Shown: piece after piece, positions 1 to 64,000 of the stretch
How positions within the stretch are numbered: position 1 is the first letter of the stretch
Layout of the letters: each line of letters opens with the position of its first letter
Origin: Spirochaetia bacterium
GTDB taxonomy: Bacteria > Oederibacteriota > PGYV01 > Palsa-1178
Direction of reading: 5' to 3'
Assembly (NCBI GenBank): GCA_021372235.1
Contig: JAJFUW010000146.1
Coordinates: 322 to 64,321 of the forward strand
DNA length: 64,000 nucleotides
Made by a program: the position numbers and the translations under genes
The notes under the pieces: model-generated
What the model saw: the letters and a program-made list of their open reading frames with translations, nothing else
Databases searched by the model: none
What the model was told of the DNA's origin: nothing

Positions 1-1533
1 GAAGGTGGACTCGTTGAAGGATATAATGTTCATGGAGTTACCCGTGGAACCAAAAAGGTTTGCTGACATATTGTTGTAGACAAAAAGCACAGGCGAGTCA
101 TTCGAGGTATCCATGGTTAGTGAACCGTTTTCACCGATATAGACCGTGCCGTAAATGCAGACGTTTGATGATGTGGATGAACCCACCCTGGGGCCGCCTA
201 TCCGCAGTTCGCCGTTTACATACATCAGGCCGTAGTGTTTCACCTTTGTGAGCTTGGAATTTGCAGGATTTGAGGTATCCCTGACATAGTGGTAACCGTC
301 GGTATTCTGAGGGAAGTACCAGTTGCCAGGAGGGGAAATATTGCTGATGCGGTCCGCATTTGTCCCGGTGCCGCTGCCGAGGTTCCATGTATATCCGCCG
401 GTGTAGGTGATATTTGACGGGGTGTCACCCTTGATGACAAGCGGGCCCATGATTATGCAGGTGCCCTGGGTCATGTACTGGTTGGAATTTGTTACATAAA
501 AATTCAGCGTGTTGGCAGTATAAGTCAGGCTGCCGCTGTAAGTGTTGCAGGTGGATCCACCTCTGACAGGCAGCCCGTCGGTAGTGTCTATGTACAGGAC
601 CGATGTCTGGCTCTTTAATTTTGACATCAACGTCAGTACGTTGGCCTGGGACACCTGTGCGATATTGCCCGGGCCGTAATAGGACCCTTGTTTTTTTGCC
701 TGACCTTTGTACCACTCAAAATCTATATCCGGGACATCGGCAAATTCGGAGAACGGGTGAGCGTTGGCAGTCGGGCTCATGTCATTATAGGTATAGCCAA
801 ATATCCAGTTGCCGGAGGCGCTGTTGTTTATGTGTGTGTAAATGTCGTTCTTTGCGAATACTTTCGGGAGCCATTGTTCTCGCCATCCAGTTGTTCCGCG
901 GCCAACGTCAATATCGGGTATGCGGCAGTAGCCGCTCATGGTATTGCCGGAAAATATGTCGCCCCAGAAGAAATTCGCCCTGAAAGTGGGGGATACGAGG
1001 TTCGCCGGCTGGATGCACGGTATGTCAATTTTGCCTTTTGACAGCAGCGGCCCGCTAAGTTTCATTCTTTCGATGACCGCGTAGTAAGAACCGCTGCAAT
1101 TCGATCTTGCGGTATTAACCTTGATGCCGACGGTTCGGAAATTTTGCTTGGCCTGTCTGGAGTATGGATCGCTGAGGGTGGTAAAAAAAAGATTTCCTTC
1201 GGTCAGGTGTATTTTGTAATTGCCTATTTTCTGCCCGCCGCTGTTTATTTCAAACTCGTGGCCGTAACCATTGTAATTGGCCATGCCCGTCAGGCCGACT
1301 TTGTACCAGTTGTCGCCCTGCTGCAATTTATAGATCACCTGCTCGAGGGCCATGGAAGCGAGTTCCTGTTTTTGCATAACACAGTTCTGCCTGACAGACA
1401 GTATGGATTCTTTTCTGAATAGCGACACCATGGTCATACCGAGCAGTGTCAGCACCGCGGCAAGCATCATGACAAAAACAAGTGTTTGGCCGGCTGAAGA
1501 TCCTGTCAACGTCCGTGTTTTCCTGTCGGGCAT
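1..1533 (-). CDS. PilX-like minor pilin / pilus assembly protein (partial, continues past left edge)
   Basis: Not in ORF track because no stop lies in the window. Hand translation of the minus strand from the ATG at 1533 gives MPDRKTRTLTGSSAGQTLVFVMMLAAVLTLLGMTMVSL..., a PilX_N-like hydrophobic N-terminus (GQTLVFVMML..LTLLG). It runs open to position 1, and the other five frames are fragmented there. Same strand and 11 nt downstream of the pseudopilin gene. Confidence 0.5.
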   Translation of the reverse strand, partial: MPDRKTRTLTGSSAGQTLVFVMMLAAVLTLLGMTMVSLFRKESILSVRQNCVMQKQELASMALEQVIYKLQQGDNWYKVGLTGMANYNGYGHEFEINSGGQKIGNYKIHLTEGNLFFTTLSDPYSRQAKQNFRTVGIKVNTARSNCSGSYYAVIERMKLSGPLLSKGKIDIPCIQPANLVSPTFRANFFWGDIFSGNTMSGYCRIPDIDVGRGTTGWREQWLPKVFAKNDIYTHINNSASGNWIFGYTYNDMSPTANAHPFSEFADVPDIDFEWYKGQAKKQGSYYGPGNIAQVSQANVLTLMSKLKSQTSVLYIDTTDGLPVRGGSTCNTYSGSLTYTANTLNFYVTNSNQYMTQGTCIIMGPLVIKGDTPSNITYTGGYTWNLGSGTGTNADRISNISPPGNWYFPQNTDGYHYVRDTSNPANSKLTKVKHYGLMYVNGELRIGGPRVGSSTSSNVCIYGTVYIGENGSLTMDTSNDSPVLFVYNNMSANLFGSTGNSMNIISFNESTF

Positions 1534-1544
1534 GTTATACTCTC

Positions 1545-2204
1545 CTAATTATTATAATAACCGGCAGAATTCATGTGCTTTACGACGGCAATATCTTTTA
1601 AAAAAACCGTTAGAATCGGTCTGTCGTTCATTACCAGCTTTGAGAGCCGAACGGCGGTCGATATCTTTGTGCCTTCGGGAGAATCAATAAAGGCAAATTC
1701 CAGCGAATCCGCATTTGCGGTGATTGTTATGGAAGTGTATTTGGTGTTGTTGCTGACAGCCGTAGAATCTGTCATGTCGGTACCCGGTTTCACCTGCGGG
1801 AAGGAGGCTACAATATAATTCCTGTCCTGGTAGATTTCGACAGGGGCGCCCTTAACGCCCACGGTCTCGATATCGTTCGACATGCCGCAACCGCATTTGA
1901 CCCTGTTGGACGACACAAAGATCGTTTCGCCCGCCAGACAGGAGAGGTAACTGTTGACAGGCGACGAAGTGTTGAGCCTTGAGATGGAAATCGTGGACCC
2001 CTGAGAAACCTGCACAATTTTTTTGATCATCAGCATTGTCATCCTGGCTTCGCTGTCAAGGGCCATCCTGGCGGTACCGTAATTCCACATATAGAGGCCG
2101 TTGTTTAAAAGGTTGTACAGCCCCACTGTCACGATGCCCATGAGGGTAGCCGTTAACATCAGTTCAATGAGGGTAAAGCCTTTTTTACGGCCGGATAGTT
2201 TCAT
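1545..2204 (-). CDS. prepilin-type N-terminal cleavage/methylation domain protein (pseudopilin/minor pilin)
   Basis: N-terminus MKLSGRKKGFTLIELMLTATLMGIVTV is a class III signal (G/FTLIE motif plus hydrophobic helix). 219 aa. Confidence 0.75.
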   Translation of the reverse strand: MKLSGRKKGFTLIELMLTATLMGIVTVGLYNLLNNGLYMWNYGTARMALDSEARMTMLMIKKIVQVSQGSTISISRLNTSSPVNSYLSCLAGETIFVSSNRVKCGCGMSNDIETVGVKGAPVEIYQDRNYIVASFPQVKPGTDMTDSTAVSNNTKYTSITITANADSLEFAFIDSPEGTKISTAVRLSKLVMNDRPILTVFLKDIAVVKHMNSAGYYNN

Positions 2205-2214
2205 TGTATGCCCC

Positions 2215-4839
2215 TTAATATGTTGTCCAGGATGATGAAGGGTCCCCGGTAAAATTATTCCCTGAAGTGTTTGGCGATATACCGGAGAGGACCTTGTAAT
2301 ATTTTTTAATAGTCCTCACAGGTTTCTGTACCGTACCTGTAATAGAGACCGAAGAGTAGTAGGCGTAAATATTATAAGTCGCGCCGACGGGCGCTTTGAT
2401 GCTGTATGAGGAATTCTGCCCGGATATGGAGCCGTAGTATGGCTGTGTCACGCGAAGCCTCTGAGTATGGCCCTGCATGTTTTGGTCAGCATTGGTCCTG
2501 GTGTATTTATCCGCAACAAGTGTTACGGACGAGGGATAAGCCAGAATCAAAAGCCCGCCGGCCGAATCCGCCTCTGTAAGGTTTATGGTCCCGGAAATTG
2601 TGCCGTATTTGGCCCTGATTTTGAAATCTTTACCGAATGTGGTGATGCCCTGTACTACGGATACGTTTGACCAGTACTGGCCTATCGGGTAGGTGATGAC
2701 GTACTCATCCTCGTCAACGGAAGGCTGGACCTTGTAACCGCTGCCTACAGGGATGTCGGCTATCTCGTAAATACCCGATGCGTTTGACAGCCCCGAACCC
2801 AAGACGGTTCCGGCGTTATTTTTGAGCTCCACGGTAATCCCCGAAACAGGGTCTCCTGTCACGTCGTCTGTTATCATGCCCGAGACCTTGCCTACGGGGT
2901 ACATCAGTATATCCGGTGCGTACTGCACACCGTTCTGGATGGAGGACAATGAGATGGGCTCGGATATCCTGTATCCCGATAGAGAGGCTGTCAATATGTA
3001 TGAACCCACCGTTGCAGGCATTATGGTGTAATTGCCTCCGCCGACGGTTGTCGGGCTCACATCAAGCGGGTCCGACAGGTATACTTCGGCGCCTATGAGG
3101 CCTAATCCGGTAAGCGCGTCCTTGACCCTGCCGTTTATAGTAGGCACATCTGAGGTTACGGTCAGGAAGATGTCCTGGTACGTTACGGTGCCTGCCGATA
3201 CCGGGACTCCGGTCAGGCGTGCATAATAGGATATGGGCGGGGAGTCGCTGGTCCTCCTGGTTGCCTCGAGCACGGTCTCACCGGTGGACGGGTCGATGTT
3301 GTCAACCCTGTAATAGCATGCGGTCGTCAGGTATGGCATGGACAGGCCGTCCAGGGATTTTATCGTGGCATTGTCCGCGCATGGCGACGGATAGGGTGTC
3401 GGCGTAACAGCAGGGGTGAATGTCGATGTGGGTACGGGTGTTGCGACCGCGTATTGCACCTCGAGGTACGCGTAATCCATGCCAATCCAGGCTATGAAGT
3501 TCGGGCTGGTATTGGCGCTTCTGAAGGCAACACCAAGGCTGTTGACCTTTGCCCAGGTCCAGGAGTCATAAAGCGGGGTCAGCGGGACTGAAAATTCCAG
3601 GTAGTCTGCCATGTTCGGTATGTTTGTACTGTTGTAAACAGTTGAAACGGTGCCAGTCCAGCCGCTTGGCACGGCGGTATCTGCCCAGACAGACCCGCCG
3701 TTGTTAGTCACATGCAGCCGCACGGTCGCGGAACCGTAGTAACAGTTAGCCCTGTATTTCAGGGTAACACTGCAGATATATGTGTTGGCCTCGGTATAGT
3801 CGGCGAATTGCGAATATAGCAGCCTGTTGTTGCGGTTAACCAGGAACCCAAGATCGGTATCAGAGTCATTGTTGTCCTGTACGGATATACGCGTAGGGTA
3901 GTTCCAGTTGGAGGTTTTACCAGACATGGAACCGGTGGCCCCCAGTATCTTTGTAATGCCACAGAAGGGCACGGGTGTCGGCGACGGCGTGACAACCGGC
4001 GTGGGGGTCGCTATGACGTCCCAAAAGACATTACCGGAAACCGAGCCGCAGTCAACGGCGGGGCATGTGATGTTTATGTTCGGGATTACAGTGGGGATGT
4101 CGGGGACTGTCAGGGGGTTGGATGTGTATTCAGTATCCTGGAGCCCTGCACCCTTTGCGACCAGGCTGTATGAGCCGGGCGCAACGTTGGATATGGAGTA
4201 ATTGCCCGCGTCATCCGCTATCCTCCCGGTATACTGCGGGTAGCCGATGAAATGTACCGAGGCGTTGGAACCCAGGCCCGGGTCCGTGACGGTCCCGTCG
4301 TTCAGAAGTTTGCGGACGCGGCCACTGACCGTTGAGCCCGATAGTGGCAGCTGCTTGTTCGAAACCAGCGTCGACATCCTGCTGGATTTCTCAAAACCGC
4401 CAGACATGTATGTCACCACAACAGTTATCATCTTCAGGTCGTGCTTGTTATCAGGCGGGAGCTCTGACTGTTTTGACGGGGTTATGTTGCCGTCGTTTTG
4501 TTCATACGCGTACTGGACATACCTGTAGACCTTGAATGGTTGGTTTCCTATCATTACGGACTCATAATAGTCGGGGTTCGATTCGAGTTTGGAAAGCGGG
4601 TCAGGCAGCAGGTTGTCGTCGGTAACGGCCAGCCCCTCAAAACTGTTCTGCCGCATCCTGTCGAGGTTTTCCGATACAAGGTTCATGGAGTATGTTTTCA
4701 TCTGGGAAGCTGTTATATCCCTGTAAACCCTCGTGATCAGGTTTACTGCGGCGACTATCATTATTGCGGTAATTGTGGAGGAAATGAGCAATTCTATTAA
4801 TGTGACACCTCTGGATCCAGAGATTTTTTTCATCATCAT
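2215..4839 (-). CDS. giant (874 aa) prepilin-type N-terminal domain protein with repeated beta-sandwich (CarboxypepD_reg/Cna-B-like) domains and PT-rich linkers
   Basis: N-terminus MMMKKISGSRGVTLIELLISSTITAIMIVAAV (GVTLIEL pilin motif). Body has several ~80-aa units with the G.V.D...G.pl.gA.V...P.....Yt....G.Y pattern typical of CarboxypepD_reg-like folds, plus TPTPVVTPSPTPVP and TPVPTSTFTPAVTPTPYPSP linkers. 10-nt gap to the downstream pilin gene. Confidence 0.7.
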   Translation of the reverse strand: MMMKKISGSRGVTLIELLISSTITAIMIVAAVNLITRVYRDITASQMKTYSMNLVSENLDRMRQNSFEGLAVTDDNLLPDPLSKLESNPDYYESVMIGNQPFKVYRYVQYAYEQNDGNITPSKQSELPPDNKHDLKMITVVVTYMSGGFEKSSRMSTLVSNKQLPLSGSTVSGRVRKLLNDGTVTDPGLGSNASVHFIGYPQYTGRIADDAGNYSISNVAPGSYSLVAKGAGLQDTEYTSNPLTVPDIPTVIPNINITCPAVDCGSVSGNVFWDVIATPTPVVTPSPTPVPFCGITKILGATGSMSGKTSNWNYPTRISVQDNNDSDTDLGFLVNRNNRLLYSQFADYTEANTYICSVTLKYRANCYYGSATVRLHVTNNGGSVWADTAVPSGWTGTVSTVYNSTNIPNMADYLEFSVPLTPLYDSWTWAKVNSLGVAFRSANTSPNFIAWIGMDYAYLEVQYAVATPVPTSTFTPAVTPTPYPSPCADNATIKSLDGLSMPYLTTACYYRVDNIDPSTGETVLEATRRTSDSPPISYYARLTGVPVSAGTVTYQDIFLTVTSDVPTINGRVKDALTGLGLIGAEVYLSDPLDVSPTTVGGGNYTIMPATVGSYILTASLSGYRISEPISLSSIQNGVQYAPDILMYPVGKVSGMITDDVTGDPVSGITVELKNNAGTVLGSGLSNASGIYEIADIPVGSGYKVQPSVDEDEYVITYPIGQYWSNVSVVQGITTFGKDFKIRAKYGTISGTINLTEADSAGGLLILAYPSSVTLVADKYTRTNADQNMQGHTQRLRVTQPYYGSISGQNSSYSIKAPVGATYNIYAYYSSVSITGTVQKPVRTIKKYYKVLSGISPNTSGNNFTGDPSSSWTTY

Positions 4840-4891
4840 ACCTTCATTTATTTAATATCTAACAATATAATTATACAATAAGCTGGTAAAA

Positions 4892-5650
4892 TTACAACTT
4901 TTTTGTAAAGTTTGATTTTATAAGATATACAATTATTGATACAAAAAATATGACGGCACAGGTGATCTGCACCGGGGTCGGGAAAGAGTATCTGTCCTGA
5001 TACCGCATCAATTCCAGGAAAAACCTTGCAGCGGAGTAAAAAAACGCCAGCAGGACCATAAGTTCGCCGCTGAATTTTTGGTTTTTTTTCCTTATGAGAA
5101 GTATAATCAATATAAATAACCAGACGGTTGACTCGAATAACTGGACAGGCAGCAATGGCATGCCCGCGAATATTGTATATGGGTATGAACCATAGGGGTA
5201 GTTTACGCAAAATTCCCATCCGTTGGATGGCGGGATGCCAAAACAGCAGCCGCGCAACTGACAGCCCATCTTGGCGAACATACACCCTGCGGCAATTGAC
5301 GGCGCGAAATAGTCTGAAGCAATCCACGGATCGGTCTTTAGCAGACGGGCAATTGGGAAGGCAAATAGCGTAGCGGTTATTAGGCCCGGTAAAAGAGAGA
5401 CATCTCCCCAAAAAGAGAGGAGGCATCCGGCCTTGCCGGAGAGCAGGCAGACAACCATCTCCCAGCCGCGTGCCCCGCAGTAAAACGGGATAATAATAAC
5501 AGCCGCAAAGAGGAGTAGTTTTATCCGTTCCTGCCTGTCAATCGGTCTGGTGGTGTAAATCAGGAGGGAAAAACCGCATATTATACCGGCAACGGCAAGT
5601 ATATTGTACGACGGGACCTGCAGTGTGGCAAAATAGAAATATGGTATCAT
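4892..5650 (-). CDS. Lgt-family (prolipoprotein diacylglyceryl transferase-like) membrane protein, divergent, Cys-rich signature
   Basis: By-eye alignment to E. coli Lgt. SDYFAPSIAAG matches SDFIAPLIPFG; LLPVQLFESTVWLFILIIL matches HPSQLYELLLEGVVLFIIL; FFYSAARFFLELMRYQD matches IGYGAFRIIVEFFRQPD (Y...R...E conserved). Canonical G-R-L-G-N-F-I-N-G-E signature replaced by AKMGCQLRGCCFG. Confidence 0.65.
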   Translation of the reverse strand: MIPYFYFATLQVPSYNILAVAGIICGFSLLIYTTRPIDRQERIKLLLFAAVIIIPFYCGARGWEMVVCLLSGKAGCLLSFWGDVSLLPGLITATLFAFPIARLLKTDPWIASDYFAPSIAAGCMFAKMGCQLRGCCFGIPPSNGWEFCVNYPYGSYPYTIFAGMPLLPVQLFESTVWLFILIILLIRKKNQKFSGELMVLLAFFYSAARFFLELMRYQDRYSFPTPVQITCAVIFFVSIIVYLIKSNFTKKL

Positions 5651-5841
5651 CAGCGCTCCACCTTTTTTCTATTATATCATAATTAAATCTGAAAAAAGGC
5701 ATAAAATGAATATTGTCCTGTATGATTACAGGATGAATGGCGGGAATGTCAATATATTGAAAAATAGAAAAATGAGATTTTTGTGATTTTTGGGAACAAC
5801 CGTATAAAGCAGAGTGTCATAATGGAATATATTTGATTAAA

Positions 5842-6571
5842 CTATACAGGCTTGCGTTTTACCCATACAAAAACAGCCAAAAGTATGGCCAATAAGCACC
5901 ACAACCGGCCAATGGAGAGTATTTGAACGCTGTCGTTGTGGCGGAAAAACTCGATTGTGAAGCGGAAAGTGCCGTAAATGAAGAAAACTGCGGCTATCAT
6001 CCTGCCAAAGACAGGCTTGTTTCTATATAATAATATAAGCAGGATGAACGTGACGAGCCATGCCGTGGATTCGTACAATTGCGCAGGGTACAGGGGCAGG
6101 TCCGGGTATATCTGCGAAGCGCCGCTGTTAAAGGGGAAGGTAACGGCAAAAGGCGTATCAACAGGGCACGGCGTTCCGAAACAACAGCCGATAAAAAAAC
6201 AACCGAGTTTGACGAAAAATCCGCCTATCGCGATAGAGGGAGCGTACAGGTCGGCGGTTTCCCAGACATCTATATTTAAAAATTTGGCTGCGGGGAATGC
6301 GCAGAGTACGGCTGTCGCGAGCCCCACACCACAGCGAATCGCCGGACGGCGTGGCCGCAATGTAATGGGAAATAATGCCGCCGAGGCGCGCGCCGATGAT
6401 GAACGGGATAAAGATAGCTGCGGATAACAAAAAAATATTTTTTCTATTGTGCGACCCTATGGAGCGTGTCAGGAAAAACAGCATGATAAACCCGGAGGCA
6501 GCGCCGAGCAGGTCAAAGAGATAAGCTGTCTTGAAAACAAACCTGTTGAATTCAAAAAGTATGGGATACAT
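5842..6571 (-). pseudogene. second Lgt-family paralog, apparent +1/-1 frameshift near 6320-6345 (or sequencing error)
   Basis: ORF 6571..6158 encodes the N-terminal TM part (..PFIIGARLGGIISHYIAA) then runs into nonsense. ORF 6360..5842 in another frame encodes the conserved continuation (AFPAAKFLNIDVWETADLYAPSIAIGGFFVKLGCFFIGCCFG...QLYEST...FIYGTFRFTIEFFRHND). The frame switch falls at the cccc run 6322-6325. Confidence 0.55.
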
Positions 6572-6654
6572 CCCGGCCGCCTTTCGTAAATTATTTTCTG
6601 ACGGACCATTATAGCATAAAGAAAAGTAATTTTTGGTTTGCGGGGTAATTTTAG

Positions 6655-6696
6655 TTACGAAAAATAATTGAAATCTGTCAAAAAATCTACTATAAT
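6655..6696 (+). promoter_or_regulatory. sigma70-like promoter (TTGAAA-17-TATAAT), copy 1 of a duplicated ~41-nt promoter block
   Basis: ttacgaaaaataattgaaatctgtcaaaaaatctactataat; -35 at 6668-6673, -10 at 6691-6696, 17-nt spacer. Near-identical copy at 12431-12472. Confidence 0.5.
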
Positions 6697-6730
6697 AGCC
6701 ATATAGTAATTAAATTTCAAGGACGGGAAA

Positions 6731-7168
6731 ATGAAGAAAATAAAAGCGGTCGCATTGTCATTATTGTTTGTTTTTATTTTTTTGCCATTCGTTTCAGCCG
6801 AGGTCAATACGGTAAGCGTAATCAGCCTGACCCCTCCAAACCCAAATCCCGGCGACTCTGTGGCTGTTGAGTTTAGTTACTGTGTTGGTGCAAATGAAGA
6901 GAGCAGGTTCATGCTCGCTGTTTCGTCATATCCGACTTTCCAGGCCGGAGGCACGACCGGACAAGATTTCAAAGTAAGCGAAGGCGGATTTGATATAGGA
7001 GGTACAGGCGGAGGGACGGCAAGTGTCAGCGGTGGTTATGACATGAACGACCAGCAGGGCGCGGCCCATTGCCAGACCCTGACATGGAACATCCATATAC
7101 CGAACACCATATCCGAAGGCGGCACCTATTATGTTGTGATCGGAGGCAAGACGGGTATAAAATTTTAA
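6731..7168 (+). CDS. small secreted protein; truncated paralog (N-terminal domain only) of the 12507..14786 protein
   Basis: Signal peptide MKKIKAVALSLLFVFIFLPFVSA. Residues 24-145 align with the N-terminus of the 759-aa protein, including the conserved Cys pair (FSYCVGANEES / AAHCQTLTWNIHIP). Stops exactly where AT-rich DNA begins. Confidence 0.7.
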   Translation: MKKIKAVALSLLFVFIFLPFVSAEVNTVSVISLTPPNPNPGDSVAVEFSYCVGANEESRFMLAVSSYPTFQAGGTTGQDFKVSEGGFDIGGTGGGTASVSGGYDMNDQQGAAHCQTLTWNIHIPNTISEGGTYYVVIGGKTGIKF

Positions 7169-7233
7169 TAAATTTAAATATTGATGTTGGGCGAAAATAT
7201 TTTGCAAAAAAAATTCTCGGCCGGGGGTATTCT

Positions 7234-10200
7234 TTGATTAAAAAAAATCTTTTTATTTTAAATTTTATTTTTTTTACTTGTGTGACTATATATGGTGCTG
7301 CAGAAGTAAGGAATATTACTCTTTCCACGCAATGTATTAATCCCGGTCAAAGTATAACAGTTTCATTTGAAGTTAAATGTAATGCATATTTGAGAGTATA
7401 TGGTGATATATTATTTTCATCAAACTCGGTTGCAGAATATAGTGATGATTGTGTGTTTGGAGAGAACGGTTATTATGAAACCCCGGTTATTACTGGCCAC
7501 AACGGAGGATTACTTTTTGAAAATAACTATTCAACTTCAAATTGGAGTACAATCACAAAAACAATCCAAGTTCCTGATTTTTATACAGACGGAAAGTATT
7601 TAATTATAAATGTTGCAGAAAATTATCAACAACTGTTCAATTGGGGAAGCCATATTGAAGGAAGCAGTAGCCTATATATAAATATCTGCGAAAATTACAC
7701 AAATACATTAACGCCAACAATCGTTTTTCCTAATAATTCATTCACTGTAACTCCTACTTGTTCTTATACTATGACACAAACATTGTCACCGACGTCCTCG
7801 AATATTATTGTACCGACAATTACATGTACTCCAACAATAACAATTGCATTACCAGAAGTATATAAAGTGAGAATCGACTATAAACCTGGAAGTGATGAAA
7901 CAAACATAATCAAACCCTATTTTAGATTATACAACGAGAATACAATACCATTAGATCTTTCGAAGGTTAAAATAAAGTATTGGTACTTAATTGAAGATGA
8001 TTCACAAAATGAGAATAGAGAAATTTATTGGGTTGGAAAAAATAGCGGCGCAATAGATGTAACAAATAGCACTTTTGCTGAAATTAGTAAGACCAATATG
8101 GAAGATCAAAATCGTTGCTACGAAATAACATTCAGCAGCAGCGCGGGGCTATTAGATCAAGGGCAGTTTGTTGAGGTTCAAAGTGGAATATTTAAAGTGA
8201 ATTATAGCGATTATGATCAAGATAATGACTGGAGCTATAACAGCAGAAATGCAACATCTTTCGAATCTAATGGTAAAATAACTGTGAATGTCGACGGGAA
8301 AAATATATATGGAATGGTACCTTTTGATAAAAATCAACCAGTAATTATTAACATGAACTGTGGTGGTGCTGGATTTAATGACCACTTGGGAATTTTATAT
8401 TTGCAGGGACGTAAATATGAAAAAGGAGGATGGGGCTCAGAGTATTTTCCTGATATTTTAAGTAAACCTCAATTACCAATTGCAGGTACAGTCGACCAGT
8501 ATATTTATCAAAATGCGGTATTAGGAAGTCCAACGAAACCATTGCATTATATCTATGATAACATTCCAGTTGGATTGTATGAAGTAAAATTCAAATTCGC
8601 TGAAATTGATGAAAATGTAACAAGTGCTGGACAAAATGTATTTTCAATAGATATCGAAGACAAAAGTATTTTTCAATATATCGATGTGTTTGCTTCCGCC
8701 GGATTTGCCTATGCATATGAATTAGTAACCAAAGTTGCCGTATATGACGGTCAATTAAATATTGATTTTAATGGATCGTTTGCCAATGGGATTACAGTAC
8801 AGCAGATTTATGAGCAGGCAACACCGCAAACCTCAAGTAGTGCTACTTGTGATGCATGGGTTGACATTGACGGAGTCGGGCAGAATAATATTAATGTATC
8901 AAACACTGGAGAAAATTCGAAAAACCCATGGTTTGAAATTGACAGCAATAATCATACACACATAATGTGGATGGAGTATGCTGCTATATTAAGATATGAG
9001 GAGTGGGATGGAACATCCTGGAGAGGAGTTGGCGGTATAGGAAGTGGTTATTCAGCAGTAAACACACTTGGGAAAAGTATGCATTCATATTCATTCACAA
9101 TGGACGGGTCAGGTTATCCAGTTGTTACATTTGCAGGTAAATCTAGCTATAATGGAATATTTGACATTTATTGTACTAGATGGAATGGGTCAACGTGGGC
9201 CGATGTTACAGGCTCAGGAACAAGTAAATTGTGTGTTTGGTGCGGTAAACCCATAAACTATAATCCTTATGTTAAAATGGACTCTTTAGGAAATCCGCAC
9301 ATCGCATTTCATAGCATACCGTCTTATGGTGGCAGAATGGGTTATATAAGATGGAACGGAGCAGACTGGACGGATATTGATGGAGCAGGGACGGAAAAAG
9401 TGGTTATAGATAGACCCGGATTAGAGAATTCATATAATAGACAATTTGTTTTTGATTCAGCAAACCATCCGCATTTAGTTTGGATGCAGGAATATGATGG
9501 AACAGGCGAAATAAATTATATGAATTGGAATGGAACTAACTGGGTTGATGTGACGGGTTCCTCATCATTAAGTAAAATTAACATATCAAATAATAGCACT
9601 TACTCTACTTGCCCACAAATTGTTCTTGATTCAAGCGAATATCCAAATATTATATGGGTGGATGGTTCTACAAGTTCCAACAGTTTTAAGATAAATTTTC
9701 TAAAATGGAATGGAACTGCCTGGGTGGATATAGATGGTGTTGGAAAAGAATCTCAAGTTTTAAGTTTTACAAATTGTTCATCACAATCAGTTTCTATGGT
9801 TCTCGATAATGAAGGTAATCCGCATGTTGCTTGGGTTGACAAAAGTACAAATGAGCCATATTACGTATATTGGAATGGAACGGCATGGGTTGATGTTAGG
9901 GGTTCTACATCATTATCTAGTATTAAGGTTTATCAAGATACTGAAAAATATTCTAGTGCAAGTAGTGCCCAATTATGTCTTGATAATGATGGCATACCGC
10001 ATATCGCATGGACTAATTATAGCAAAAATAATGGATTTAGTGGCGAAATATACTATCTTAAATGGGGTGGAGCATGCCCGCCAACACCTACGCCTACACC
10101 TATAATTTGTGTATTAACTGAAACATCATATGGAGATAATGGGGAATTACAGTTAGAAAATTTAGCAGCATCGATGACAATGGACAATACGGGGAAAATA

Positions 10201-12405
10201 GTCACATCAGGTAATTACAATAATAATTATTTGGAGATTGCAAGATATAATCAAAATGGCACAAAAGATTATACATTTGACGGAGATGGACAAGTTTTAA
10301 CATATATACCCGGACTCGCTGGCAATCATGCGGTAATAGCTGATGAAAACAATAAAATACTAGCAACAACAAGAAACAATATAGATGGGCGTGTAATGGT
10401 TAGATGTCTGCCAAACGGACAGATTGATACTACGTTTGGAACAAACGGATATGCAATGCCGCCTTCAGGCGTGGACTTTTATGCGTGGGACATGAAAATA
10501 GATTCAGAAGGAAGAATAGTGGCGGTAGGTGTAAGTTCGGGAAACAATTCTCCAATTATGACAAAAATGACAGTATGCAGATATAATCCGAATGGGACAT
10601 TGGATTTAAGTTTTAACGGAACAGGATATACAACGAATAATATAAGTACAACAAATCCGACATTAAATACAATAGGGTTTGGCATAACATTTGATCAAAA
10701 TAATAAGATTGTTATTGTCGGAGAGGGAAATAATCCAACAACCGGTATGGTGATATGGAGATTTAATGATAACGGCACATTGGATACGAGTTTTAATGCT
10801 ACCGGAACCAATCCGGGAACAATAGTAGAGACTAAATATGCTGGTTCTATAAGTGGAAGAGAAGCATATATCGACGGGTTGGGGAGAATATTAGTAACTG
10901 GAAGTTGTTATCTGGCAAGCTGCGAGATGGCGGCAATATACAGATATAATACAGATGGATCCCCGGATATGAGTTTTGGAACTGGAGGATATACAGCAAT
11001 AAAAGGAAATGGCAATAAAGGCATAACAACAGACAAATGCGGAAGAATACTAGTTTTGAATACTGAAGGAGGACTTATAAGTAGATTCAATGACGATGGG
11101 ACTCCGGATACGACATTCAATAATGGGCAATATAGTATATCTGTTGCAAATGTAATATATGGAGAAGATTTAATATTGGAAGAAGATGGCGATATATTTG
11201 TTTTAACTATGGAACGAAATATGACTGACATGTCAAGTAACAGCAAGATAAGGAAATATAAGAACAATAGTGTTTGTGTTTGCGCACAAGTTACATTTAC
11301 GCCAACGCCGACAATGAATTGTACACCATCTTGGCAGTATATTGGAACGCCGGGAATATCAATTGGTATTGCAAATAATGGAGGAATAGGTATTTCATAT
11401 GGTACTATATATATAGGATTTAATGACTATGGGAATGACGGTAAAACATCAGCAATGTTTTTTAATGGCTCAATATGGAATAACATTGGCGGAATTGGAT
11501 TTTCAAATACATCAACATCAAATCCTTCATTTTTTGTCTTTAATGGTATGCCATACATGGCTTATGCAGATAATACTAATGGTTTTAAGGCAAAGGTTAT
11601 GAAATATAAGTATGGAATCTGGATACCTGTCGGATCGACTAGTATATCAGATGGTGAAGCACAAAACCTGTGTCTTTATGTATACGATGATGGTACTGTA
11701 GATGGATTACCATATCTTGCATTTAGGGATATGTATAATCTTGGTAAGGCAACAGTAAAAAGATTTTATGGTTCAAGTTGGACTGATGTGGGTGGATATC
11801 CAGCCATTACTAATGCAACTGCATATTATATGTCTTTTTATGTATATAATAATGGTACGACTTTTGGAATGCCATATTTAGCTTTCGAAGACTCGGCATC
11901 AGGCAGCAAAGCAAGTGTAATGAAATTTAATGGTACTTGGACATACGTTGGAGGATCCCCGGGAGCATCAATTGTTGCAGGGACATATACATCAATATAC
12001 ATATATAATAATGGCACATTTGAGGGATTACCATATCTAGCTTTCAGTAATATGGACAATTCCTATAAGGCTAATGTGATTAAATTTGAGACTGGGATTT
12101 GGCAAGTTGTGGGAGTACAAAATTTTACAACTACTGGTTCATCGGAAAATAAAATAGAAGTGTATGATGATGGATTAACTATTGGAGGAATACCTTATCT
12201 TGCATATATTGATTTTGATACTACATTTAAAGCAAATGTAGTGAAACTGGTTGGTTCAAGTTGGCAAAGTGTTGGTAGTGCAAATTTCACACCAAGTAAT
12301 ATCGGCCAAATATTTTTTGATATATGCAAAGGAATACCTTATGTATCTTTTGTTGACTGGAATGCTGATGGAAAATTAAGTGTGATGAAATATGATTGCC
12401 AATAG
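7234..12405 (+). CDS. giant secreted multidomain carbohydrate-binding/repeat protein (CBM3-like, malectin-like, W-rich propeller, delta-60 repeats, second propeller)
   Basis: The track ORF 7069..12405 begins with TTG and overlaps the upstream gene. A TTG at 7234 preceded by GGGGG gives the signal peptide LIKKNLFILNFIFFTCVTIYGAA. Domains by eye: CBM3 (YKVRIDYKPGSDETNIIKPYFRLYNENTIPLDLSKVKIKYWY...DWSYN); malectin (VIINMNCGGAGF...YEVKFKFAEIDEN...); repeats ..NPHIAW...WNGTxWVDVxGS; PTPTPTP linkers; delta-60 (RYNxNGTxDxxFxGxG); final ~50-aa repeats (G.PYLAF.D....KAxVxK(F/Y)..g.W..VG). Gene GC is visibly much lower than the flanks. Confidence 0.8.
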   Translation: MIKKNLFILNFIFFTCVTIYGAAEVRNITLSTQCINPGQSITVSFEVKCNAYLRVYGDILFSSNSVAEYSDDCVFGENGYYETPVITGHNGGLLFENNYSTSNWSTITKTIQVPDFYTDGKYLIINVAENYQQLFNWGSHIEGSSSLYINICENYTNTLTPTIVFPNNSFTVTPTCSYTMTQTLSPTSSNIIVPTITCTPTITIALPEVYKVRIDYKPGSDETNIIKPYFRLYNENTIPLDLSKVKIKYWYLIEDDSQNENREIYWVGKNSGAIDVTNSTFAEISKTNMEDQNRCYEITFSSSAGLLDQGQFVEVQSGIFKVNYSDYDQDNDWSYNSRNATSFESNGKITVNVDGKNIYGMVPFDKNQPVIINMNCGGAGFNDHLGILYLQGRKYEKGGWGSEYFPDILSKPQLPIAGTVDQYIYQNAVLGSPTKPLHYIYDNIPVGLYEVKFKFAEIDENVTSAGQNVFSIDIEDKSIFQYIDVFASAGFAYAYELVTKVAVYDGQLNIDFNGSFANGITVQQIYEQATPQTSSSATCDAWVDIDGVGQNNINVSNTGENSKNPWFEIDSNNHTHIMWMEYAAILRYEEWDGTSWRGVGGIGSGYSAVNTLGKSMHSYSFTMDGSGYPVVTFAGKSSYNGIFDIYCTRWNGSTWADVTGSGTSKLCVWCGKPINYNPYVKMDSLGNPHIAFHSIPSYGGRMGYIRWNGADWTDIDGAGTEKVVIDRPGLENSYNRQFVFDSANHPHLVWMQEYDGTGEINYMNWNGTNWVDVTGSSSLSKINISNNSTYSTCPQIVLDSSEYPNIIWVDGSTSSNSFKINFLKWNGTAWVDIDGVGKESQVLSFTNCSSQSVSMVLDNEGNPHVAWVDKSTNEPYYVYWNGTAWVDVRGSTSLSSIKVYQDTEKYSSASSAQLCLDNDGIPHIAWTNYSKNNGFSGEIYYLKWGGACPPTPTPTPIICVLTETSYGDNGELQLENLAASMTMDNTGKIVTSGNYNNNYLEIARYNQNGTKDYTFDGDGQVLTYIPGLAGNHAVIADENNKILATTRNNIDGRVMVRCLPNGQIDTTFGTNGYAMPPSGVDFYAWDMKIDSEGRIVAVGVSSGNNSPIMTKMTVCRYNPNGTLDLSFNGTGYTTNNISTTNPTLNTIGFGITFDQNNKIVIVGEGNNPTTGMVIWRFNDNGTLDTSFNATGTNPGTIVETKYAGSISGREAYIDGLGRILVTGSCYLASCEMAAIYRYNTDGSPDMSFGTGGYTAIKGNGNKGITTDKCGRILVLNTEGGLISRFNDDGTPDTTFNNGQYSISVANVIYGEDLILEEDGDIFVLTMERNMTDMSSNSKIRKYKNNSVCVCAQVTFTPTPTMNCTPSWQYIGTPGISIGIANNGGIGISYGTIYIGFNDYGNDGKTSAMFFNGSIWNNIGGIGFSNTSTSNPSFFVFNGMPYMAYADNTNGFKAKVMKYKYGIWIPVGSTSISDGEAQNLCLYVYDDGTVDGLPYLAFRDMYNLGKATVKRFYGSSWTDVGGYPAITNATAYYMSFYVYNNGTTFGMPYLAFEDSASGSKASVMKFNGTWTYVGGSPGASIVAGTYTSIYIYNNGTFEGLPYLAFSNMDNSYKANVIKFETGIWQVVGVQNFTTTGSSENKIEVYDDGLTIGGIPYLAYIDFDTTFKANVVKLVGSSWQSVGSANFTPSNIGQIFFDICKGIPYVSFVDWNADGKLSVMKYDCQ

Positions 12406-12430
12406 TTGCAGATTATCTTCTACAAAAAAA

Positions 12431-12472
12431 TTACGAAAATAATTGAAATCTGCCAAAAAATCTACTATAATA
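12431..12472 (+). promoter_or_regulatory. sigma70-like promoter, copy 2 of the duplicated block
   Basis: ttacgaaaataattgaaatctgccaaaaaatctactataat; -35 at 12443-12448, -10 at 12466-12471. About 40/41 identical to 6655-6696. RBS aagga(c/g)(a/g)ggaaaATG is also conserved. Confidence 0.5.
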
Positions 12473-12506
12473 TTTATATATTAGTTATAATCCTAAGGAC
12501 AGGAAA

Positions 12507-14786
12507 ATGAAAAAAATCCTAAGAAGCTTATTAATGGTGTTGCTTGTAACTTTTACGCTTACACCTGTTTTTGCCACTGTTACATCAGTCAGCATTACAA
12601 GCGTGACACCGGCCAGCCCTGCTCCGGGTGATCTGGTGCAGGTTATTTTCAATTATTGCGCAGGCCCTTATGAAGATACTAAGATGGTGCTGGCGGTCTC
12701 AACAAACTCAAGTTTCATGGCGTGCAATACGGCCGGTCAGGAGTTTAAGGTAAGCGAGGGCGGAATGGATATTGGAGGGACCGGGCCCGGAGCGGCAACC
12801 GCCAATGGCGGTTACAATATGAGCGACAACCAGACTGTTGCTCACTGTCAGGATATTACATGGAGCATACATATTCCCACAACCGCAACGCCAGGCCTGA
12901 CATATTATATCCTTGTCGGAGGCAGGTCCTCTTATATAGGCTGCAATGATGCGCAGGCGTACGCGAACTATTCTTTTGTGGCACCGTTGCCGTCGCCGGC
13001 TGCAACAATATCCAAAACAGCCGAATCCTCAGTAGTCCAGCCGGGAGATCTTGTGCTTTTCAGTATCGATTACACTTTTGTCAATGGCACCAATTTTACC
13101 ATAACTGACAACATCCCTGCAGGCTGCGTGATTGAATCCGTAAGCAACGGCGGTATTGTCTCGGGTTCCACTGTTTCCTGGGCAACGGCATCCGTGCCGG
13201 GGCCGCAAGCAAGCGGGAGCGTGTGGTTCACCGCCAGGGTTAATACGGGCACCACACCCGGCACAGTGATCTCAAACACTGCCCACTGGGCCATGGACGA
13301 GATACCGGCAGGCGGTGACAGCAGCGCGGTGACGGTCACGGTAGGGCAGCCGTTTTCGATAACCAAAAGCCAGAACGTAACAACAGCTGCGATAGGAGAA
13401 ACGGTAACATATTCTTTTGATGTACGGGCCGGCGGATCGGCATTTCATTCACTGGATAATTTCGACGCCGACCTGAACGGTTTTACGGTTGCCGGTCCCG
13501 GGCCGGGCTTTATCTGGCAGTCTGACGCCGGCGGCGGACATATCTATTCATATGAGCAGACAGGCGGACAGTACCCGCATCTCTTGAGGACTGACCTGGG
13601 GAATTTTTGCTTCGGTGACATACAGGGAGACCTCTACATAATAAACAAGGCCAGCGGAGACAATGATGCATTGATAACATTCCGGGACAATGGTTTATAC
13701 GGGGCTGCGGGAGCCGCATACGGTGTTGGCATCTCTCCTGACGGTTCAAATTCCGTCGGCCAACAATTGTGGATACAAAAATATGTATCAGGCACGACCG
13801 GCGGCACGTTTGCGGGAGCGTTCATATCGATTTCTACGGATGCTTGGTATACCGTTAAGATCCATGTATCAGATACAGCCAGCGGTGTCAGGATACAGGC
13901 AAAGGCATGGCTGAGAGGCACTGCTGAACCGGCTGCTTATATGGCGGACTGGACCGATACGGCCGCAATCATCGCTCCATGCGGGTATGTTGGCGTTCAG
14001 GGTAACGCCAATAACGCGAACTACTACGACAATCTGAAAATAGTAAAGACCACAATGTCATATCCTGCCCTGTACGACACCCTCCCGACGGAACTGACTT
14101 TCGTGGGCGGGACCGGCGCTGACGCGACACACTCCGCAGCCACGCTGACGGGCAACACCGTGAAATGGTCCATATTTACATCGTTTGTTGACGCGGCTTA
14201 CCATCTGGACCTGTGGGCCGTTGTGAACGCCTGCGGCACTCTTTTGAACAGGGCAACGATAGACACCGAGGAATCCGCGCCTGTTGACTCAAACCAGGTA
14301 TCCATCAATGCTCTCTGCCCCGAGTCGCCGACGATAACCCCGACATTTACGATTACAGAGACATATACGGATACCGCAACACCGACAATAACGCTTACAT
14401 CAACCCTTACGCCGACCCTCACAGAGACGCTTACCCGCACCGTCACAATGACGTTAACCGCGACCCCGACGCCGACGGTGCCGCTCGAGCTGACACCGGT
14501 CACGAACTACCCCAATCCTTTCGGCACGTCCGACAAGCAGACAACCACGATTGTTTTCGAGCTCACAGCGGATGCGGACTGCACCATAACGGTATTTACC
14601 CTGTCAGGAGAGACCATATACAGGTCGGGGACATTTGCGGGGTTAAAGGGCAGGAACTCGTATCCATGGGACGGGAAAAATAACGGCAACAAATTCGCCG
14701 CATCAGGGGTCTATTTTTACAGGATAACCGCGGAAAATCCCTCCGGGAAAAAGTCGGCGATTTCAAGGCTTGCGGTTTTGAGGTAG
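12507..14786 (+). CDS. secreted 759-aa protein: conserved N-terminal domain, DUF11-like repeats, LamG-like region, Thr-rich linker, Por_Secre_tail-like C-terminal sorting domain
   Basis: Signal peptide present. N-domain paralogous to 6731..7168. DUF11-type segment (PGDLVLFSIDYTFVNGTNFTITDNIPAGCVIESVS...TVSW...NTAHWA). C-terminus TNYPNPFGTSDKQTTTIVFELTADADCTITVFTLSGETIYRSG...GVYFYRITAEN matches the T9SS-type CTD (YPNPF hallmark). Confidence 0.8.
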   Translation: MKKILRSLLMVLLVTFTLTPVFATVTSVSITSVTPASPAPGDLVQVIFNYCAGPYEDTKMVLAVSTNSSFMACNTAGQEFKVSEGGMDIGGTGPGAATANGGYNMSDNQTVAHCQDITWSIHIPTTATPGLTYYILVGGRSSYIGCNDAQAYANYSFVAPLPSPAATISKTAESSVVQPGDLVLFSIDYTFVNGTNFTITDNIPAGCVIESVSNGGIVSGSTVSWATASVPGPQASGSVWFTARVNTGTTPGTVISNTAHWAMDEIPAGGDSSAVTVTVGQPFSITKSQNVTTAAIGETVTYSFDVRAGGSAFHSLDNFDADLNGFTVAGPGPGFIWQSDAGGGHIYSYEQTGGQYPHLLRTDLGNFCFGDIQGDLYIINKASGDNDALITFRDNGLYGAAGAAYGVGISPDGSNSVGQQLWIQKYVSGTTGGTFAGAFISISTDAWYTVKIHVSDTASGVRIQAKAWLRGTAEPAAYMADWTDTAAIIAPCGYVGVQGNANNANYYDNLKIVKTTMSYPALYDTLPTELTFVGGTGADATHSAATLTGNTVKWSIFTSFVDAAYHLDLWAVVNACGTLLNRATIDTEESAPVDSNQVSINALCPESPTITPTFTITETYTDTATPTITLTSTLTPTLTETLTRTVTMTLTATPTPTVPLELTPVTNYPNPFGTSDKQTTTIVFELTADADCTITVFTLSGETIYRSGTFAGLKGRNSYPWDGKNNGNKFAASGVYFYRITAENPSGKKSAISRLAVLR

Positions 14787-14864
14787 CAGGCCATAGGCAT
14801 GTAAAACGTAGACAGGGGAATGACGTCCAATAATAAAGCAAAAAAATTACAAGAGGAGGTAAAG

Positions 14865-15551
14865 ATGAAAAGAGTGACCGTGGTTTTAATGTTTTTATTG
14901 ATGGCCGGAGCGGTGACCGCAGCGCAGAGAAATGCCCCGATGGACAATATGAACGGTTTTGACAACAAGATCAAGGAACTGGACCAGAGGCTCGCGAGCC
15001 TCGAGGCAAAAGTTGTTGTGACACCGGAAGCGCAGAAAGAACAGGGCTTCAGGTTCGGCAAGGTGGAAGAGCGCATAATGAGGCTCGAGGAGAGGATCAA
15101 TAAACTCGAGGCCAGACTGAACAAACTCGCCGACAGCGTCATAGCCGTAGAGGACAAGGTAGATGCCAGGAAGGGAAAGAGGCCGCCAACAGAGACTCCT
15201 ACATTTACCCCGGTACCGACAAACACGCCCGCAGCGTCCAAAACGACAATAAAAAAAGTGCGTATAACCGTGAAAGATACGACAACAAAAAGGCTGGGCA
15301 AGGCGGGAGAAAAAGGCAGGGTTGCGTTCGCGTATAAGGTCAATGTGGAAAACGACGAAGCGCGCGAGGCAAAGTCGTTTAAGGTAAAGATAATGTTAAA
15401 GGACTCCGACGGATTTACCCTGGATACCTATATAGCAGGCCCGTTCACGCTGACCCGCTGGGAGGAAAAAACGCTCGAGGGCGAAGGCACTATAAGGGCT
15501 GACAGGGCGGACAAAGTATCATCATCGGAATCGGAAATAATTTGGGAATAA
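14865..15551 (+). CDS. secreted coiled-coil protein, hypothetical
   Basis: Start taken at MKRVTVVLMFLLMAGAVTAA (RBS aggagg upstream). Heptad-like LEERINKLEARLNKL. No recognisable catalytic domain. Confidence 0.55.
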   Translation: MKRVTVVLMFLLMAGAVTAAQRNAPMDNMNGFDNKIKELDQRLASLEAKVVVTPEAQKEQGFRFGKVEERIMRLEERINKLEARLNKLADSVIAVEDKVDARKGKRPPTETPTFTPVPTNTPAASKTTIKKVRITVKDTTTKRLGKAGEKGRVAFAYKVNVENDEAREAKSFKVKIMLKDSDGFTLDTYIAGPFTLTRWEEKTLEGEGTIRADRADKVSSSESEIIWE

Positions 15552-15597
15552 GTAACAGCGAGACAGGAGACAAAAGCAGACAGTAAAATAATACAAA

Positions 15598-15635
15598 ACA
15601 GGGCGGGAGAAATCCCGTCCTGTTGCTTTATATAA
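15598..15635 (+). terminator. rho-independent terminator-like hairpin
   Basis: acagggcgggag-aaa-tcccgtcctgt followed by tgctttatat. Confidence 0.45.
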
Positions 15636-15795
15636 AGAAAATGAAATACAGATAGCTCGGTTTGGAGTTTGGAGATATGCCTTAACATTGCATAAAACGG
15701 CAGTATGTGGTATTTTCTAATGGGTTTGTATGGATTATATTCAAACTCCAAACTCAAAAGTCTAAACTGATTTTATCTATTTTTAAAGGAGACCT

Positions 15796-16824
15796 ATGAA
15801 GGAAAAAACATGCATCGCCCTTTACTCCGGCGGGCTTGATTCCCTGCTTGCCGCTAAAGTAATGATGGACCTGGGTTTCAAGGTTATCATACTTAATTTT
15901 TCCACGGGTTTTTTCTTTAATGCCTACACAAAAGACGCAGACGGGGGATTAAAATACAAGGCGCCCGCCCCGGATGGCTACGACATACGTGTGGTGGATA
16001 TATCAAAGGACTTTTTTGAGATGATAAAGAACCCGGCCCACGGTTACGGCTCCAACATGAACCCGTGCATAGACTGCAAGATAATGATGCTCAGGAAGGC
16101 AAAGTCCATGATGGAGGAACTGGGTGCAGGTTTTGTCGTAACCGGCGAGGTCCTGGGCCAGAGGCCCATGAGCCAGAACGGCCATGCCATGATAGAGATA
16201 GAAAAAGAGGCCGGACTGCAGGGATGGCTCCTGCGGCCGCTGTGTGCAAAAAATTTACAGCCCACGGAACCGGAAAATTTGGGATGGGTGGACAGGGAAA
16301 AACTGCTGGATTTTAAGGGCCGCACCCGCAAACCTCAATTGGCAATGGCAAGGTTGCTGGGGTGGCAAAAATACATACAGGCGCCCGCGGGCGGCTGCAT
16401 ACTGACGGATGAGAGCTACTCAAAAAAACTAAAGGATCTTTTTAAACATAAGGGCCGCTCCGAACTCCAAACTTCGAACTCCGAACTGACTTCTGAGGAT
16501 GTCCTCCTCCTCACCCTGGGCCGGCAGTTCCGCAGGGACGGGGTGAAATTCATAATAGGAAGGGACCAGGAAGAGAACAAAAAGATAGCGGAGTTTAAAG
16601 GCAAGGGGACCACGTTTGACACAAAAGGAATATCGGGGCCGACAGGGTTCACACTCGATGCAATTAGCGACGAAATGAAAACATATATAGCGTGCGCAGT
16701 AGCGGGATTTTCCAAGGTCGCGGGGTATTGTGAAGTGGCGGTTGTGGAACAGGGAGAGGAAGAGGTTATCAAGGTGAAACCGCTTAAAAGGGAAGAACTG
16801 GCCCCGTATAGAATAGACGCATAG
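15796..16824 (+). CDS. ThiI-family PP-loop ATPase (tRNA sulfurtransferase-like), THUMP-less, with C-terminal extension
   Basis: PP-loop ALYSGGLDSLLAA. NPCIDCKIMMLRKAKSMMEELGAGFVVTGEVLGQRPMSQ aligns with ThiI PCLKCKRTMYRIAEKIA..AIVTGESLGQVASQT. No THUMP domain. A ~130-aa C-terminal tail holds an in-frame heptad-repeat insertion (SELQTSNSELTSE). Confidence 0.7.
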   Translation: MKEKTCIALYSGGLDSLLAAKVMMDLGFKVIILNFSTGFFFNAYTKDADGGLKYKAPAPDGYDIRVVDISKDFFEMIKNPAHGYGSNMNPCIDCKIMMLRKAKSMMEELGAGFVVTGEVLGQRPMSQNGHAMIEIEKEAGLQGWLLRPLCAKNLQPTEPENLGWVDREKLLDFKGRTRKPQLAMARLLGWQKYIQAPAGGCILTDESYSKKLKDLFKHKGRSELQTSNSELTSEDVLLLTLGRQFRRDGVKFIIGRDQEENKKIAEFKGKGTTFDTKGISGPTGFTLDAISDEMKTYIACAVAGFSKVAGYCEVAVVEQGEEEVIKVKPLKREELAPYRIDA

Positions 16825-16829
16825 AACCG

Positions 16830-16964
16830 CCGTTGTAGCGGAAGTAAAGAGCCCGAAGCGCGACCGCAGGGGTCGCGGCTACGAGAGCGGTTTGTTGATT
16901 AGAGGTGTTTTAAAAGCAGTCGTTGTAGCCGCGACCTTCATGGTCGCGGAAGTGGCAGTGAAAG
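16830..16964. repeat. modular direct/inverted repeat block (CGTTGTAGC..GGAAGT x2 with GCGACC-loop-GGTCGCGG hairpins x2)
   Basis: 16830-16851 ccgttgtagcggaagtaaagag. 16859-16875 gcgacc-gcagg-ggtcgc. 16920-16964 cgttgtagc[cgcgaccttcatggtcgcg]gaagtggcag, i.e. copy 2 is copy 1 with a hairpin inserted. Confidence 0.5.
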
Positions 16965-16973
16965 GATGGTTCT

Positions 16974-17351
16974 ATGAAGTTAATTATAGACGGTTATAAC
17001 CTGATGTACAGGCTGGAACTGGAAGGCTCACTTGAACAGAAGCGCGACGAGATGTTTGAACTGCTCTCCGAGTTCAAAAGCGTCAACCCATGCGACATAA
17101 CAGTTGTTTTTGACGGCAGCCGCAACCCATCCACGCAGAGGGGCAGGGAATTCAAACTCGGAATAAATGTCATATACTCTGCACGGGGCGAAACAGCCGA
17201 TGATATCATAATGGAAATGGCTGAAAAGCACACCATGGGCAAGGCAAAGGAAAACATCGTGGTCTCCTCGGATAACCGCGTCCGTAATTTTGCCGTGGAA
17301 CATTTCATGAAAGGGATGACGAGCGACGAGTTTGCGGAGTACCTGATATGA
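16974..17351 (+). CDS. NYN-domain (YacP/Rae1-like) putative ribonuclease
   Basis: LIIDGYNLM...DITVVFDG...INVIYSARGETADDIIMEMAE...IVVSSDNRVRN parallels B. subtilis YacP (LLVDGYNMI, VIVVFDA, VEVIFTKENETADERIE, IHVATSD). Confidence 0.7.
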   Translation: MKLIIDGYNLMYRLELEGSLEQKRDEMFELLSEFKSVNPCDITVVFDGSRNPSTQRGREFKLGINVIYSARGETADDIIMEMAEKHTMGKAKENIVVSSDNRVRNFAVEHFMKGMTSDEFAEYLI

Positions 17352-17545
17352 GGCGAAGAGACTGAAGACAGGAGACAGGAGTACTTCAAAACATAAAACA
17401 GGTCTTGTTTGTTCTACTTTTATCTCCGGTCTCCTTCCTACCGCCCAAAACCCATCCAAATTTTGCTTGACTTTCAGGGAAAATTTGTTATATTTAGGCA
17501 TCCTATTTATTTATTAGGCTTAAAAATAATTAGAGGCAAAAACAA

Positions 17546-18022
17546 ATGGACAGGAACACTGCAGAGATTATTGAGTGCATCAAATTTATGGGAAAGATAA
17601 ACAAACCCATGATGCCGCACCATTTCAAAAAGAGAGGCGTCATGGACCTGACGCTTTCCCAGCTTGACGTTATGGGATATATGTATGAGGTGAACACGGA
17701 GAAGCCCAGGCGTGTCAAGATGAGCGATCTTGCCAGGCATGCCGGGGTTAAGATGCCTACAATGACCGATATGGTAAACAAACTGGTAAATGCCGGGCTG
17801 GTTATGCGGGAACATGATGAGGCGGACCGCAGGACCGTCTGGGTGAGCGTTTCCAGAAATATGGAAAAGATGGTATGCGGCCACATAAAGGAAAGGGACA
17901 ACGAAATATCGTGCATCATGGACTGCCTGACGGAGAAAGAGAAAAAGCAGGCGGCGGTCATATTGAAAAAAATTAAAAACTCTATGGAAGAGAGGATGAC
18001 AAAATGGGCAAAAAGTCACTGA
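17546..18022 (+). CDS. MarR-family transcriptional regulator
   Basis: LTLSQLDVMGYMYE...MSDLARHAGVKMPTMTDMVNKLVNAGLVMREHDEADRRTVWVSVS is a winged-HTH MarR pattern. First gene of an efflux operon. Confidence 0.75.
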   Translation: MDRNTAEIIECIKFMGKINKPMMPHHFKKRGVMDLTLSQLDVMGYMYEVNTEKPRRVKMSDLARHAGVKMPTMTDMVNKLVNAGLVMREHDEADRRTVWVSVSRNMEKMVCGHIKERDNEISCIMDCLTEKEKKQAAVILKKIKNSMEERMTKWAKSH

Positions 18023-18603
18023 TATTTATGCTCCTTGCACTGGTTCTGACGGTACCGGCTTTTGCCGGAAACAGGATATTTTTCACGGAATACGGGATTT
18101 CATACGCAAGTCCCCTGGAACCGTCAAACATGGAGAACAACACGACGGGGACATACGACACGGCCGCGTTTGACATCAAGGCGGGTGTGAACATATTGAA
18201 ATGGGCGGGTGTTTACGGGCTGACCGGATTCCAGATGTTCGTCGACAGGACGGGGACACAGCAGCACTATTCATTCTTCCCGATAGGTATAGGAGTCAGA
18301 GCAAACATATTTCCGGAATGGCCCGTATATCCGGATTTTATTTTTGAGTACGGCAGGGCTTTTGCCAACAGGCACACCCGCTGGACGGTGCCGGCGCCGG
18401 CGCCCTATTACACAGCGGTTGTCACTAACGACGGGCCGTGGACGGCGGATTATTACTCGTTCGGATTCGGCGTTAACTGGAACATCACCTATGTTTCGGT
18501 CATCTCGCTCAGGTTCGAGAGGCCTTCGTTTTCGAATACAGATTCTTCAGGCGGCGAGATACACATAGCAAAACTCGGCCTTGCCTGGAAACTATTTTAT
18601 TAA
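18004..18603 (+). CDS. small outer-membrane beta-barrel protein, hypothetical
   Basis: Signal peptide MGKKSLIFMLLALVLTVPAFA. Alternating hydrophobic pattern. C-terminal ...LAWKLFY. Confidence 0.55.
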   Translation: MGKKSLIFMLLALVLTVPAFAGNRIFFTEYGISYASPLEPSNMENNTTGTYDTAAFDIKAGVNILKWAGVYGLTGFQMFVDRTGTQQHYSFFPIGIGVRANIFPEWPVYPDFIFEYGRAFANRHTRWTVPAPAPYYTAVVTNDGPWTADYYSFGFGVNWNITYVSVISLRFERPSFSNTDSSGGEIHIAKLGLAWKLFY

Positions 18604-18614
18604 GGAGTGCCATA

Positions 18615-19961
18615 ATGGAAAACAGATCAAAGATAACAAATCCAAAATTAACGGCAATGTTGGCAGCGATGGTTCTTACAGCGCTTCCGGTCATGGCAAT
18701 GGAGGCAAATACCGTCACCGCGCAGGCGGCGCCGGAAACCATAGTTCTGACATACGACGAAGCCTATAAACGCGCGTCGGAATTTAACAGGGAATACAGG
18801 TCTGCAAAACTTGACAAGGAGATATCGGAGGCGCAGCTGCAGAAAGCCGCGGCAGGTTTCGGGCCTACGGTCTCCCTGGTAGGGCAGGCGGAACCGTGGG
18901 GCAAACCGACAACCATGAATTTGGGGGGGATGTCGATGAGCTCTTCGATTTACAACTACTATGCGAAACTCTCGCTCTCGCAGCCGGTCTTCACTTTCGG
19001 CAAGTCACTATTTGGCTACAAGATGGCGGAAGAGGGATACAATATCGGGCAGATAAAGTTCAAGCAGGCCTCCGAGAAGCTGGAACTGGACGTCATCTCC
19101 GCGTTTTACGGCGCACTCATTGCAGGACAGATGGACGACACCATGCAGGAAACGCTGAAAGCCAACGAGGAGTATCTGCGCATAACAAAGACGAAATATA
19201 AGAACGGACAGGCTTCCAATTTTGATGTTCTGCAGGCTCAGGTAAAATACGCCAACGCCATACCGGACGCGCAGAAGGCCGCGGATGGCGCCAAACTTGC
19301 CATGCAGATGCTGAAAAATACCATCGGGCTTCCTATGGACGCGCCGGTTGAGTTATCGGGAGCGCCCGAATACAAAAAGATAACCATGACCTATGACGAG
19401 ATGAAAAAACGGTTTTCGGAAAAGAACGACGAGCGCAACATGATCAACTCGGCGGCCAACATAGCCGAGTATTCGCACCTGCTCGCCGGAGCCATGCTGC
19501 TGCCAAACATAGCGCTTTCCGCAAACTACACATGCTATTCCACGGATACGGCTTTCCACACTGAATCCTCATACTGGACCAATTCCTGGGACATAGCGAT
19601 AGGGCTGCAATGGACAATATACAGCGGGTTCAAGAACGTCGCGGCCATAAAAGAGGCATCTGCAAACAGGGAAAAGGCCAGGCTGACAGAGGAGAACACG
19701 GAAAACCTGCTCACCATACAGCTCGACCAGCTATATACGTCGCTGGAACAGTCGGGTAAGGTCATCGAGGCTGCCGGAGACATCATAAAGCAGGCCGAAG
19801 AGGGCTACAGGATAGCGGAGGAGTCCTACAAAAACGGGCTTATCCAGTCCGTGGACCTGCTGCAGGCCCAGACAGGGCTGCTGCAGGCAAAGATTAACTA
19901 CCTATCAGCGCTTATGAACTATACCACGACCGCGCAAAAACTGAAAAATTTCATCGAATAA
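18615..19961 (+). CDS. TolC-family outer membrane efflux protein
   Basis: Signal peptide, two repeated OEP-like halves (e.g. LTYDEAYKRASEFNREYRSA.. and ..GYRIAEESYKNGLIQSVDLLQAQTGLLQAK), 448 aa. Confidence 0.8.
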   Translation: MENRSKITNPKLTAMLAAMVLTALPVMAMEANTVTAQAAPETIVLTYDEAYKRASEFNREYRSAKLDKEISEAQLQKAAAGFGPTVSLVGQAEPWGKPTTMNLGGMSMSSSIYNYYAKLSLSQPVFTFGKSLFGYKMAEEGYNIGQIKFKQASEKLELDVISAFYGALIAGQMDDTMQETLKANEEYLRITKTKYKNGQASNFDVLQAQVKYANAIPDAQKAADGAKLAMQMLKNTIGLPMDAPVELSGAPEYKKITMTYDEMKKRFSEKNDERNMINSAANIAEYSHLLAGAMLLPNIALSANYTCYSTDTAFHTESSYWTNSWDIAIGLQWTIYSGFKNVAAIKEASANREKARLTEENTENLLTIQLDQLYTSLEQSGKVIEAAGDIIKQAEEGYRIAEESYKNGLIQSVDLLQAQTGLLQAKINYLSALMNYTTTAQKLKNFIE

Positions 19962-20002
19962 AACAAAGCCGGTCAACCGGCGATACAAAAGGAGGAAATT
20001 TA

Positions 20003-20920
20003 ATGAAGAACGACACGATCAAAAAGATAGGTTTATGGACTGTCATAATTTTGGCAGCCATAATAGTCGTAAGGATAGGTATATCGTTGGAAAAAAGCAG
20101 GAAAAAACCTTCGGACGTGATATTTAGCGTCAATACCGTTAAACTCGCGAAACAGAATATAACCCGCGTCATGTCGATACAGGGGATAGTCGAGGGCGAC
20201 CCTCAGGTAAAAGTGTACCCGCAGGTGCCGGGTAAGTTCGCAAGGAACAATGTGAGCGAAGGTCAGATGGTAAACAGGGATGATGTCATAACCTATATAG
20301 ACCGCGACATTGTCGGCGCCAGTTACGAACTTGCGCCGGTCAAGGCGCCGGTATCCGGCATGGTGACTAAACTATATTACATAGACAGAGGGGACAGCGT
20401 TTCCCCGCAGATGCCGGTGGCCGAGATAGCCAACCAGGACAGCATCAAAGTGGTGTTCAATGTCGGCCAGGATGACCTGTTAAAACTGAAAAAGGGAGAC
20501 AGGGTCGTCATATCGTATATCAATGACAGCGCAATATCAATGGAGGGCGAGGTCGTATCAGTGCCCCCTGTTGTGGACAAGGATATCATGGCCGGTACGG
20601 TAGTCGTGAAGGCACCGAACAAGGGCAGGACGATGAAAATCGGTATGTCGGTCAATGTGGACATCAGTTATTCGCAGGGAACAGCGTTCATGGTGCCTGA
20701 AAAGGCGGTCCTGCTCGGGGACCAGAGATCATACGTGTACGTGAATAAAAGCGGTACGGCTCAGAGTGTTGACGTGAACCTGGATTACAGGCTCAATGAT
20801 ACCATCGAAATAACGGGCGCGCTGGCAGAAGGCGACGAGGTCATAACTGACGGCAGTTATAAATTGTATGACGGCGCGAAAGTCTCAACGGCCGCGTTCG
20901 AACCAAAAGAAAAAAAGTAG
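20003..20920 (+). CDS. RND efflux periplasmic adaptor (membrane fusion protein, HlyD family)
   Basis: N-terminal TM segment, then lipoyl/beta-barrel pattern (YPQVPGKFARNNVSEGQMVNRDDVI...APVSGMV). Confidence 0.8.
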   Translation: MKNDTIKKIGLWTVIILAAIIVVRIGISLEKSRKKPSDVIFSVNTVKLAKQNITRVMSIQGIVEGDPQVKVYPQVPGKFARNNVSEGQMVNRDDVITYIDRDIVGASYELAPVKAPVSGMVTKLYYIDRGDSVSPQMPVAEIANQDSIKVVFNVGQDDLLKLKKGDRVVISYINDSAISMEGEVVSVPPVVDKDIMAGTVVVKAPNKGRTMKIGMSVNVDISYSQGTAFMVPEKAVLLGDQRSYVYVNKSGTAQSVDVNLDYRLNDTIEITGALAEGDEVITDGSYKLYDGAKVSTAAFEPKEKK

Positions 20921-20967
20921 TTTGGCAAAAATACTGACAGCGTGACGAAAATACAAAGGAGCGGTTT

Positions 20968-23900
20968 ATGAATATAGCAGGATTGGCGATAAAAAAGCCG
21001 GTGTTTGTAGTGATGATAGTGTTTTCTGTCATCACCCTCGGACTTTTGGGATTCTCGAGCCTACCGTGGGACCTGATGCCAAACGTTGAGTTACCGTCAA
21101 TGACGGTCAGCGTTATTTATCCGGGAGCCTCGGCCGAGGAGATGGAAAACCTGGTTGCAAAACCACTTGAGGATTCTTTCATGGTTCTGGAGGGCATAGA
21201 TACTGTGACCACGTCGTGCTACGAGTCGATGGCGATGGTGACAACAGCGTTTAAAATGGGAGATGACATAAAGTTTGCCGAGATAAAAGTGCGCGAAAAA
21301 GTGGATCTCGTTAAACCCAAACTGCCGGAGGATATACAGGATCCCACAATACGGCGCATAACACTCGAGGATATACCTATTATGTACATGTCACTGACGG
21401 GCCAGCGCGATTCCGCGACCCTGCGCGACATAATGGAAAACGACATAAAACCACACATAGAAACAGTCCCGGGAGTGGGTTCCATATCGATAATCGGAGG
21501 CAGGGACAGGGAAGTAAAGATAACCGTCAACAAAGCAATGCTGCTGGCAAAGGGAATATCAATAGGCCAGATACAGAATGCCCTAAATATGCGCAACATG
21601 AACTTCCCTGTGGGAGTTATCGAAGGGGTGGAAAAGGACATATCTGTCAGGGTTGTAGGGCAGTTCAAGTCAACGGATGAAATAGCGAACCTTACCATGA
21701 CATCCACGACCGGCAAGATAGTCAGGATAAAGGACGTGGCGAAGGTGCAATTTGGCTTCGCGGACGAGGACGCCAAAGTACGGGTGGATAACAAGCAGGC
21801 TGTCATGGTCATGCTCTATAAACAGTCGGGGGCCAACTCGGTCAAGGTGGCGGACGATGTCAATTATGAGGTCAACAGGATAAACAAGACTCTGCCGCAG
21901 GATATTAAACTCAAAATCGCGGGAGATACAACCACAAGCATCAAGCGTTCCGTGTCCGGAGTGCTCGAGAACATCATATTGGGAGCCTTACTGGCAATTG
22001 TCATAGTGTTTTTGTTCCTCGGAAATTTCAGGTCGGCCATAATCACGGCGGTTGCACTGCCAAACTCCATAATTGGCGCTTTCTTCCTGATATGGGTAAG
22101 CGGCTTTACAATCAATACAATCACGTTGCTCTCACTGGCGCTGGCTGTCGGGCTTTTGATTGACGACTCGATAGTCGTCCGCGAGAACATATTCAGACAT
22201 ATAGAGGAGGGAATGGGCCCGAAAGAGGCGGCGGAAAAGGGCACAAACGAGGTGGCGCTCGCGGTCATATCAACGACGCTTTCCGTCATGGCCGTGTTTT
22301 TGCCGATATCGTTTTTAACCGGAATGGCCGGCCAGGTATTCAGGCAGTTCGGGTTGACCGTTGCTTTCTCACTGCTCATATCGCTGCTGGACGCTTTCAC
22401 CACGGCCCCGATGCTTTCCGCTTACTGGTATAAAAAACGGGACGAGGGAAAGAAGCGCACGGGTTTCACAAAATGGCTCTACAACGACATGATAGGCGCA
22501 TGGAACAGGTTCTATGACGGACTGACCGTATATTACAAACAACTCGTCGGCTGGGCAATGGAAAACAAGTCAAAGGTATGGCTCTCCGTGGGAGTATTGC
22601 TCGTGGTCAGTCTGACATCGTTCGGATTTGTCGACAAGTCTTTCATGAACAGCAATTCGGGTGTGTTCATGGTGAACATAGAAACCTACCAGGGTTGTCC
22701 GCTTGAAAAAACGGACAGCTATCTGAAGGAACTGGAGCAATATATTGGAACCCTGGATTCGATCGAGTCCTATTTCGTGCTGGCAGGTACCAACGGCCGG
22801 TCGGCCTCGTCAAACCAGGGAATGGTATTCGTTTCCATGAAAAAATTGTCCGAGAGGAAGCACACGGAAGAACAGCTGAAACAGATGATAAGGGATTACA
22901 TTGACAAAAATCAACTCAACAAATATTTCAACTATTCCATAGGCAGCGGCATGGGCGGGATGTCAACCTCACCTATCCTCATAAGCATAACAGGGCCCGA
23001 ACTCGGGGTATTGGAGGAAATGTCGCTCAAAATCAAAAAGGTGGTTATGGAAACACCCGGAACAGCGGATGTAGATATGACATTAAAGCCGGGCAAACCC
23101 GAGATAGTCCTGCACGTGGACGGTATCAAGTCGGAGAAACTGGGTATTTCCGCGGCAGAGGTCGGCATGATGATACGTACTCTGGTCCAGGGATCCACGG
23201 TAACAACCCTGAAACAGGGTGAGAAAGAGTATGACATAAACATCAGGCTTGACGAAAAGAGCCGCAGCAGTGTTGACAACTTAAAGAACCTGACCATAAC
23301 AAACAGGATGGGCAAAAAAATACCTCTGACTGCTGTCTGCGAATTTGCTTACGGGTCGGGTTCCACGGAAATACGCAGGGAAAACAAGCAGAGGATAGCC
23401 CGCATATCTGCCAACGCGGCAAAAGGTTACAGCGCGGGAATGTTGAACGACAGGATAAAGAAAAAACTTAATGAAGAGGTCAAATTGCCGGACGGCTATT
23501 CGTACGTAGAGGGAGGCATGTCAAAGCAGTTCATGGATTTGACAAAGGAGATGGTAAAGGCAATGGTGCTGGCGGTCCTTTTCATGTACATGATCCTGGC
23601 GTCACTTTACAACTCATTTACCCAGCCTCTCATTATTATGGTGGCCGTGCTTCTGGCGCTGCTGGGCGGGCCGATAGCACTGCTCGTCACGGGCTCGCCG
23701 CTTGACATGTTTGGGTACATAGGGCTTTTGATGGTGCTCGGGCTCGCGGCAAAAAATGGTATTTTGCTCATTGATTTTGCGAACAAAAAACGAGAGCAGG
23801 GGCTTGGTATACGCGAGGCAATCCTGGAGGCGGCGCCCGTGCGCCTGCGCCCGATACTCATGACAACGCTGGCCATGATATTCGGAATGCTCCCGATAGC

Positions 23901-24081
23901 CCTTTCAATGGGTGAAGGGTCAAAAGGCAGGGAAGGGATGGCCATAATAGTCATAGGCGGCCTGATAACCTCCACTTTGTTCACGCTTGTGGCGGTGCCG
24001 ATAGCCTATGAATGGATGGAGAATAAGAAACTTGCGAGAAAAAAGAAGAAAGCGGATGTGCTTAAGTTAAAACATAAATAG
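20968..24081 (+). CDS. RND efflux transporter permease (AcrB/CzcA family)
   Basis: 1037 aa, 12-TM architecture with two large periplasmic loops. Conserved VVRENIFRH, LLIDDSIVV and GIREAILEAAPVRLRPILMTTLAMIFGMLP motifs. Confidence 0.9.
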   Translation: MNIAGLAIKKPVFVVMIVFSVITLGLLGFSSLPWDLMPNVELPSMTVSVIYPGASAEEMENLVAKPLEDSFMVLEGIDTVTTSCYESMAMVTTAFKMGDDIKFAEIKVREKVDLVKPKLPEDIQDPTIRRITLEDIPIMYMSLTGQRDSATLRDIMENDIKPHIETVPGVGSISIIGGRDREVKITVNKAMLLAKGISIGQIQNALNMRNMNFPVGVIEGVEKDISVRVVGQFKSTDEIANLTMTSTTGKIVRIKDVAKVQFGFADEDAKVRVDNKQAVMVMLYKQSGANSVKVADDVNYEVNRINKTLPQDIKLKIAGDTTTSIKRSVSGVLENIILGALLAIVIVFLFLGNFRSAIITAVALPNSIIGAFFLIWVSGFTINTITLLSLALAVGLLIDDSIVVRENIFRHIEEGMGPKEAAEKGTNEVALAVISTTLSVMAVFLPISFLTGMAGQVFRQFGLTVAFSLLISLLDAFTTAPMLSAYWYKKRDEGKKRTGFTKWLYNDMIGAWNRFYDGLTVYYKQLVGWAMENKSKVWLSVGVLLVVSLTSFGFVDKSFMNSNSGVFMVNIETYQGCPLEKTDSYLKELEQYIGTLDSIESYFVLAGTNGRSASSNQGMVFVSMKKLSERKHTEEQLKQMIRDYIDKNQLNKYFNYSIGSGMGGMSTSPILISITGPELGVLEEMSLKIKKVVMETPGTADVDMTLKPGKPEIVLHVDGIKSEKLGISAAEVGMMIRTLVQGSTVTTLKQGEKEYDINIRLDEKSRSSVDNLKNLTITNRMGKKIPLTAVCEFAYGSGSTEIRRENKQRIARISANAAKGYSAGMLNDRIKKKLNEEVKLPDGYSYVEGGMSKQFMDLTKEMVKAMVLAVLFMYMILASLYNSFTQPLIIMVAVLLALLGGPIALLVTGSPLDMFGYIGLLMVLGLAAKNGILLIDFANKKREQGLGIREAILEAAPVRLRPILMTTLAMIFGMLPIALSMGEGSKGREGMAIIVIGGLITSTLFTLVAVPIAYEWMENKKLARKKKKADVLKLKHK

Positions 24082-24095
24082 GATTTCCGTAAAAT

Positions 24096-24130
24096 AAAAA
24101 GGCGCGGGTTTCCCCGCGCCTTTTTATTTT
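24096..24130. terminator. bidirectional rho-independent terminator
   Basis: aaaaaggcgcggg-tttc-cccgcgccttttt-atttt between convergent RND and queH genes. Confidence 0.7.
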
Positions 24131-24281
24131 AGGGTGACAGGAAGCGGGATACAGGACAAAAAGGGCCCCGTCGTATTTGAAGAGGAACTACCGGCGGTTA
24201 ACGCAGACGGGATACGGCCGGAGCAGCCTTTCCGGAATCTAACATGAAACGTGATGAAGCTTTCCGGCAGGGAGCAGCCGG

Positions 24282-24881
24282 TTATAACGATTGGCGCGCG
24301 CAGGACCGATGTGTGTTAGTTTTTGTATTACTCCGCCTGAGTTTTTCCCTTAACGAATATGCGCACCCGCAATAATCCTGCCTGTAGAGCCCGTATTTTT
24401 TTGAAAGCTCGATGGATTTTTTAAACCCGTCCTTTTTTTTGAAATCAGACATCAGGTAATTGACCCCGTATTTTTCAGCGGCCTCCGCCCCGAGTTTGTT
24501 AATCAGTTTTGCGTCCTTATGCGGGGATATGGTGAGCGTGGTGGCAAAAGTTTCATAGCCGGAAACTTTTGCCGCCTGCGCGCTTTTGTCCATGCGCATT
24601 CTGAAACACTCCTCGCACCGTTTACCGCGTTCGGGTTCGTTTGCGTGGGGCCTGCACCGTTCAAACCATTCTTTAATATCGTAGGGGACATCGGGGATAT
24701 TTTTTACCGCAACGGCGGCTGCAAGTTTTTCCATGTCCGCGACGCGTTTGTGGTACTCGTCGCGCGGGTGTATGTTCGGGTTGTAGAACCACGTCTCGGG
24801 TTCGTACCCGTCCTCACGCAGCGCGTTTATGGAGTGCGTCGCGTCCGGCGCGCAGCAGACGTTCAAAAGTATTTTTTTCAT
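24282..24881 (-). CDS. queH: epoxyqueuosine reductase QueH (DUF208)
   Basis: LLNVCCAPDATHSI and RQDYCGCAYSL motifs characteristic of QueH. C-terminal ~25 aa look like run-on to the next stop. Confidence 0.75.
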   Translation of the reverse strand: MKKILLNVCCAPDATHSINALREDGYEPETWFYNPNIHPRDEYHKRVADMEKLAAAVAVKNIPDVPYDIKEWFERCRPHANEPERGKRCEECFRMRMDKSAQAAKVSGYETFATTLTISPHKDAKLINKLGAEAAEKYGVNYLMSDFKKKDGFKKSIELSKKYGLYRQDYCGCAYSLREKLRRSNTKTNTHRSCARQSL

Positions 24882-25366
24882 GGCTATATTTTACCATAAA
24901 ACAGTCTAAAATTCCCGCAGGTTCCGACCGGTCGTTTTTTTGTAGTTGTGTTTTGAACGGCCGGCGCCCCTGTTTTTCCGGCCGTTCCGGTTTGGTGTGT
25001 TCGTGTTTAACCTTGCACTTGCATGCAAGCGTAGTGGAGGCTCCGCGTAACGCGTTTAATAGACGTCGCATGCGGCGGTTTGAAGGCCTGCTGTTGAGGG
25101 CAAGAGTTATCTTGAGTCCCTTGCGACCGGAAAAACAGTGGTGCCGGCCGTTCCGTGGTTATGCTGTGGTTGTGTCGCCTACATTATTATATAGTAACAT
25201 AAAATCTAATGTTTGTTTATTGGCCAAAAGGCTATGAGGATATTGGATAAAAACAACTCGGCAAATTTATACTTGACATATTTGATAGACTTTGTTATAT
25301 ATTAAATGTATATAAAAAAGACAGACAATGTAGAGTATTAAATAGTGAAAGAGGAGTATATATAAT

Positions 25367-25837
25367 ATGAAGATATCATTCAAAGGCGACTACGCGATCA
25401 AGACGCTGGTCTTCCTCGCGCTCAGGCACAGCGACAGTGCGGAGGAGAACCGCTATTGCCAGATATCGGAAATATCCCGGAGCCAGGATATCCCAAAAAA
25501 ATTCCTCGAGCAGATACTGCTGACGTTAAAGAACGCGGGTTACGTCAACAGCCAGCGCGGGGTGAACGGCGGTTATGTCTTTGCCAAGGACCCGCGCGCG
25601 GTGACCCTCGGCGAGATAATAAGACTAATGGACGGGACAACGGCTCCAATCGCGTGCGTCTCGCGTTCATGTTACCAGGCGTGTGACTATGAAAAGAGAT
25701 GCGTTTTGAAACCGGTATGGGAAAATGTCCGCGAAGCGGAGAATAACATAGTGGACAGGGTTACGTTCTATGGACTGGCAAAGGAACAGGCGGAGCTGGA
25801 CAGGAAGAGCGTTGAGACGTTTGTGTACAACATATAG
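25367..25837 (+). CDS. Rrf2-family transcriptional regulator (IscR/CymR-like), likely regulator of the downstream Cys/Met genes
   Basis: Rrf2 N-terminal HTH (ISEISRSQDIPKKFLEQILLTLKNAGYVNSQRGVNGGY) and a C-terminal Cys cluster ACVSRSCYQACDYEKRC. TTGACA-17-TATATA promoter at ~25273-25301. Confidence 0.8.
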   Translation: MKISFKGDYAIKTLVFLALRHSDSAEENRYCQISEISRSQDIPKKFLEQILLTLKNAGYVNSQRGVNGGYVFAKDPRAVTLGEIIRLMDGTTAPIACVSRSCYQACDYEKRCVLKPVWENVREAENNIVDRVTFYGLAKEQAELDRKSVETFVYNI

Positions 25838-25844
25838 AGTGGCA

Positions 25845-25913
25845 GAGACTGGAGATTGGAGACTGAAGTACGGCAAGAGCGTGTCTGTTTTACTATAGTC
25901 TCCAATCTCCAGT
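25845..25913. repeat. GGAG-heptad inverted repeat hairpin (likely terminator of the Rrf2 gene)
   Basis: agactggagattggagact (25845-25863) pairs with agtctccaatctccagt (25897-25913); ~33-nt loop. Confidence 0.45.
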
Positions 25914-26071
25914 TTCTTAAACTCGCAACAACAAATGAAAGCAGGAACAACACATGACAAAAAAAGAACAAAGATGCAAAACCCGGGCGGAGAACTGCTT
26001 CATGCGACAATTAATTTGATCGGCTGCGCAAGTATATTCAAAAATACCACAAAAAAAAAGGAGAAACAAAG

Positions 26072-27346
26072 ATGAGCAAATACAAATTTGAAACACTGCA
26101 GCTGCACGCGGGACACACGCCTGACAGGGACACACATTCAAGGGCGGTACCGATTTACCAGACAACTTCTTATACGTTTGAGGGAACACAGGATGCGGCG
26201 GATCTTTTCGCGCTGAAAAAGCCCGGCAACATCTATGCCAGGCTCCAGAACCCCACAACAGGCGTGCTGGAAGAAAGGATAGCGGCGCTGGAGGGCGGCG
26301 CGGCCGCGCTTGCTTTTTCGTCGGGAATGGGCGCTATCACGGCCGCGATAATCGGACTGGCCTCGGCCGGCGACGAGATAGTATCCGCGTCAAACCTGTA
26401 CGGCGGAACAGTGACGCTTTTCGCTCACACACTGCGCAAGCTGGGCATAAATGTTAATTTTGTGGATGCCAAAGACCCGGAAAATTTTAGAAGGGCAATT
26501 ACGCCAAAAACAAAAGCCCTCTATGCGGAGACTCTCGGCAATCCGGAACTGAACATACTGGACATAGAAGCCGTCGGAAAGATAGCACGAGAGGCTAAGA
26601 TACCGCTCATAGTGGATTCGACGATGACCCCGCCTTCGATTCTCAGGCCATTGGAACACGGCGCGGACATCGTGGTGCATTCGCTGACAAAGTATATGGG
26701 CGGACATGGCACGTCGCTGGGCGGCATAGTCGTTGACTCCGGAAAATTTGACTGGGCCAACGGAAAATTCAACGGCCTCGTTGAGCCGGACGAGTCATAT
26801 CACGGGTTGAAGTTTTATGAAACATTCGGGCCTCTGGCGTACATCGTCAGGCTCAGGGTATCGACGCTCCGTGATACCGGAGCGGCTTTGAGCCCGTTCA
26901 ACGCGTTTTTGATACTGCTGGGAGTGGAGACGCTCTCCCTGCGCATGGAAAGGCACTGCGAGAACGCGTTAAAGGTAGCGAAATGGCTCGAAAAGAACCC
27001 GAATATAGGCTGGGTAAACTATCCGGGCCTGCCTTCCTCGCCGTCATATAAGCTCGCGCAAAAATACATGCCGGGAGGCGCTTCAGGAATGATAGCCTTT
27101 GGCATAAAGGGCGGAGTGAAAGCGGGGGTGAGTTTTATAAATAACGTAAAACTCCTCTCGCACCTGGCCAATATCGGCGATGCAAAAACGCTCGTGATAC
27201 ATCCGTGGACAACAACGCACCAGCAGTTGACGGACGAGCAGAAGCGGGGCGCGGGTATTACCGAGGATTTTATCAGGCTGTCAGTGGGTATTGAGAACGC
27301 GGACGACATCATTGCCGATATGGAACAGGCTTTAAACAAGAACTAA
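26072..27346 (+). CDS. metY: O-acetylhomoserine sulfhydrylase (PLP-dependent, Cys/Met metabolism family)
   Basis: FETLQLHAGHTPDRDTHSRAVPIYQTTSYTF and the PLP-lysine region VVHSLTKYMGGHG. 424 aa, typical MetY length. Confidence 0.85.
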   Translation: MSKYKFETLQLHAGHTPDRDTHSRAVPIYQTTSYTFEGTQDAADLFALKKPGNIYARLQNPTTGVLEERIAALEGGAAALAFSSGMGAITAAIIGLASAGDEIVSASNLYGGTVTLFAHTLRKLGINVNFVDAKDPENFRRAITPKTKALYAETLGNPELNILDIEAVGKIAREAKIPLIVDSTMTPPSILRPLEHGADIVVHSLTKYMGGHGTSLGGIVVDSGKFDWANGKFNGLVEPDESYHGLKFYETFGPLAYIVRLRVSTLRDTGAALSPFNAFLILLGVETLSLRMERHCENALKVAKWLEKNPNIGWVNYPGLPSSPSYKLAQKYMPGGASGMIAFGIKGGVKAGVSFINNVKLLSHLANIGDAKTLVIHPWTTTHQQLTDEQKRGAGITEDFIRLSVGIENADDIIADMEQALNKN

Positions 27347-27415
27347 GAAACTGTTCCGGGTTCCAAAGTGTTTCGCTGTTTTTTGGAACCTGTAACAAAA
27401 ACAAGGAGGTCTTAA

Positions 27416-28351
27416 ATGGCAATATACAGCGACATAACAAAAACGGTGGGCAACACTCCGCTTGTGCGGTTGAATCGAGTTACAGAGGGGACAAAAGCCG
27501 CAAATGTCTACGCAAAAGTCGAGTCATTTAACCCGTTATCGAGCGTCAAGGACAGGATAGGTGTGGCAATGGTGGACGACGCGGAAAAGAGGGGCCTGCT
27601 AAAAACCGGCGGGACAATAGTCGAGCCCACCAGCGGCAACACCGGTATAGGGCTGGCTTTCACAGCAGCAGCCCGCGGTTACAGGCTGATTCTCACCATG
27701 CCGGACACCATGTCGATGGAACGCAGACAGCTTTTGAGGATACTCGGCGCGGCTATAGTATTGACGCCGGGTGCTGAGGGCATGAAGGGCGCGGTCGACA
27801 GGGCGGAACAGCTGGTAAAAGAGACGCCGGGCGCGGTATCAATGAGGCAGTTTGACAACCCCGCCAATCCGGATATACACCGGAAAACTACGGCAATTGA
27901 AATATGGAATGACCTGAACGGAAAGGTTGATTATTTTGTCAGCAGCGTGGGCACAGGCGGGACGCTGACAGGCGTTGGCGAGGTGCTAAAGGAAAGAAAC
28001 AAAGGGGTAAAGATTGTGGCTGTGGAGCCTGATGGTTCGCCACTGCTCTCCGGAGGCAAAGCCGGGCCGCACAAGATACAGGGCATAGGCGCAAACTTCA
28101 TACCATCCGTACTGAACCGCGGGATAATAGACGAAACAGTCAGGGTAAAAGACGACGATGCCGGTGAGATGGCGCGCAGGCTTGCCCGCGAAGAGGGGCT
28201 GCTGGTCGGCATATCATCAGGTGCCGCTGCATGGGCGGCCATCGAAACGGCTAAAAAACCAGGGGCATTGGGGAAAAATATAGTGGTACTGCTGCCGGAC
28301 ACGGGCGAGAGATATCTTTCGACATGGCTGTTCAAGGAATACCCGGGGTAG
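27416..28351 (+). CDS. cysK: cysteine synthase A (O-acetylserine sulfhydrylase)
   Basis: [35 protein letters not shown] and GIGANFIP motifs. Confidence 0.9.
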
Positions 28352-28354
28352 AGG

Positions 28355-28395
28355 AGAGGAAACGAGCCAGGAGCCAGAAGCCAGGAGGAAAAAGG
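28355..28395 (+). repeat. 3-prime GGAGCC(A)G heptad repeat element, copy A
   Basis: aggagaggaaacgagccaggagccagaagccaggaggaaaa, 4 nt after the cysK stop. ~85% identical to 60193-60228. Followed by further short tandem repeats (ggcagaaggcagaaag; gtgcaagtaaaagtgcaagcc). Confidence 0.5.
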
Positions 28396-28653
28396 CAGAA
28401 GGCAGAAAGTGCAAGTAAAAGTGCAAGCCATAAGTAAAGTTTAGGAAAAATTGGGAAAGTATGGAAGGTATTAAAGGAAACCTTTGCCACTTTTGAATTT
28501 TTGTATTTTAATACTTAATTTGTGGGTTATAACTTGTGGCTTGTTCTTATACTTAATCGCACACTTCTCCCTCAAAAAAACCACCACAAATTCACCAGAT
28601 TTATGATATAATTTTTTTCAGATAAAAAAAACGACAGGAGAAAACGCGAAAAA

Positions 28654-29844
28654 ATGGAGAAACAGCCCGCAGATTCGGTGGGTATTGTAAAGACCCAGTA
28701 TTTTACCTTTGCGGAAGCTCCTAACGAGTTCATCCTGGAGCGGGGCGGCAGGCTCGGGCCCGTAACACTCGCCTATGAAACCTATGGCACCCTCAACAAG
28801 GACAAGTCCAACGCCATACTGGTCTGCCATGCCCTGACCGGCTCCGCACACGCGGCCGGATATTTTACCGACGATGATATCAAAGGGCCAAAAAAGAACA
28901 CGGGCTGGTGGGACCTCATGATAGGCCCGGGCAAGGCCATGGACACGAACAAATATTTTATCATCTGTGTCAACGTGATAGGCTCGTGTTACGGCTCAAC
29001 AGGGCCGAATTCCATAAATCCGGCCACGGGAAAACTGTACGGGATGTCATTCCCGGAAGTGACGATACCCGACATGGTAAAGACGCAGAAGATACTGCTG
29101 GACTATCTGGGAATAAACAGGCTCGTGACCGTCATCGGCGGTTCCATGGGCGGCATGCAGGCGCTCGAGTGGGCCCTGCAATTTCCCGACATCCCGAAGT
29201 CAGTAATAATAATCGCGGCATCCGCCGCGCTCTCGGCGCAGGAAATAGCTCTCGACGCCGTCGGCCGCAACGCCATTAAAATGGACGCCGAGTGGAAGGA
29301 CGGCAATTATGCACCCGGCACGAAGTTAAAGGGGCTGGCCGTGGCGAGGATGGTGGGACACATTTCCTACCTCTCCGAGGAAGGCATGGAAAAAAAGTTC
29401 GGCCGCAGGCTCGAGGACCCGGCATTTGCCTCAAGGGTTGGGGAGTTTGAGAAGTCGTTCGACAACTATTTCGCGGTAGAGGGTTACCTGGCACACCAGG
29501 GGAAAAAGTTCGTTGACCGTTTTGACGCGAACTCATACATGTATATAACAAAGGCCATGGATTATTTTGATGTGGATTTAAAATACGGCGGAGGGTCGCT
29601 GACCAAAGCCATGAAAAGGGTAAAAGCCGAGGTGCTGATGGTATCGTTCAGTTCGGACTGGCTCTTTTCCCCGGAAACAGCCAAAGAAATGGTGCAGGCG
29701 CTGACCTTGAACAACAAGGACGTTTCATACATTGAGATAGAGTCCATACACGGACACGACGCATTTCTGCTGGAAAAGAAAACAGTGGCCGAGAACAAGA
29801 TACTGGGACAGGCGTTCAAGAATTTCCTGGCAAACATCAAGTAA
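28654..29844 (+). CDS. metX: homoserine O-acetyltransferase
   Basis: AILVCHALTGSAHAAGY, active-site GGSMGGMQALEW, ..HGHDAFLLE. Confidence 0.85.
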   Translation: MEKQPADSVGIVKTQYFTFAEAPNEFILERGGRLGPVTLAYETYGTLNKDKSNAILVCHALTGSAHAAGYFTDDDIKGPKKNTGWWDLMIGPGKAMDTNKYFIICVNVIGSCYGSTGPNSINPATGKLYGMSFPEVTIPDMVKTQKILLDYLGINRLVTVIGGSMGGMQALEWALQFPDIPKSVIIIAASAALSAQEIALDAVGRNAIKMDAEWKDGNYAPGTKLKGLAVARMVGHISYLSEEGMEKKFGRRLEDPAFASRVGEFEKSFDNYFAVEGYLAHQGKKFVDRFDANSYMYITKAMDYFDVDLKYGGGSLTKAMKRVKAEVLMVSFSSDWLFSPETAKEMVQALTLNNKDVSYIEIESIHGHDAFLLEKKTVAENKILGQAFKNFLANIK

Positions 29845-29936
29845 GGGCGAAATTAACAATGAATAATTAATAATTGAAACGAAAGCCTTTCATCACTAAT
29901 TGTTAATTATTAATTTGTAAAAAGAAAGGTTGTCAA

Positions 29937-30593
29937 ATGTACAAAGAGATCTACTTAAGGCACAGTTACGAAGAGATTGTAAAAATGATAACGGAGAACA
30001 GCCGCGTCATGGACCTCGGATGCGGGGACGGCGAATTACTGGCCCAGCTCATCGGCCGCAAACAGGTCTACGGCCTGGGTGTGGATATAAACACGGAGGA
30101 AATTTTGAAATGTATTAAAAAAGGGGTATCGGTCATACAGGAGGACATAAACGAGGGGCTTTACAAGTACAAGGACAAGTCATTTGACTACGTGATACTC
30201 TCCGAGACACTGCAGGCCGTGCGCAGGCCGGACCACGTCCTGAACCAGATGGTGCGCATAGGCAAACAGGCTGTCGTGACGTTCCCGAATTTCGCGTATG
30301 GACCCATCAGGACAAAATTTTTGCTGACAGGCATGATGCCAAAATCCGATGTCCTGCCATTTGACTGGTACAGCACTCCAAACATCCATCTCCTGACAAT
30401 AAAGGATTTCAAAAAATTCTGCAGGGACACGAACATAAAAATACTGAAGGAAGTCTATTTTCAGGGAAAAGGCAACAGGATAAACGCGGGGCTTGGTTTT
30501 GAAAACTGGCTCGCCGAAGAGGCGGTATTCCTCATACAAAAAGAGGCGGAACAAAAAATCACGGTAAAAGAGGTTTCTGTGGCAAAAAAATGA
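29937..30593 (+). CDS. metW: methionine biosynthesis protein MetW (SAM-MTase fold)
   Basis: VMDLGCGDGELLAQL methyltransferase motif. Immediately follows metX as in canonical metXW pairs. Confidence 0.8.
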   Translation: MYKEIYLRHSYEEIVKMITENSRVMDLGCGDGELLAQLIGRKQVYGLGVDINTEEILKCIKKGVSVIQEDINEGLYKYKDKSFDYVILSETLQAVRRPDHVLNQMVRIGKQAVVTFPNFAYGPIRTKFLLTGMMPKSDVLPFDWYSTPNIHLLTIKDFKKFCRDTNIKILKEVYFQGKGNRINAGLGFENWLAEEAVFLIQKEAEQKITVKEVSVAKK

Positions 30594-30871
30594 ATAATTA
30601 GTATAATTAGCAATGAATAATATCCTTCCATAAATACCTTCCAAACAAACAATTGCTTTAAAATCCAAAAATACGGATGTTTTTTAAAAAAATCCGATTA
30701 TTCCTTTAAAATAAGGGGTATTTTTATTAAAACCCCGTTATTTTCGCATAATAACGATGTTTTTTATTGACACCATATCTATAGTGTGTTATAAATGACC
30801 AAAATACAATATATGGTATAAATTGATAAGGGGAAACGCGGGAAAAGCGCATTAATTAAAAGGAGGAGTAA

Positions 30872-31450
30872 ATGAAAAATTTTGTTTTGTTTTTGGCGGT
30901 TGTTTTTGCACTTTTTTGTGCTTTCCCGGTAATGGCTGAGGATATCGCCACACAACCTGCAGGCGATACGGCGGCGGTAAAAGGGACAACCGCTTCAGCA
31001 GACAATATTATCTCGGTCAACGTTTGGCCGATGGTCGGAGGTTTTTTTAACCTCGGGTACGAGAGGAAAATAGCCGACATCATGAGCGTCCGCGTCAGGG
31101 GATTGTACTGGTCGCTTTTCAACATGTTCCTGGCCGGAAACGCCAATTTTGTCGGCACGGGAGTGGATATGTTCTTCTACCCGGCAGGTAAAGCATGCAA
31201 GGAATTTTTCGCGGGGCCCAGGCTGGATTATTTTTATATAGGCAATCAGGACTGGAACCTGCAGATCATGATGGCGGGCGGACAGATAGGTTACAGGTGG
31301 CTGTTCGAAGGCGGATTTGAAATAGCACTCATTCTCGGAGCATGGTGCAATGTGAGCAACAAAGCGAGCGACGGAGCTGAGATAACGAGTATAGGGGTCT
31401 TAAGCGGCGTACTTCCCACGTTTGATTTTGAACTCGGATGGGCATTCTAA
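30872..31450 (+). CDS. outer-membrane beta-barrel protein, hypothetical
   Basis: Signal peptide MKNFVLFLAVVFALFCAFPVMA, amphipathic strand pattern, C-terminal FELGWAF. Confidence 0.55.
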   Translation: MKNFVLFLAVVFALFCAFPVMAEDIATQPAGDTAAVKGTTASADNIISVNVWPMVGGFFNLGYERKIADIMSVRVRGLYWSLFNMFLAGNANFVGTGVDMFFYPAGKACKEFFAGPRLDYFYIGNQDWNLQIMMAGGQIGYRWLFEGGFEIALILGAWCNVSNKASDGAEITSIGVLSGVLPTFDFELGWAF

Positions 31451-31481
31451 AATATTTTTAAAAACCTCAAGGAGGAAAAGC

Positions 31482-31754
31482 ATGACGAAATCGGAAATGG
31501 TAACAGCGATCGCGGACAAGGCCGGAGTGGCAAAGAAAGAGACAAAGAAAGTGTTAGATGCTTTCACGGTGGTAATAGTCGCGACGCTCAAGAAAGAGAA
31601 AAAGGTAAAACTCCCGGGACTCGGCATTCTCGCTGTTAAGCACCGCAAGGCGCGCACAGGCAGGAACCCGATGACGGGCGAGACAATACAGATACCGGCC
31701 AAAAAGGTCGTGAAAATGAGGATAGCAAAGGACCTGAAAGCGTCAGTCCTATAG
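31482..31754 (+). CDS. hup: HU/IHF-family DNA-binding protein
   Basis: MTKSEMVTAIADKAGVAKKETKKVLDAFT...LPGLGILAVKHRKARTGRNPMTGETIQIPAKKVVKMRIAKDLK; RBS aggagg 8 nt upstream. The track ORF start at 31422 is rejected. Confidence 0.85.
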   Translation: MTKSEMVTAIADKAGVAKKETKKVLDAFTVVIVATLKKEKKVKLPGLGILAVKHRKARTGRNPMTGETIQIPAKKVVKMRIAKDLKASVL

Positions 31755-31771
31755 TATCCAAATAAACACCG

Positions 31772-31810
31772 GAAGCCCGGGGAAACGTCCCCGGGCTTCT
31801 TAATTTCTAA
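31772..31810 (+). terminator. rho-independent terminator
   Basis: gaagcccgggg-aaacgt-ccccgggcttc then ttaatttct. Confidence 0.6.
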
Positions 31811-31877
31811 AAACCCCTGTCCACCCTCCCGGTCCTTTTCCTTGTTTTTCGCAAGGTTTTATCCTATAATTATTCCT

Positions 31878-34232
31878 ATGGGAATAATTAAAAAGGGAAA
31901 ACAGGGACTGTTCCGCCTGACGGTATTGTCGGCGTTTCTATTGTCCGGCGCGGCCTTATATGCCGAGCCTGTAAAAGAGAATATCCTGAAATCAACCGGC
32001 GCGCGGGCTTCCGGCATGGCGGGCGCTTTTACGGCTGTCGCCGACGACTATTCCGCTTTTTACTGGAACCCTGCAGGGCTCGTACTCATGGACAGAATTA
32101 CCGGTTCGGTATTTTTTGATTCCGTATACCACGGTAAACAGACCGATTTCGGTTTCAACTACACACACCCGGTCATGGACACCATGTCCGCGGCTTTTAC
32201 CTATTACAAAGGGATATACGCGGACTCAAAATATGCGGACGACATCCTCTATTTCTCGTTTGCCTCCTTCCTGGACGCGGGAAAAAAATACGCCCTCGGC
32301 GCGAACCTGAAGTTCAATAACACCGGCCTCACGGAGGGGCCTCAGAGTTACGGCCGCGGCGGAGGCCTCGACATGGGGCTCATGATATTCCCGGATTTCC
32401 TCGAAAAAAAAATGAGGTTCGGGTTCCTGGCACAGGACATGGAGTCCGTCATAGAATGGAACAACGGGACAAAACAGAGAGTCCCGCTGTTGTTTAAGAT
32501 GGCGGTTTCATATTCCATAGACCCGACAGCAATCGTTGCGCTTGATATCGACATGCTCCAGTACACGGCGTCAACGCGCGAGGCGAGGACGGGAGTGCAC
32601 CTGGGCGGTGAGAAATGGTTTCTGCTGACGGATATCGGGAACTTCGGGGTGCGCGGCGGGTTCATGTGGCGCGAGGCCATGGAACAGAACCACAGGTTTA
32701 CTTTCGGGCTCTCCTACGGCAGGGAAGATTTCGTGGCCGATTATGTCTACATACTGCCGGTGGGGGATTTCGGGGAATCGCACAAACTAAATTTTTCCTG
32801 GTTCTTCGCGCCGAGGCAGAAATACGAGTACAAAGAGCCATCCGGGGACGGGGTTGTAAAGGTTGACGGGAAGGCTAAAGAGTTAAAAATAACCGCGGAC
32901 GAGCAGGCGGTCGAGGAACGGTATAAATACATGGAATTGTGGCTGTCAAATAAATATTTATCGCCCAACAAGGACACGGTGCAGGACTCAGTCGAGTTAC
33001 GGCTGAAAAACATGCCGCCGGACCCGGAAGGCGCGCAATGGTCGCTCTCTTTTATAAACGCGGCAGGGGCCGCGGTTTACGATATGAACGGGAAATTACC
33101 GTTGCCGGAATCATTTACGTGGACGGGGGAAACAAAGGACGGGGGACAGGCCAACGACGGGGATTATGCCGCGGTTTTTTCGGTCTATTACGGCGGGGTG
33201 GAGGTCTGGAAAAAGGCACGCGTGGTGACTGTGGATACCGGCGTCCCGCAGTTTGACGCAAACCTGTACCCAAAAGTATTCGCCCCGCATAAAAAATCAG
33301 CGGTAAAAGAACTTAATGTGGACATACAGCCGAATATTACCGATGTGAAATCATGGACATTTACGGTGCAGGACTCAGCCGGCCAGGCCGTGCGCAGGAT
33401 TTCAGGCGACGGGTTCGCCAGACAGATATCATGGAACGGCAGGGACGCGTCGGGTAACACGGTAAAGGACGGAAAATACAGGGTTGAACTGATATTGCGG
33501 GATTTTGCCGGCAACAAATACGGGATTACGGAACCGTTCACGGTGGATACGTACGTGGCCGGGATGAGCGTAAAACCCGGACTCAGGATATTTTCCGCCG
33601 GAAAACAGACCGTATCGTTTGAACCTGATTTCCCGGAGCCCGCGAGGATAAAATCGTGGGACCTTGAGATATACGCTCCGGACGGTTCGGTGATAAAGAG
33701 CTGGAAAGACAGGAACATGGCGGTTAAAAATATCACCTGGGACGGCACGGACAACCTGAAAAACACGGTCAGGGCAGGGACGGTTTACCGCTACAGGTGC
33801 ACGGCTCTGCAGAAAAACGGGATATCAACCGAGGACACCGGCTTTATACAGTCAGCGCTGCCCGAGTTCAAGGACGCGGGAATAGAACTGACGCTGGCGG
33901 CTGTGGATTTCGAAAAAGGCGACATAGCGATACCGGCCGGGGAGTACGGGTATTTAAACCAGGCGGCCGAGGCCATAAAAAAATATGCCAGGGACTATTT
34001 TGTGTATATCAAATCATATTCGACAGACGATGCCAATCCGGAAAAAAATGTACAACTGTCAGTCAGCAGGGCCGCCGCTGTCATGGATTACCTGGTGAAC
34101 TCACAGGGCGTGCCGGCAAAAAATATCTATTGCATAGGGTACGGCGACGGCGAGTATGTCTTAGGGACAGAGATAAAACAGGAAATGCCAAAAACGGGCG
34201 GACGCGTGGAGGTGGATCTTCTGACCAGGTAA
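31878..34232 (+). CDS. outer-membrane protein: FadL/PorV-like N-terminal barrel, FlgD-Ig-like repeats, C-terminal OmpA-like peptidoglycan-binding domain
   Basis: Start MGIIKKGKQGLFRLTVLSAFLLSGAALYA. GARASGMAGAFTAVADDYSAFYWNPAGL is the FadL/PorV-type N-terminus. Three repeats of ..W.L.I.d..G..V.....g.......WdG.d.......G.Y. C-terminal YIKSYSTDDANPEKNVQLSVSRAAAVMDYLV..GVPAKNIYCIGYGDGEYV is OmpA_C-like. Confidence 0.65.
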   Translation: MGIIKKGKQGLFRLTVLSAFLLSGAALYAEPVKENILKSTGARASGMAGAFTAVADDYSAFYWNPAGLVLMDRITGSVFFDSVYHGKQTDFGFNYTHPVMDTMSAAFTYYKGIYADSKYADDILYFSFASFLDAGKKYALGANLKFNNTGLTEGPQSYGRGGGLDMGLMIFPDFLEKKMRFGFLAQDMESVIEWNNGTKQRVPLLFKMAVSYSIDPTAIVALDIDMLQYTASTREARTGVHLGGEKWFLLTDIGNFGVRGGFMWREAMEQNHRFTFGLSYGREDFVADYVYILPVGDFGESHKLNFSWFFAPRQKYEYKEPSGDGVVKVDGKAKELKITADEQAVEERYKYMELWLSNKYLSPNKDTVQDSVELRLKNMPPDPEGAQWSLSFINAAGAAVYDMNGKLPLPESFTWTGETKDGGQANDGDYAAVFSVYYGGVEVWKKARVVTVDTGVPQFDANLYPKVFAPHKKSAVKELNVDIQPNITDVKSWTFTVQDSAGQAVRRISGDGFARQISWNGRDASGNTVKDGKYRVELILRDFAGNKYGITEPFTVDTYVAGMSVKPGLRIFSAGKQTVSFEPDFPEPARIKSWDLEIYAPDGSVIKSWKDRNMAVKNITWDGTDNLKNTVRAGTVYRYRCTALQKNGISTEDTGFIQSALPEFKDAGIELTLAAVDFEKGDIAIPAGEYGYLNQAAEAIKKYARDYFVYIKSYSTDDANPEKNVQLSVSRAAAVMDYLVNSQGVPAKNIYCIGYGDGEYVLGTEIKQEMPKTGGRVEVDLLTR

Positions 34233-34297
34233 ATCGATATTGTAAAAATAGCGCCCGGGTATTATAATTAACCAAATATTTAACCGAGAGGTTTCGC

Positions 34298-35947
34298 GTG
34301 GACGTAGAAGAAAAAAAATTATACATAAAACTGGCATACGGTTACTACCAGAACAAAGAGTATAAGAAAGCGCTCGACCTGTATGAACGAATATACAGGG
34401 ATGACCAGGACGATTTTAACGTCCTGAACATGCTCGGAGACACCTACCTGAAGGCTAATTTCAAGGACAAAGCCCTGGAAGCGTATATTTCGACACTGTC
34501 CATACTGGAGAGGAAGGAACAGCCCGAGAAACTTATCAGGCTCGCCAAAAAGGTATCAAAAACGTGGCCGGAAGAATCCCGCATAAAATCAAAATTGAAG
34601 AACGCTCTGCGCATGGTATTCCGCGACGCGGAGAAAAAAGTCTCCGAGCACGATTATGCCGGGGCAAAAGCCCTGTATGAGTCCATAGAGGAGTTCAACA
34701 GCGACGATTACCCGGTGAATTTCAAACTGATGGAGTTAAAGGACGAGGCGGAGAAGTACGCCGCGCGTTCACGCAAGGCTCAGGAAATAAAAAAAGAGGT
34801 AACAGAGGACCCTCAAAAGGACATAATATCAAAGTTTGACAGGATGGCCCGGGGGTATATGGAGAGCGGGGATTATGACGGGGCCGTGGAGACCTACATA
34901 ACGGCCCTGAAACTCGCGCCGGGCAACGATGAACTGCGGACAAAACTGCACGCGGTATACACAAAGATAGCCTCCGCGAGCGTGGGCGAAAAGGTCTGGG
35001 AAAAGATTGACCGCTCGCCCGTTGACCGCCTCGCGGAGATAAAGAAAAAAGCGCTCGAGGAGCGCCAGGCGCAGATAATGAAAGATGAAGAGGAGCGGGC
35101 CCGCAGGCTAATTGATGAGGAACAGAGAATACAGGATGAGTACGAATCGCAGGAAGCGGCCATCATACAGGCGGCGGCCGTGGAACTCAAATCAAAACTC
35201 GATGAGGCGCAGAAGAGCGAGCAGTTGAAGGCCGAGGAGATGCAGAAGATAATAAGGGAACAGGAGGACAAAAAGAAGGAACTGCTCGAGAGGATAAAAA
35301 GAGAAGCGATAGACAAATGGAAAAAGCAGAAAGACGCTATCATAGCCATGGCAAAAGGCGCTCCGTCGCCGGTGGAGCAAAAAGCATCGGCAACGGCGGA
35401 AGAAAAGCCGTTTGAACCGAAAAACCGGAGTTCCGCCGACCTCATGATAAACCTGAAAAAGGCATACGAGGCCCCGAAAGTCTCTGGCAATGAGCCGGAT
35501 GAGGATGCGGTCAAACAATCCTTGCAGGACAGGGTGCGGGAGGCAAAGGAAGAGGAAGCACAGCAGTCGAATAACCCGCCGGTCCCGGAAAAGAAAGAGG
35601 CACTCATTGACCTGCCTCAGAGGCCGGAACCGGAACCAATACCCGCTCCAGAGCAGGAACCGGACGCAGCGATAAACCCGCCGCCGGTTGTGGCGCCGCC
35701 TCCGGCACCGCCAAAACAGGAAGAGGCCATGACCGAGGATATAGGAGAGGCCGAAAAAAAACCCATGAACGAGCTTGTGGTGAACGACGAAACAATGGAC
35801 TCGCTCATTACAATGTCATATATTTACATCAACCAGGGTGTTTACAAGGAAGCCATGCACATATACAACAAACTCTCCGAGAAGTACCCGGCCAACCGCG
35901 AAGTAAAGGCGATACTGGACGAGATTACAAAACGGCAGGGGTCCTAA
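34298..35947 (+). CDS. TPR repeat / charged coiled-coil / Pro-rich protein, hypothetical
   Basis: GTG start. N- and C-terminal TPR-like helices (AYGYYQNKEYKKALDLYERI..; ..YINQGVYKEAMHIYNKLSEKYPANREVKAILDEI) flank an E/K/Q-rich coiled coil and a PEPEPIPAPEQEP..PPPVVAPPPAPP segment. Confidence 0.55.
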   Translation: MDVEEKKLYIKLAYGYYQNKEYKKALDLYERIYRDDQDDFNVLNMLGDTYLKANFKDKALEAYISTLSILERKEQPEKLIRLAKKVSKTWPEESRIKSKLKNALRMVFRDAEKKVSEHDYAGAKALYESIEEFNSDDYPVNFKLMELKDEAEKYAARSRKAQEIKKEVTEDPQKDIISKFDRMARGYMESGDYDGAVETYITALKLAPGNDELRTKLHAVYTKIASASVGEKVWEKIDRSPVDRLAEIKKKALEERQAQIMKDEEERARRLIDEEQRIQDEYESQEAAIIQAAAVELKSKLDEAQKSEQLKAEEMQKIIREQEDKKKELLERIKREAIDKWKKQKDAIIAMAKGAPSPVEQKASATAEEKPFEPKNRSSADLMINLKKAYEAPKVSGNEPDEDAVKQSLQDRVREAKEEEAQQSNNPPVPEKKEALIDLPQRPEPEPIPAPEQEPDAAINPPPVVAPPPAPPKQEEAMTEDIGEAEKKPMNELVVNDETMDSLITMSYIYINQGVYKEAMHIYNKLSEKYPANREVKAILDEITKRQGS

Positions 35948-36033
35948 AGGGAACCATTTGATACAATTAATAACAATAACGACAAAACGGTCATTATTGT
36001 TGTTAATTAGTCGCAGTATAAAGGGAGAAGTAC

Positions 36034-38037
36034 ATGGACCAGTTCAAGCTAAAGACGCCCTACTCCCCCCGGGGCGACCAGCCCGCTGCCGTTAAAAAAC
36101 TGGCCGCCGGTGTTGCCCATGGTGAAAAATTCCAGACCCTGCTCGGGGTCACGGGTTCGGGCAAGACATTTACCATGGCAAAGGTAATAGAAGAGGTCAA
36201 CAGGCCTTCCATAATAATATCCCACAACAAGACCCTCGCGGCTCAGCTCTACATGGAGTTCAAGGAGTTTTTCCCGGAAAATGCTGTGGAATATTTCGTA
36301 TCCTACTACGACTACTACCAGCCAGAGGCTTACCTGCCGCACCGCGATATGTTCATAGAAAAAGATTCGGCGATAAACGACGAACTCGAGCGGCTGCGCC
36401 TCGCAGCCACTCAGAAAATCCTGACGCGCAGGGATGTTATAATAGTGGCTTCGGTCTCGTGTATTTACGGCCTGGGCTCGCCGGAGAACTACAAGAACAT
36501 GAGGCTGTTCATGGAAGAGGGGGGCAGGATATCCATAAACGACATTGCGGACAGCCTCACACAGATGCAGTACAGGCGTAACGAGTTCGAGTTTACCCAG
36601 GGCATATTCAGGGTCAAGGGCGACATAGTGGAGATATGGCCCGCATATTCCACAACGGCCCTGCGTATCGAACTCCTTGGCGATGAGATAGAGAAGATAT
36701 CCGAAATAGATCCGGTCTCAAAGAACACCGTGAACAGGCTCCGCAGGACCGCGGTCTATTCCGCAAGCCATTACGTGATGCCGCCCGAGGCCATGGGCAG
36801 GGTCATAAAGGAGATAAAAGCCGAGCTTGAAGAGCGGCTCAGGTTCTACAAGGACAGGCCCGTCGAGTATGAGAGGCTGAAATCGCGCACCAACTACGAC
36901 ATCGAGATGCTCGAGGAGATGGGCTACTGCAAGGGCATAGAGAACTATTCCCGCATCATGGATGGCCGCAAGCCGGGAGAACCGCCATTCACGCTTCTGG
37001 ACTATTTCCCGGAAGATTACCTGATGTTTGTGGACGAATCGCACGTGACCCTGCCGCAGTTCCACGGTATGCACGCGGGTGACCGCTCGCGCAAGCAGAA
37101 CCTCGTTGACTACGGTTTCCGCCTGCCTTGCGCCTACGACAACAGGCCGCTGAAATTTGAGGAGTTTGAGGAAAAAATGAACCAGGTGGTGTTTGTATCG
37201 GCAACGCCCGAAGAGTACGAACTGGAAAAATCAGGCGTGGAAAACGTGGCCGAGCAGATAGTCAGGCCCACGGGACTGGTCGATCCGGAAATAGAGGTCA
37301 GGCCCACAAAGGGACAGGTGGACGACCTGATGGAGGAGATAAAAAAACGGGCGGAAAAAGGGGAGCGCGTGCTGGTCACCGTACTGACGAAAAAAATGGC
37401 CGAATCTCTGACAACCTACCTGAAGGAACACGACGTGAAATGCCGGTACCTGCACTCAGATGTGGTCACCCTTGACCGCATACAAATTATTAGGGAACTG
37501 CGAGAAAAAAAATTCGACGCGCTCATCGGCATTAATCTGCTGAGGGAGGGCCTCGACATCCCGGAGGTATCGCTGGTGGCAATACTGGACGCGGACAAGG
37601 AGGGTTTCCTGCGTTCGGATACGGCCCTCATACAGACCACGGGCAGGGCGGCCAGAAACGTGAACGGACGCGTTATCATGTACGCCGACGTGATGACAGG
37701 CTCCATGAAACGCGCCATAAGCGAAACAAACCGCCGCCGCGAAAAACAGACGGCATATAATAAGGAACATCACATAACGCCGAAGTCGGTGGTAAAAGAG
37801 ATAAAAAATATAATGGGTTCCATATATGAAATGGATTACTATACGGTGCCGCTGCCGGACGAGGATGCCGAGTACCGCTATAAAAACGTGGACGACCTGA
37901 TAAGGCAGATGGAGACGCAGATGGTGCGGGAGGCAAAGGACCTGAATTTCGAAAAGGCGGCAAAACTGCGGGATAAGATAGAGGACATAAGGATAGGCGG
38001 GGTGAGGAAGGGAAAGAAGAAAAAGTATAAATTCTGA
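36034..38037 (+). CDS. uvrB: excinuclease ABC subunit B
   Basis: [24 protein letters not shown] Walker [11 protein letters not shown] beta-hairpin, DESHVT box, C-terminal UvrB/C interaction helix. Confidence 0.95.
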
Positions 38038-38371
38038 AGATAAACAACTTTCACCCTCAACACTTGTATTTTTTGTTTTTATTTAACTTGAGGTTTATGG
38101 CTTATAGTTTGCTTTAGGGATACGTTTTCTTTATAGCTCTTTCTTCAAAAAACAAACATGGGCAAAAAGACTTATTGCGCAATTGCCGTCAACGTGAGAG
38201 AATATATCCGGCCGGACAGTCCGGCAGGTGAGATAAGTGAAGTTGAAAGAATCAGTATCGCGTAAGGCGACATATGGACCCTTCAGCCACAACCTATCGC
38301 TTGAACCAGCTGTTTTTGCCGAACTATTTTCCATATTATAGTGCCGTCTATTACGGCAAAGGATGTGTAAG

Positions 38372-39970
38372 ATGAAAAAGATAAAATTCTCGGAACTGAA
38401 CCTCTCCGCTGAGGTCATGAAAGGCGTGGAGGAGATGGGATTTGAAGAGGCAACACACATACAGACAGAGGCAATCCCCGCCATGATGAAGGGCACAGAC
38501 ATCATAGGACAGGCTCAGACAGGCACCGGTAAGACAGCCGCGTTTGGTATACCGATATTGGAAATGATCGATGCCGGGGACCGTGCGGTACAGGCCCTCA
38601 TACTGTGTCCCACCAGGGAACTGGCGGTGCAGGTGGCAGAGGAGATACGCAACATCGGCAGGTACAAAAAGGGCATAACCGTGCTGGCGGTCTACGGTGG
38701 CCAGCCCATAGACAGGCAGATACAGGTATTGCGGCGCGGCGCGCAGGTCATCATCGGGACGCCGGGCAGGCTCATGGACCACATGGAGAGGCGGACCATT
38801 TCACTGGCAAAGGCAAAGATAGTCGTGATGGACGAGGCCGACGAAATGCTCAACATGGGGTTCATCGAGGACGTGGAACTCATACTGAAACAGGCGCCGG
38901 CAGAGAGGCAGACCGTGTTATTTTCCGCGACCATGCCCGGGCCGATACTCGCGCTCACCAAAAAATACCAGAAAGAACCCAAACTCATAAAAATAACCCA
39001 CGAGGTGCTGACCGCGCCGTCCATAGAGCAGAGTTATTACGAGTTAAAACGCGGCACAAAAGTGGACGCGCTGTGCAGGTTGTTGGATTTGAACTCCTTT
39101 AAAAGCGTCCTCGTTTTCTGTAACACCAAAATGATGGTGGATGAGTTGACCACAAAAATGTACTCCCGCGGCTATACGGCGGAGGCGCTCCACGGCGACA
39201 AATCGCAGGCCCAGCGCGACAGGGTCATGGACAAGTTCCGCAACGCCAGGATAGACATGCTGATAGCAACCGACGTGGCTGCGCGGGGCATAGACGTCGA
39301 CAACATCGACGCCGTGTTCAACTATGACGTCCCGCAGGACGAGGAGGACTACGTCCACAGGATAGGCCGTACGGGCAGGGCCGGCAAATCAGGCAAAGCC
39401 TATACGTTCGTATACGGAAACGAGATGCACAAACTGCGCGAGATAATGAAATACGCCAGGGTTAAAATCAAGCCCGAGATGGTGCCGGCACAGTCAGTCA
39501 TAGAGGAAAAAAAATCAGGCCTGTTTCTGGATAAAATAAAGGAAGTGCTCGCGGCAGGAAAATTGGAGGAGCAGGTAAGCGCGGTCGAGAAACTCATGGA
39601 GCAGGATTACTCCTCGGTCGAGATAGCCGCGGCCCTAATGAAAATGGTTGTCGGCGGCAAACAGGGCAGGGAAGAGGCCGCGACAGAGGATTTGAACGCG
39701 CCTGTCAGGAGGCCCGGCCACGAGATGACGGGCAACATGGTGAGGCTCTTCGTTTCCACCGGCAGGCAGGACCGCGTCGGAGTGAAAGAGATACTGAAAG
39801 CCATCACCTTAAAGACCGGGATAAAGGGCGCGCTCATCGGCAGGATAGACCTTTTTGACAAATACTCCTTTGTCCAGATAGATTCGTCAGCCGCGGATAA
39901 CGTGGTCCTAAAAATGAACAACGCCAGGATAAACGGGATAAAAATTCATGTGGAAAGGGCAAAGATATAA
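38372..39970 (+). CDS. DEAD-box ATP-dependent RNA helicase with C-terminal DbpA-type RNA-binding domain
   Basis: Q-motif GFEEATHIQ, AQTGTGKT, PTRELA, DEAD, SAT, HRIGRTGRAG. Long (~330 nt) 5-prime leader as in cold-shock helicase genes. Alternative start 38363. Confidence 0.9.
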   Translation: MKKIKFSELNLSAEVMKGVEEMGFEEATHIQTEAIPAMMKGTDIIGQAQTGTGKTAAFGIPILEMIDAGDRAVQALILCPTRELAVQVAEEIRNIGRYKKGITVLAVYGGQPIDRQIQVLRRGAQVIIGTPGRLMDHMERRTISLAKAKIVVMDEADEMLNMGFIEDVELILKQAPAERQTVLFSATMPGPILALTKKYQKEPKLIKITHEVLTAPSIEQSYYELKRGTKVDALCRLLDLNSFKSVLVFCNTKMMVDELTTKMYSRGYTAEALHGDKSQAQRDRVMDKFRNARIDMLIATDVAARGIDVDNIDAVFNYDVPQDEEDYVHRIGRTGRAGKSGKAYTFVYGNEMHKLREIMKYARVKIKPEMVPAQSVIEEKKSGLFLDKIKEVLAAGKLEEQVSAVEKLMEQDYSSVEIAAALMKMVVGGKQGREEAATEDLNAPVRRPGHEMTGNMVRLFVSTGRQDRVGVKEILKAITLKTGIKGALIGRIDLFDKYSFVQIDSSAADNVVLKMNNARINGIKIHVERAKI

Positions 39971-39990
39971 AAGGCAAAGGCAGATAAAAA

Positions 39991-40053
39991 CAGTTTGGAG
40001 TTTGGAAACAAGGCCAAACTCCAAACTGAAGTTATTTGTTTTTAATATTTTTT
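39991..40053 (+). terminator. rho-independent terminator built from a GGAGTTT heptad inverted repeat
   Basis: cagtttggagtttgg-aaacaaggc-caaactccaaactg (perfect 15-bp stem) followed by aagttatttgtttttaatattttttt. Confidence 0.7.
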
Positions 40054-40067
40054 TAGGGGAGGCTTTT

Positions 40068-40745
40068 ATGAAGATGGTTGTATCTGTCCTTTTGGTTTTA
40101 TCCGTCGCTCTATTTTTTGTTTCCTGCGGCGACAGTATTGCTCCGACAGGTTCCTCAGGTTCCACGGGGATTGTTGTCATGCAGTTCCTCGACGGTGTGT
40201 ATCCGTCCAATGGTTATACGGGAACTGAGGATACCATGGTATACAGCGCCCACCCTTATGACAATTCAGGAACAGCCGCGGGCGGGTATATAGGATACTC
40301 CGGCGGCGGCATGGGAAAGTCGAGGATGTTCATAAAATTTGACGTTTCAAACATAGTGCCTTCCGACGCGCACGTCGTGTCCGCGTACCTCAAAGTAAAC
40401 CTGGCAGGGGCAAAAAATAACACGATCAATGCCTGCGCCATAACAAGCCGGTGGGACGAAACCGGGTGCTCATGGATCAGCAGGACCGCTTCTGACCTGT
40501 GGACAACGCCGGGCGGCGATTACGGCGTTGCCATGGGCGCGAAGTACATGTCAGCCACCGAATGCGAAATATTCCTGAACGAGGATATTGTGGAGGGCTG
40601 GATATCGTCACCTTCCACCAACTATGGCATGGTGCTTGCAGCGTCAGATGAAACAACAGACAGCACTGAATACAATACGGTTTATACATCCGACAATGCT
40701 TCTTTCGGGGTCAGGCCGAGCCTGACGGTATACTATACGCCGTAA
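40068..40745 (+). CDS. lipoprotein with DNRLRE-type (CBM96-like) domain
   Basis: Lipobox LFFVSC. DTMVYSAHPYDNSGTAAGGY...RMFIKFDVSNIVPSDAHVVSAYLKVNL...RWDETGCSW pattern matches the DNRLRE domain logic (..yLkFDls.ip....v.sA.L.l...W.E...tW). Confidence 0.6.
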   Translation: MKMVVSVLLVLSVALFFVSCGDSIAPTGSSGSTGIVVMQFLDGVYPSNGYTGTEDTMVYSAHPYDNSGTAAGGYIGYSGGGMGKSRMFIKFDVSNIVPSDAHVVSAYLKVNLAGAKNNTINACAITSRWDETGCSWISRTASDLWTTPGGDYGVAMGAKYMSATECEIFLNEDIVEGWISSPSTNYGMVLAASDETTDSTEYNTVYTSDNASFGVRPSLTVYYTP

Positions 40746-40987
40746 ATAGGCGGTAAAATGGAAGGGTTGCCTATAGGAATTTGAAATATGTTTTAATATC
40801 CGTTATATAAAAAAATAACAAAAAAACTTGACAATCTTTATTATATTGATATATTATTATGTCAAATGGGTGGTTATTATGATTTTTTAAGATACCTCTA
40901 CACACAGGAGGTGCGCGGGGTTAAAAAAATTTTTGTTTTTGCATTACCGGTTTGAGGTTTCACAACAAAAAAATGGAGGAAAGCAGA

Positions 40988-42229
40988 ATGAAGAAATTAG
41001 TCATGGTTCTGGCAATAACCGCGTTTTTTGCCGCTTCGGCGTTCGCGGGCGTAACAACTCTCACCAAAAGCAACGTTCTCACCGGGGGTAACAGCATTTT
41101 TGGTATTATGATACCCGGCAATCTGGAAACACTCAACATGGTTCCGACGGATCTCAATATCATTGGAAACGCAGCGGTTATCGAATATAACAATAGCGGC
41201 GAAGGCTCGGCGGCGGTTTTGTTAAAGACAGATTTTGGTATGCTCGGCGTAACGTTCCTTTACGATATAATCGGTCTGCATTATTCCACTATTGGCACGG
41301 ACATGGCCATCGGTGCCACGGTCAATTTCGGAACGGATTCGAATTCCTACGACAACAAGGAGATAATAGACAATCCTCAGTCTACGGATAAATCAAACGA
41401 TGGCTGGACGGATGTTGCCCTGACACTCAACCTGGCAATGCCGGAATCCAACATGAACTTCATGCTCCTCGGCAGTTTCTATACAAACTATAACAACTGG
41501 AAGGACTACAACAACGGCAACGAAATACTGGAAGACACTTTCGATTACAGCAACAATTATGTCAATGTCCTCGGCGGAGCAAAAATTGGACTGGGCGGCG
41601 TAACACTGGCTCCTTTTGCGGGTTATGCTATGTCCTCCGGGAAAACAGTTACGACAGCCGACACCAACACAGACGGTACGCTTGAAACTGATAATGAAGA
41701 CACCTCCGACCAATCGTCATGGAATGCGGGCGCGCTGGTCGGCAAGGAATTCAAGGCCAACGACAACATCACTTTGAGGCTTGCGGCAGGCATCGCGTCC
41801 TACGGCAACAGTGGGAGTTACAGCAAGTCGATAAACAACGTCACAGACACAACGGTTTACAGCACGGGGATCAACACGGGATTGAGCCTGTACATACCTT
41901 TCAACGTTAATTTTGAGGCAAAACTCAACGACACATGGGCGTTCTTTGCCGGTGTTTCATGCGACGTGTTCGACATGAGCAACTCAACGTACAAGTATAA
42001 CGAAGACACAACAGCAGATAACTACACTGACTGGTACAACAACGGCGGCATGACAGTAGAGCCGGAGATAGACTACAGCATCGGCGCGACAATGACAGTC
42101 GGAGACTTCAAACTTGACGCATGCCTGGACCCGTCGGTCCTTATCAGTGGCGGCTATCTCGTCACCGGCAGCAGCACTGACAGCGGTGACATGGCTTACA
42201 GCGTGGGCATAAGCTACGGCTGGAAATAG
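40988..42229 (+). CDS. outer-membrane beta-barrel protein, paralog 1 of 3 (porin-like)
   Basis: Signal peptide MKKLVMVLAITAFFAASAFA, N-terminal GVTTLTKSNVLTGGNSIFG, C-terminal DFKLDACLDPSVLISGGYLVTGSSTDSGDMAYSVGISYGWK. Clear paralogy with 42293.. and 43667... Confidence 0.6.
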   Translation: MKKLVMVLAITAFFAASAFAGVTTLTKSNVLTGGNSIFGIMIPGNLETLNMVPTDLNIIGNAAVIEYNNSGEGSAAVLLKTDFGMLGVTFLYDIIGLHYSTIGTDMAIGATVNFGTDSNSYDNKEIIDNPQSTDKSNDGWTDVALTLNLAMPESNMNFMLLGSFYTNYNNWKDYNNGNEILEDTFDYSNNYVNVLGGAKIGLGGVTLAPFAGYAMSSGKTVTTADTNTDGTLETDNEDTSDQSSWNAGALVGKEFKANDNITLRLAAGIASYGNSGSYSKSINNVTDTTVYSTGINTGLSLYIPFNVNFEAKLNDTWAFFAGVSCDVFDMSNSTYKYNEDTTADNYTDWYNNGGMTVEPEIDYSIGATMTVGDFKLDACLDPSVLISGGYLVTGSSTDSGDMAYSVGISYGWK

Positions 42230-42292
42230 TATGAACCCATACTGCCTGGCTTTTGGGTCCGGCTGTGATGAACAACAAAAAAACGGAGGACG

Positions 42293-43627
42293 TTGATGAA
42301 AAAGATACTTGCTTTCGCGGTTAGCTGTATGTTTTTTGCCGGCTCCGCCTTTGCCGCTACTGCAGACAAAGCGCCCGACAAAAGCACGGCTGATACCGTA
42401 GAACTCACAACACTTACAAAGTCACTGTCCGAGGCGGATTATCCGGTCGTCCTGGACAGGGGCAACATACAGGGAACGGGCGTATTTGTAGGCGACTACG
42501 CGCTGATGCCGAACTTTATTTTGATAGAGAGGCTTTCGTTCCTTGATTCGACATATGCAATGGGCTCCGTCATGACAGACTACGGCAGGTTCGGGCTGGC
42601 TATGAAGCCCGCGCCGTTCGATGAACTGATGGACATAGATGTGGATATAACCCATGATTTTTACATATACAGCGGCCACTATGCGGGCAAAATTTTCGGC
42701 ATGGGCATGGGCATACAGCTGGACTACGGGACATACAGGAAAAACTACGAGTGTAAGGACCCGGCAAATTTCTATGCGTCCTCCGCGTCCCCCGTTAAGA
42801 GCGATGAATCGTTGCAGTATATGGGCGTAAAATTGGGGACCACAATTGATGTGGGTCTGCCGCTTGACATCGCATTTGGCGCGGCGCTGGCAAACGAAAT
42901 TGACGATGAGGTGTACTACTACGTATATTCGAGCTACTGGGACTATGATTACAGGATGGATAACAACAAGTACATCTACAACCTTGACGCCAGGGCTGAT
43001 TTTGGCGGAGGACTTTCCGCAACAGCCGGTTTAAAGTGGATCAAGGGCGGTGAAAAAGAATATTATGCCTATCAGTGGAGTGAGGAGTATTACAATTATG
43101 AAAATGGAAGGCTTGCATTTGACGCGTATGTTGGCAAGGCAGGCAAAGCTACCGAATGGCTGAACGTAAAGACAAGTCTTGGACTGAACATAGCAGGTGA
43201 CGCGAGCGCAAAGCATACCTACTGGTACCATGATGACGAAGATGAGTATATCGTCTATGATTCCGGTTCTTTTTACGAGGATTCGGTATTTTCCATGCCA
43301 CTCAACGTCGCTGTTGAGGCAAAGATCAACGAAAACTGGAAGGTCAATGCGGGTATAAAGTTGACGGCGCTTCTGGCCCGTAATGAAAAGACAATTTTCA
43401 ACAGGGACACGAGCGGATGGACATGGCGGCCGGCTGATGAGGATGCGACTTCTTATCTGGAAATCAACCCGGGTGTAGAGTACACGCTCGGCATCAGCGG
43501 CAGGATCGGGCCGGTCATACTCGACCTGTTTGTCAACCCGGATATCCTGACCGACGGACCTTACATGCTGACAGGCAACTCGATAGGCGACCTGAACTCG
43601 GGCGTTGCCATACACTATGAGTGGTAA
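42293..43627 (+). CDS. outer-membrane beta-barrel protein, paralog 2 of 3 (most divergent)
   Basis: Signal peptide MMKKILAFAVSCMFFAGSAFA. C-terminal VNPDILTDGPYMLTGNSIGDLNSGVAIHYEW ends in an aromatic residue. Confidence 0.6.
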   Translation: MMKKILAFAVSCMFFAGSAFAATADKAPDKSTADTVELTTLTKSLSEADYPVVLDRGNIQGTGVFVGDYALMPNFILIERLSFLDSTYAMGSVMTDYGRFGLAMKPAPFDELMDIDVDITHDFYIYSGHYAGKIFGMGMGIQLDYGTYRKNYECKDPANFYASSASPVKSDESLQYMGVKLGTTIDVGLPLDIAFGAALANEIDDEVYYYVYSSYWDYDYRMDNNKYIYNLDARADFGGGLSATAGLKWIKGGEKEYYAYQWSEEYYNYENGRLAFDAYVGKAGKATEWLNVKTSLGLNIAGDASAKHTYWYHDDEDEYIVYDSGSFYEDSVFSMPLNVAVEAKINENWKVNAGIKLTALLARNEKTIFNRDTSGWTWRPADEDATSYLEINPGVEYTLGISGRIGPVILDLFVNPDILTDGPYMLTGNSIGDLNSGVAIHYEW

Positions 43628-43666
43628 GCAATTGCACCGAAAAATCTTGAAAGAAGGAGAAGCGCA

Positions 43667-44908
43667 ATGAAGAAAACAGCGTTGGTACTGGCATTAACGG
43701 CACTCTTTGCGGTGTCCGCTTTTGCCGGATTGACGACCTATACCAAAGAAATGGCGCTCACTGCCGGTAGTAATTTGTTCGGCGTCCTGACGCCGGGAAG
43801 CCTGTCTTCTGTCAGGTACCTGGCAACGGACCTGAATCTCATCGGCAATGCGGTTGACCTGGAGTATTCGGATGGCGGTGCAAACGTTTTTGCGTCTGTA
43901 ATAACAGGTATGGGTATCGTCGGTATTTCGATTGATGATGAAAATGTGTTAAACATCGCATATTCCACCACCGGGGATGACATGCGCCTCGGAGGATCGC
44001 TTATTGTGGGATGGGACGGAAATTCCTACGAGAACAAGCAGGTTGTAGACAACCCGAATAACCCGGACAGGACAACCAATAACGAAATGAACATGGGTGC
44101 TGTATTTAACATTGACATGCCGAAAGCGGGCATGACGTTCATGGGTTATCTGGGCGTGTACGGGGAGTACGATATCACCAGGGATTTTGACAACACTGCC
44201 AACGTGCTCATCACAAGCGAGGATGACGCGGAGACAGACTGGACGTTCATGGCGGTTGCCAGGCTGAACCCGGGCGGATTCAATGTAATCCCGGTGATCG
44301 GTTACATGCTGGATACCAGCGTTGACAGGGACTGGGCGGACATTAACATGGACGGAACGCTTGAGATCGATACGGTAACAACCTATAGTTCATCCTACTA
44401 TTTGGGCGGCATTTTTGCGGGAAGGGACTTTAACGTCACTGACATCATCACTGTCAAGGGCGGAGCCGCCCTGATAGTGACCGGCCGGCCGGGTGAAACT
44501 ACAAAGACCGAAGACAGGGTTGCTGATACGCTGGTTTACAACGGCTCCAGGAGTACAGGCTACTATGTCAACGTCCCGATGTATGTGGGTGTCGAGGCAA
44601 AACTTAACGACACATGGAGCCTCTATACCAGCGCCGGCACCGAAGGCCTGTCGATGAATGGCAACACCGACCAGTTTAATCAGGAAATATCCTCGGCAAG
44701 CTTCACGGATTATCAGGTTAATGGAGACCTGTCAGTAACACCGAATGTTTATTATGCCATTGGAGCCAACATGACCGTCGGGGATTTCAAACTCGACGTA
44801 TGTTTTGACCCCAGCATATTTACATCCGGAACATACGCCATAACAGGAAACAGCACGGACAGCAACGACCTCGTCTACAGGATAGCGGTCAGTTACGGCT
44901 GGAAATAG
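43667..44908 (+). CDS. outer-membrane beta-barrel protein, paralog 3 of 3
   Basis: MKKTALVLALTALFAVSAFAGLTTYTKEMALTAGSNLFG...DFKLDVCFDPSIFTSGTYAITGNSTDSNDLVYRIAVSYGWK is near-colinear with paralog 1. Confidence 0.6.
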   Translation: MKKTALVLALTALFAVSAFAGLTTYTKEMALTAGSNLFGVLTPGSLSSVRYLATDLNLIGNAVDLEYSDGGANVFASVITGMGIVGISIDDENVLNIAYSTTGDDMRLGGSLIVGWDGNSYENKQVVDNPNNPDRTTNNEMNMGAVFNIDMPKAGMTFMGYLGVYGEYDITRDFDNTANVLITSEDDAETDWTFMAVARLNPGGFNVIPVIGYMLDTSVDRDWADINMDGTLEIDTVTTYSSSYYLGGIFAGRDFNVTDIITVKGGAALIVTGRPGETTKTEDRVADTLVYNGSRSTGYYVNVPMYVGVEAKLNDTWSLYTSAGTEGLSMNGNTDQFNQEISSASFTDYQVNGDLSVTPNVYYAIGANMTVGDFKLDVCFDPSIFTSGTYAITGNSTDSNDLVYRIAVSYGWK

Positions 44909-44924
44909 AGGTAAAGCAATCCCC

Positions 44925-44958
44925 AAAAACCCCGGCGGAAGCCGGGGTTTTTTTTATT
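44925..44958 (+). terminator. rho-independent terminator
   Basis: aaaaccccggc-ggaa-gccggggtttttttt. Confidence 0.75.
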
Positions 44959-45011
44959 TATAGGTGAATTAATTCCGGTACGGGTGTATAATTATTACAA
45001 ACAGATAAAAC

Positions 45012-45902
45012 GTGAGGGGAAGTGTGCGGAAAAATACAGCGGGAAAAATCACCATTGCCTTTGTCAGCGGCAGGATAGGGTCTGTGTTCAACTCCGCGGT
45101 CGCGCGCGGTGTTGAGGAGCGTGTGGCCGTGCTCGGCATGGACAGGCACTCAATCAGTTTCCACTCGCCCAGGGATAATTCCGATAAAGCCAGCAGTAAT
45201 GAACTGAAGGATATAATAAGAAAAAAAAGCGCCGACGCCGTTATAGCACTGAGTTTTCTTCCAGACGCCGCAACCGCGGCGCTCGCAAAAAAAAGCGGCA
45301 TACCCGTGGTGTTTATAGAGCGGCGCGTCAGGGGGCTCTCTTCCGTCACGGTGGACAATTACAGGGGCGGTTTTATGGCAGGCTCCCACCTCGCCGCCAT
45401 CGGACGTACAAAACCCGGGCTCATACTGGACAGACAGGTTGTGGATGAAAATTCGGCCTCATTTGAGAGGCTCTCGGGGTTCAAGGATTCCCTGAAAAAG
45501 CACGGTGTAAAACCTGTGCGCGGCGCGTTTGCGAGGGTCAGGACCCACGATATTGAAAACGGACGCATGGCTTTTGACGCTTTTGAGAGGCACATAAAAA
45601 AAGTGGACTCTATTTTCAGCGTGGCAGGCGACCTGGCAGCCGTCGGGTTCATGGCAGAGGCTCGCGCCGCAGGCATCAGGATACCAGATCATCTCGCGGT
45701 CATAGGGTTTGACGGCATGGACATAGCCGAGGCGGTCGAACCGCCGCTTACTACTGTGCGCCAGCCTATTGGAGAAATGGGAAGAGAGGCGGTTGATATG
45801 ATAATTAAAGCACTCAAGAATGGGAAAAAAGAGGCACAGAACCTGGTGATGCAGGCCGAACTGCTTGTCAGAAAATCAGCTCCAAAGAGAGTGACAGAAT
45901 GA
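45012..45902 (+). CDS. LacI-type periplasmic-binding-fold (sugar-binding) domain protein lacking the N-terminal HTH
   Basis: GTG start 55 nt after a strong terminator. ITIAFVSGRIGSVFNSAVARGVEE, VDNYRGGFMAGSHLAAIG, AVIGFDGMDIAEAVEPPLTTVRQPIGEMGREAVDMII are LacI/GalR ligand-binding-domain signatures. No room upstream for a DNA-binding domain. Confidence 0.55.
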   Translation: MRGSVRKNTAGKITIAFVSGRIGSVFNSAVARGVEERVAVLGMDRHSISFHSPRDNSDKASSNELKDIIRKKSADAVIALSFLPDAATAALAKKSGIPVVFIERRVRGLSSVTVDNYRGGFMAGSHLAAIGRTKPGLILDRQVVDENSASFERLSGFKDSLKKHGVKPVRGAFARVRTHDIENGRMAFDAFERHIKKVDSIFSVAGDLAAVGFMAEARAAGIRIPDHLAVIGFDGMDIAEAVEPPLTTVRQPIGEMGREAVDMIIKALKNGKKEAQNLVMQAELLVRKSAPKRVTE

Positions 45903-46270
45903 AAAAAGTATTCCTGTTTTTTGTATTTGTACTTGTCCTGTGCCCGGCCGGCTATTGTGATGAGGCGGAAGACCTGGCGGCGCAGATACAGGCGATTACA
46001 AATCCGACAACCGCCACCGCTTCCGCGGCAGTTCCGTCCGCCGCAAGCGGGTTGACAGGCGGGTTCTCCATAGCCGCACTTTTTGGAGGCCTGCTGTTCG
46101 GCACGTTAGGCATATACGTATTTGGCAGGGGTAAAAAGAGGCAGAACGCGTGGCTCATGGTAACAGGCGTGCTGATGATAGTTTTCCCATATTTTATCAG
46201 GGAAGCGTTTATAATATTTCTAATCGGGGCGCTGTTATGCGGGGTGTTTTACTGGAAGAGAAACGGATAA
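45899..46270 (+). CDS. small membrane protein, hypothetical
   Basis: Signal/lipobox-like LVLCPAGYC plus two TM helices. 4-nt overlap with the upstream gene. Confidence 0.45.
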   Translation: MKKVFLFFVFVLVLCPAGYCDEAEDLAAQIQAITNPTTATASAAVPSAASGLTGGFSIAALFGGLLFGTLGIYVFGRGKKRQNAWLMVTGVLMIVFPYFIREAFIIFLIGALLCGVFYWKRNG

Positions 46271-46303
46271 AATCTGACACCAACGGAAATCACGGGAAAC
46301 ACC

Positions 46304-46597
46304 TTATATTTTTGAGATTTTGTCCATTATTTTCAGCGCCTCTTCGTGGTCCGTATCCTCATGCCCCGGGCCAGAGGAAACGGCAACGCGCAGGCTGAAT
46401 ATGCCGTTCACGCTCGAGAGGTCGACCATGAGGGCCATGATACCTCTGGCGGCTTCCCGGCCGTTGATGAAATATTTGACCTGTTTTTTATCCAGGTCAT
46501 AGGCGTTCTGTATGCGGGTCAGTTCCGCGCAGAACCTCATCGGGTTAACCGCGGTCATGTTCTTTTCAACTGCTGCAGCGGTGCCGTGCTCGCTCAT
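46304..46597 (-). CDS. hypothetical protein (97 aa)
   Basis: ORF on the minus strand with a promoter-like region upstream. No family recognised by eye. Confidence 0.4.
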   Translation of the reverse strand: MSEHGTAAAVEKNMTAVNPMRFCAELTRIQNAYDLDKKQVKYFINGREAARGIMALMVDLSSVNGIFSLRVAVSSGPGHEDTDHEEALKIMDKISKI

Positions 46598-46775
46598 ATA
46601 AACCTCCTCATAATCAATTCCAAATTACAAATAAATACCAAATCATTACAAACTTATTTTAGCAGAAAAAAGGGTTTATTACACATAAAAAAACAGCATC
46701 CGCCTTGCTTTTGTCTCAGCACTTGTATACTACCTTATATGTGCTATAATATTAAAAAAGTTACAGGAGGGCCAC

Positions 46776-46976
46776 ATGGCTGACGAAAAAAAGGATGTAA
46801 AACCTGCGGAAACAACCGAACACAATGAAGGCGCCCCGCTTGAGACAAAGGCAAAAGAGTTCAAGGAAAAAAAGATGGCGCCCTGGGAACATTTCAAGCA
46901 GTCGGCGCATTTCAAAAAATTTAAAAGCCACGGTTCTGCCCACATGAACCGCAGGACGGGCGGCAAGGGCGGATAG
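46776..46976 (+). CDS. small basic hypothetical protein (66 aa)
   Basis: RBS aggaggg 6 nt upstream; TATAAT-like -10 at ~46746. Confidence 0.35.
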   Translation: MADEKKDVKPAETTEHNEGAPLETKAKEFKEKKMAPWEHFKQSAHFKKFKSHGSAHMNRRTGGKGG

Positions 46977-47010
46977 AAATCGGGACAACATTTTATATAG
47001 AGGGATTATT

Positions 47011-47307
47011 ATGCTTAATATGGAAAGGTTGAGGTCTGAATTGATGTCAGAACGGGCCTATCTTCAGGACCGTTTTAAAGTCGGGGAAATCGGCATTTTC
47101 GGTTCGTTTGCCAGGGGAGACCAGGATGAAAAAAGTGATATGGATATTTTGGTTGACTTTTCGGATGACACAATGAGTTTGTTTGATGTAATAGAAATGA
47201 AACACTATCTCGAGGATAAACCGGGAGCCAAAGTCGATATAGTGACCAGGATAGCCCTAAAACCGGAAATCGGCAAATGCATTATGGAAGAGGTAATGTA
47301 TATATGA
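47011..47307 (+). CDS. nucleotidyltransferase (MNT/Pol-beta superfamily) antitoxin-like protein
   Basis: GIFGSFARGDQDEKSDMDILVDF is the GS...D.D minimal nucleotidyltransferase motif. A 22-codon ORF (47306-47374) sits where the HEPN partner would be. Confidence 0.7.
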   Translation: MLNMERLRSELMSERAYLQDRFKVGEIGIFGSFARGDQDEKSDMDILVDFSDDTMSLFDVIEMKHYLEDKPGAKVDIVTRIALKPEIGKCIMEEVMYI

Positions 47308-47384
47308 AGGTAAAAGAAAAGGAACTGCCAACGCTCCGCCCTTTGATAGTGCAATTGGTAAAAAAATAGGCTGCGGGGTAACAT

Positions 47385-49169
47385 TTGGATAAGGATATTC
47401 TGAGTTCCCTCCCCGAAAAACCCGGCGTTTATATATTTAAAAACTCATCCGGCGATATAATCTACATCGGCAAAGCAAAGGTTTTGCGCAACCGCGTGCG
47501 TTCATATTTCTCCTCCTCCAAAAAGGACATCAAGACAGAACAGCTCTCCGGCAATATCGCGGACCTTGATTTTATAGTGACCCTGACCGAACTCGAGGCG
47601 TTCATACTCGAGAATACCCTCATCAAACAGCACAAACCAAAATACAACATCCTGTTAAAGGACGACAAGTCATATCCTTTCATAAAAATAGCGTACGGCG
47701 ATAAATATCCCGGGGTCTATGTAACCCGCAACGCCAGGGGCAGAGGTGACGTCTATTTCGGGCCCTATTACGCCCTCGACGCCAAAAGGGTGGTCCAACT
47801 CATCTACAGGATGTTCAGGATACGGCAGTGCACGCTCGACCTCACCGGCAAGCCGCTGAAACGGCCGTGCATTTATTATGACACAGGCCTGTGCGCGGCC
47901 CCGTGCGTCGGCTATGTGACGGGTGAGCAGTATGACGACCGGGTAAAATTGGTGAGGGAGTTCCTCGACGGCAATTACAAGCCGGTGCTGGAGGAACTGA
48001 AAAAAGAGATGGAGGAGTCAGCGGCCGCGAAAAAATATGAGAAAGCGGCCGAGGCCCGCGATTCCATAAAGGCAGTGGAAGAGATAATGAAGGAACAGAA
48101 GGTCGTGACGCAGGACGAGACGGACACGGACGTGGTCAATTTCCTTTACCGTAACGGGTCTTATTATTTCGGGGTTTTCAACATAAGGCGCGGCAGGCTT
48201 GTGGGCAAGTCAGTGAATGTTTTTAACGGTATGCCTGAGAACGAAAATCCTCTCGAGATATTCCTCGCACAGTATTACTCCAGAAACATATCCACTGCAC
48301 GGGACGTGGTCCTGCCTGAGGGCGCGGTCGAGACCGAAGTAGCGAAATACATTTTCAGAGACAGGGGCGTTAAGCTGCGGTTCTGCAAAAAGGACAGATT
48401 GCTCGATATGGTAATGGAAAACCTGGTTGAGAGGTCAAAAAGCACGGAAAAGATGGAGGAAAAAAAGACGAACATAAAAAAGGAGTATCTCCTGCAGATG
48501 GAGGCACTCAAAGAGAGCCTGAAACTGGAGGCTATGCCTTCCGTGATCGAGGCGGTGGATATCTCGCACTCATCAGGCGATCATATGGCGGGTTCGCTTG
48601 TGGTGTTCAAAAACGGCGAACCTGACAGGGCGCAGTACAGGCATTTTAAGATAAAGACGGTCGGGCAGGTGGATGATTTTGCATCAGTGGCAGAGGTTGT
48701 ACAGCGCAGGTATTCAAGATTGAAGGCCGAAGGCGGGAAATTCCCGGACCTGCTCATGATAGACGGCGGCATAGGCCAGGTGAACGCCGCAAAGCACGCG
48801 CTGGATACGGTGGGCGTGGATATACCGGTCATAGGCCTGGCAAAAGAGCATGAAATGGTTTTTTTCCCCCATGACAACGAAGCAAAGGATCCGGGCACCA
48901 GGGGCAGATTCCTGCTGATGAGGGCGCGCGACGAGGCACACAGGTTCGCGAACTCTTTGCGCACGAAGCTGGCAAATAAAAAGATGAAAAAGTCGGTTTT
49001 TGACGACATCAAGTTTATTGGGGAAAAAACGCTCTATATGATATATAATGAGTTTAAGGACCGTTCAGACCTGGTCGGGGCAATCCAATCGGGGGATAAG
49101 AGGGCGGACTTCCTCAATAAACGTCAGAAGGATGAGATACTAAAGGCGCTAAAAACAATTAATAATTGA
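47385..49169 (+). CDS. uvrC: excinuclease ABC subunit C
   Basis: TTG start. GIY-YIG LPEKPGVYIFKNSSGDIIYIGKAKVLRNRVRSYF, UvrBC-binding region, RNaseH-like endonuclease domain, C-terminal (HhH)2. Confidence 0.9.
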   Translation: MDKDILSSLPEKPGVYIFKNSSGDIIYIGKAKVLRNRVRSYFSSSKKDIKTEQLSGNIADLDFIVTLTELEAFILENTLIKQHKPKYNILLKDDKSYPFIKIAYGDKYPGVYVTRNARGRGDVYFGPYYALDAKRVVQLIYRMFRIRQCTLDLTGKPLKRPCIYYDTGLCAAPCVGYVTGEQYDDRVKLVREFLDGNYKPVLEELKKEMEESAAAKKYEKAAEARDSIKAVEEIMKEQKVVTQDETDTDVVNFLYRNGSYYFGVFNIRRGRLVGKSVNVFNGMPENENPLEIFLAQYYSRNISTARDVVLPEGAVETEVAKYIFRDRGVKLRFCKKDRLLDMVMENLVERSKSTEKMEEKKTNIKKEYLLQMEALKESLKLEAMPSVIEAVDISHSSGDHMAGSLVVFKNGEPDRAQYRHFKIKTVGQVDDFASVAEVVQRRYSRLKAEGGKFPDLLMIDGGIGQVNAAKHALDTVGVDIPVIGLAKEHEMVFFPHDNEAKDPGTRGRFLLMRARDEAHRFANSLRTKLANKKMKKSVFDDIKFIGEKTLYMIYNEFKDRSDLVGAIQSGDKRADFLNKRQKDEILKALKTINN

Positions 49170-49213
49170 TGATGAAGTGCAGAACTTTTTTTGGCTCATA
49201 AATAGGGGAGAAT

Positions 49214-49573
49214 ATGAAAGACAATGTTATTTTGCGTAAAAGTTACGCCTTTGCTTTGGCCATCATTGAGATTTACAAATACCTTTGTTTTGAAAGAAAA
49301 GAATATGTGCTTTCAAAACAACTGCTCAAAGCAGGCACATCAAGCGGTGCTAATGTGTAAGAACCAACAGGCGGACAAACAGGCAGGGATTTCTTTACCA
49401 AGATATCAATCGCCTATAAAGAAGCAAGGGAGACACATTATTGTCTGAGGCTGCTTCGTGACAGTGGCTTTATTATGAAGGAAAGGGCGGCAACGCTCAT
49501 CGATGATTGCGAGGAATTGATAAGAATATTAACGGCGATTAAGAATATGGTTCAAAAGAGACAAAAGGGCTGA
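49214..49573 (+). pseudogene. four-helix-bundle protein (TIGR02436-like) gene with an in-frame TAA at 49358-49360
   Basis: MKDNVILRKSYAFALAIIEIYKYLCFERKEYVLSKQLLKAGTSSGANV-*-EPTGGQTGRDFFTKISIAYKEARETHYCLRLLRDSGFIMKERAATLIDDCEELIRILTAIKNMVQKRQKG. The stop replaces a usually conserved Glu (GANVEEA), so GAA to TAA. The reading frame is otherwise intact. Confidence 0.6.
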
Positions 49574-49635
49574 AATAATGGAGGTTGTATTATTAATTAT
49601 TCATTATTAATTATTAATTGTCCTGAGCGGCAAAG

Positions 49636-51039
49636 ATGTCAATAAAAACAATCCGTTCCAGGATAATGCTCTATTTCATCGGCGGTTCGGCCGTCATCAT
49701 AACCGTTTACGGCCTGTTTACCTTTAACATGATCCGCAACAAAATGGAACAGGAGATGGAGAACAGGCTGGTAACTGCCGGCGAGCTCATCGCCAACACA
49801 ATAAAGCAGGACGATATAATAACATTTGCCGGACGGGGGCAAGTTTACGCGCAATACATGAAAAAAATGACGCGGTTAAAAGAGATAACCCGGGCCAGGG
49901 ACATATTGATAATCGGGGACAACAGAAAGATAGTGCTTTCGACCCTCGGTAAGCAGGAAAAACAATTCCTCAACCTGAACCGGTCCGCCATAGACAGGGC
50001 GTTTGAAGGAAAAGTCACATCGTCGCCGGCGTACCCCGGAGAAGGAAGGAAATTTTACAAAACAGGCTATGTTCCTTTCGTGGACGATGGAGAGGAGATG
50101 GCGGTAAAATGGGTCATCGGCATCGAGGCTGAGGCGGATTATGTCGCGTACCTGGAGGAATACGGCAGGTTTATCTTTTTTATGGGGCTTCTTGCGGTCG
50201 TGTTTGCCATGTTTTTGAGCTTCACTGTCTCCCGCGGCATAACCGGCAGGATTGAGAAACTGGTAAAAAAGGCAAACGAGATAGCAAAACGCAATTTCAG
50301 CGAGAACATTTCGGTAGAAGGCGGGGACGAGATATCACAGCTCGCGGGCAACCTGGACGTGATGAAACTGGAGCTAAAGGCATACTTTGAGGAGAGGGAA
50401 AAGATGGCCACCGTCGGAGAATTCTCGGCAGGCGTTGCGCATGAGATACGCAATTCGCTCGGGGTTATATCCGGTTACGGAGAACTCATCAGGGAAAAAA
50501 CAGCGGACGAGGCAATAAGGAAAAAGGCGGATGACATAGTAAAAAACACGATAAAAATGAACGAATTTTTGAACAACTTTTTGGCTTATACCAGGGAATT
50601 CACCCCGGATTGGCAGGATGTCAGCCTGTCTTCGCTTATTGATTCACTCATGGAGGAACTGCCGCAGGAGGCAAGGAAAGTGGCGGTAAAAAATTACGGC
50701 CCGACGCAGGATAAAAAAAGGGTGGACCCGTACTTGCTGAAAAAGGCGCTTTACAATATAATAACAAACGGGTGGCAGGCGCTCGGCCCGGCCGGAGGCA
50801 GGGTGGAGATTTCGATAAAGGAAGAGTCCGGCAGGAGCGTGATAACCGTAAAGGACAACGGCAGAGGCATGCCCGAGAACGTAAAACAGAGGGTATTCCA
50901 GCCGTTTGTCTCGGGCAAAAAGGACGGCACGGGCCTGGGTCTCGCAATATCATACCGGATAATCAAGGAGATACACGGTGGGGACATAACGGTGCAATCC
51001 GCCGGAGGCACGGGGACAGAGGTCACGATAACACTGTAA
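49636..51039 (+). CDS. sensor histidine kinase (2 TM, HAMP-like, HisKA, HATPase_c)
   Basis: H-box GVAHEIRNSLGVISGYGELI. N, G1 and G2 boxes (ITNGWQALGPAGG; GRGMPE; GTGLGLAISYRII). Confidence 0.85.
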   Translation: MSIKTIRSRIMLYFIGGSAVIITVYGLFTFNMIRNKMEQEMENRLVTAGELIANTIKQDDIITFAGRGQVYAQYMKKMTRLKEITRARDILIIGDNRKIVLSTLGKQEKQFLNLNRSAIDRAFEGKVTSSPAYPGEGRKFYKTGYVPFVDDGEEMAVKWVIGIEAEADYVAYLEEYGRFIFFMGLLAVVFAMFLSFTVSRGITGRIEKLVKKANEIAKRNFSENISVEGGDEISQLAGNLDVMKLELKAYFEEREKMATVGEFSAGVAHEIRNSLGVISGYGELIREKTADEAIRKKADDIVKNTIKMNEFLNNFLAYTREFTPDWQDVSLSSLIDSLMEELPQEARKVAVKNYGPTQDKKRVDPYLLKKALYNIITNGWQALGPAGGRVEISIKEESGRSVITVKDNGRGMPENVKQRVFQPFVSGKKDGTGLGLAISYRIIKEIHGGDITVQSAGGTGTEVTITL

Positions 51040-51053
51040 TAACGGAGGCAATT

Positions 51054-52379
51054 GTGTACGATATACTGGTAGTCGAGGACAATGACGCACTGCGCGGGGT
51101 TCTGAAAGAGGCGCTCTCAACACAGGGATATTCGGTATCGGAAGCTCAATCCGCCGAGGAGGGGTTTGAGAAGCTCAATGCAGCCTCGTTTGACCTCGTC
51201 ATCACGGATTTAAAACTCCCCGAAGCCGACGGCATTGAGGTCCTAAAGGCGGCCAGGAGGGAGAATCCCTCGTGCGAGGTGATCGTCGCAACAGCCTATG
51301 GGACCGTTGATAAGGCCGTGGAGGCCATGAAACAGGGTGCGGCGGATTTCATCACAAAACCATTTTCTATTGACCAGATCAGGCTGCAGGCCGCGAAGAT
51401 ACTGCGGTCCAAAAAAATAAAGGAAGAGAACGCGTATTTAAGGTCTCTGTCCAAACGGCAGATAACAGGGGCTTCCGGAATAATAGCCACGGTGCTGGAG
51501 AGGGCGCGCAAGATTGCGGCCAGCGACGCGGCCGTGCTCATCACCGGAGAGTCCGGTACGGGCAAGGAATTGATAGCCGAGGAGATACACCGCCTCTCGG
51601 AGCGCAGGGAAAGTCCGGTCATAAAAGTGAACTGTGCCGCTCTCGCGCCGGGCGTGCTGGAATCGGAACTTTTCGGCCATGAAAAAGGGGCTTTTACCGA
51701 CGCGTTCTCCGCAAAAAAAGGAAGGTTCGAACTGGCGGACAAAGGCACTATATTCCTCGACGAGATAGCGGATTTGCCGCTGGAACTGCAGGTAAAACTC
51801 CTGCGCGTACTGCAGGAAAAGGAGTTCGAACGGGTCGGCGGAGAAAAGACGATAAAGATAGACGTGCGCGTCATCGCGGCCACCAACAAGAACCTAAAGG
51901 CCATGACTGCCGAGGGGAAATTCAGGCAGGACCTATACTACAGGCTCAACGTTGTGGAGATAAACATGCCGGCGCTGCGCGAGCGCAGGGAGGACATCCC
52001 GGCGCTGATAGAGAACTTCATAATAAAATACGCGGAACACTCGAATTACAGTGTCAAAGGTATTACAAAAGAGGCGCTCGATATCATGACTGCCTACCCG
52101 TACCCGGGCAACATCAGGGAACTCGAGAACATAATACAGAGGATGCTCGTCATGGCCGAAGGCGAGATGCTGGACGCGCATGACGTGCCCTACGACGTCC
52201 GGGCGTCCGGCAGCAACCCGGTAGCGGGAGAGGGATTGAACGCCAGGATGGACGAGTACGAAAAGAAACTGCTGGAGCAGGCGCTCAAAGAGACCGGGGG
52301 CAACAAACTGAAAGCCGCGGAACTTTTAAAGATAAACAGGGCCACATTCATGGCCAGAGTAAAAAAATACGGTTTATAA
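51054..52379 (+). CDS. sigma-54-dependent response regulator (NtrC family: REC, AAA+, Fis-HTH)
   Basis: GTG start after ggagg. DLVITDLKLP receiver Asp, GESGTGKE Walker A, GAFTDA (GAFTGA variant), C-terminal KLKAAELLKINRATFMARVKKYG. Confidence 0.85.
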   Translation: MYDILVVEDNDALRGVLKEALSTQGYSVSEAQSAEEGFEKLNAASFDLVITDLKLPEADGIEVLKAARRENPSCEVIVATAYGTVDKAVEAMKQGAADFITKPFSIDQIRLQAAKILRSKKIKEENAYLRSLSKRQITGASGIIATVLERARKIAASDAAVLITGESGTGKELIAEEIHRLSERRESPVIKVNCAALAPGVLESELFGHEKGAFTDAFSAKKGRFELADKGTIFLDEIADLPLELQVKLLRVLQEKEFERVGGEKTIKIDVRVIAATNKNLKAMTAEGKFRQDLYYRLNVVEINMPALRERREDIPALIENFIIKYAEHSNYSVKGITKEALDIMTAYPYPGNIRELENIIQRMLVMAEGEMLDAHDVPYDVRASGSNPVAGEGLNARMDEYEKKLLEQALKETGGNKLKAAELLKINRATFMARVKKYGL

Positions 52380-52391
52380 ACGGAGGGTAAG

Positions 52392-52691
52392 ATGAAGGCA
52401 AAAGACGTAGTGTTTGGCTTACTGTTTTTGGTGTTTGAATCCCTGGCCGCTTTTGCGTACATAAAATTTGACAAACTTTACATCATTGCCCTGATAGCAG
52501 GCGGCGTATTGGCGCTTCTCTGGATATTGCTGCGCGTGGAGAGCATACTAATGCCGTCAGGCAAGGTCTGCCCGGCATGCGGCGCCATGGTAAAACACGG
52601 GGCAAAATTTTGCGGCACATGCGGGGCAAGGGTAAAAAGCTCAAGCCCGCTGTCAAAAGTCATAGACATATTGCTGTTCAGGTTGATGTAG
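52392..52691 (+). CDS. small membrane protein with C-terminal zinc ribbon (CPACG...CGTCG)
   Basis: Two TM helices then CPACGAMVKHGAKFCGTCGARV. Starts 12 nt after the regulator stop. Confidence 0.45.
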   Translation: MKAKDVVFGLLFLVFESLAAFAYIKFDKLYIIALIAGGVLALLWILLRVESILMPSGKVCPACGAMVKHGAKFCGTCGARVKSSSPLSKVIDILLFRLM

Positions 52692-52913
52692 GTTGGGAAA
52701 AGGCGGCACTATTGCGGCAACTGCAATCGGCGTGACAGCGATGGCGGTGCCGGGTTATTTTTTACCGGTCGGCAGTCTTAATACAGGTTTTATTATTTTG
52801 TTTTTAGGCCTGACAACCTTAATTTTCGTCCTAAAAACAGCATAAAAATAAGGCTTTTTTTGGGCGTAACGCCATCCGAAACAATTCCACGGCCTGTTTT
52901 GTCAAAAAAAACC

Positions 52914-52942
52914 TTGAACAAAAGCGTTATTTTTGTTATTAT
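52914..52942 (+). promoter_or_regulatory. candidate sigma70 promoter of the rpsB-tsf operon (TTGAAC-17-TATTAT)
   Basis: ttgaac aaaagcgttatttttgt tattat, followed by a structured GC-rich leader (gccggc...gccggc 53005-53052) before rpsB. Confidence 0.4.
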
Positions 52943-53084
52943 CGTTCGGAATTACAAAAGGCGGCATTAGCCGCCTTAAAAAACGCATGTTTCCGGATAG
53001 GCCGGCATGGTCCTTGGGGCTTTGAGTTCCGAGGCGCCGGCAGTGTGAAGGGAACAGAGGTGAAAACCTTAAGGAGGAATTACC

Positions 53085-53957
53085 ATGCCCCAGATTTCCA
53101 TGAAAGCCCTGCTCGAATCCGGCGTCCATTTCGGACACCAGACCAAACGCTGGAATCCCAAGATGAAGCCTTACATTTTCGCGGCGCGTATCGGCATCTA
53201 CATCATCGACCTTCAGAAGACACTGAAGTACACCAAGGACGCCGTCACCTATGTCAAAAACATCATCCGCAAGAACCAGGTCATCCTTTTTGTCGGCACC
53301 AAGAAACAGGCAAAGGACGCCATCAAGGAAGAGGCCATGCGCTGCGGCATGCCTTACGTCTGCTCGCGCTGGCTGGGCGGCACGCTCACCAACTACACAA
53401 CCATCAGCAAAAGGATTGACCGTTTAAAACAGCTCGAGGACATGGAAACGCGCGGCGAGTTCGAGCGCTATCCAATCAAGGAAAAAATGAACATGCAGAA
53501 AGAACTCAAAAAGCTGAAGGAAAACCTTGACGGATTAAAGGACATGAAAGGCATGCCCGGAGCGATATTCGTAATAGACACCAAGAGGGAAGAGAACGCG
53601 ATCCGCGAGGCCAACAGGCTCAAGGTCCCGACCATCGCGATAGTCGACACCAATTGTGACCCCGACCCGATTGACTGCCTCATCCCCGGCAACGACGACG
53701 CCATACGCGCCGTCCGCCTGATGTGCAAGATAATCGCAGACACCATCATCGAGGAAAAAGTGGCGATGGAAAAGGAAAAGGAACTGGTATTAAAACAGGA
53801 AGCCGAAGCCGCGGCGATAGCCGCTGATGCGGCGGCCGCGGAATCAGCCGAGGAAAAAGACAAGATATCGGCCCAGAAAAAGGACACGACCGATTACAGC
53901 CAGGTATTCGTGGAAAAACCCGAGACACCGGCGGCAAAACCGGAAGAAACGAAGTAA
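53085..53957 (+). CDS. rpsB: 30S ribosomal protein S2 with ~50-aa acidic/Ala-rich C-terminal extension
   Basis: [74 protein letters not shown]. Confidence 0.95.
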
Positions 53958-54022
53958 AGGCAGATTAAAACTGAAATCTGAAACATTAAAAATATAATTA
54001 CAATATTCCAAGGAGAAGTGTC

Positions 54023-54622
54023 ATGGCTGAAATATCAAAGGATCTGGTCAAGGACCTGCGCGAAAAAACCGGCGCGGGCATGAACGATTGCCTGAATGCG
54101 TTAAAGCAGACCAACGGTGACATGGAAAAAGCCACCGAAGTACTGAGGCAGAAGGGCATAGCCTCTGCCGACAAAAAGACCTCCCGCAAGGTAAAAGAGG
54201 GGCTTGTGTACGCCTATATCCACGGCGGCGGCAGGGTCGGAACAATGGTGGAAATAAACTGCGAGACCGACTTTGTGGCGCGCACCGTCGAGTTTGAGGA
54301 ACTCTGCAAAGAGGTCGCCATGCAGGTCGCGGCGATGTCGCCGCGCTGGGTAAGGCGTGAAGATGTTCCGGCAGAGGTGGTAGCGAAGGAAAAAGAGATA
54401 TACGCGGCCCAGATGGCGGACCAGAAGAAACCGCCGCAGGTCATAGCCAAAATAATCGACGGCAAACTTGAAAAATTCTATAAGGATTTCTGCCTGCTGG
54501 AACAGCCGTACATAAAGGACGACACAAAGAGCGTCGACACACTCGTGAAGGAAAAGATAGGCACGATAGGCGAGAACATAGTGGTAAAAAGGTTCGCGAG
54601 GTTCGTGTTAGGGGAGATATAG
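54023..54622 (+). CDS. tsf: elongation factor Ts (short form)
   Basis: ISKDLVKDLREKTGAGMNDCLNALKQTNGDMEKATEVLRQKG (UBA-like), TDFVARTVEFEELCKEVAMQVAA. Confidence 0.9.
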   Translation: MAEISKDLVKDLREKTGAGMNDCLNALKQTNGDMEKATEVLRQKGIASADKKTSRKVKEGLVYAYIHGGGRVGTMVEINCETDFVARTVEFEELCKEVAMQVAAMSPRWVRREDVPAEVVAKEKEIYAAQMADQKKPPQVIAKIIDGKLEKFYKDFCLLEQPYIKDDTKSVDTLVKEKIGTIGENIVVKRFARFVLGEI

Positions 54623-54633
54623 GAGCGGATATC

Positions 54634-54742
54634 AGAGACCGGAGACCGGAGACGGGAGCATTGCCCCGGATCCATCTCCGGACCTTATAATGCGCAAGTG
54701 ATACGGCCGGGAAATGGGACGGGTGTTTTTTCAGCCTCCGGT
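54634..54742. repeat. long-range GGAGACC-heptad inverted repeat between tsf and pyrH
   Basis: agagaccggagaccggagacggg (54634-54656) pairs with cctccggtttccggtctct (54724-54742), one mismatch, ~70-nt loop. Confidence 0.45.
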
Positions 54743-54780
54743 TTCCGGTCTCTATCACTACGCTACTGCGGAGGTTCTGC

Positions 54781-55506
54781 ATGACAAAAGGTAAATCCGC
54801 AACAAAGTACAAACGTATAATGCTCAAAATCTCAGGGGAAGCTCTGGCCGGGGATAAAAGTTCGGGCATTGATTACGACACCGTTTACTCCATAGCCTGC
54901 GATATAAAAGAAGTGAGCGAAATGGGTGTTTCGGTGGCCGTTGTCATAGGCGGCGGGAACATATTTCGCGGCGGCCGGGGGAAAAATTTCAAAATAGAAC
55001 GCGTTGTGGGAGATTATATGGGTATGCTCGCAACCGTTATAAACGGCATGGCCCTGCAGGATGTCCTGGAACAGATGGGCGTCAAAACGCGTCTTTTGAC
55101 CGCAATCGAGATGCAGGAGATAGCAGAGCCTTACATACGACGCAGGGCGGTGCGCCATCTCGAAAAAGGGCGTGTTGTGATATTTGGCGGCGGCACGGGC
55201 AATCCGTATTTTACCACTGACACGGCGGCGGCACTGCGCGCCACGGAGATAAACGCCGAGGTAGTGCTGAAAGCCACCAGGGTGTCGGGCGTCTACACGG
55301 GCGACCCGGAACTGGACAAGAACGCGAAAAAATTCGATGAATTAAAATATATCGAGGTCCTGAACAAAAACCTCAAAGTGATGGATTCGGCGGCCATATC
55401 GCTCTGCATGGACAACCACATACCGCTCATTGTGTTTAATCTGAATGAAAAAGGTTCGATAAAAAAGGCAGTTGAGGGGAAAAAGATAGGCACGATAATA
55501 AGGTAG
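54781..55506 (+). CDS. pyrH: UMP kinase
   Basis: [43 protein letters not shown]. Confidence 0.95.
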
Positions 55507-55519
55507 AGGAGGGTCTCTG

Positions 55520-56074
55520 ATGGAAAAGATATACGCGGAACTTGAAACAAAGATGAAAAAATCAGTCGAGCATTTCCACAAGGAACTCGGGAACATAAGG
55601 ACGGGCAGGGCGTCGACAGCCGTTCTGGACGGCGTGAGGGTCACGTATTACGGCAACCAGATGCCAATAAATCAGGTGGCGTCAGTGGCTGTCATAGAGG
55701 CCAAGACCATAGATATAAAGCCATGGGACAAAGGCTCAGTATCCGAGATAGAAAAAGCCATCATGGCAGCTAACCTCGGCCTGTCGATAGTGAACACCGG
55801 AGACTCGCTGAAAGTGAAATTCCCTGATTTGACCGAAGAGACCAGGAAAGACATGGTCAAGAAGGTCAAAAAAATGGCGGAAGAGTCAAAAGTTGACCTG
55901 CGCAACATACGCAGGGAATCAAATGAGGCGGCCAAGGCAAAGGAAAAGGCCAAACAGATATCCGAGGATGACCTGAAGAACGCGGAGGCCCGCATTCAGA
56001 AGGTAACGGACAAATACATAACTGACATTGACAACATGGTAAAGGAAAAAGAAAAGGAACTGATGACTATATAA
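55520..56074 (+). CDS. frr: ribosome recycling factor
   Basis: HFHKELGNIRTGRASTAVLDGVRVTYYG, PDLTEETRKDMVKKVKKMAEESKVDLRNIRRE. Confidence 0.95.
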   Translation: MEKIYAELETKMKKSVEHFHKELGNIRTGRASTAVLDGVRVTYYGNQMPINQVASVAVIEAKTIDIKPWDKGSVSEIEKAIMAANLGLSIVNTGDSLKVKFPDLTEETRKDMVKKVKKMAEESKVDLRNIRRESNEAAKAKEKAKQISEDDLKNAEARIQKVTDKYITDIDNMVKEKEKELMTI

Positions 56075-56122
56075 ATTTTTTCCCGTGCCGGTTAAAAGAA
56101 CCGGCACGGAAAAAAATGGGAA

Positions 56123-56851
56123 GTGGCTGCAGTGACCAAACGTTTTAAGATTCCGGTACATCTGGCCGTCATCATGGACGGCAACGGCAGGTGGGCTAAA
56201 AAAAGGAATATGCCGCGTTTTATGGGGCATGTTGAGGGCGCAAAATCGGTACGCGCCGTCACAGAAGCATGCGTTGAACTCGGAATCAAATACCTCACGT
56301 TTTACGCCTTTTCGACGGAAAACTGGAAACGGCCGAAAAAAGAGATCGGTTTTCTGATGAAACTCCTCAACAATTATATAGACTCCGAATTTTCCACAAT
56401 GATGAAAAACAACGTCAGGTTCCACACCATCGGCGACATTTCAAGGCTGCCCGGAGGACTGGCGAAAAAACTGGAAGAGACAAAGAAAAAAACATCAAAA
56501 AATACCGGTTTAAACCTCATACTGGCGTTGAATTACGGTTCCCGCATGGAGATACTGGCCGCGGTCAGGCAGGTTGCCGATGATGTTAAAAATGGAAGGT
56601 TGAGCCCGGACGCACTCGATGAAAAGGCCATAACGGAAAGGCTCTATACAAAAGGCATGCCGGACCCCGACCTTATGATCCGCACAAGCGGCGAGATGAG
56701 AATATCGAATTTTTTGCTGTGGCAGCTGGCTTACTCGGAACTCTATGTGACCAGGGTTCTGTGGCCAGATTTCCGTAAAAAAGAGCTTTTGAAAGCCCTG
56801 AAAGAATATTCCGGCCGTGAAAGGCGTTACGGCGGGGTGGAGGCAAAATGA
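56123..56851 (+). CDS. uppS: undecaprenyl diphosphate synthase (cis-prenyltransferase)
   Basis: PVHLAVIMDGNGRWA, YLTFYAFSTENWKRP, ELYVTRVLWPDF. Confidence 0.9.
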   Translation: MAAVTKRFKIPVHLAVIMDGNGRWAKKRNMPRFMGHVEGAKSVRAVTEACVELGIKYLTFYAFSTENWKRPKKEIGFLMKLLNNYIDSEFSTMMKNNVRFHTIGDISRLPGGLAKKLEETKKKTSKNTGLNLILALNYGSRMEILAAVRQVADDVKNGRLSPDALDEKAITERLYTKGMPDPDLMIRTSGEMRISNFLLWQLAYSELYVTRVLWPDFRKKELLKALKEYSGRERRYGGVEAK

Positions 56852-57663
56852 AAACAAGGCTGCTGCTCTCTCTTTTCCTCGTACCGGCGCTGGCGTTTTT
56901 GATATTTTTCAACAGCCCGTATCCGTTCATAATAACCGCGGTGGCCGCACTGACGGCGGCGCTCGTCGAAGTCTACAACATGCTCATGAAAAAAGGGCTC
57001 AAACCCTACAGGTCCCCGGGCGCCCTGTTCGGCATCATCATGTACATCATCATCATCATGGACTACCCAAAAATGCTTTTTATCTCGGCATGGGCCTGCC
57101 TGATACTGCTGCTGTTCATACTCGTAATATTTTCGCGCAAACCGGACAATTTTACGCGCACGGGAGCCACGGCCTTCCCGCTCATGTACATATCGATACT
57201 TGGTTCCTTTGCCCTGCAGTTGCGCCTGATGGAAAACGGGTACTACTGGATTTTCCTGCTGTTCTTTTTGACTCTCATATATGACGCCGGCGCTTATTTT
57301 GCAGGGTCTTTTTTTGGCAAACACAAACTCATACCCGAGATATCGCCCGGCAAATCAATAGAAGGCTGCCTGGGCGGCGTCATAATAAACGTCATCGCCA
57401 CGGTCATCGCAAAATATGCCTGGTTGCCGCAGGACATACTGGGGCCAAATACGCTCATCCACCTCATCATACTCGCGGTTCTGCTGGCGGTCATGGGTCA
57501 GTTAGGAGACCTGACCGCTTCCGTCATCAAGCGTTACTGCGGTGTAAAGAATTCCTCAAATCTGCTGCCGGAAATGGGAGGCGTGCTGGACAAGATCGAC
57601 TCGGCGTTGTTCAACAGCCCGGTGCTTTACCTTTACATCGTATACGTTACGCAGTTATTCTGA
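56848..57663 (+). CDS. cdsA: phosphatidate cytidylyltransferase
   Basis: Multi-TM; C-terminal SVIKRYCGVKNSSNLLPEMGGVLDKIDS matches the CdsA signature (S..KR..g.KD.g..lPGHGG.lDR.Ds variant). Confidence 0.85.
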   Translation: MKTRLLLSLFLVPALAFLIFFNSPYPFIITAVAALTAALVEVYNMLMKKGLKPYRSPGALFGIIMYIIIIMDYPKMLFISAWACLILLLFILVIFSRKPDNFTRTGATAFPLMYISILGSFALQLRLMENGYYWIFLLFFLTLIYDAGAYFAGSFFGKHKLIPEISPGKSIEGCLGGVIINVIATVIAKYAWLPQDILGPNTLIHLIILAVLLAVMGQLGDLTASVIKRYCGVKNSSNLLPEMGGVLDKIDSALFNSPVLYLYIVYVTQLF

Positions 57664-57698
57664 TATCAAAAGTTTAAAACTTTATACCCGGAGTTTTT

Positions 57699-58847
57699 AT
57701 GAAAAGCGTAGTGATCCTCGGCTCCACAGGCTCCATAGGAAAGTCCGCACTTGACCTTTTTACCAACGGCCCGCTGAAAGACTGCAGGGTATTGGCGCTT
57801 TCCGCCAACGAGAACGCGCAGGAACTGGCCGCGCAGGTGAAAAAATTCAGGCCAAAATACGCCGTGATAGGGAACCCGGAAAAGGCCGGAGTCATAAAAA
57901 AGGCGTCCCGCTCCACAAAGGTGCTCGCCGGGACCGAAGGGCTCATCAAAATAGCGGCTCTAAAAGAAGCCGACATTATACTTCTGGCGGTTGTCGGGGC
58001 CGTAGGGATACTGCCGCTATTGTCCGCGGTGCGTGCCGGCAAAAAAATAGCCATGGCAAACAAAGAGGCGCTGGTAATGGCGGGCTCGATAGTGATGAAG
58101 GCGGCGCAAAAATACGGCGCGCGCATCATACCGGTGGATTCCGAACATTCGGCAATATTCCAGGCGTTGCAGGGCAACAGGCCGCAGGATGTCAAACGGC
58201 TCATCATAACGGCGTCGGGCGGGCCGTTCAAGGACATGGAGCCGTCGCAGTTAAAGTCCATAACCCCGGCGCAGGCATTGCGGCACCCGACGTGGAAAAT
58301 GGGCAAAAAAATAACCATAGACTCCTCGACGCTCATGAACAAGGGGCTCGAGGTGATAGAGGCGCATCACCTGTTCGGCCTGCCTTTTGAAAAAATAGAG
58401 GTGGTCATCCATCCGCAGTCGGTGATACATTCCATGGTGGAATACATCGACGGTTCTATCATAGCCCAGATGTCGCACCCGGACATGAGGCTGCCGATTC
58501 TCTATGCGCTGACATACCCGGAGCGCAGGCAGGGCGTGATAAAACCCATGGCGCTGTACGATATCCAAAAACTCGAGTTCTTTAGGGTGGATTTCTCGCG
58601 TTTCCCGTGTTTCAAACTGGCGTTAAAGGCCGGTATCGCGGGCGGGACCATGCCGGCGCGCATGAACGCGGCAAACGAAACGGCCGTACGCAGTTTCCTG
58701 AACAACAGGATAAAATATAACGACATACCATATTACGTCAGGCGCGCGATGCAAAAGCACGTGAATGTAAAAAATCCGGACCTGCAGGCCATACTAAAGG
58801 CGGACCTTGCGGCGCGCGCGGACACGGAGGCAATGATAGATGCTTGA
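57699..58847 (+). CDS. dxr: 1-deoxy-D-xylulose 5-phosphate reductoisomerase
   Basis: ILGSTGSIGKSALDL, MANKEALVMAG, PVDSEHSAIFQAL, GGPF. Confidence 0.95.
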   Translation: MKSVVILGSTGSIGKSALDLFTNGPLKDCRVLALSANENAQELAAQVKKFRPKYAVIGNPEKAGVIKKASRSTKVLAGTEGLIKIAALKEADIILLAVVGAVGILPLLSAVRAGKKIAMANKEALVMAGSIVMKAAQKYGARIIPVDSEHSAIFQALQGNRPQDVKRLIITASGGPFKDMEPSQLKSITPAQALRHPTWKMGKKITIDSSTLMNKGLEVIEAHHLFGLPFEKIEVVIHPQSVIHSMVEYIDGSIIAQMSHPDMRLPILYALTYPERRQGVIKPMALYDIQKLEFFRVDFSRFPCFKLALKAGIAGGTMPARMNAANETAVRSFLNNRIKYNDIPYYVRRAMQKHVNVKNPDLQAILKADLAARADTEAMIDA

Positions 58848-60189
58848 GATAATTTACATAGTTGTAACGATAGGACTGACCATATTTGTGCACGAACTGG
58901 GCCATTTTCTGACGGCAAAAAGACTCGGGATAACCGTGGAGAAATTCGCCATAGGCTGGGGACCCACGCTGTGGTCGTTTAAAAAAAACGGGACCGAGTA
59001 TATCATTGCCCTGTTTTTTTTCCTCGGAGGTTACGTCAAGATGGCCGGCGAGAACCCGGCTGAGGCATCCGCGGCACCGGTGGAAGGCGGGTTCCTGCAG
59101 CAGCCGATCTGGAAAAAAATCGCCATATCTGTTGCGGGCGTCACCATGAACGCGGTATTTGCCGTGTTCCTCATGTGGGTCGTATATCTGGCGGGCACGG
59201 AGACATTAAAACCCGTCATAGACGAGGTCAAGGAAGGGTACCCCGCGTATGCGGCCGGGATGCAGAGAGGCGACACGATAACAGAGGTGAACGGCACGAA
59301 GATCAGGTACTGGAACGAGATAAGCGAGCGGGTCGCGGAGTCAAAAGGGGAGATATCCGTCAGGGCATTGCGCGGCGGAAAGGAAATCGCTTTCACCATA
59401 ATCCCGAAGACCGAGGAGTATGAGGACCTGCTGAAGGAAAAAAAGACAAAACCCGTCATAGGCATATCGCCGCTGGCATACATACCGGTTGTGGAAGAAC
59501 TGAAAAAAGGTTATCCGGCCGAGGCTGCGGGTATGAAAAAAGGGGACAGGATAATTTCCATAGACGGCAAAAAGATACAATACTGGGAAGATGTCACGGC
59601 CGCGGTCAACGCCTCAAAAGGCTCTGAGATTACGGTTGAACTGGAATCGCAGAACGGCGATTTTGGGGCCGTAACACGGAAGATAAAATTGAGCCCAAAA
59701 AAAGAAGTGACACAGGACAGGGATAAAAAAAACACGGAGTCCTATCTGCTGGGCATAATACCGGCCGGCAGCGTCGTAAAAGAAACATACGGACCGCTCA
59801 AGTCGCTCGAAAAAGGCGCGGCACAGTGTTGGTACTTCACCGAGTTGACCGTGAAATCAGTCGGCAAGATGATCACCCGCAAGATAGAGCCTGACGTGGC
59901 GGGCCCCATAGGCGTGGCGCAGATAGCCTACAAAGTAGCCAAAACAGGAATCGTGAACCTGTTGCTTTTAATAGCCATAATAAACATAAACCTCGCTATT
60001 TTTAACCTGCTCCCGCTGGTCCCTTTTGACGGAGGTCTGATACTCATGTTCCTGATAGAGGGCGTAACCGGCAGGATGGTGCCGCTCAAGGTGCAGGAAG
60101 TCATGATGGAAATAGGATGGTTTTTGGTCATGGCACTCATTGTATTTGTTACTTACAGCGATATAATGAGGATTATCAGCGGCGGATAG
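58840..60189 (+). CDS. rseP: RIP metalloprotease RseP (site-2 protease, two PDZ domains)
   Basis: HELGHF zinc motif in TM1, two PDZ-like segments (GYPAYAAGMQRGDTITEVNG; GYPAEAAGMKKGDRIISIDG), C-terminal LPLVPFDGG. Confidence 0.9.
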   Translation: MLEIIYIVVTIGLTIFVHELGHFLTAKRLGITVEKFAIGWGPTLWSFKKNGTEYIIALFFFLGGYVKMAGENPAEASAAPVEGGFLQQPIWKKIAISVAGVTMNAVFAVFLMWVVYLAGTETLKPVIDEVKEGYPAYAAGMQRGDTITEVNGTKIRYWNEISERVAESKGEISVRALRGGKEIAFTIIPKTEEYEDLLKEKKTKPVIGISPLAYIPVVEELKKGYPAEAAGMKKGDRIISIDGKKIQYWEDVTAAVNASKGSEITVELESQNGDFGAVTRKIKLSPKKEVTQDRDKKNTESYLLGIIPAGSVVKETYGPLKSLEKGAAQCWYFTELTVKSVGKMITRKIEPDVAGPIGVAQIAYKVAKTGIVNLLLLIAIININLAIFNLLPLVPFDGGLILMFLIEGVTGRMVPLKVQEVMMEIGWFLVMALIVFVTYSDIMRIISGG

Positions 60190-60192
60190 CAA

Positions 60193-60260
60193 CAGGGAAC
60201 GAGCCGGAGCCGGAAGCCGGGAGGAAAACCGGGACCGGCTCCGTTGTTGCTTTACTTTTG
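60193..60260 (+). repeat. 3-prime GGAGCCGG heptad repeat element, copy B, with partial hairpin
   Basis: agggaacgagccggagccggaagccgggaggaaaa begins 4 nt after the rseP stop. ~85% identical to copy A (28355-28395). Followed by ccgggaccggctccgttgttgct, which partially pairs back. Confidence 0.5.
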
Positions 60261-60284
60261 GCTTAAATATTCCAAGAGGTATTT

Positions 60285-61352
60285 ATGACAACACGCAAGG
60301 TACGCATCGGCAGCATGGAGATTGGAGGCGGAAACCCCGTTGCCGTCCAGTCCATGTGCAGTACGAAAACAAAGGATGTAAAAAAAACGGTTGCCCAGAT
60401 AAGGCGGCTCCAGGAAGCCGGCTGTGAGATTATACGCTGCGGCATCCCGGACATGGAATCGGCCGCTGCGCTTTCAAAGATAAAAAAGGACATAAAGATA
60501 CCCCTGGTCGCCGATATTCATTATGACTATAAACTGGCGCTTGCGGCCATAGAGCACGGCGCGGACAAGATACGCATAAACCCGGGAAACATAGGTTCGG
60601 TTGAAAAGTTGGAAGCCGTGATAAAGGCCGCAAAAAAAGCAGGTATCGCCATCAGGGTCGGGGTTAACTCCGGTTCGCTGAAGGAAAACGCGGCATTTAA
60701 ACTGACACACCGTTCCGGCAACGGCAGGGCCGACCGTATGGTCGCTTCGCTGATGGAGTCCCTGGGATTTTTTGAAAAGAACGGCTTCCGGGACATTGTA
60801 ATATCACTGAAATCCTCCGACATTATTACCACCATAGACGCGTATAAACTCGCGGCAAAATACACGGACTGCCCCATGCACATCGGTATAACAGAGGCGG
60901 GAACGGAGCTGGGAGGCATCATAAAATCCTCCATCGGGCTCGGGGTTCTGCTTTACTCGGGCCTCGGCGACACGCTGCGCGTCTCGCTCACCGCGGAACC
61001 GGAAAAAGAGGTCTATGCGGCCTACCGCATCCTGGGAGCCCTGAACCTGCGCCGGCGCGGCGTCGAGATAATATCGTGCCCGACATGCGCGCGCACGGAG
61101 ATAGACGTCATAAAACTGGCCCACAGGGTCGAAGAGATGACGATGAACGTGGATAAAAGTCTGAAAATAGCTGTCATGGGATGCTCGGTCAACGGGCCCG
61201 GCGAAGCAAGGGAGGCCGACATAGGCGTGGCCGGAGGCCGCGGCATAGGGTTGATTTTCAAAAAAGGAATCATAATAAAAAGGGTGCCGAAAAATGACCT
61301 GTTGAAAGTTTTCGGAAGCGAGCTCAATAAATTGCTGAAAAGCCGGGATTAA
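60285..61352 (+). CDS. ispG: 4-hydroxy-3-methylbut-2-enyl diphosphate synthase
   Basis: VRIGSMEIGGGNPVAVQSM, RINPGNIG, the three Fe-S cysteines in SCPTCARTE...MGCSVNGPGEA. Confidence 0.95.
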   Translation: MTTRKVRIGSMEIGGGNPVAVQSMCSTKTKDVKKTVAQIRRLQEAGCEIIRCGIPDMESAAALSKIKKDIKIPLVADIHYDYKLALAAIEHGADKIRINPGNIGSVEKLEAVIKAAKKAGIAIRVGVNSGSLKENAAFKLTHRSGNGRADRMVASLMESLGFFEKNGFRDIVISLKSSDIITTIDAYKLAAKYTDCPMHIGITEAGTELGGIIKSSIGLGVLLYSGLGDTLRVSLTAEPEKEVYAAYRILGALNLRRRGVEIISCPTCARTEIDVIKLAHRVEEMTMNVDKSLKIAVMGCSVNGPGEAREADIGVAGGRGIGLIFKKGIIIKRVPKNDLLKVFGSELNKLLKSRD

Positions 61353-61634
61353 ATGGACGATAAAACAAAGGCCGTACTGCTGCGTTGCGCGAGGGTTTAT
61401 ATAAGCACGAAAAACTGGCAAAAGGCCCTTGTGGAATACCGGTCGCTTTACGCGGATTTCCCTGACGACCCTCTAATAACGGAGCCGCTGGCAAGGTGCT
61501 ACCTGGAGACAGGGAACCTGTTCAAGGCCAGGGAAATGTATGACAGAGTAGCGGCGGAATACACGGCAAAGGGCGACACGATAAAGGCAGACAGGGTAAA
61601 GGCGGACATAGCAAAGTATTTCCCTAATGTATAA
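61353..61634 (+). CDS. small TPR-like helical protein, hypothetical
   Basis: ATG overlaps the ispG stop (taaATGg). Helix-turn-helix TPR-like pairs (WQKALVEYRSLYADFPDD / LFKAREMYDRVAAEY). Confidence 0.5.
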   Translation: MDDKTKAVLLRCARVYISTKNWQKALVEYRSLYADFPDDPLITEPLARCYLETGNLFKAREMYDRVAAEYTAKGDTIKADRVKADIAKYFPNV

Positions 61635-61637
61635 AGT

Positions 61638-61672
61638 GGCGCGGGCATATTGCGGCCCGCGCTATTTTATAC
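61638..61672 (+). terminator. rho-independent terminator
   Basis: ggcgcgggc-atattgc-ggcccgcgc then tattttat. Confidence 0.55.
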
Positions 61673-61747
61673 AAATTAAAAATATAAGTTAAAGGCAGAA
61701 TCTATTAAGGACAAAAATGCCGTTCCGGCAAATACAGGAGAATCTAT

Positions 61748-63493
61748 ATGAGATGGAAGAACGCGCTTATCAACACCATAAGGGAAACCCCGAAAGAGGC
61801 CGAGACGGTCTCGCATAAATATATGCTGCGCGCGGCCATGATAAAAAAACTGGGAGCCGGCATATACGACCTGCTTCCGCTGGGGTTGAGGTCCGTGTCA
61901 AAGGTCATGAACATCATCAGACAGGAGATGAACTCATCAGGGGCGCAGGAAGTGATGTTGCCCGTGTTATCCCCGGCGGAGTTGTGGCAGGAGACCGGGC
62001 GCTGGGCTGTGTACGGCAGGGAGATGATGAGGATAACTGACAGGCACGATAATCAGTTCGCACTGGGGCCGACCCACGAGGAGGTCATCACGGACCTCGT
62101 GCGCAGGGAGATAAATTCCTATAAACAACTGCCCGTGAATCTCTACCAGATACAGGTAAAGTTCCGCGACGAGATCAGGCCGCGTTTCGGCGTGATGCGC
62201 GCCCGCGAATTCATAATGAAGGACGCCTATTCATTTGACCGCGACGAAAAGGCGGCGATGGAAAGTTATAAGATAATGTTTGACACTTATAACAGGATAT
62301 GCAAAAGGATAGGGTTCAAATACCGTCCTGTCGAGGCGGATTCCGGAGCCATAGGCGGGAACATGTCGGCCGAGTTCATGGTTCTGGCCGAGACCGGAGA
62401 GGACACCATAATCTACTGTGAAAATGAAAAATGCGGCTATGCCGCGAACATGGAAAAGGCCGTATTTGCAAAACCTGAACCGCAAACCGCGGCGGAAGAA
62501 CCGCTCACAAAGGTACACACGCCAAATATAAAAACGGTCGGGGAACTGGCGGCATTTTTGGGGAAGAAACCGGAAGAGACGGCCAAGACCATTCTCTACA
62601 TAGTCGATGAAAAAAAGATGGCGGGCGCGGTTATGCGCGGCGACAGGGAGATAAACGAGGTCAAGTTAAAGAACGTCCTGGGAGCCAATGAGATAAGGCT
62701 CGCAACGCCAGAGGAGATACTGGAAAAAACAGGGGCGCCCGTCGGTTTTGCCGGGCCGATAAACCTGCGTGAAAAGGGCATCCGGCTGGCCATTGATGAT
62801 ACAGTGGCCGGGTTAAAGAACACGGTCACGGGCGGCAACGAGCAGGATTACCATTATACCGGGGTCAACCGCGGCAGGGATTACCAGGAAAACCTTGCGG
62901 CTGATTTTGCAAAGGCGCAAAAGGGCGACAGGTGCGCCAAATGCGGCGGCATACTGAACGAGCAGAAGGGCATAGAGGTGGGGCATGTTTTTTATCTCGG
63001 AACAAAATATTCCAAATCCATGAAGGCAACTTACCTCGACGAGACGGGAAAATCTCAGCTGATGGTGATGGGGTGCTACGGAATAGGGGTAACGCGCGTC
63101 GTGGCCGCGGCCATAGAGCAGAACAACGACGAGAACGGCATTATCTGGCCCATGGCAATTGCGCCCTACGAAGTGGCCGTGGTGCCGGTTAACGTGAAAT
63201 ACGCCGAGGGAATGGAATATGCGGAGAAACTATACACGGATTTAAAAGCCGCCGGCGTTGACGTCATCATAGACGACCGCGACATATCACCCGGGGTGAA
63301 ATTCAAGGACGCGGACCTGATAGGGTTCCCCCTGCGCGTGGTGGTGGGGGAAAAGAACTTCAAGGACGGCAAGGTGGAGGTAAAGCTCCGCAGGGAAAAG
63401 AATTTCGAACTGGCGGACAAAGACGCGGTTTTTGGCATGGTGGCGGAGACCGTCAGGAGGGAAAAAACGGTTGACACGGGCGCTCTACGGTGA
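61748..63493 (+). CDS. proS: proline--tRNA ligase (bacterial type)
   Basis: Class II motifs (FRDEIRPRFGVMRAREFIMKDAYSF; GCYGIGVTRVVAAAIE), C-terminal anticodon-binding domain. 581 aa. Confidence 0.95.
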   Translation: MRWKNALINTIRETPKEAETVSHKYMLRAAMIKKLGAGIYDLLPLGLRSVSKVMNIIRQEMNSSGAQEVMLPVLSPAELWQETGRWAVYGREMMRITDRHDNQFALGPTHEEVITDLVRREINSYKQLPVNLYQIQVKFRDEIRPRFGVMRAREFIMKDAYSFDRDEKAAMESYKIMFDTYNRICKRIGFKYRPVEADSGAIGGNMSAEFMVLAETGEDTIIYCENEKCGYAANMEKAVFAKPEPQTAAEEPLTKVHTPNIKTVGELAAFLGKKPEETAKTILYIVDEKKMAGAVMRGDREINEVKLKNVLGANEIRLATPEEILEKTGAPVGFAGPINLREKGIRLAIDDTVAGLKNTVTGGNEQDYHYTGVNRGRDYQENLAADFAKAQKGDRCAKCGGILNEQKGIEVGHVFYLGTKYSKSMKATYLDETGKSQLMVMGCYGIGVTRVVAAAIEQNNDENGIIWPMAIAPYEVAVVPVNVKYAEGMEYAEKLYTDLKAAGVDVIIDDRDISPGVKFKDADLIGFPLRVVVGEKNFKDGKVEVKLRREKNFELADKDAVFGMVAETVRREKTVDTGALR

Positions 63494-63557
63494 TAATATT
63501 TTACACACGTTGTAGAATTCGTTCTACAAGATTTTTAAATTTTTTGGAGGCAGTCGT

Positions 63558-63758
63558 ATGGCAAAAGGAAAAGTGAAATGGTTCAATGACAAGAAAGGGT
63601 ACGGTTTTATCGAACAGGAAGGCGGAAAAGACGTATTTGTCCACTACCAGGCTATCCAGGGTGACGGCTTCAAGACCCTAAAAGAGGGCGAAGAGGTCAA
63701 CTTTGACGTAGTTGAGGGCGCAAAAGGACCGCAGGCAGCCAACGTAACCAAAGCTTAA
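63558..63758 (+). CDS. cspA: cold-shock protein (CspA family)
   Basis: [15 protein letters not shown] (RNP1) and VFVHYQAI (RNP2). Confidence 0.9.
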
Positions 63759-63776
63759 TCTGATAACAACACTCAC

Positions 63777-63810
63777 AACCGGCGGGCTTTAAGCCCGCCG
63801 GTTTCATTTT
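63777..63810 (+). terminator. rho-independent terminator
   Basis: aaccggcgggc-ttta-agcccgccggtt then tcatttt. Confidence 0.7.
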
Positions 63811-64000
63811 GAGGGTATGTGAAAAGTATAAAAGAGATGAGAGTAAAGCAAAAGTACAAAATCGGGGTTCTACTTTTGTTTCTTGTCTTTTGTCTCCGCT
63901 GTTCAACGGAAAACAACCGCAAAAATCCTTTTATAATACAACACAAAAACCAAATCATTAACCGCACTTATTAACTGGAGTTTCTCCAGTTTTTTCGGGG

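Follow-up and report, generated by a model that had tools for sequence, protein, structure and literature searches.

Tandem heptanucleotide modules behind stop codons as putative mRNA 3'-end stem-loops in a Spirochaetia-labelled genome

Heptanucleotide repeats in other prokaryotes

Tandem heptanucleotides that combine a conserved core with variable positions have been described in Xanthomonas (GGGAATC) and Nostoc (GGGGA(C/T)T), where they are strongly intergenic (Rehm et al. 2015, PMC4692102). In the Xanthomonas genomes, 89-93% of the arrays are intergenic, the mean distance to the upstream ORF is 28 nt, four units is the usual number, and 70-75 convergent inverted pairs occur (PMC4692102). 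Geobacter has 49 elements of the four-heptanucleotide-repeat type, some inside genes and others between them; the Gmet_H4## elements of Geobacter metallireducens have the consensus GGACCGG, and class-3 sites carry MTYCTGA x5 (Aklujkar et al. 2009, PMC2700814). Cyanobacterial STRRs (Mazel et al. 1990) and LSSRs (Mrazek et al. 2007) are tandemly amplified heptanucleotides over-represented in the non-coding DNA of particular lineages, and a slippage origin has been put forward for them (Mrazek et al. 2007 via PMC4679880). The TAACTGA repeats of Beggiatoaceae, present in 2-6 copies, are suspected of a post-transcriptional role (MacGregor 2015, PMC4679880).

We analysed a 64-kb stretch (the window) of the metagenome-assembled genome of an uncultured bacterium. 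The genome is labelled Spirochaetia, and Candidatus Goldbacteria is among its relatives by IspG. Its heptad arrays belong to the kind of repeat described above for Xanthomonas, Nostoc, and Geobacter. They share with the Xanthomonas and Nostoc arrays a conserved core with variable positions, a strongly intergenic location, an upstream ORF end that is much nearer than the downstream gene, a modal number of four units, and many convergent inverted pairs capable of forming stem-loops. In both cases, the same gene pairs flank arrays in related species, with differing length and sequence. Unlike those arrays, several unit sub-families, including AT-rich ones, occur together within 64 kb, and the core is GGAG without a G3-4 tract, so that the quadruplex rationale offered for Xanthomonas and Nostoc (PMC4692102) is inapplicable. 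G-quadruplex formation is highly improbable here: four G-containing units are the number that a quadruplex needs, and 54641-54658 does hold four GG/GGG runs, but the units carry GG only, several arrays (17357, 25844) fall short of four GG runs, AT-rich and GATAT-type arrays are incapable of such a structure, and half of the arrays are held in Watson-Crick stems.

The Geobacter elements resemble ours in being four-unit modules found both between and within genes, in the inverted pairs formed by some classes, and in sequence (ACCGGGG versus ACCGGAG in rotated register, 6/7 identical); the Geobacter copies, however, follow one consensus and were matched by BLAST, whereas our variable triplet changes from copy to copy. 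STRR arrays may be long and have fixed units, unlike those in the window. TAACTGA repeats are likewise intergenic heptamer direct repeats of patchy phyletic distribution, but they consist of one fixed unit, sit immediately before start codons, and occur as inverted pairs only exceptionally (169 direct sets, one indirect repeat; PMC4679880).

REP/REPIN elements, mobilised by RAYT/Y1, are also abundant intergenic hairpin-formers placed after genes. REPs near stop codons can reportedly affect mRNA stability and upstream translation. They are near-identical GTAG-headed palindromes without internal 7-nt periodicity, whereas the heptad elements lack the GTAG palindrome. True GTAG-headed REPs form a separate family at 16825-16973 of the window and, in the related locus L006, surround a Y1 transposase.

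Enrichment and shared architecture of the arrays

Seven is the commonest short tandem period in the window (TRF). A lag-match scan recovered 9 period-7 arrays against 0.17 +/- 0.37 expected (30 dinucleotide shuffles), and masking the arrays abolishes the lag-7 autocorrelation peak. GGAGNNNGGAG occurs in 11 copies versus 1.65 expected, a count reached in 0/100 shuffles, and GRAGN3GRAGN3GRAG has 7 matches against 0.07 expected. The initial annotation had reported tandem GGAG heptads at eight or more loci, and all eight that it cites contain the described sequence. This observation is confirmed as real and far above chance.

Table 1. Heptad arrays and partner arms (window coordinates)
Feature	Position	Strand	Context
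CGAGACA GGAGACA AAAGCAGACAG	15559-15583	+	8 nt past TAA of gene 14820-15551; then classical terminator at 15597-15624
GTTTGGA x2	15660-15674	+	5' arm of 15-bp stem, leader of ThiI-like gene; z -3.35
CAAACTC x3.9	15742-15768	+	3' arm pairing with 15660-15674
CTCCGAA x4.3	16458-16487	+	Within ThiI/NFACT-R gene; GGAG type reversed (reverse complement of GGAGTTC GAAGTTT GGAGTTC GGAG)
AGAGACT GAAGACA GGAGACA GGAGTAC	17357-17384	+	5 nt past TGA of NYN/YacP-like gene
ATCTCCGGTCTCCTTCC	17422-17438	+	Imperfect inverted partner of 17357 array; fold z -2.0
AGAGACT GGAGATT GGAGACT GAAGTA	25844-25870	+	6 nt past TAG of Rrf2 regulator gene; 5' arm of perfect 22-bp stem; z -8.59
TACTATAGTCTCCAATCTCCAGTTTCT	25891-25917	+	3' arm; unit order mirrors 25844-25870
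GTTCCGG GTTCCAA ... TTGGAACC	27352-27397	+	Hairpin between two Cys/Met-metabolism genes; z -3.92; heptad weak, two units
CGAGCCA GGAGCCA GAAGCCA GGAGG	28363-28388	+	11 nt past TAG of PALP-enzyme gene; unpaired, in internal loop of long imperfect hairpin 28345-28590
AAGGCAG x2	28392-28409	+	Second array
AATTAAC AATGAAT AATTAAT AATT	29851-29875	+	AT-rich 5' arm
TAATTGT TAATTAT TAATT	29897-29915	+	AT-rich 3' arm pairing with 29851 array
CAGTTTGGAGTTTGG	39991-40005	+	5' arm of perfect 15-bp stem past DEAD-box helicase gene; z -6.62
CCAAACTCCAAACTG	40014-40028	+	3' arm to 39991-40005, then T-rich tail
ATTATTA x4.4	49589-49619	+	AT-rich, unpaired
AAAACTG AAATCTG AAA	53967-53983	+	Weak array, rpsB-tsf spacer
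AGAGACC GGAGACC GGAGACG GGAG	54634-54658	+	11 nt past tsf stop
CCTCCGGTTTCCGGTCTCT	54735-54753	+	Inverted partner of 54634 array, about 84 nt downstream; z -4.97
CGAGCCG GAGCCGG AAGCCGG GAGG	60200-60224	+	After rseP stop
CCGGCTCCG plus TTGTTG	60235-60249	+	Partner of 60200 array; TTGTTG pairs with CAACAG at 60190-60195; z -3.08

The arrays concentrate right where 3' untranslated or intercistronic spacers begin. Among the period-7 arrays with a score of at least 7, 14/18 are intergenic, in a window of which 10.8% is non-coding; period 6, 9, and 12 arrays, by contrast, fall in coding DNA. The first array follows the stop codon at a median of 12 nt (19 spacers from three genomes; p about 0.001 versus uniform placement), a distance that stays short in spacers of 190-300 nt, and the next start codon lies 95-300 nt from the array. 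Heptads are not confined to GGAG: an AT-rich inverted pair lies at 29851/29897 and a further AT-rich array at 49589.

Six of the GGAG arrays can be aligned in register, each as four units; counted from the first stop-codon base, they start at 8-14 nt (5-11 nt past the stop). These distances correct the earlier statement that arrays start within a few nucleotides of a stop; the 39991 copy starts 20 nt past it. Period, a number of about four units, GGAG core, stop offset, and the order of arms (G-rich first) are all shared, which bears out the view that these are not independent terminators. Identity of the variable triplet is 0.87 within arrays versus 0.33 between them (p < 5e-5).

A conserved core in an otherwise variable unit, at fixed spacing, number, and stop-codon offset, could also point to binding sites: four evenly spaced, Shine-Dalgarno-like GGAG motifs containing GGA, placed behind the terminating ribosome. 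Their ligand might be the 16S anti-SD or an RNA-binding protein resembling CsrA, Csp, or S1, with the inverted arm masking them. The ribosome-binding sites of the window are of GGAG/GGAGG type, unpaired arrays occupy spacers where termination would harm (e.g., rpsB-tsf), and comparable proposals exist for TAACTGA repeats (PMC4679880) and Nostoc heptamers (10.1101/2022.06.06.494920). We nevertheless find this distinctly unlikely. The window has AT-rich arrays without GGAG, the GGAG motifs of hairpins sit in stems rather than loops, and start codons are distant. Moreover, relatives carry unrelated units in the same spacers (GATATNN, CAGATAT, CGGAATC, AT-rich), indicating that there is no single conserved recognition sequence and weakening the RNA-protein recognition code suggested by the initial annotation.

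Hairpins and terminators

An inverted partner lies within 200 nt of 17/33 arrays, compared with 2-4/33 in reversed or complemented controls. Since an inverted array follows 8-85 nt downstream in about half of cases, the mRNA can fold a long stem. These hairpins fold with z of -3 to -8.6, the 17357 pairing being weaker, and the base of the stem sits 0-11 nt from the stop codon. The downstream arms described by the initial annotation are thus present for about half of the arrays, while none was found for 15559-15583 and 28363-28388, two of the best GGAG arrays; loops are variable, as it had stated, with a range of 8 to 84 nt rather than 9 to about 70 nt. The 54634/54735 pairing spans 18 nt at 94% complementarity, with other local pairings possible. 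Folding is better on the sense than on the antisense strand for 14/17 elements, a bias that purine skew could cause instead of selection.

The 39991-40028 hairpin, previously called a perfect terminator, does match the terminator consensus, on both strands, and is the only heptad hairpin with a terminator-like U-tract. The 54634 and 60200 hairpins do not match this consensus, and the terminator-like structures listed for 14000-32000, a range covering 17357 and 25844, include no heptad hairpin. Classical terminators are present elsewhere in the window.

We give about even credence to the arrays being locally amplified heptanucleotide LSSR modules that act as putative mRNA 3'-end or intercistronic stem-loops. 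Each module would be built from some four 7-nt units in tandem, their core (GGAG in this genome, followed by a variable triplet) being typical of the genome that carries them. The stems would attenuate or terminate transcription, block 3' exonucleases, or provide double-stranded processing sites; unpaired arrays and the in-gene array might be by-products of the same amplification. The single U-tract and the roughly half of arrays that are partnerless count against this explanation.

Relatives and the origin of the modules

We compared the cluster rpsB-tsf-pyrH-frr-uppS-cdsA-dxr-rseP-ispG-proS among relatives. The heptad trait is patchy, even among close genomes. L004, L006, L163, and L164 have heptad or 9-mer hairpins of unrelated units in orthologous spacers of the rpsB-proS cluster, and unit number may differ between the two arms (L004 cdsA-dxr, L006 tsf-pyrH). 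The closest relatives, L001 and L088, have GC-rich hairpins (terminators) or no spacer at these sites; heptad stems may take the place of the ordinary GC-rich terminators of sister genomes. In the rpsB-tsf spacer, L006 and L091 carry units related to those of the 53967-53983 array, which is kept across genomes with only 68-72% IspG identity. Arrays of this kind recur in related genomes. The one close relative compared showed no copy-number difference, but its segment is 100% identical and so gives no information on this point.

Patchiness would suit a neutral by-product: a lineage-specific quirk of replication or repair might favour 7-nt slippage, with arrays persisting where harmless and hairpins being ordinary terminators that chanced to expand. 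Arrays in a tolerant protein linker fit this, and heptanucleotides are the commonest LSSRs of repeat-rich prokaryotes and were ascribed to polymerase slippage (Mrazek 2007 via PMC4679880, PMC4692102). This reading is improbable, however, given the strong bias to the first 12 nt or so past the stop even in long spacers, the narrow unit number, the excess of inverted partners, the perfect 15-22-bp stems retained, and the conservation of the rpsB-tsf array.

The in-gene array adds 7 aa (21 nt, three units in frame) relative to most of eight aligned ThiI/NFACT-R orthologues; the corresponding linker of the L092 orthologue contains a different heptad array. The arrays might instead be small dispersed mobile or templated modules, blocks of roughly 28 nt (four heptads) that a putative enzyme copies or synthesises into new sites, in one orientation or the other, with two opposite insertions giving a hairpin. 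The in-gene copy is a complete four-unit module in reverse orientation. The architecture common to the six GGAG arrays exceeds mere periodicity. In addition, 28359-28396 and 60195 are near-identical 38-mers, and 17357, 25844, and 54634 share a T-rich tract ahead of the 3' arm. Similar units occur at non-orthologous sites (GGAGTTC and GAGATTG GAGAC in L006, AATAATGAATAATTAATAAT in L092), the rseP-ispG spacer resembles an inserted hairpin with terminal inverted ends relative to L001, and Geobacter H4 elements lie within and between genes (PMC2700814). This origin is possible but unlikely, as copying of a master element would not give units uniform within and different between arrays, and vertical descent seems to account for the rpsB-tsf array, whose units drift across the window, L006, and L091. 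The MITE- or REP-like mobility proposed by the initial annotation is not supported: loops and flanks are unrelated between copies, inspection showed neither shared termini nor target duplications, the GTAG palindrome is lacking, and the 64-kb window contains no RAYT gene or transposase. A templated or mutational origin does fit.

Uniformity within arrays, divergence between them, and the in-frame three-unit insertion favour local amplification over MITE/REP mobility. Slippage or concerted evolution at the DNA level would make and remodel the modules, although the constant unit number and offset, together with the common core, suggest more design than plain slippage predicts, and 28359 has A where 60195 has G in each of the three units, a difference that simple duplication and point mutation do not explain. 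The reverse complement of the 49589-49619 array is a near match to an array in L092.

Abundance, anatomy, and placement of heptad arrays

Seven is the commonest short tandem period in the window (Tandem Repeats Finder). A lag-match scan recovers nine primitive period-7 arrays, whereas dinucleotide shuffles yield 0.17 ± 0.37. Background levels are seen at the other non-triplet periods (0–1 arrays each for periods 4, 5, 8, 10, and 11), and arrays of period 6, 9, and 12 are coding. At a looser threshold, 14 of 18 period-7 arrays are intergenic, in a window with 10.8% intergenic DNA. The motif GGAGNNNGGAG occurs 11 times (1.65 expected) and the three-unit GGAG-type pattern seven times (0.07 expected). 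Period-7 arrays and GGAG motifs are therefore far more frequent than shuffling or expectation allows. The intergenic lag-7 autocorrelation peak disappears when detected arrays are masked, and hence no hidden periodicity lies outside them. The initial annotation reported GGAG heptads just after stop codons, and heptads are present at every locus it listed; its list was real but incomplete, having missed AT-rich, weak, and in-gene arrays.

Heptad arrays and predicted heptad hairpins in the window
Feature	Position	z	Remark
GGAG array	15559		unpaired
GGAG array	17357
GGAG array	25844
GGAG array	28363		unpaired
GGAG array	54634
GGAG array	60200
GGAG-type array	16458-16487		reverse orientation, inside gene
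AT-rich heptad arrays	29851/29897		inverted pair
AT-rich heptad array	49589
Weak heptad array	53967
Weak two-unit hairpin	27352-27397
Predicted RNA hairpin	25838-25930	-8.6	perfect 22-bp stem
Predicted RNA hairpin	39971-40060	-6.6
Predicted RNA hairpin	54623-54770	-5.0	local pairings compete
Predicted RNA hairpin	15655-15775	-3.4
Predicted RNA hairpin	60190-60265	-3.1

The six GGAG arrays align in register as (A/C)GAGNNN, GGAGNNN, G(G/A)AGNNN, GGAG..., four units in which G[G/A]AG is invariant and the triplet variable. Each of them, like the in-gene copy, comprises three to four units plus a terminal GGAG, and the six start 8–14 nt from the first base of the stop codon. Variable triplets are much more alike within arrays than between them (identity 0.87 versus 0.33; permutation p < 5e-5). 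The arrays at 28359 and 60195 are nearly one 38-mer, with A in every unit of one and G in the other.

In prokaryotes rich in repeats, heptanucleotides are described as outnumbering every other class of long simple-sequence repeat, and polymerase slippage is the proposed cause (Mrazek, as cited by MacGregor, PMC4679880). Simple slippage does not explain the fixed unit number, the fixed offset, or the way in which 28359 and 60195 differ by A or G in every unit, which leaves room for more novel readings. We consider it improbable that the arrays are a neutral by-product of slippage.

Across 19 spacers from three genomes, the median distance from the stop codon to the first array downstream is 12 nt (p about 0.001 versus uniform placement). 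The next start codon is farther away, at a median of 30 nt and up to 246 nt. No preference for the identity of the upstream stop codon is evident. A protein or the ribosome might bind such arrays through the SD-like GGAG core, a reading that we regard as distinctly unlikely.

Inverted partners and predicted hairpins

Within 200 nt, 17 of 33 arrays (from the window and the comparison loci L004, L006, and L092) have a reverse-complement partner, compared with 2–4 of 33 for reversed or complemented control queries. The G/purine-rich arm precedes in 13 of 14 hairpins (sequences read by eye). RNA folding predicts strong hairpins at five array sites (z −3.1 to −8.6). Two of the GGAG arrays are unpaired: 15559 is followed by an ordinary terminator, and 28363 belongs to an internal loop within a long imperfect hairpin. 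Purines dominate the 5′ half of this hairpin (28345-28590; z −3.2) and pyrimidines its 3′ half, and it covers the entire 3′ region of a PALP-enzyme gene.

Among heptad hairpins, only 39991-40028 passes a terminator consensus scan, and it does so on both strands; 54634 and 60200 fail, and the scan lists no heptad hairpin within 14000-32000, a region that includes 17357 and 25844. With that one exception, we reject assignment to intrinsic (Rho-independent) terminators, defined by a GC-rich stem, a 3-8-nt loop, and an adjacent U-tract. Several classical GC-rich, U-tailed terminators coexist with the heptad hairpins in the window, and thus the latter form a distinct class. A single Rfam-type RNA family is also rejected: no Rfam covariance model matches the window at its gathering score, and none with E ≤ 1 overlaps an array. 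In 14 of 17 elements, folding favours the sense strand over the antisense strand, which lends weak support to an RNA-level role, since this strand is purine-skewed anyway.

Two further pairings were observed. The leader array at 15660-15674, which pairs with a near partner at 15742, has a second possible partner in the in-gene array, 800 nt farther downstream (15 bp, one G-U). The second pairing may be a long-range alternative structure, or it may be a chance consequence of shared family membership. In addition, a 30-nt inverted repeat (24955-25153; 90% complementary, arms 139 nt apart) lies in or beside a small ORF at 24953-25237.

Local amplification and distribution among relatives

The in-gene array falls in the linker that joins the ThiI-like domain of its protein to the NFACT-R domain. 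It adds seven residues (21 nt, exactly three units) that most of the eight aligned orthologues lack. The L092 orthologue carries a different heptad array (AAATCTC x4) within the equivalent linker, and the two arms of some hairpins differ in unit number. Together with the uniformity within arrays, these features show what appears to be amplification of 7-nt units at the DNA level. In coding sequence, survival is limited to multiples of three units.

The initial annotation was partly right in treating the elements as a family, and its MITE/REP-like label does not hold. When aligned with their loops and flanks, copies are similar in the heptad arms alone. We accordingly reject a MITE, with terminal inverted repeats, a target-site duplication, and a conserved interior, because loops and flanks are unrelated between copies. 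A REP or REPIN, that is, a GTAG-headed palindrome in near-identical copies, is likewise rejected, as the heptad elements have no GTAG head and their copies differ. No RAYT (Y1 transposase) was matched by tblastn in the 64-kb window (best E 0.19), and the sequences on either side of the L006 RAYT are classical REPs rather than heptads. We judge a templated or mobile small module to be an unlikely source of the arrays.

REP-like sequences do occur separately. A GTAG-headed inverted pair at 16825-16973 (GTAGCCGCGACC...GGTCGCGG; forward at ~16925, reversed at ~16871) belongs to a different family from the heptads and represents its sole two copies in the window. In L006, the Y1_Tnp (RAYT-like) gene at 13079-13624 has classical REPs (GTAGGGGCGATTCACGAATCGCCC) on both sides (region 12900-13800), and the same REP is found in L089 (3885-4120). 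A REP-like palindrome without a GTAG head (GCAGGGGCGATTCATGAATCGCC) follows proS in L004.

Metagenome contig L158 shares 87% identity with the window overall and 100% identity across 15464-15795 (L158 851-1185). This block of ~330 nt contains a gene end, two or three heptad arrays, a terminator, and a leader hairpin. The genes on either side diverge by 8-38%, chiefly at third codon positions. Recent recombination seems a likelier cause of the identity than extreme constraint, and the window/L158 pair is therefore uninformative on array stability. We reject phase-variable contingency repeats, as the arrays lie 3′ of genes rather than in promoters or 5′ coding sequence, and three arrays are identical in L158.

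An NCBI MAG protein with the label "Spirochaetia bacterium" shares 100% identity with the IspG encoded in the window. Among the next relatives (67-80% identity) are MAGs designated Candidatus Goldbacteria. The gene complement is of diderm type (AcrB, OmpA, CHU_C/FlgD_ig sorting domains), and nearly all genes beyond 7 kb are on the + strand. No tRNA genes were found in the window. Scanning genome contigs with the AcrB query gave no match, and an exact look-up of the window's IspG matched no contig. Among the matches listed by an IspG-alignment contig scan, most were Lachnospiraceae (52-60% identity), and these were used solely as a negative control set.

We find that heptad arrays are not unique to the window; they also occur in relatives, patchily and with other units. 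Calculated by locus, there are 22 period-7 arrays per 100 kb in the window (64-kb contig), 57 in L006, 19 in L004, and 4.8 in L001, compared with 2.9 in 80 control loci (1.36 Mb, mostly Firmicutes) and 4.1 in 70 metagenome loci. Duplicate contigs (L006/L007, L001/L002/L003, and L004/L005) are identical or 1-2 bases apart, with no gaps, and so provide no polymorphism data.

Relatives were compared across the syntenic cluster rpsB-tsf-pyrH-frr-uppS-cdsA-dxr-rseP-ispG-proS. L004 and L006 (IspG 71-72% identical) have tandem-repeat arrays in almost every spacer, most with an inverted partner, and their units are unlike those of the window (GATATNN, CAGATAT, GGAGTTC, TCAAAAG, and the 9-mer RTCTCARNN). 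Cluster spacers contain 9-mer hairpins in L163 and CGGAATC/GGATTCC heptads in L164. At these places, the closest relatives by IspG (L001 and L088, 79-80%; L162, 76%) show either GC-rich terminator-like hairpins or almost no spacer. L090 is without arrays, and L091 has weak two-unit arrays only. With heptad, 9-mer, or GC-rich hairpins predicted at equivalent spacers, a hairpin at junctions such as tsf-pyrH is recurrent, while its construction varies. Units of the unpaired rpsB-tsf array are related among the window, L006, and L091, a pattern suggestive of vertical descent accompanied by drift.

In the rseP-ispG and ispG-proS spacers, hairpins arise from tandem arrays of the 9-mer RTCTCARNN and their inverted partners (L163 9796-10000; L004 11060-11163). 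The tandem-repeat-arm design is thus not confined to period 7. L164 carries GGAATCC/GGATTCC/GACTCCG heptads at 4461-4573, 5848-5874, 20151-20166, and 20246-20262.

Built on the enrichment, position, pairing, lineage distribution, and local amplification of the arrays, the best-supported reading is that they are locally amplified heptad modules that, when paired, serve as mRNA 3′-end or intercistronic stem-loops; we give it about an even chance. Modules would be produced and homogenised locally at the DNA level, and an array with its inverted array would then form a stem-loop abutting the stop codon. Such hairpins would be functional analogues of the GC-rich hairpins at the same junctions in sister genomes, and may act on RNA through attenuation, exonuclease block, or double-strand processing. 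Its four rivals (templated module, binding array, slippage, and quadruplex) are not mutually exclusive.

Relation to known heptad repeats

Reports of intergenic heptanucleotide arrays go back to 1990, and such arrays are over-represented in several phyla. To our knowledge, neither their origin (why seven?) nor their function has been established. Xanthomonas genomes have about 185 GGGAATC-type heptamer arrays each, of which 89-93% are intergenic and most have four units (Rehm et al., PMC4692102). These have mean distances of 28 nt to the upstream and 160 nt to the downstream ORF, form 70-75 convergent inverted pairs, and occur between the same genes in two species with varying length and sequence; no function was found for them by Rehm et al. 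(PMC4692102). The L164 unit CGGAATC is identical to the Xanthomonas unit at 6/7 positions. For Geobacter metallireducens, the repeat descriptions in Aklujkar et al. (PMC2700814) include 49 "four tandem heptanucleotide repeat" elements (GGACCGG), in and between genes, as well as inverted five-heptad sites. In Nostoc, a preprint reports that heptamer repeats affect expression (10.1101/2022.06.06.494920).

The window arrays share with this type an over-representation of exact 7-nt tandem units, a strong non-coding bias, a genome-typical core with variable positions, about four units, a location nearer the upstream ORF end, and frequent convergent inverted pairs. Unlike the subclass of Rehm et al., their units carry GG only, without G3-4 tracts, and AT-rich arrays are present too. 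This lack of G-tracts argues against a G-quadruplex explanation, which we reject as having a negligible chance of being correct. The arrays match the known kind on all structural features tested save the G3-4 tract, and thus belong to a known but unexplained kind of bacterial repeat.

With the window, a distant uncultured lineage joins those that have this architecture: ~4 units, a conserved core, post-stop placement, and convergent inverted pairs. Relatives with heptad hairpins, set against closest relatives with ordinary terminators or nothing at orthologous spacers, provide a useful comparative set, and the in-frame three-unit insertion gives a direct view of unit amplification in DNA. Questions of origin and function thereby become testable by phyletic profiling and 3′-end mapping. 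As a long shot, the four-heptad module (GGRNNNN x4, G-rich arm first, behind the stop) might be one widespread, unrecognised system common to Xanthomonas, Geobacter, Nostoc, and this lineage; a dedicated templated mechanism would generate it, or a conserved factor that acts in translation termination or at mRNA 3′ ends would recognise it. If so, array-bearing and array-free sister genomes would allow its factor to be found by phyletic profiling.

Two other features of the window were observed. A sub-threshold match to the Rfam cspA thermoregulator (63465-63806; 49 bits, gathering score 78) spans the leader and start of a cold-shock-domain gene. Its leader hairpin GTTGTAGAATTCGTTCTACAAGAT is conserved in the window, L004, and L163, with a more diverged form, GTAGATTTAAGGTCTACAAG, in L164. 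Near-identical promoter-like 60-mers (AATAATTGAAATCTG(T/C)CAAAAAATCTACTATAAT...) at 6661-6720 and 12430-12500 lie upstream of two very large surface-protein genes (7069-12405 and 12507-14786).
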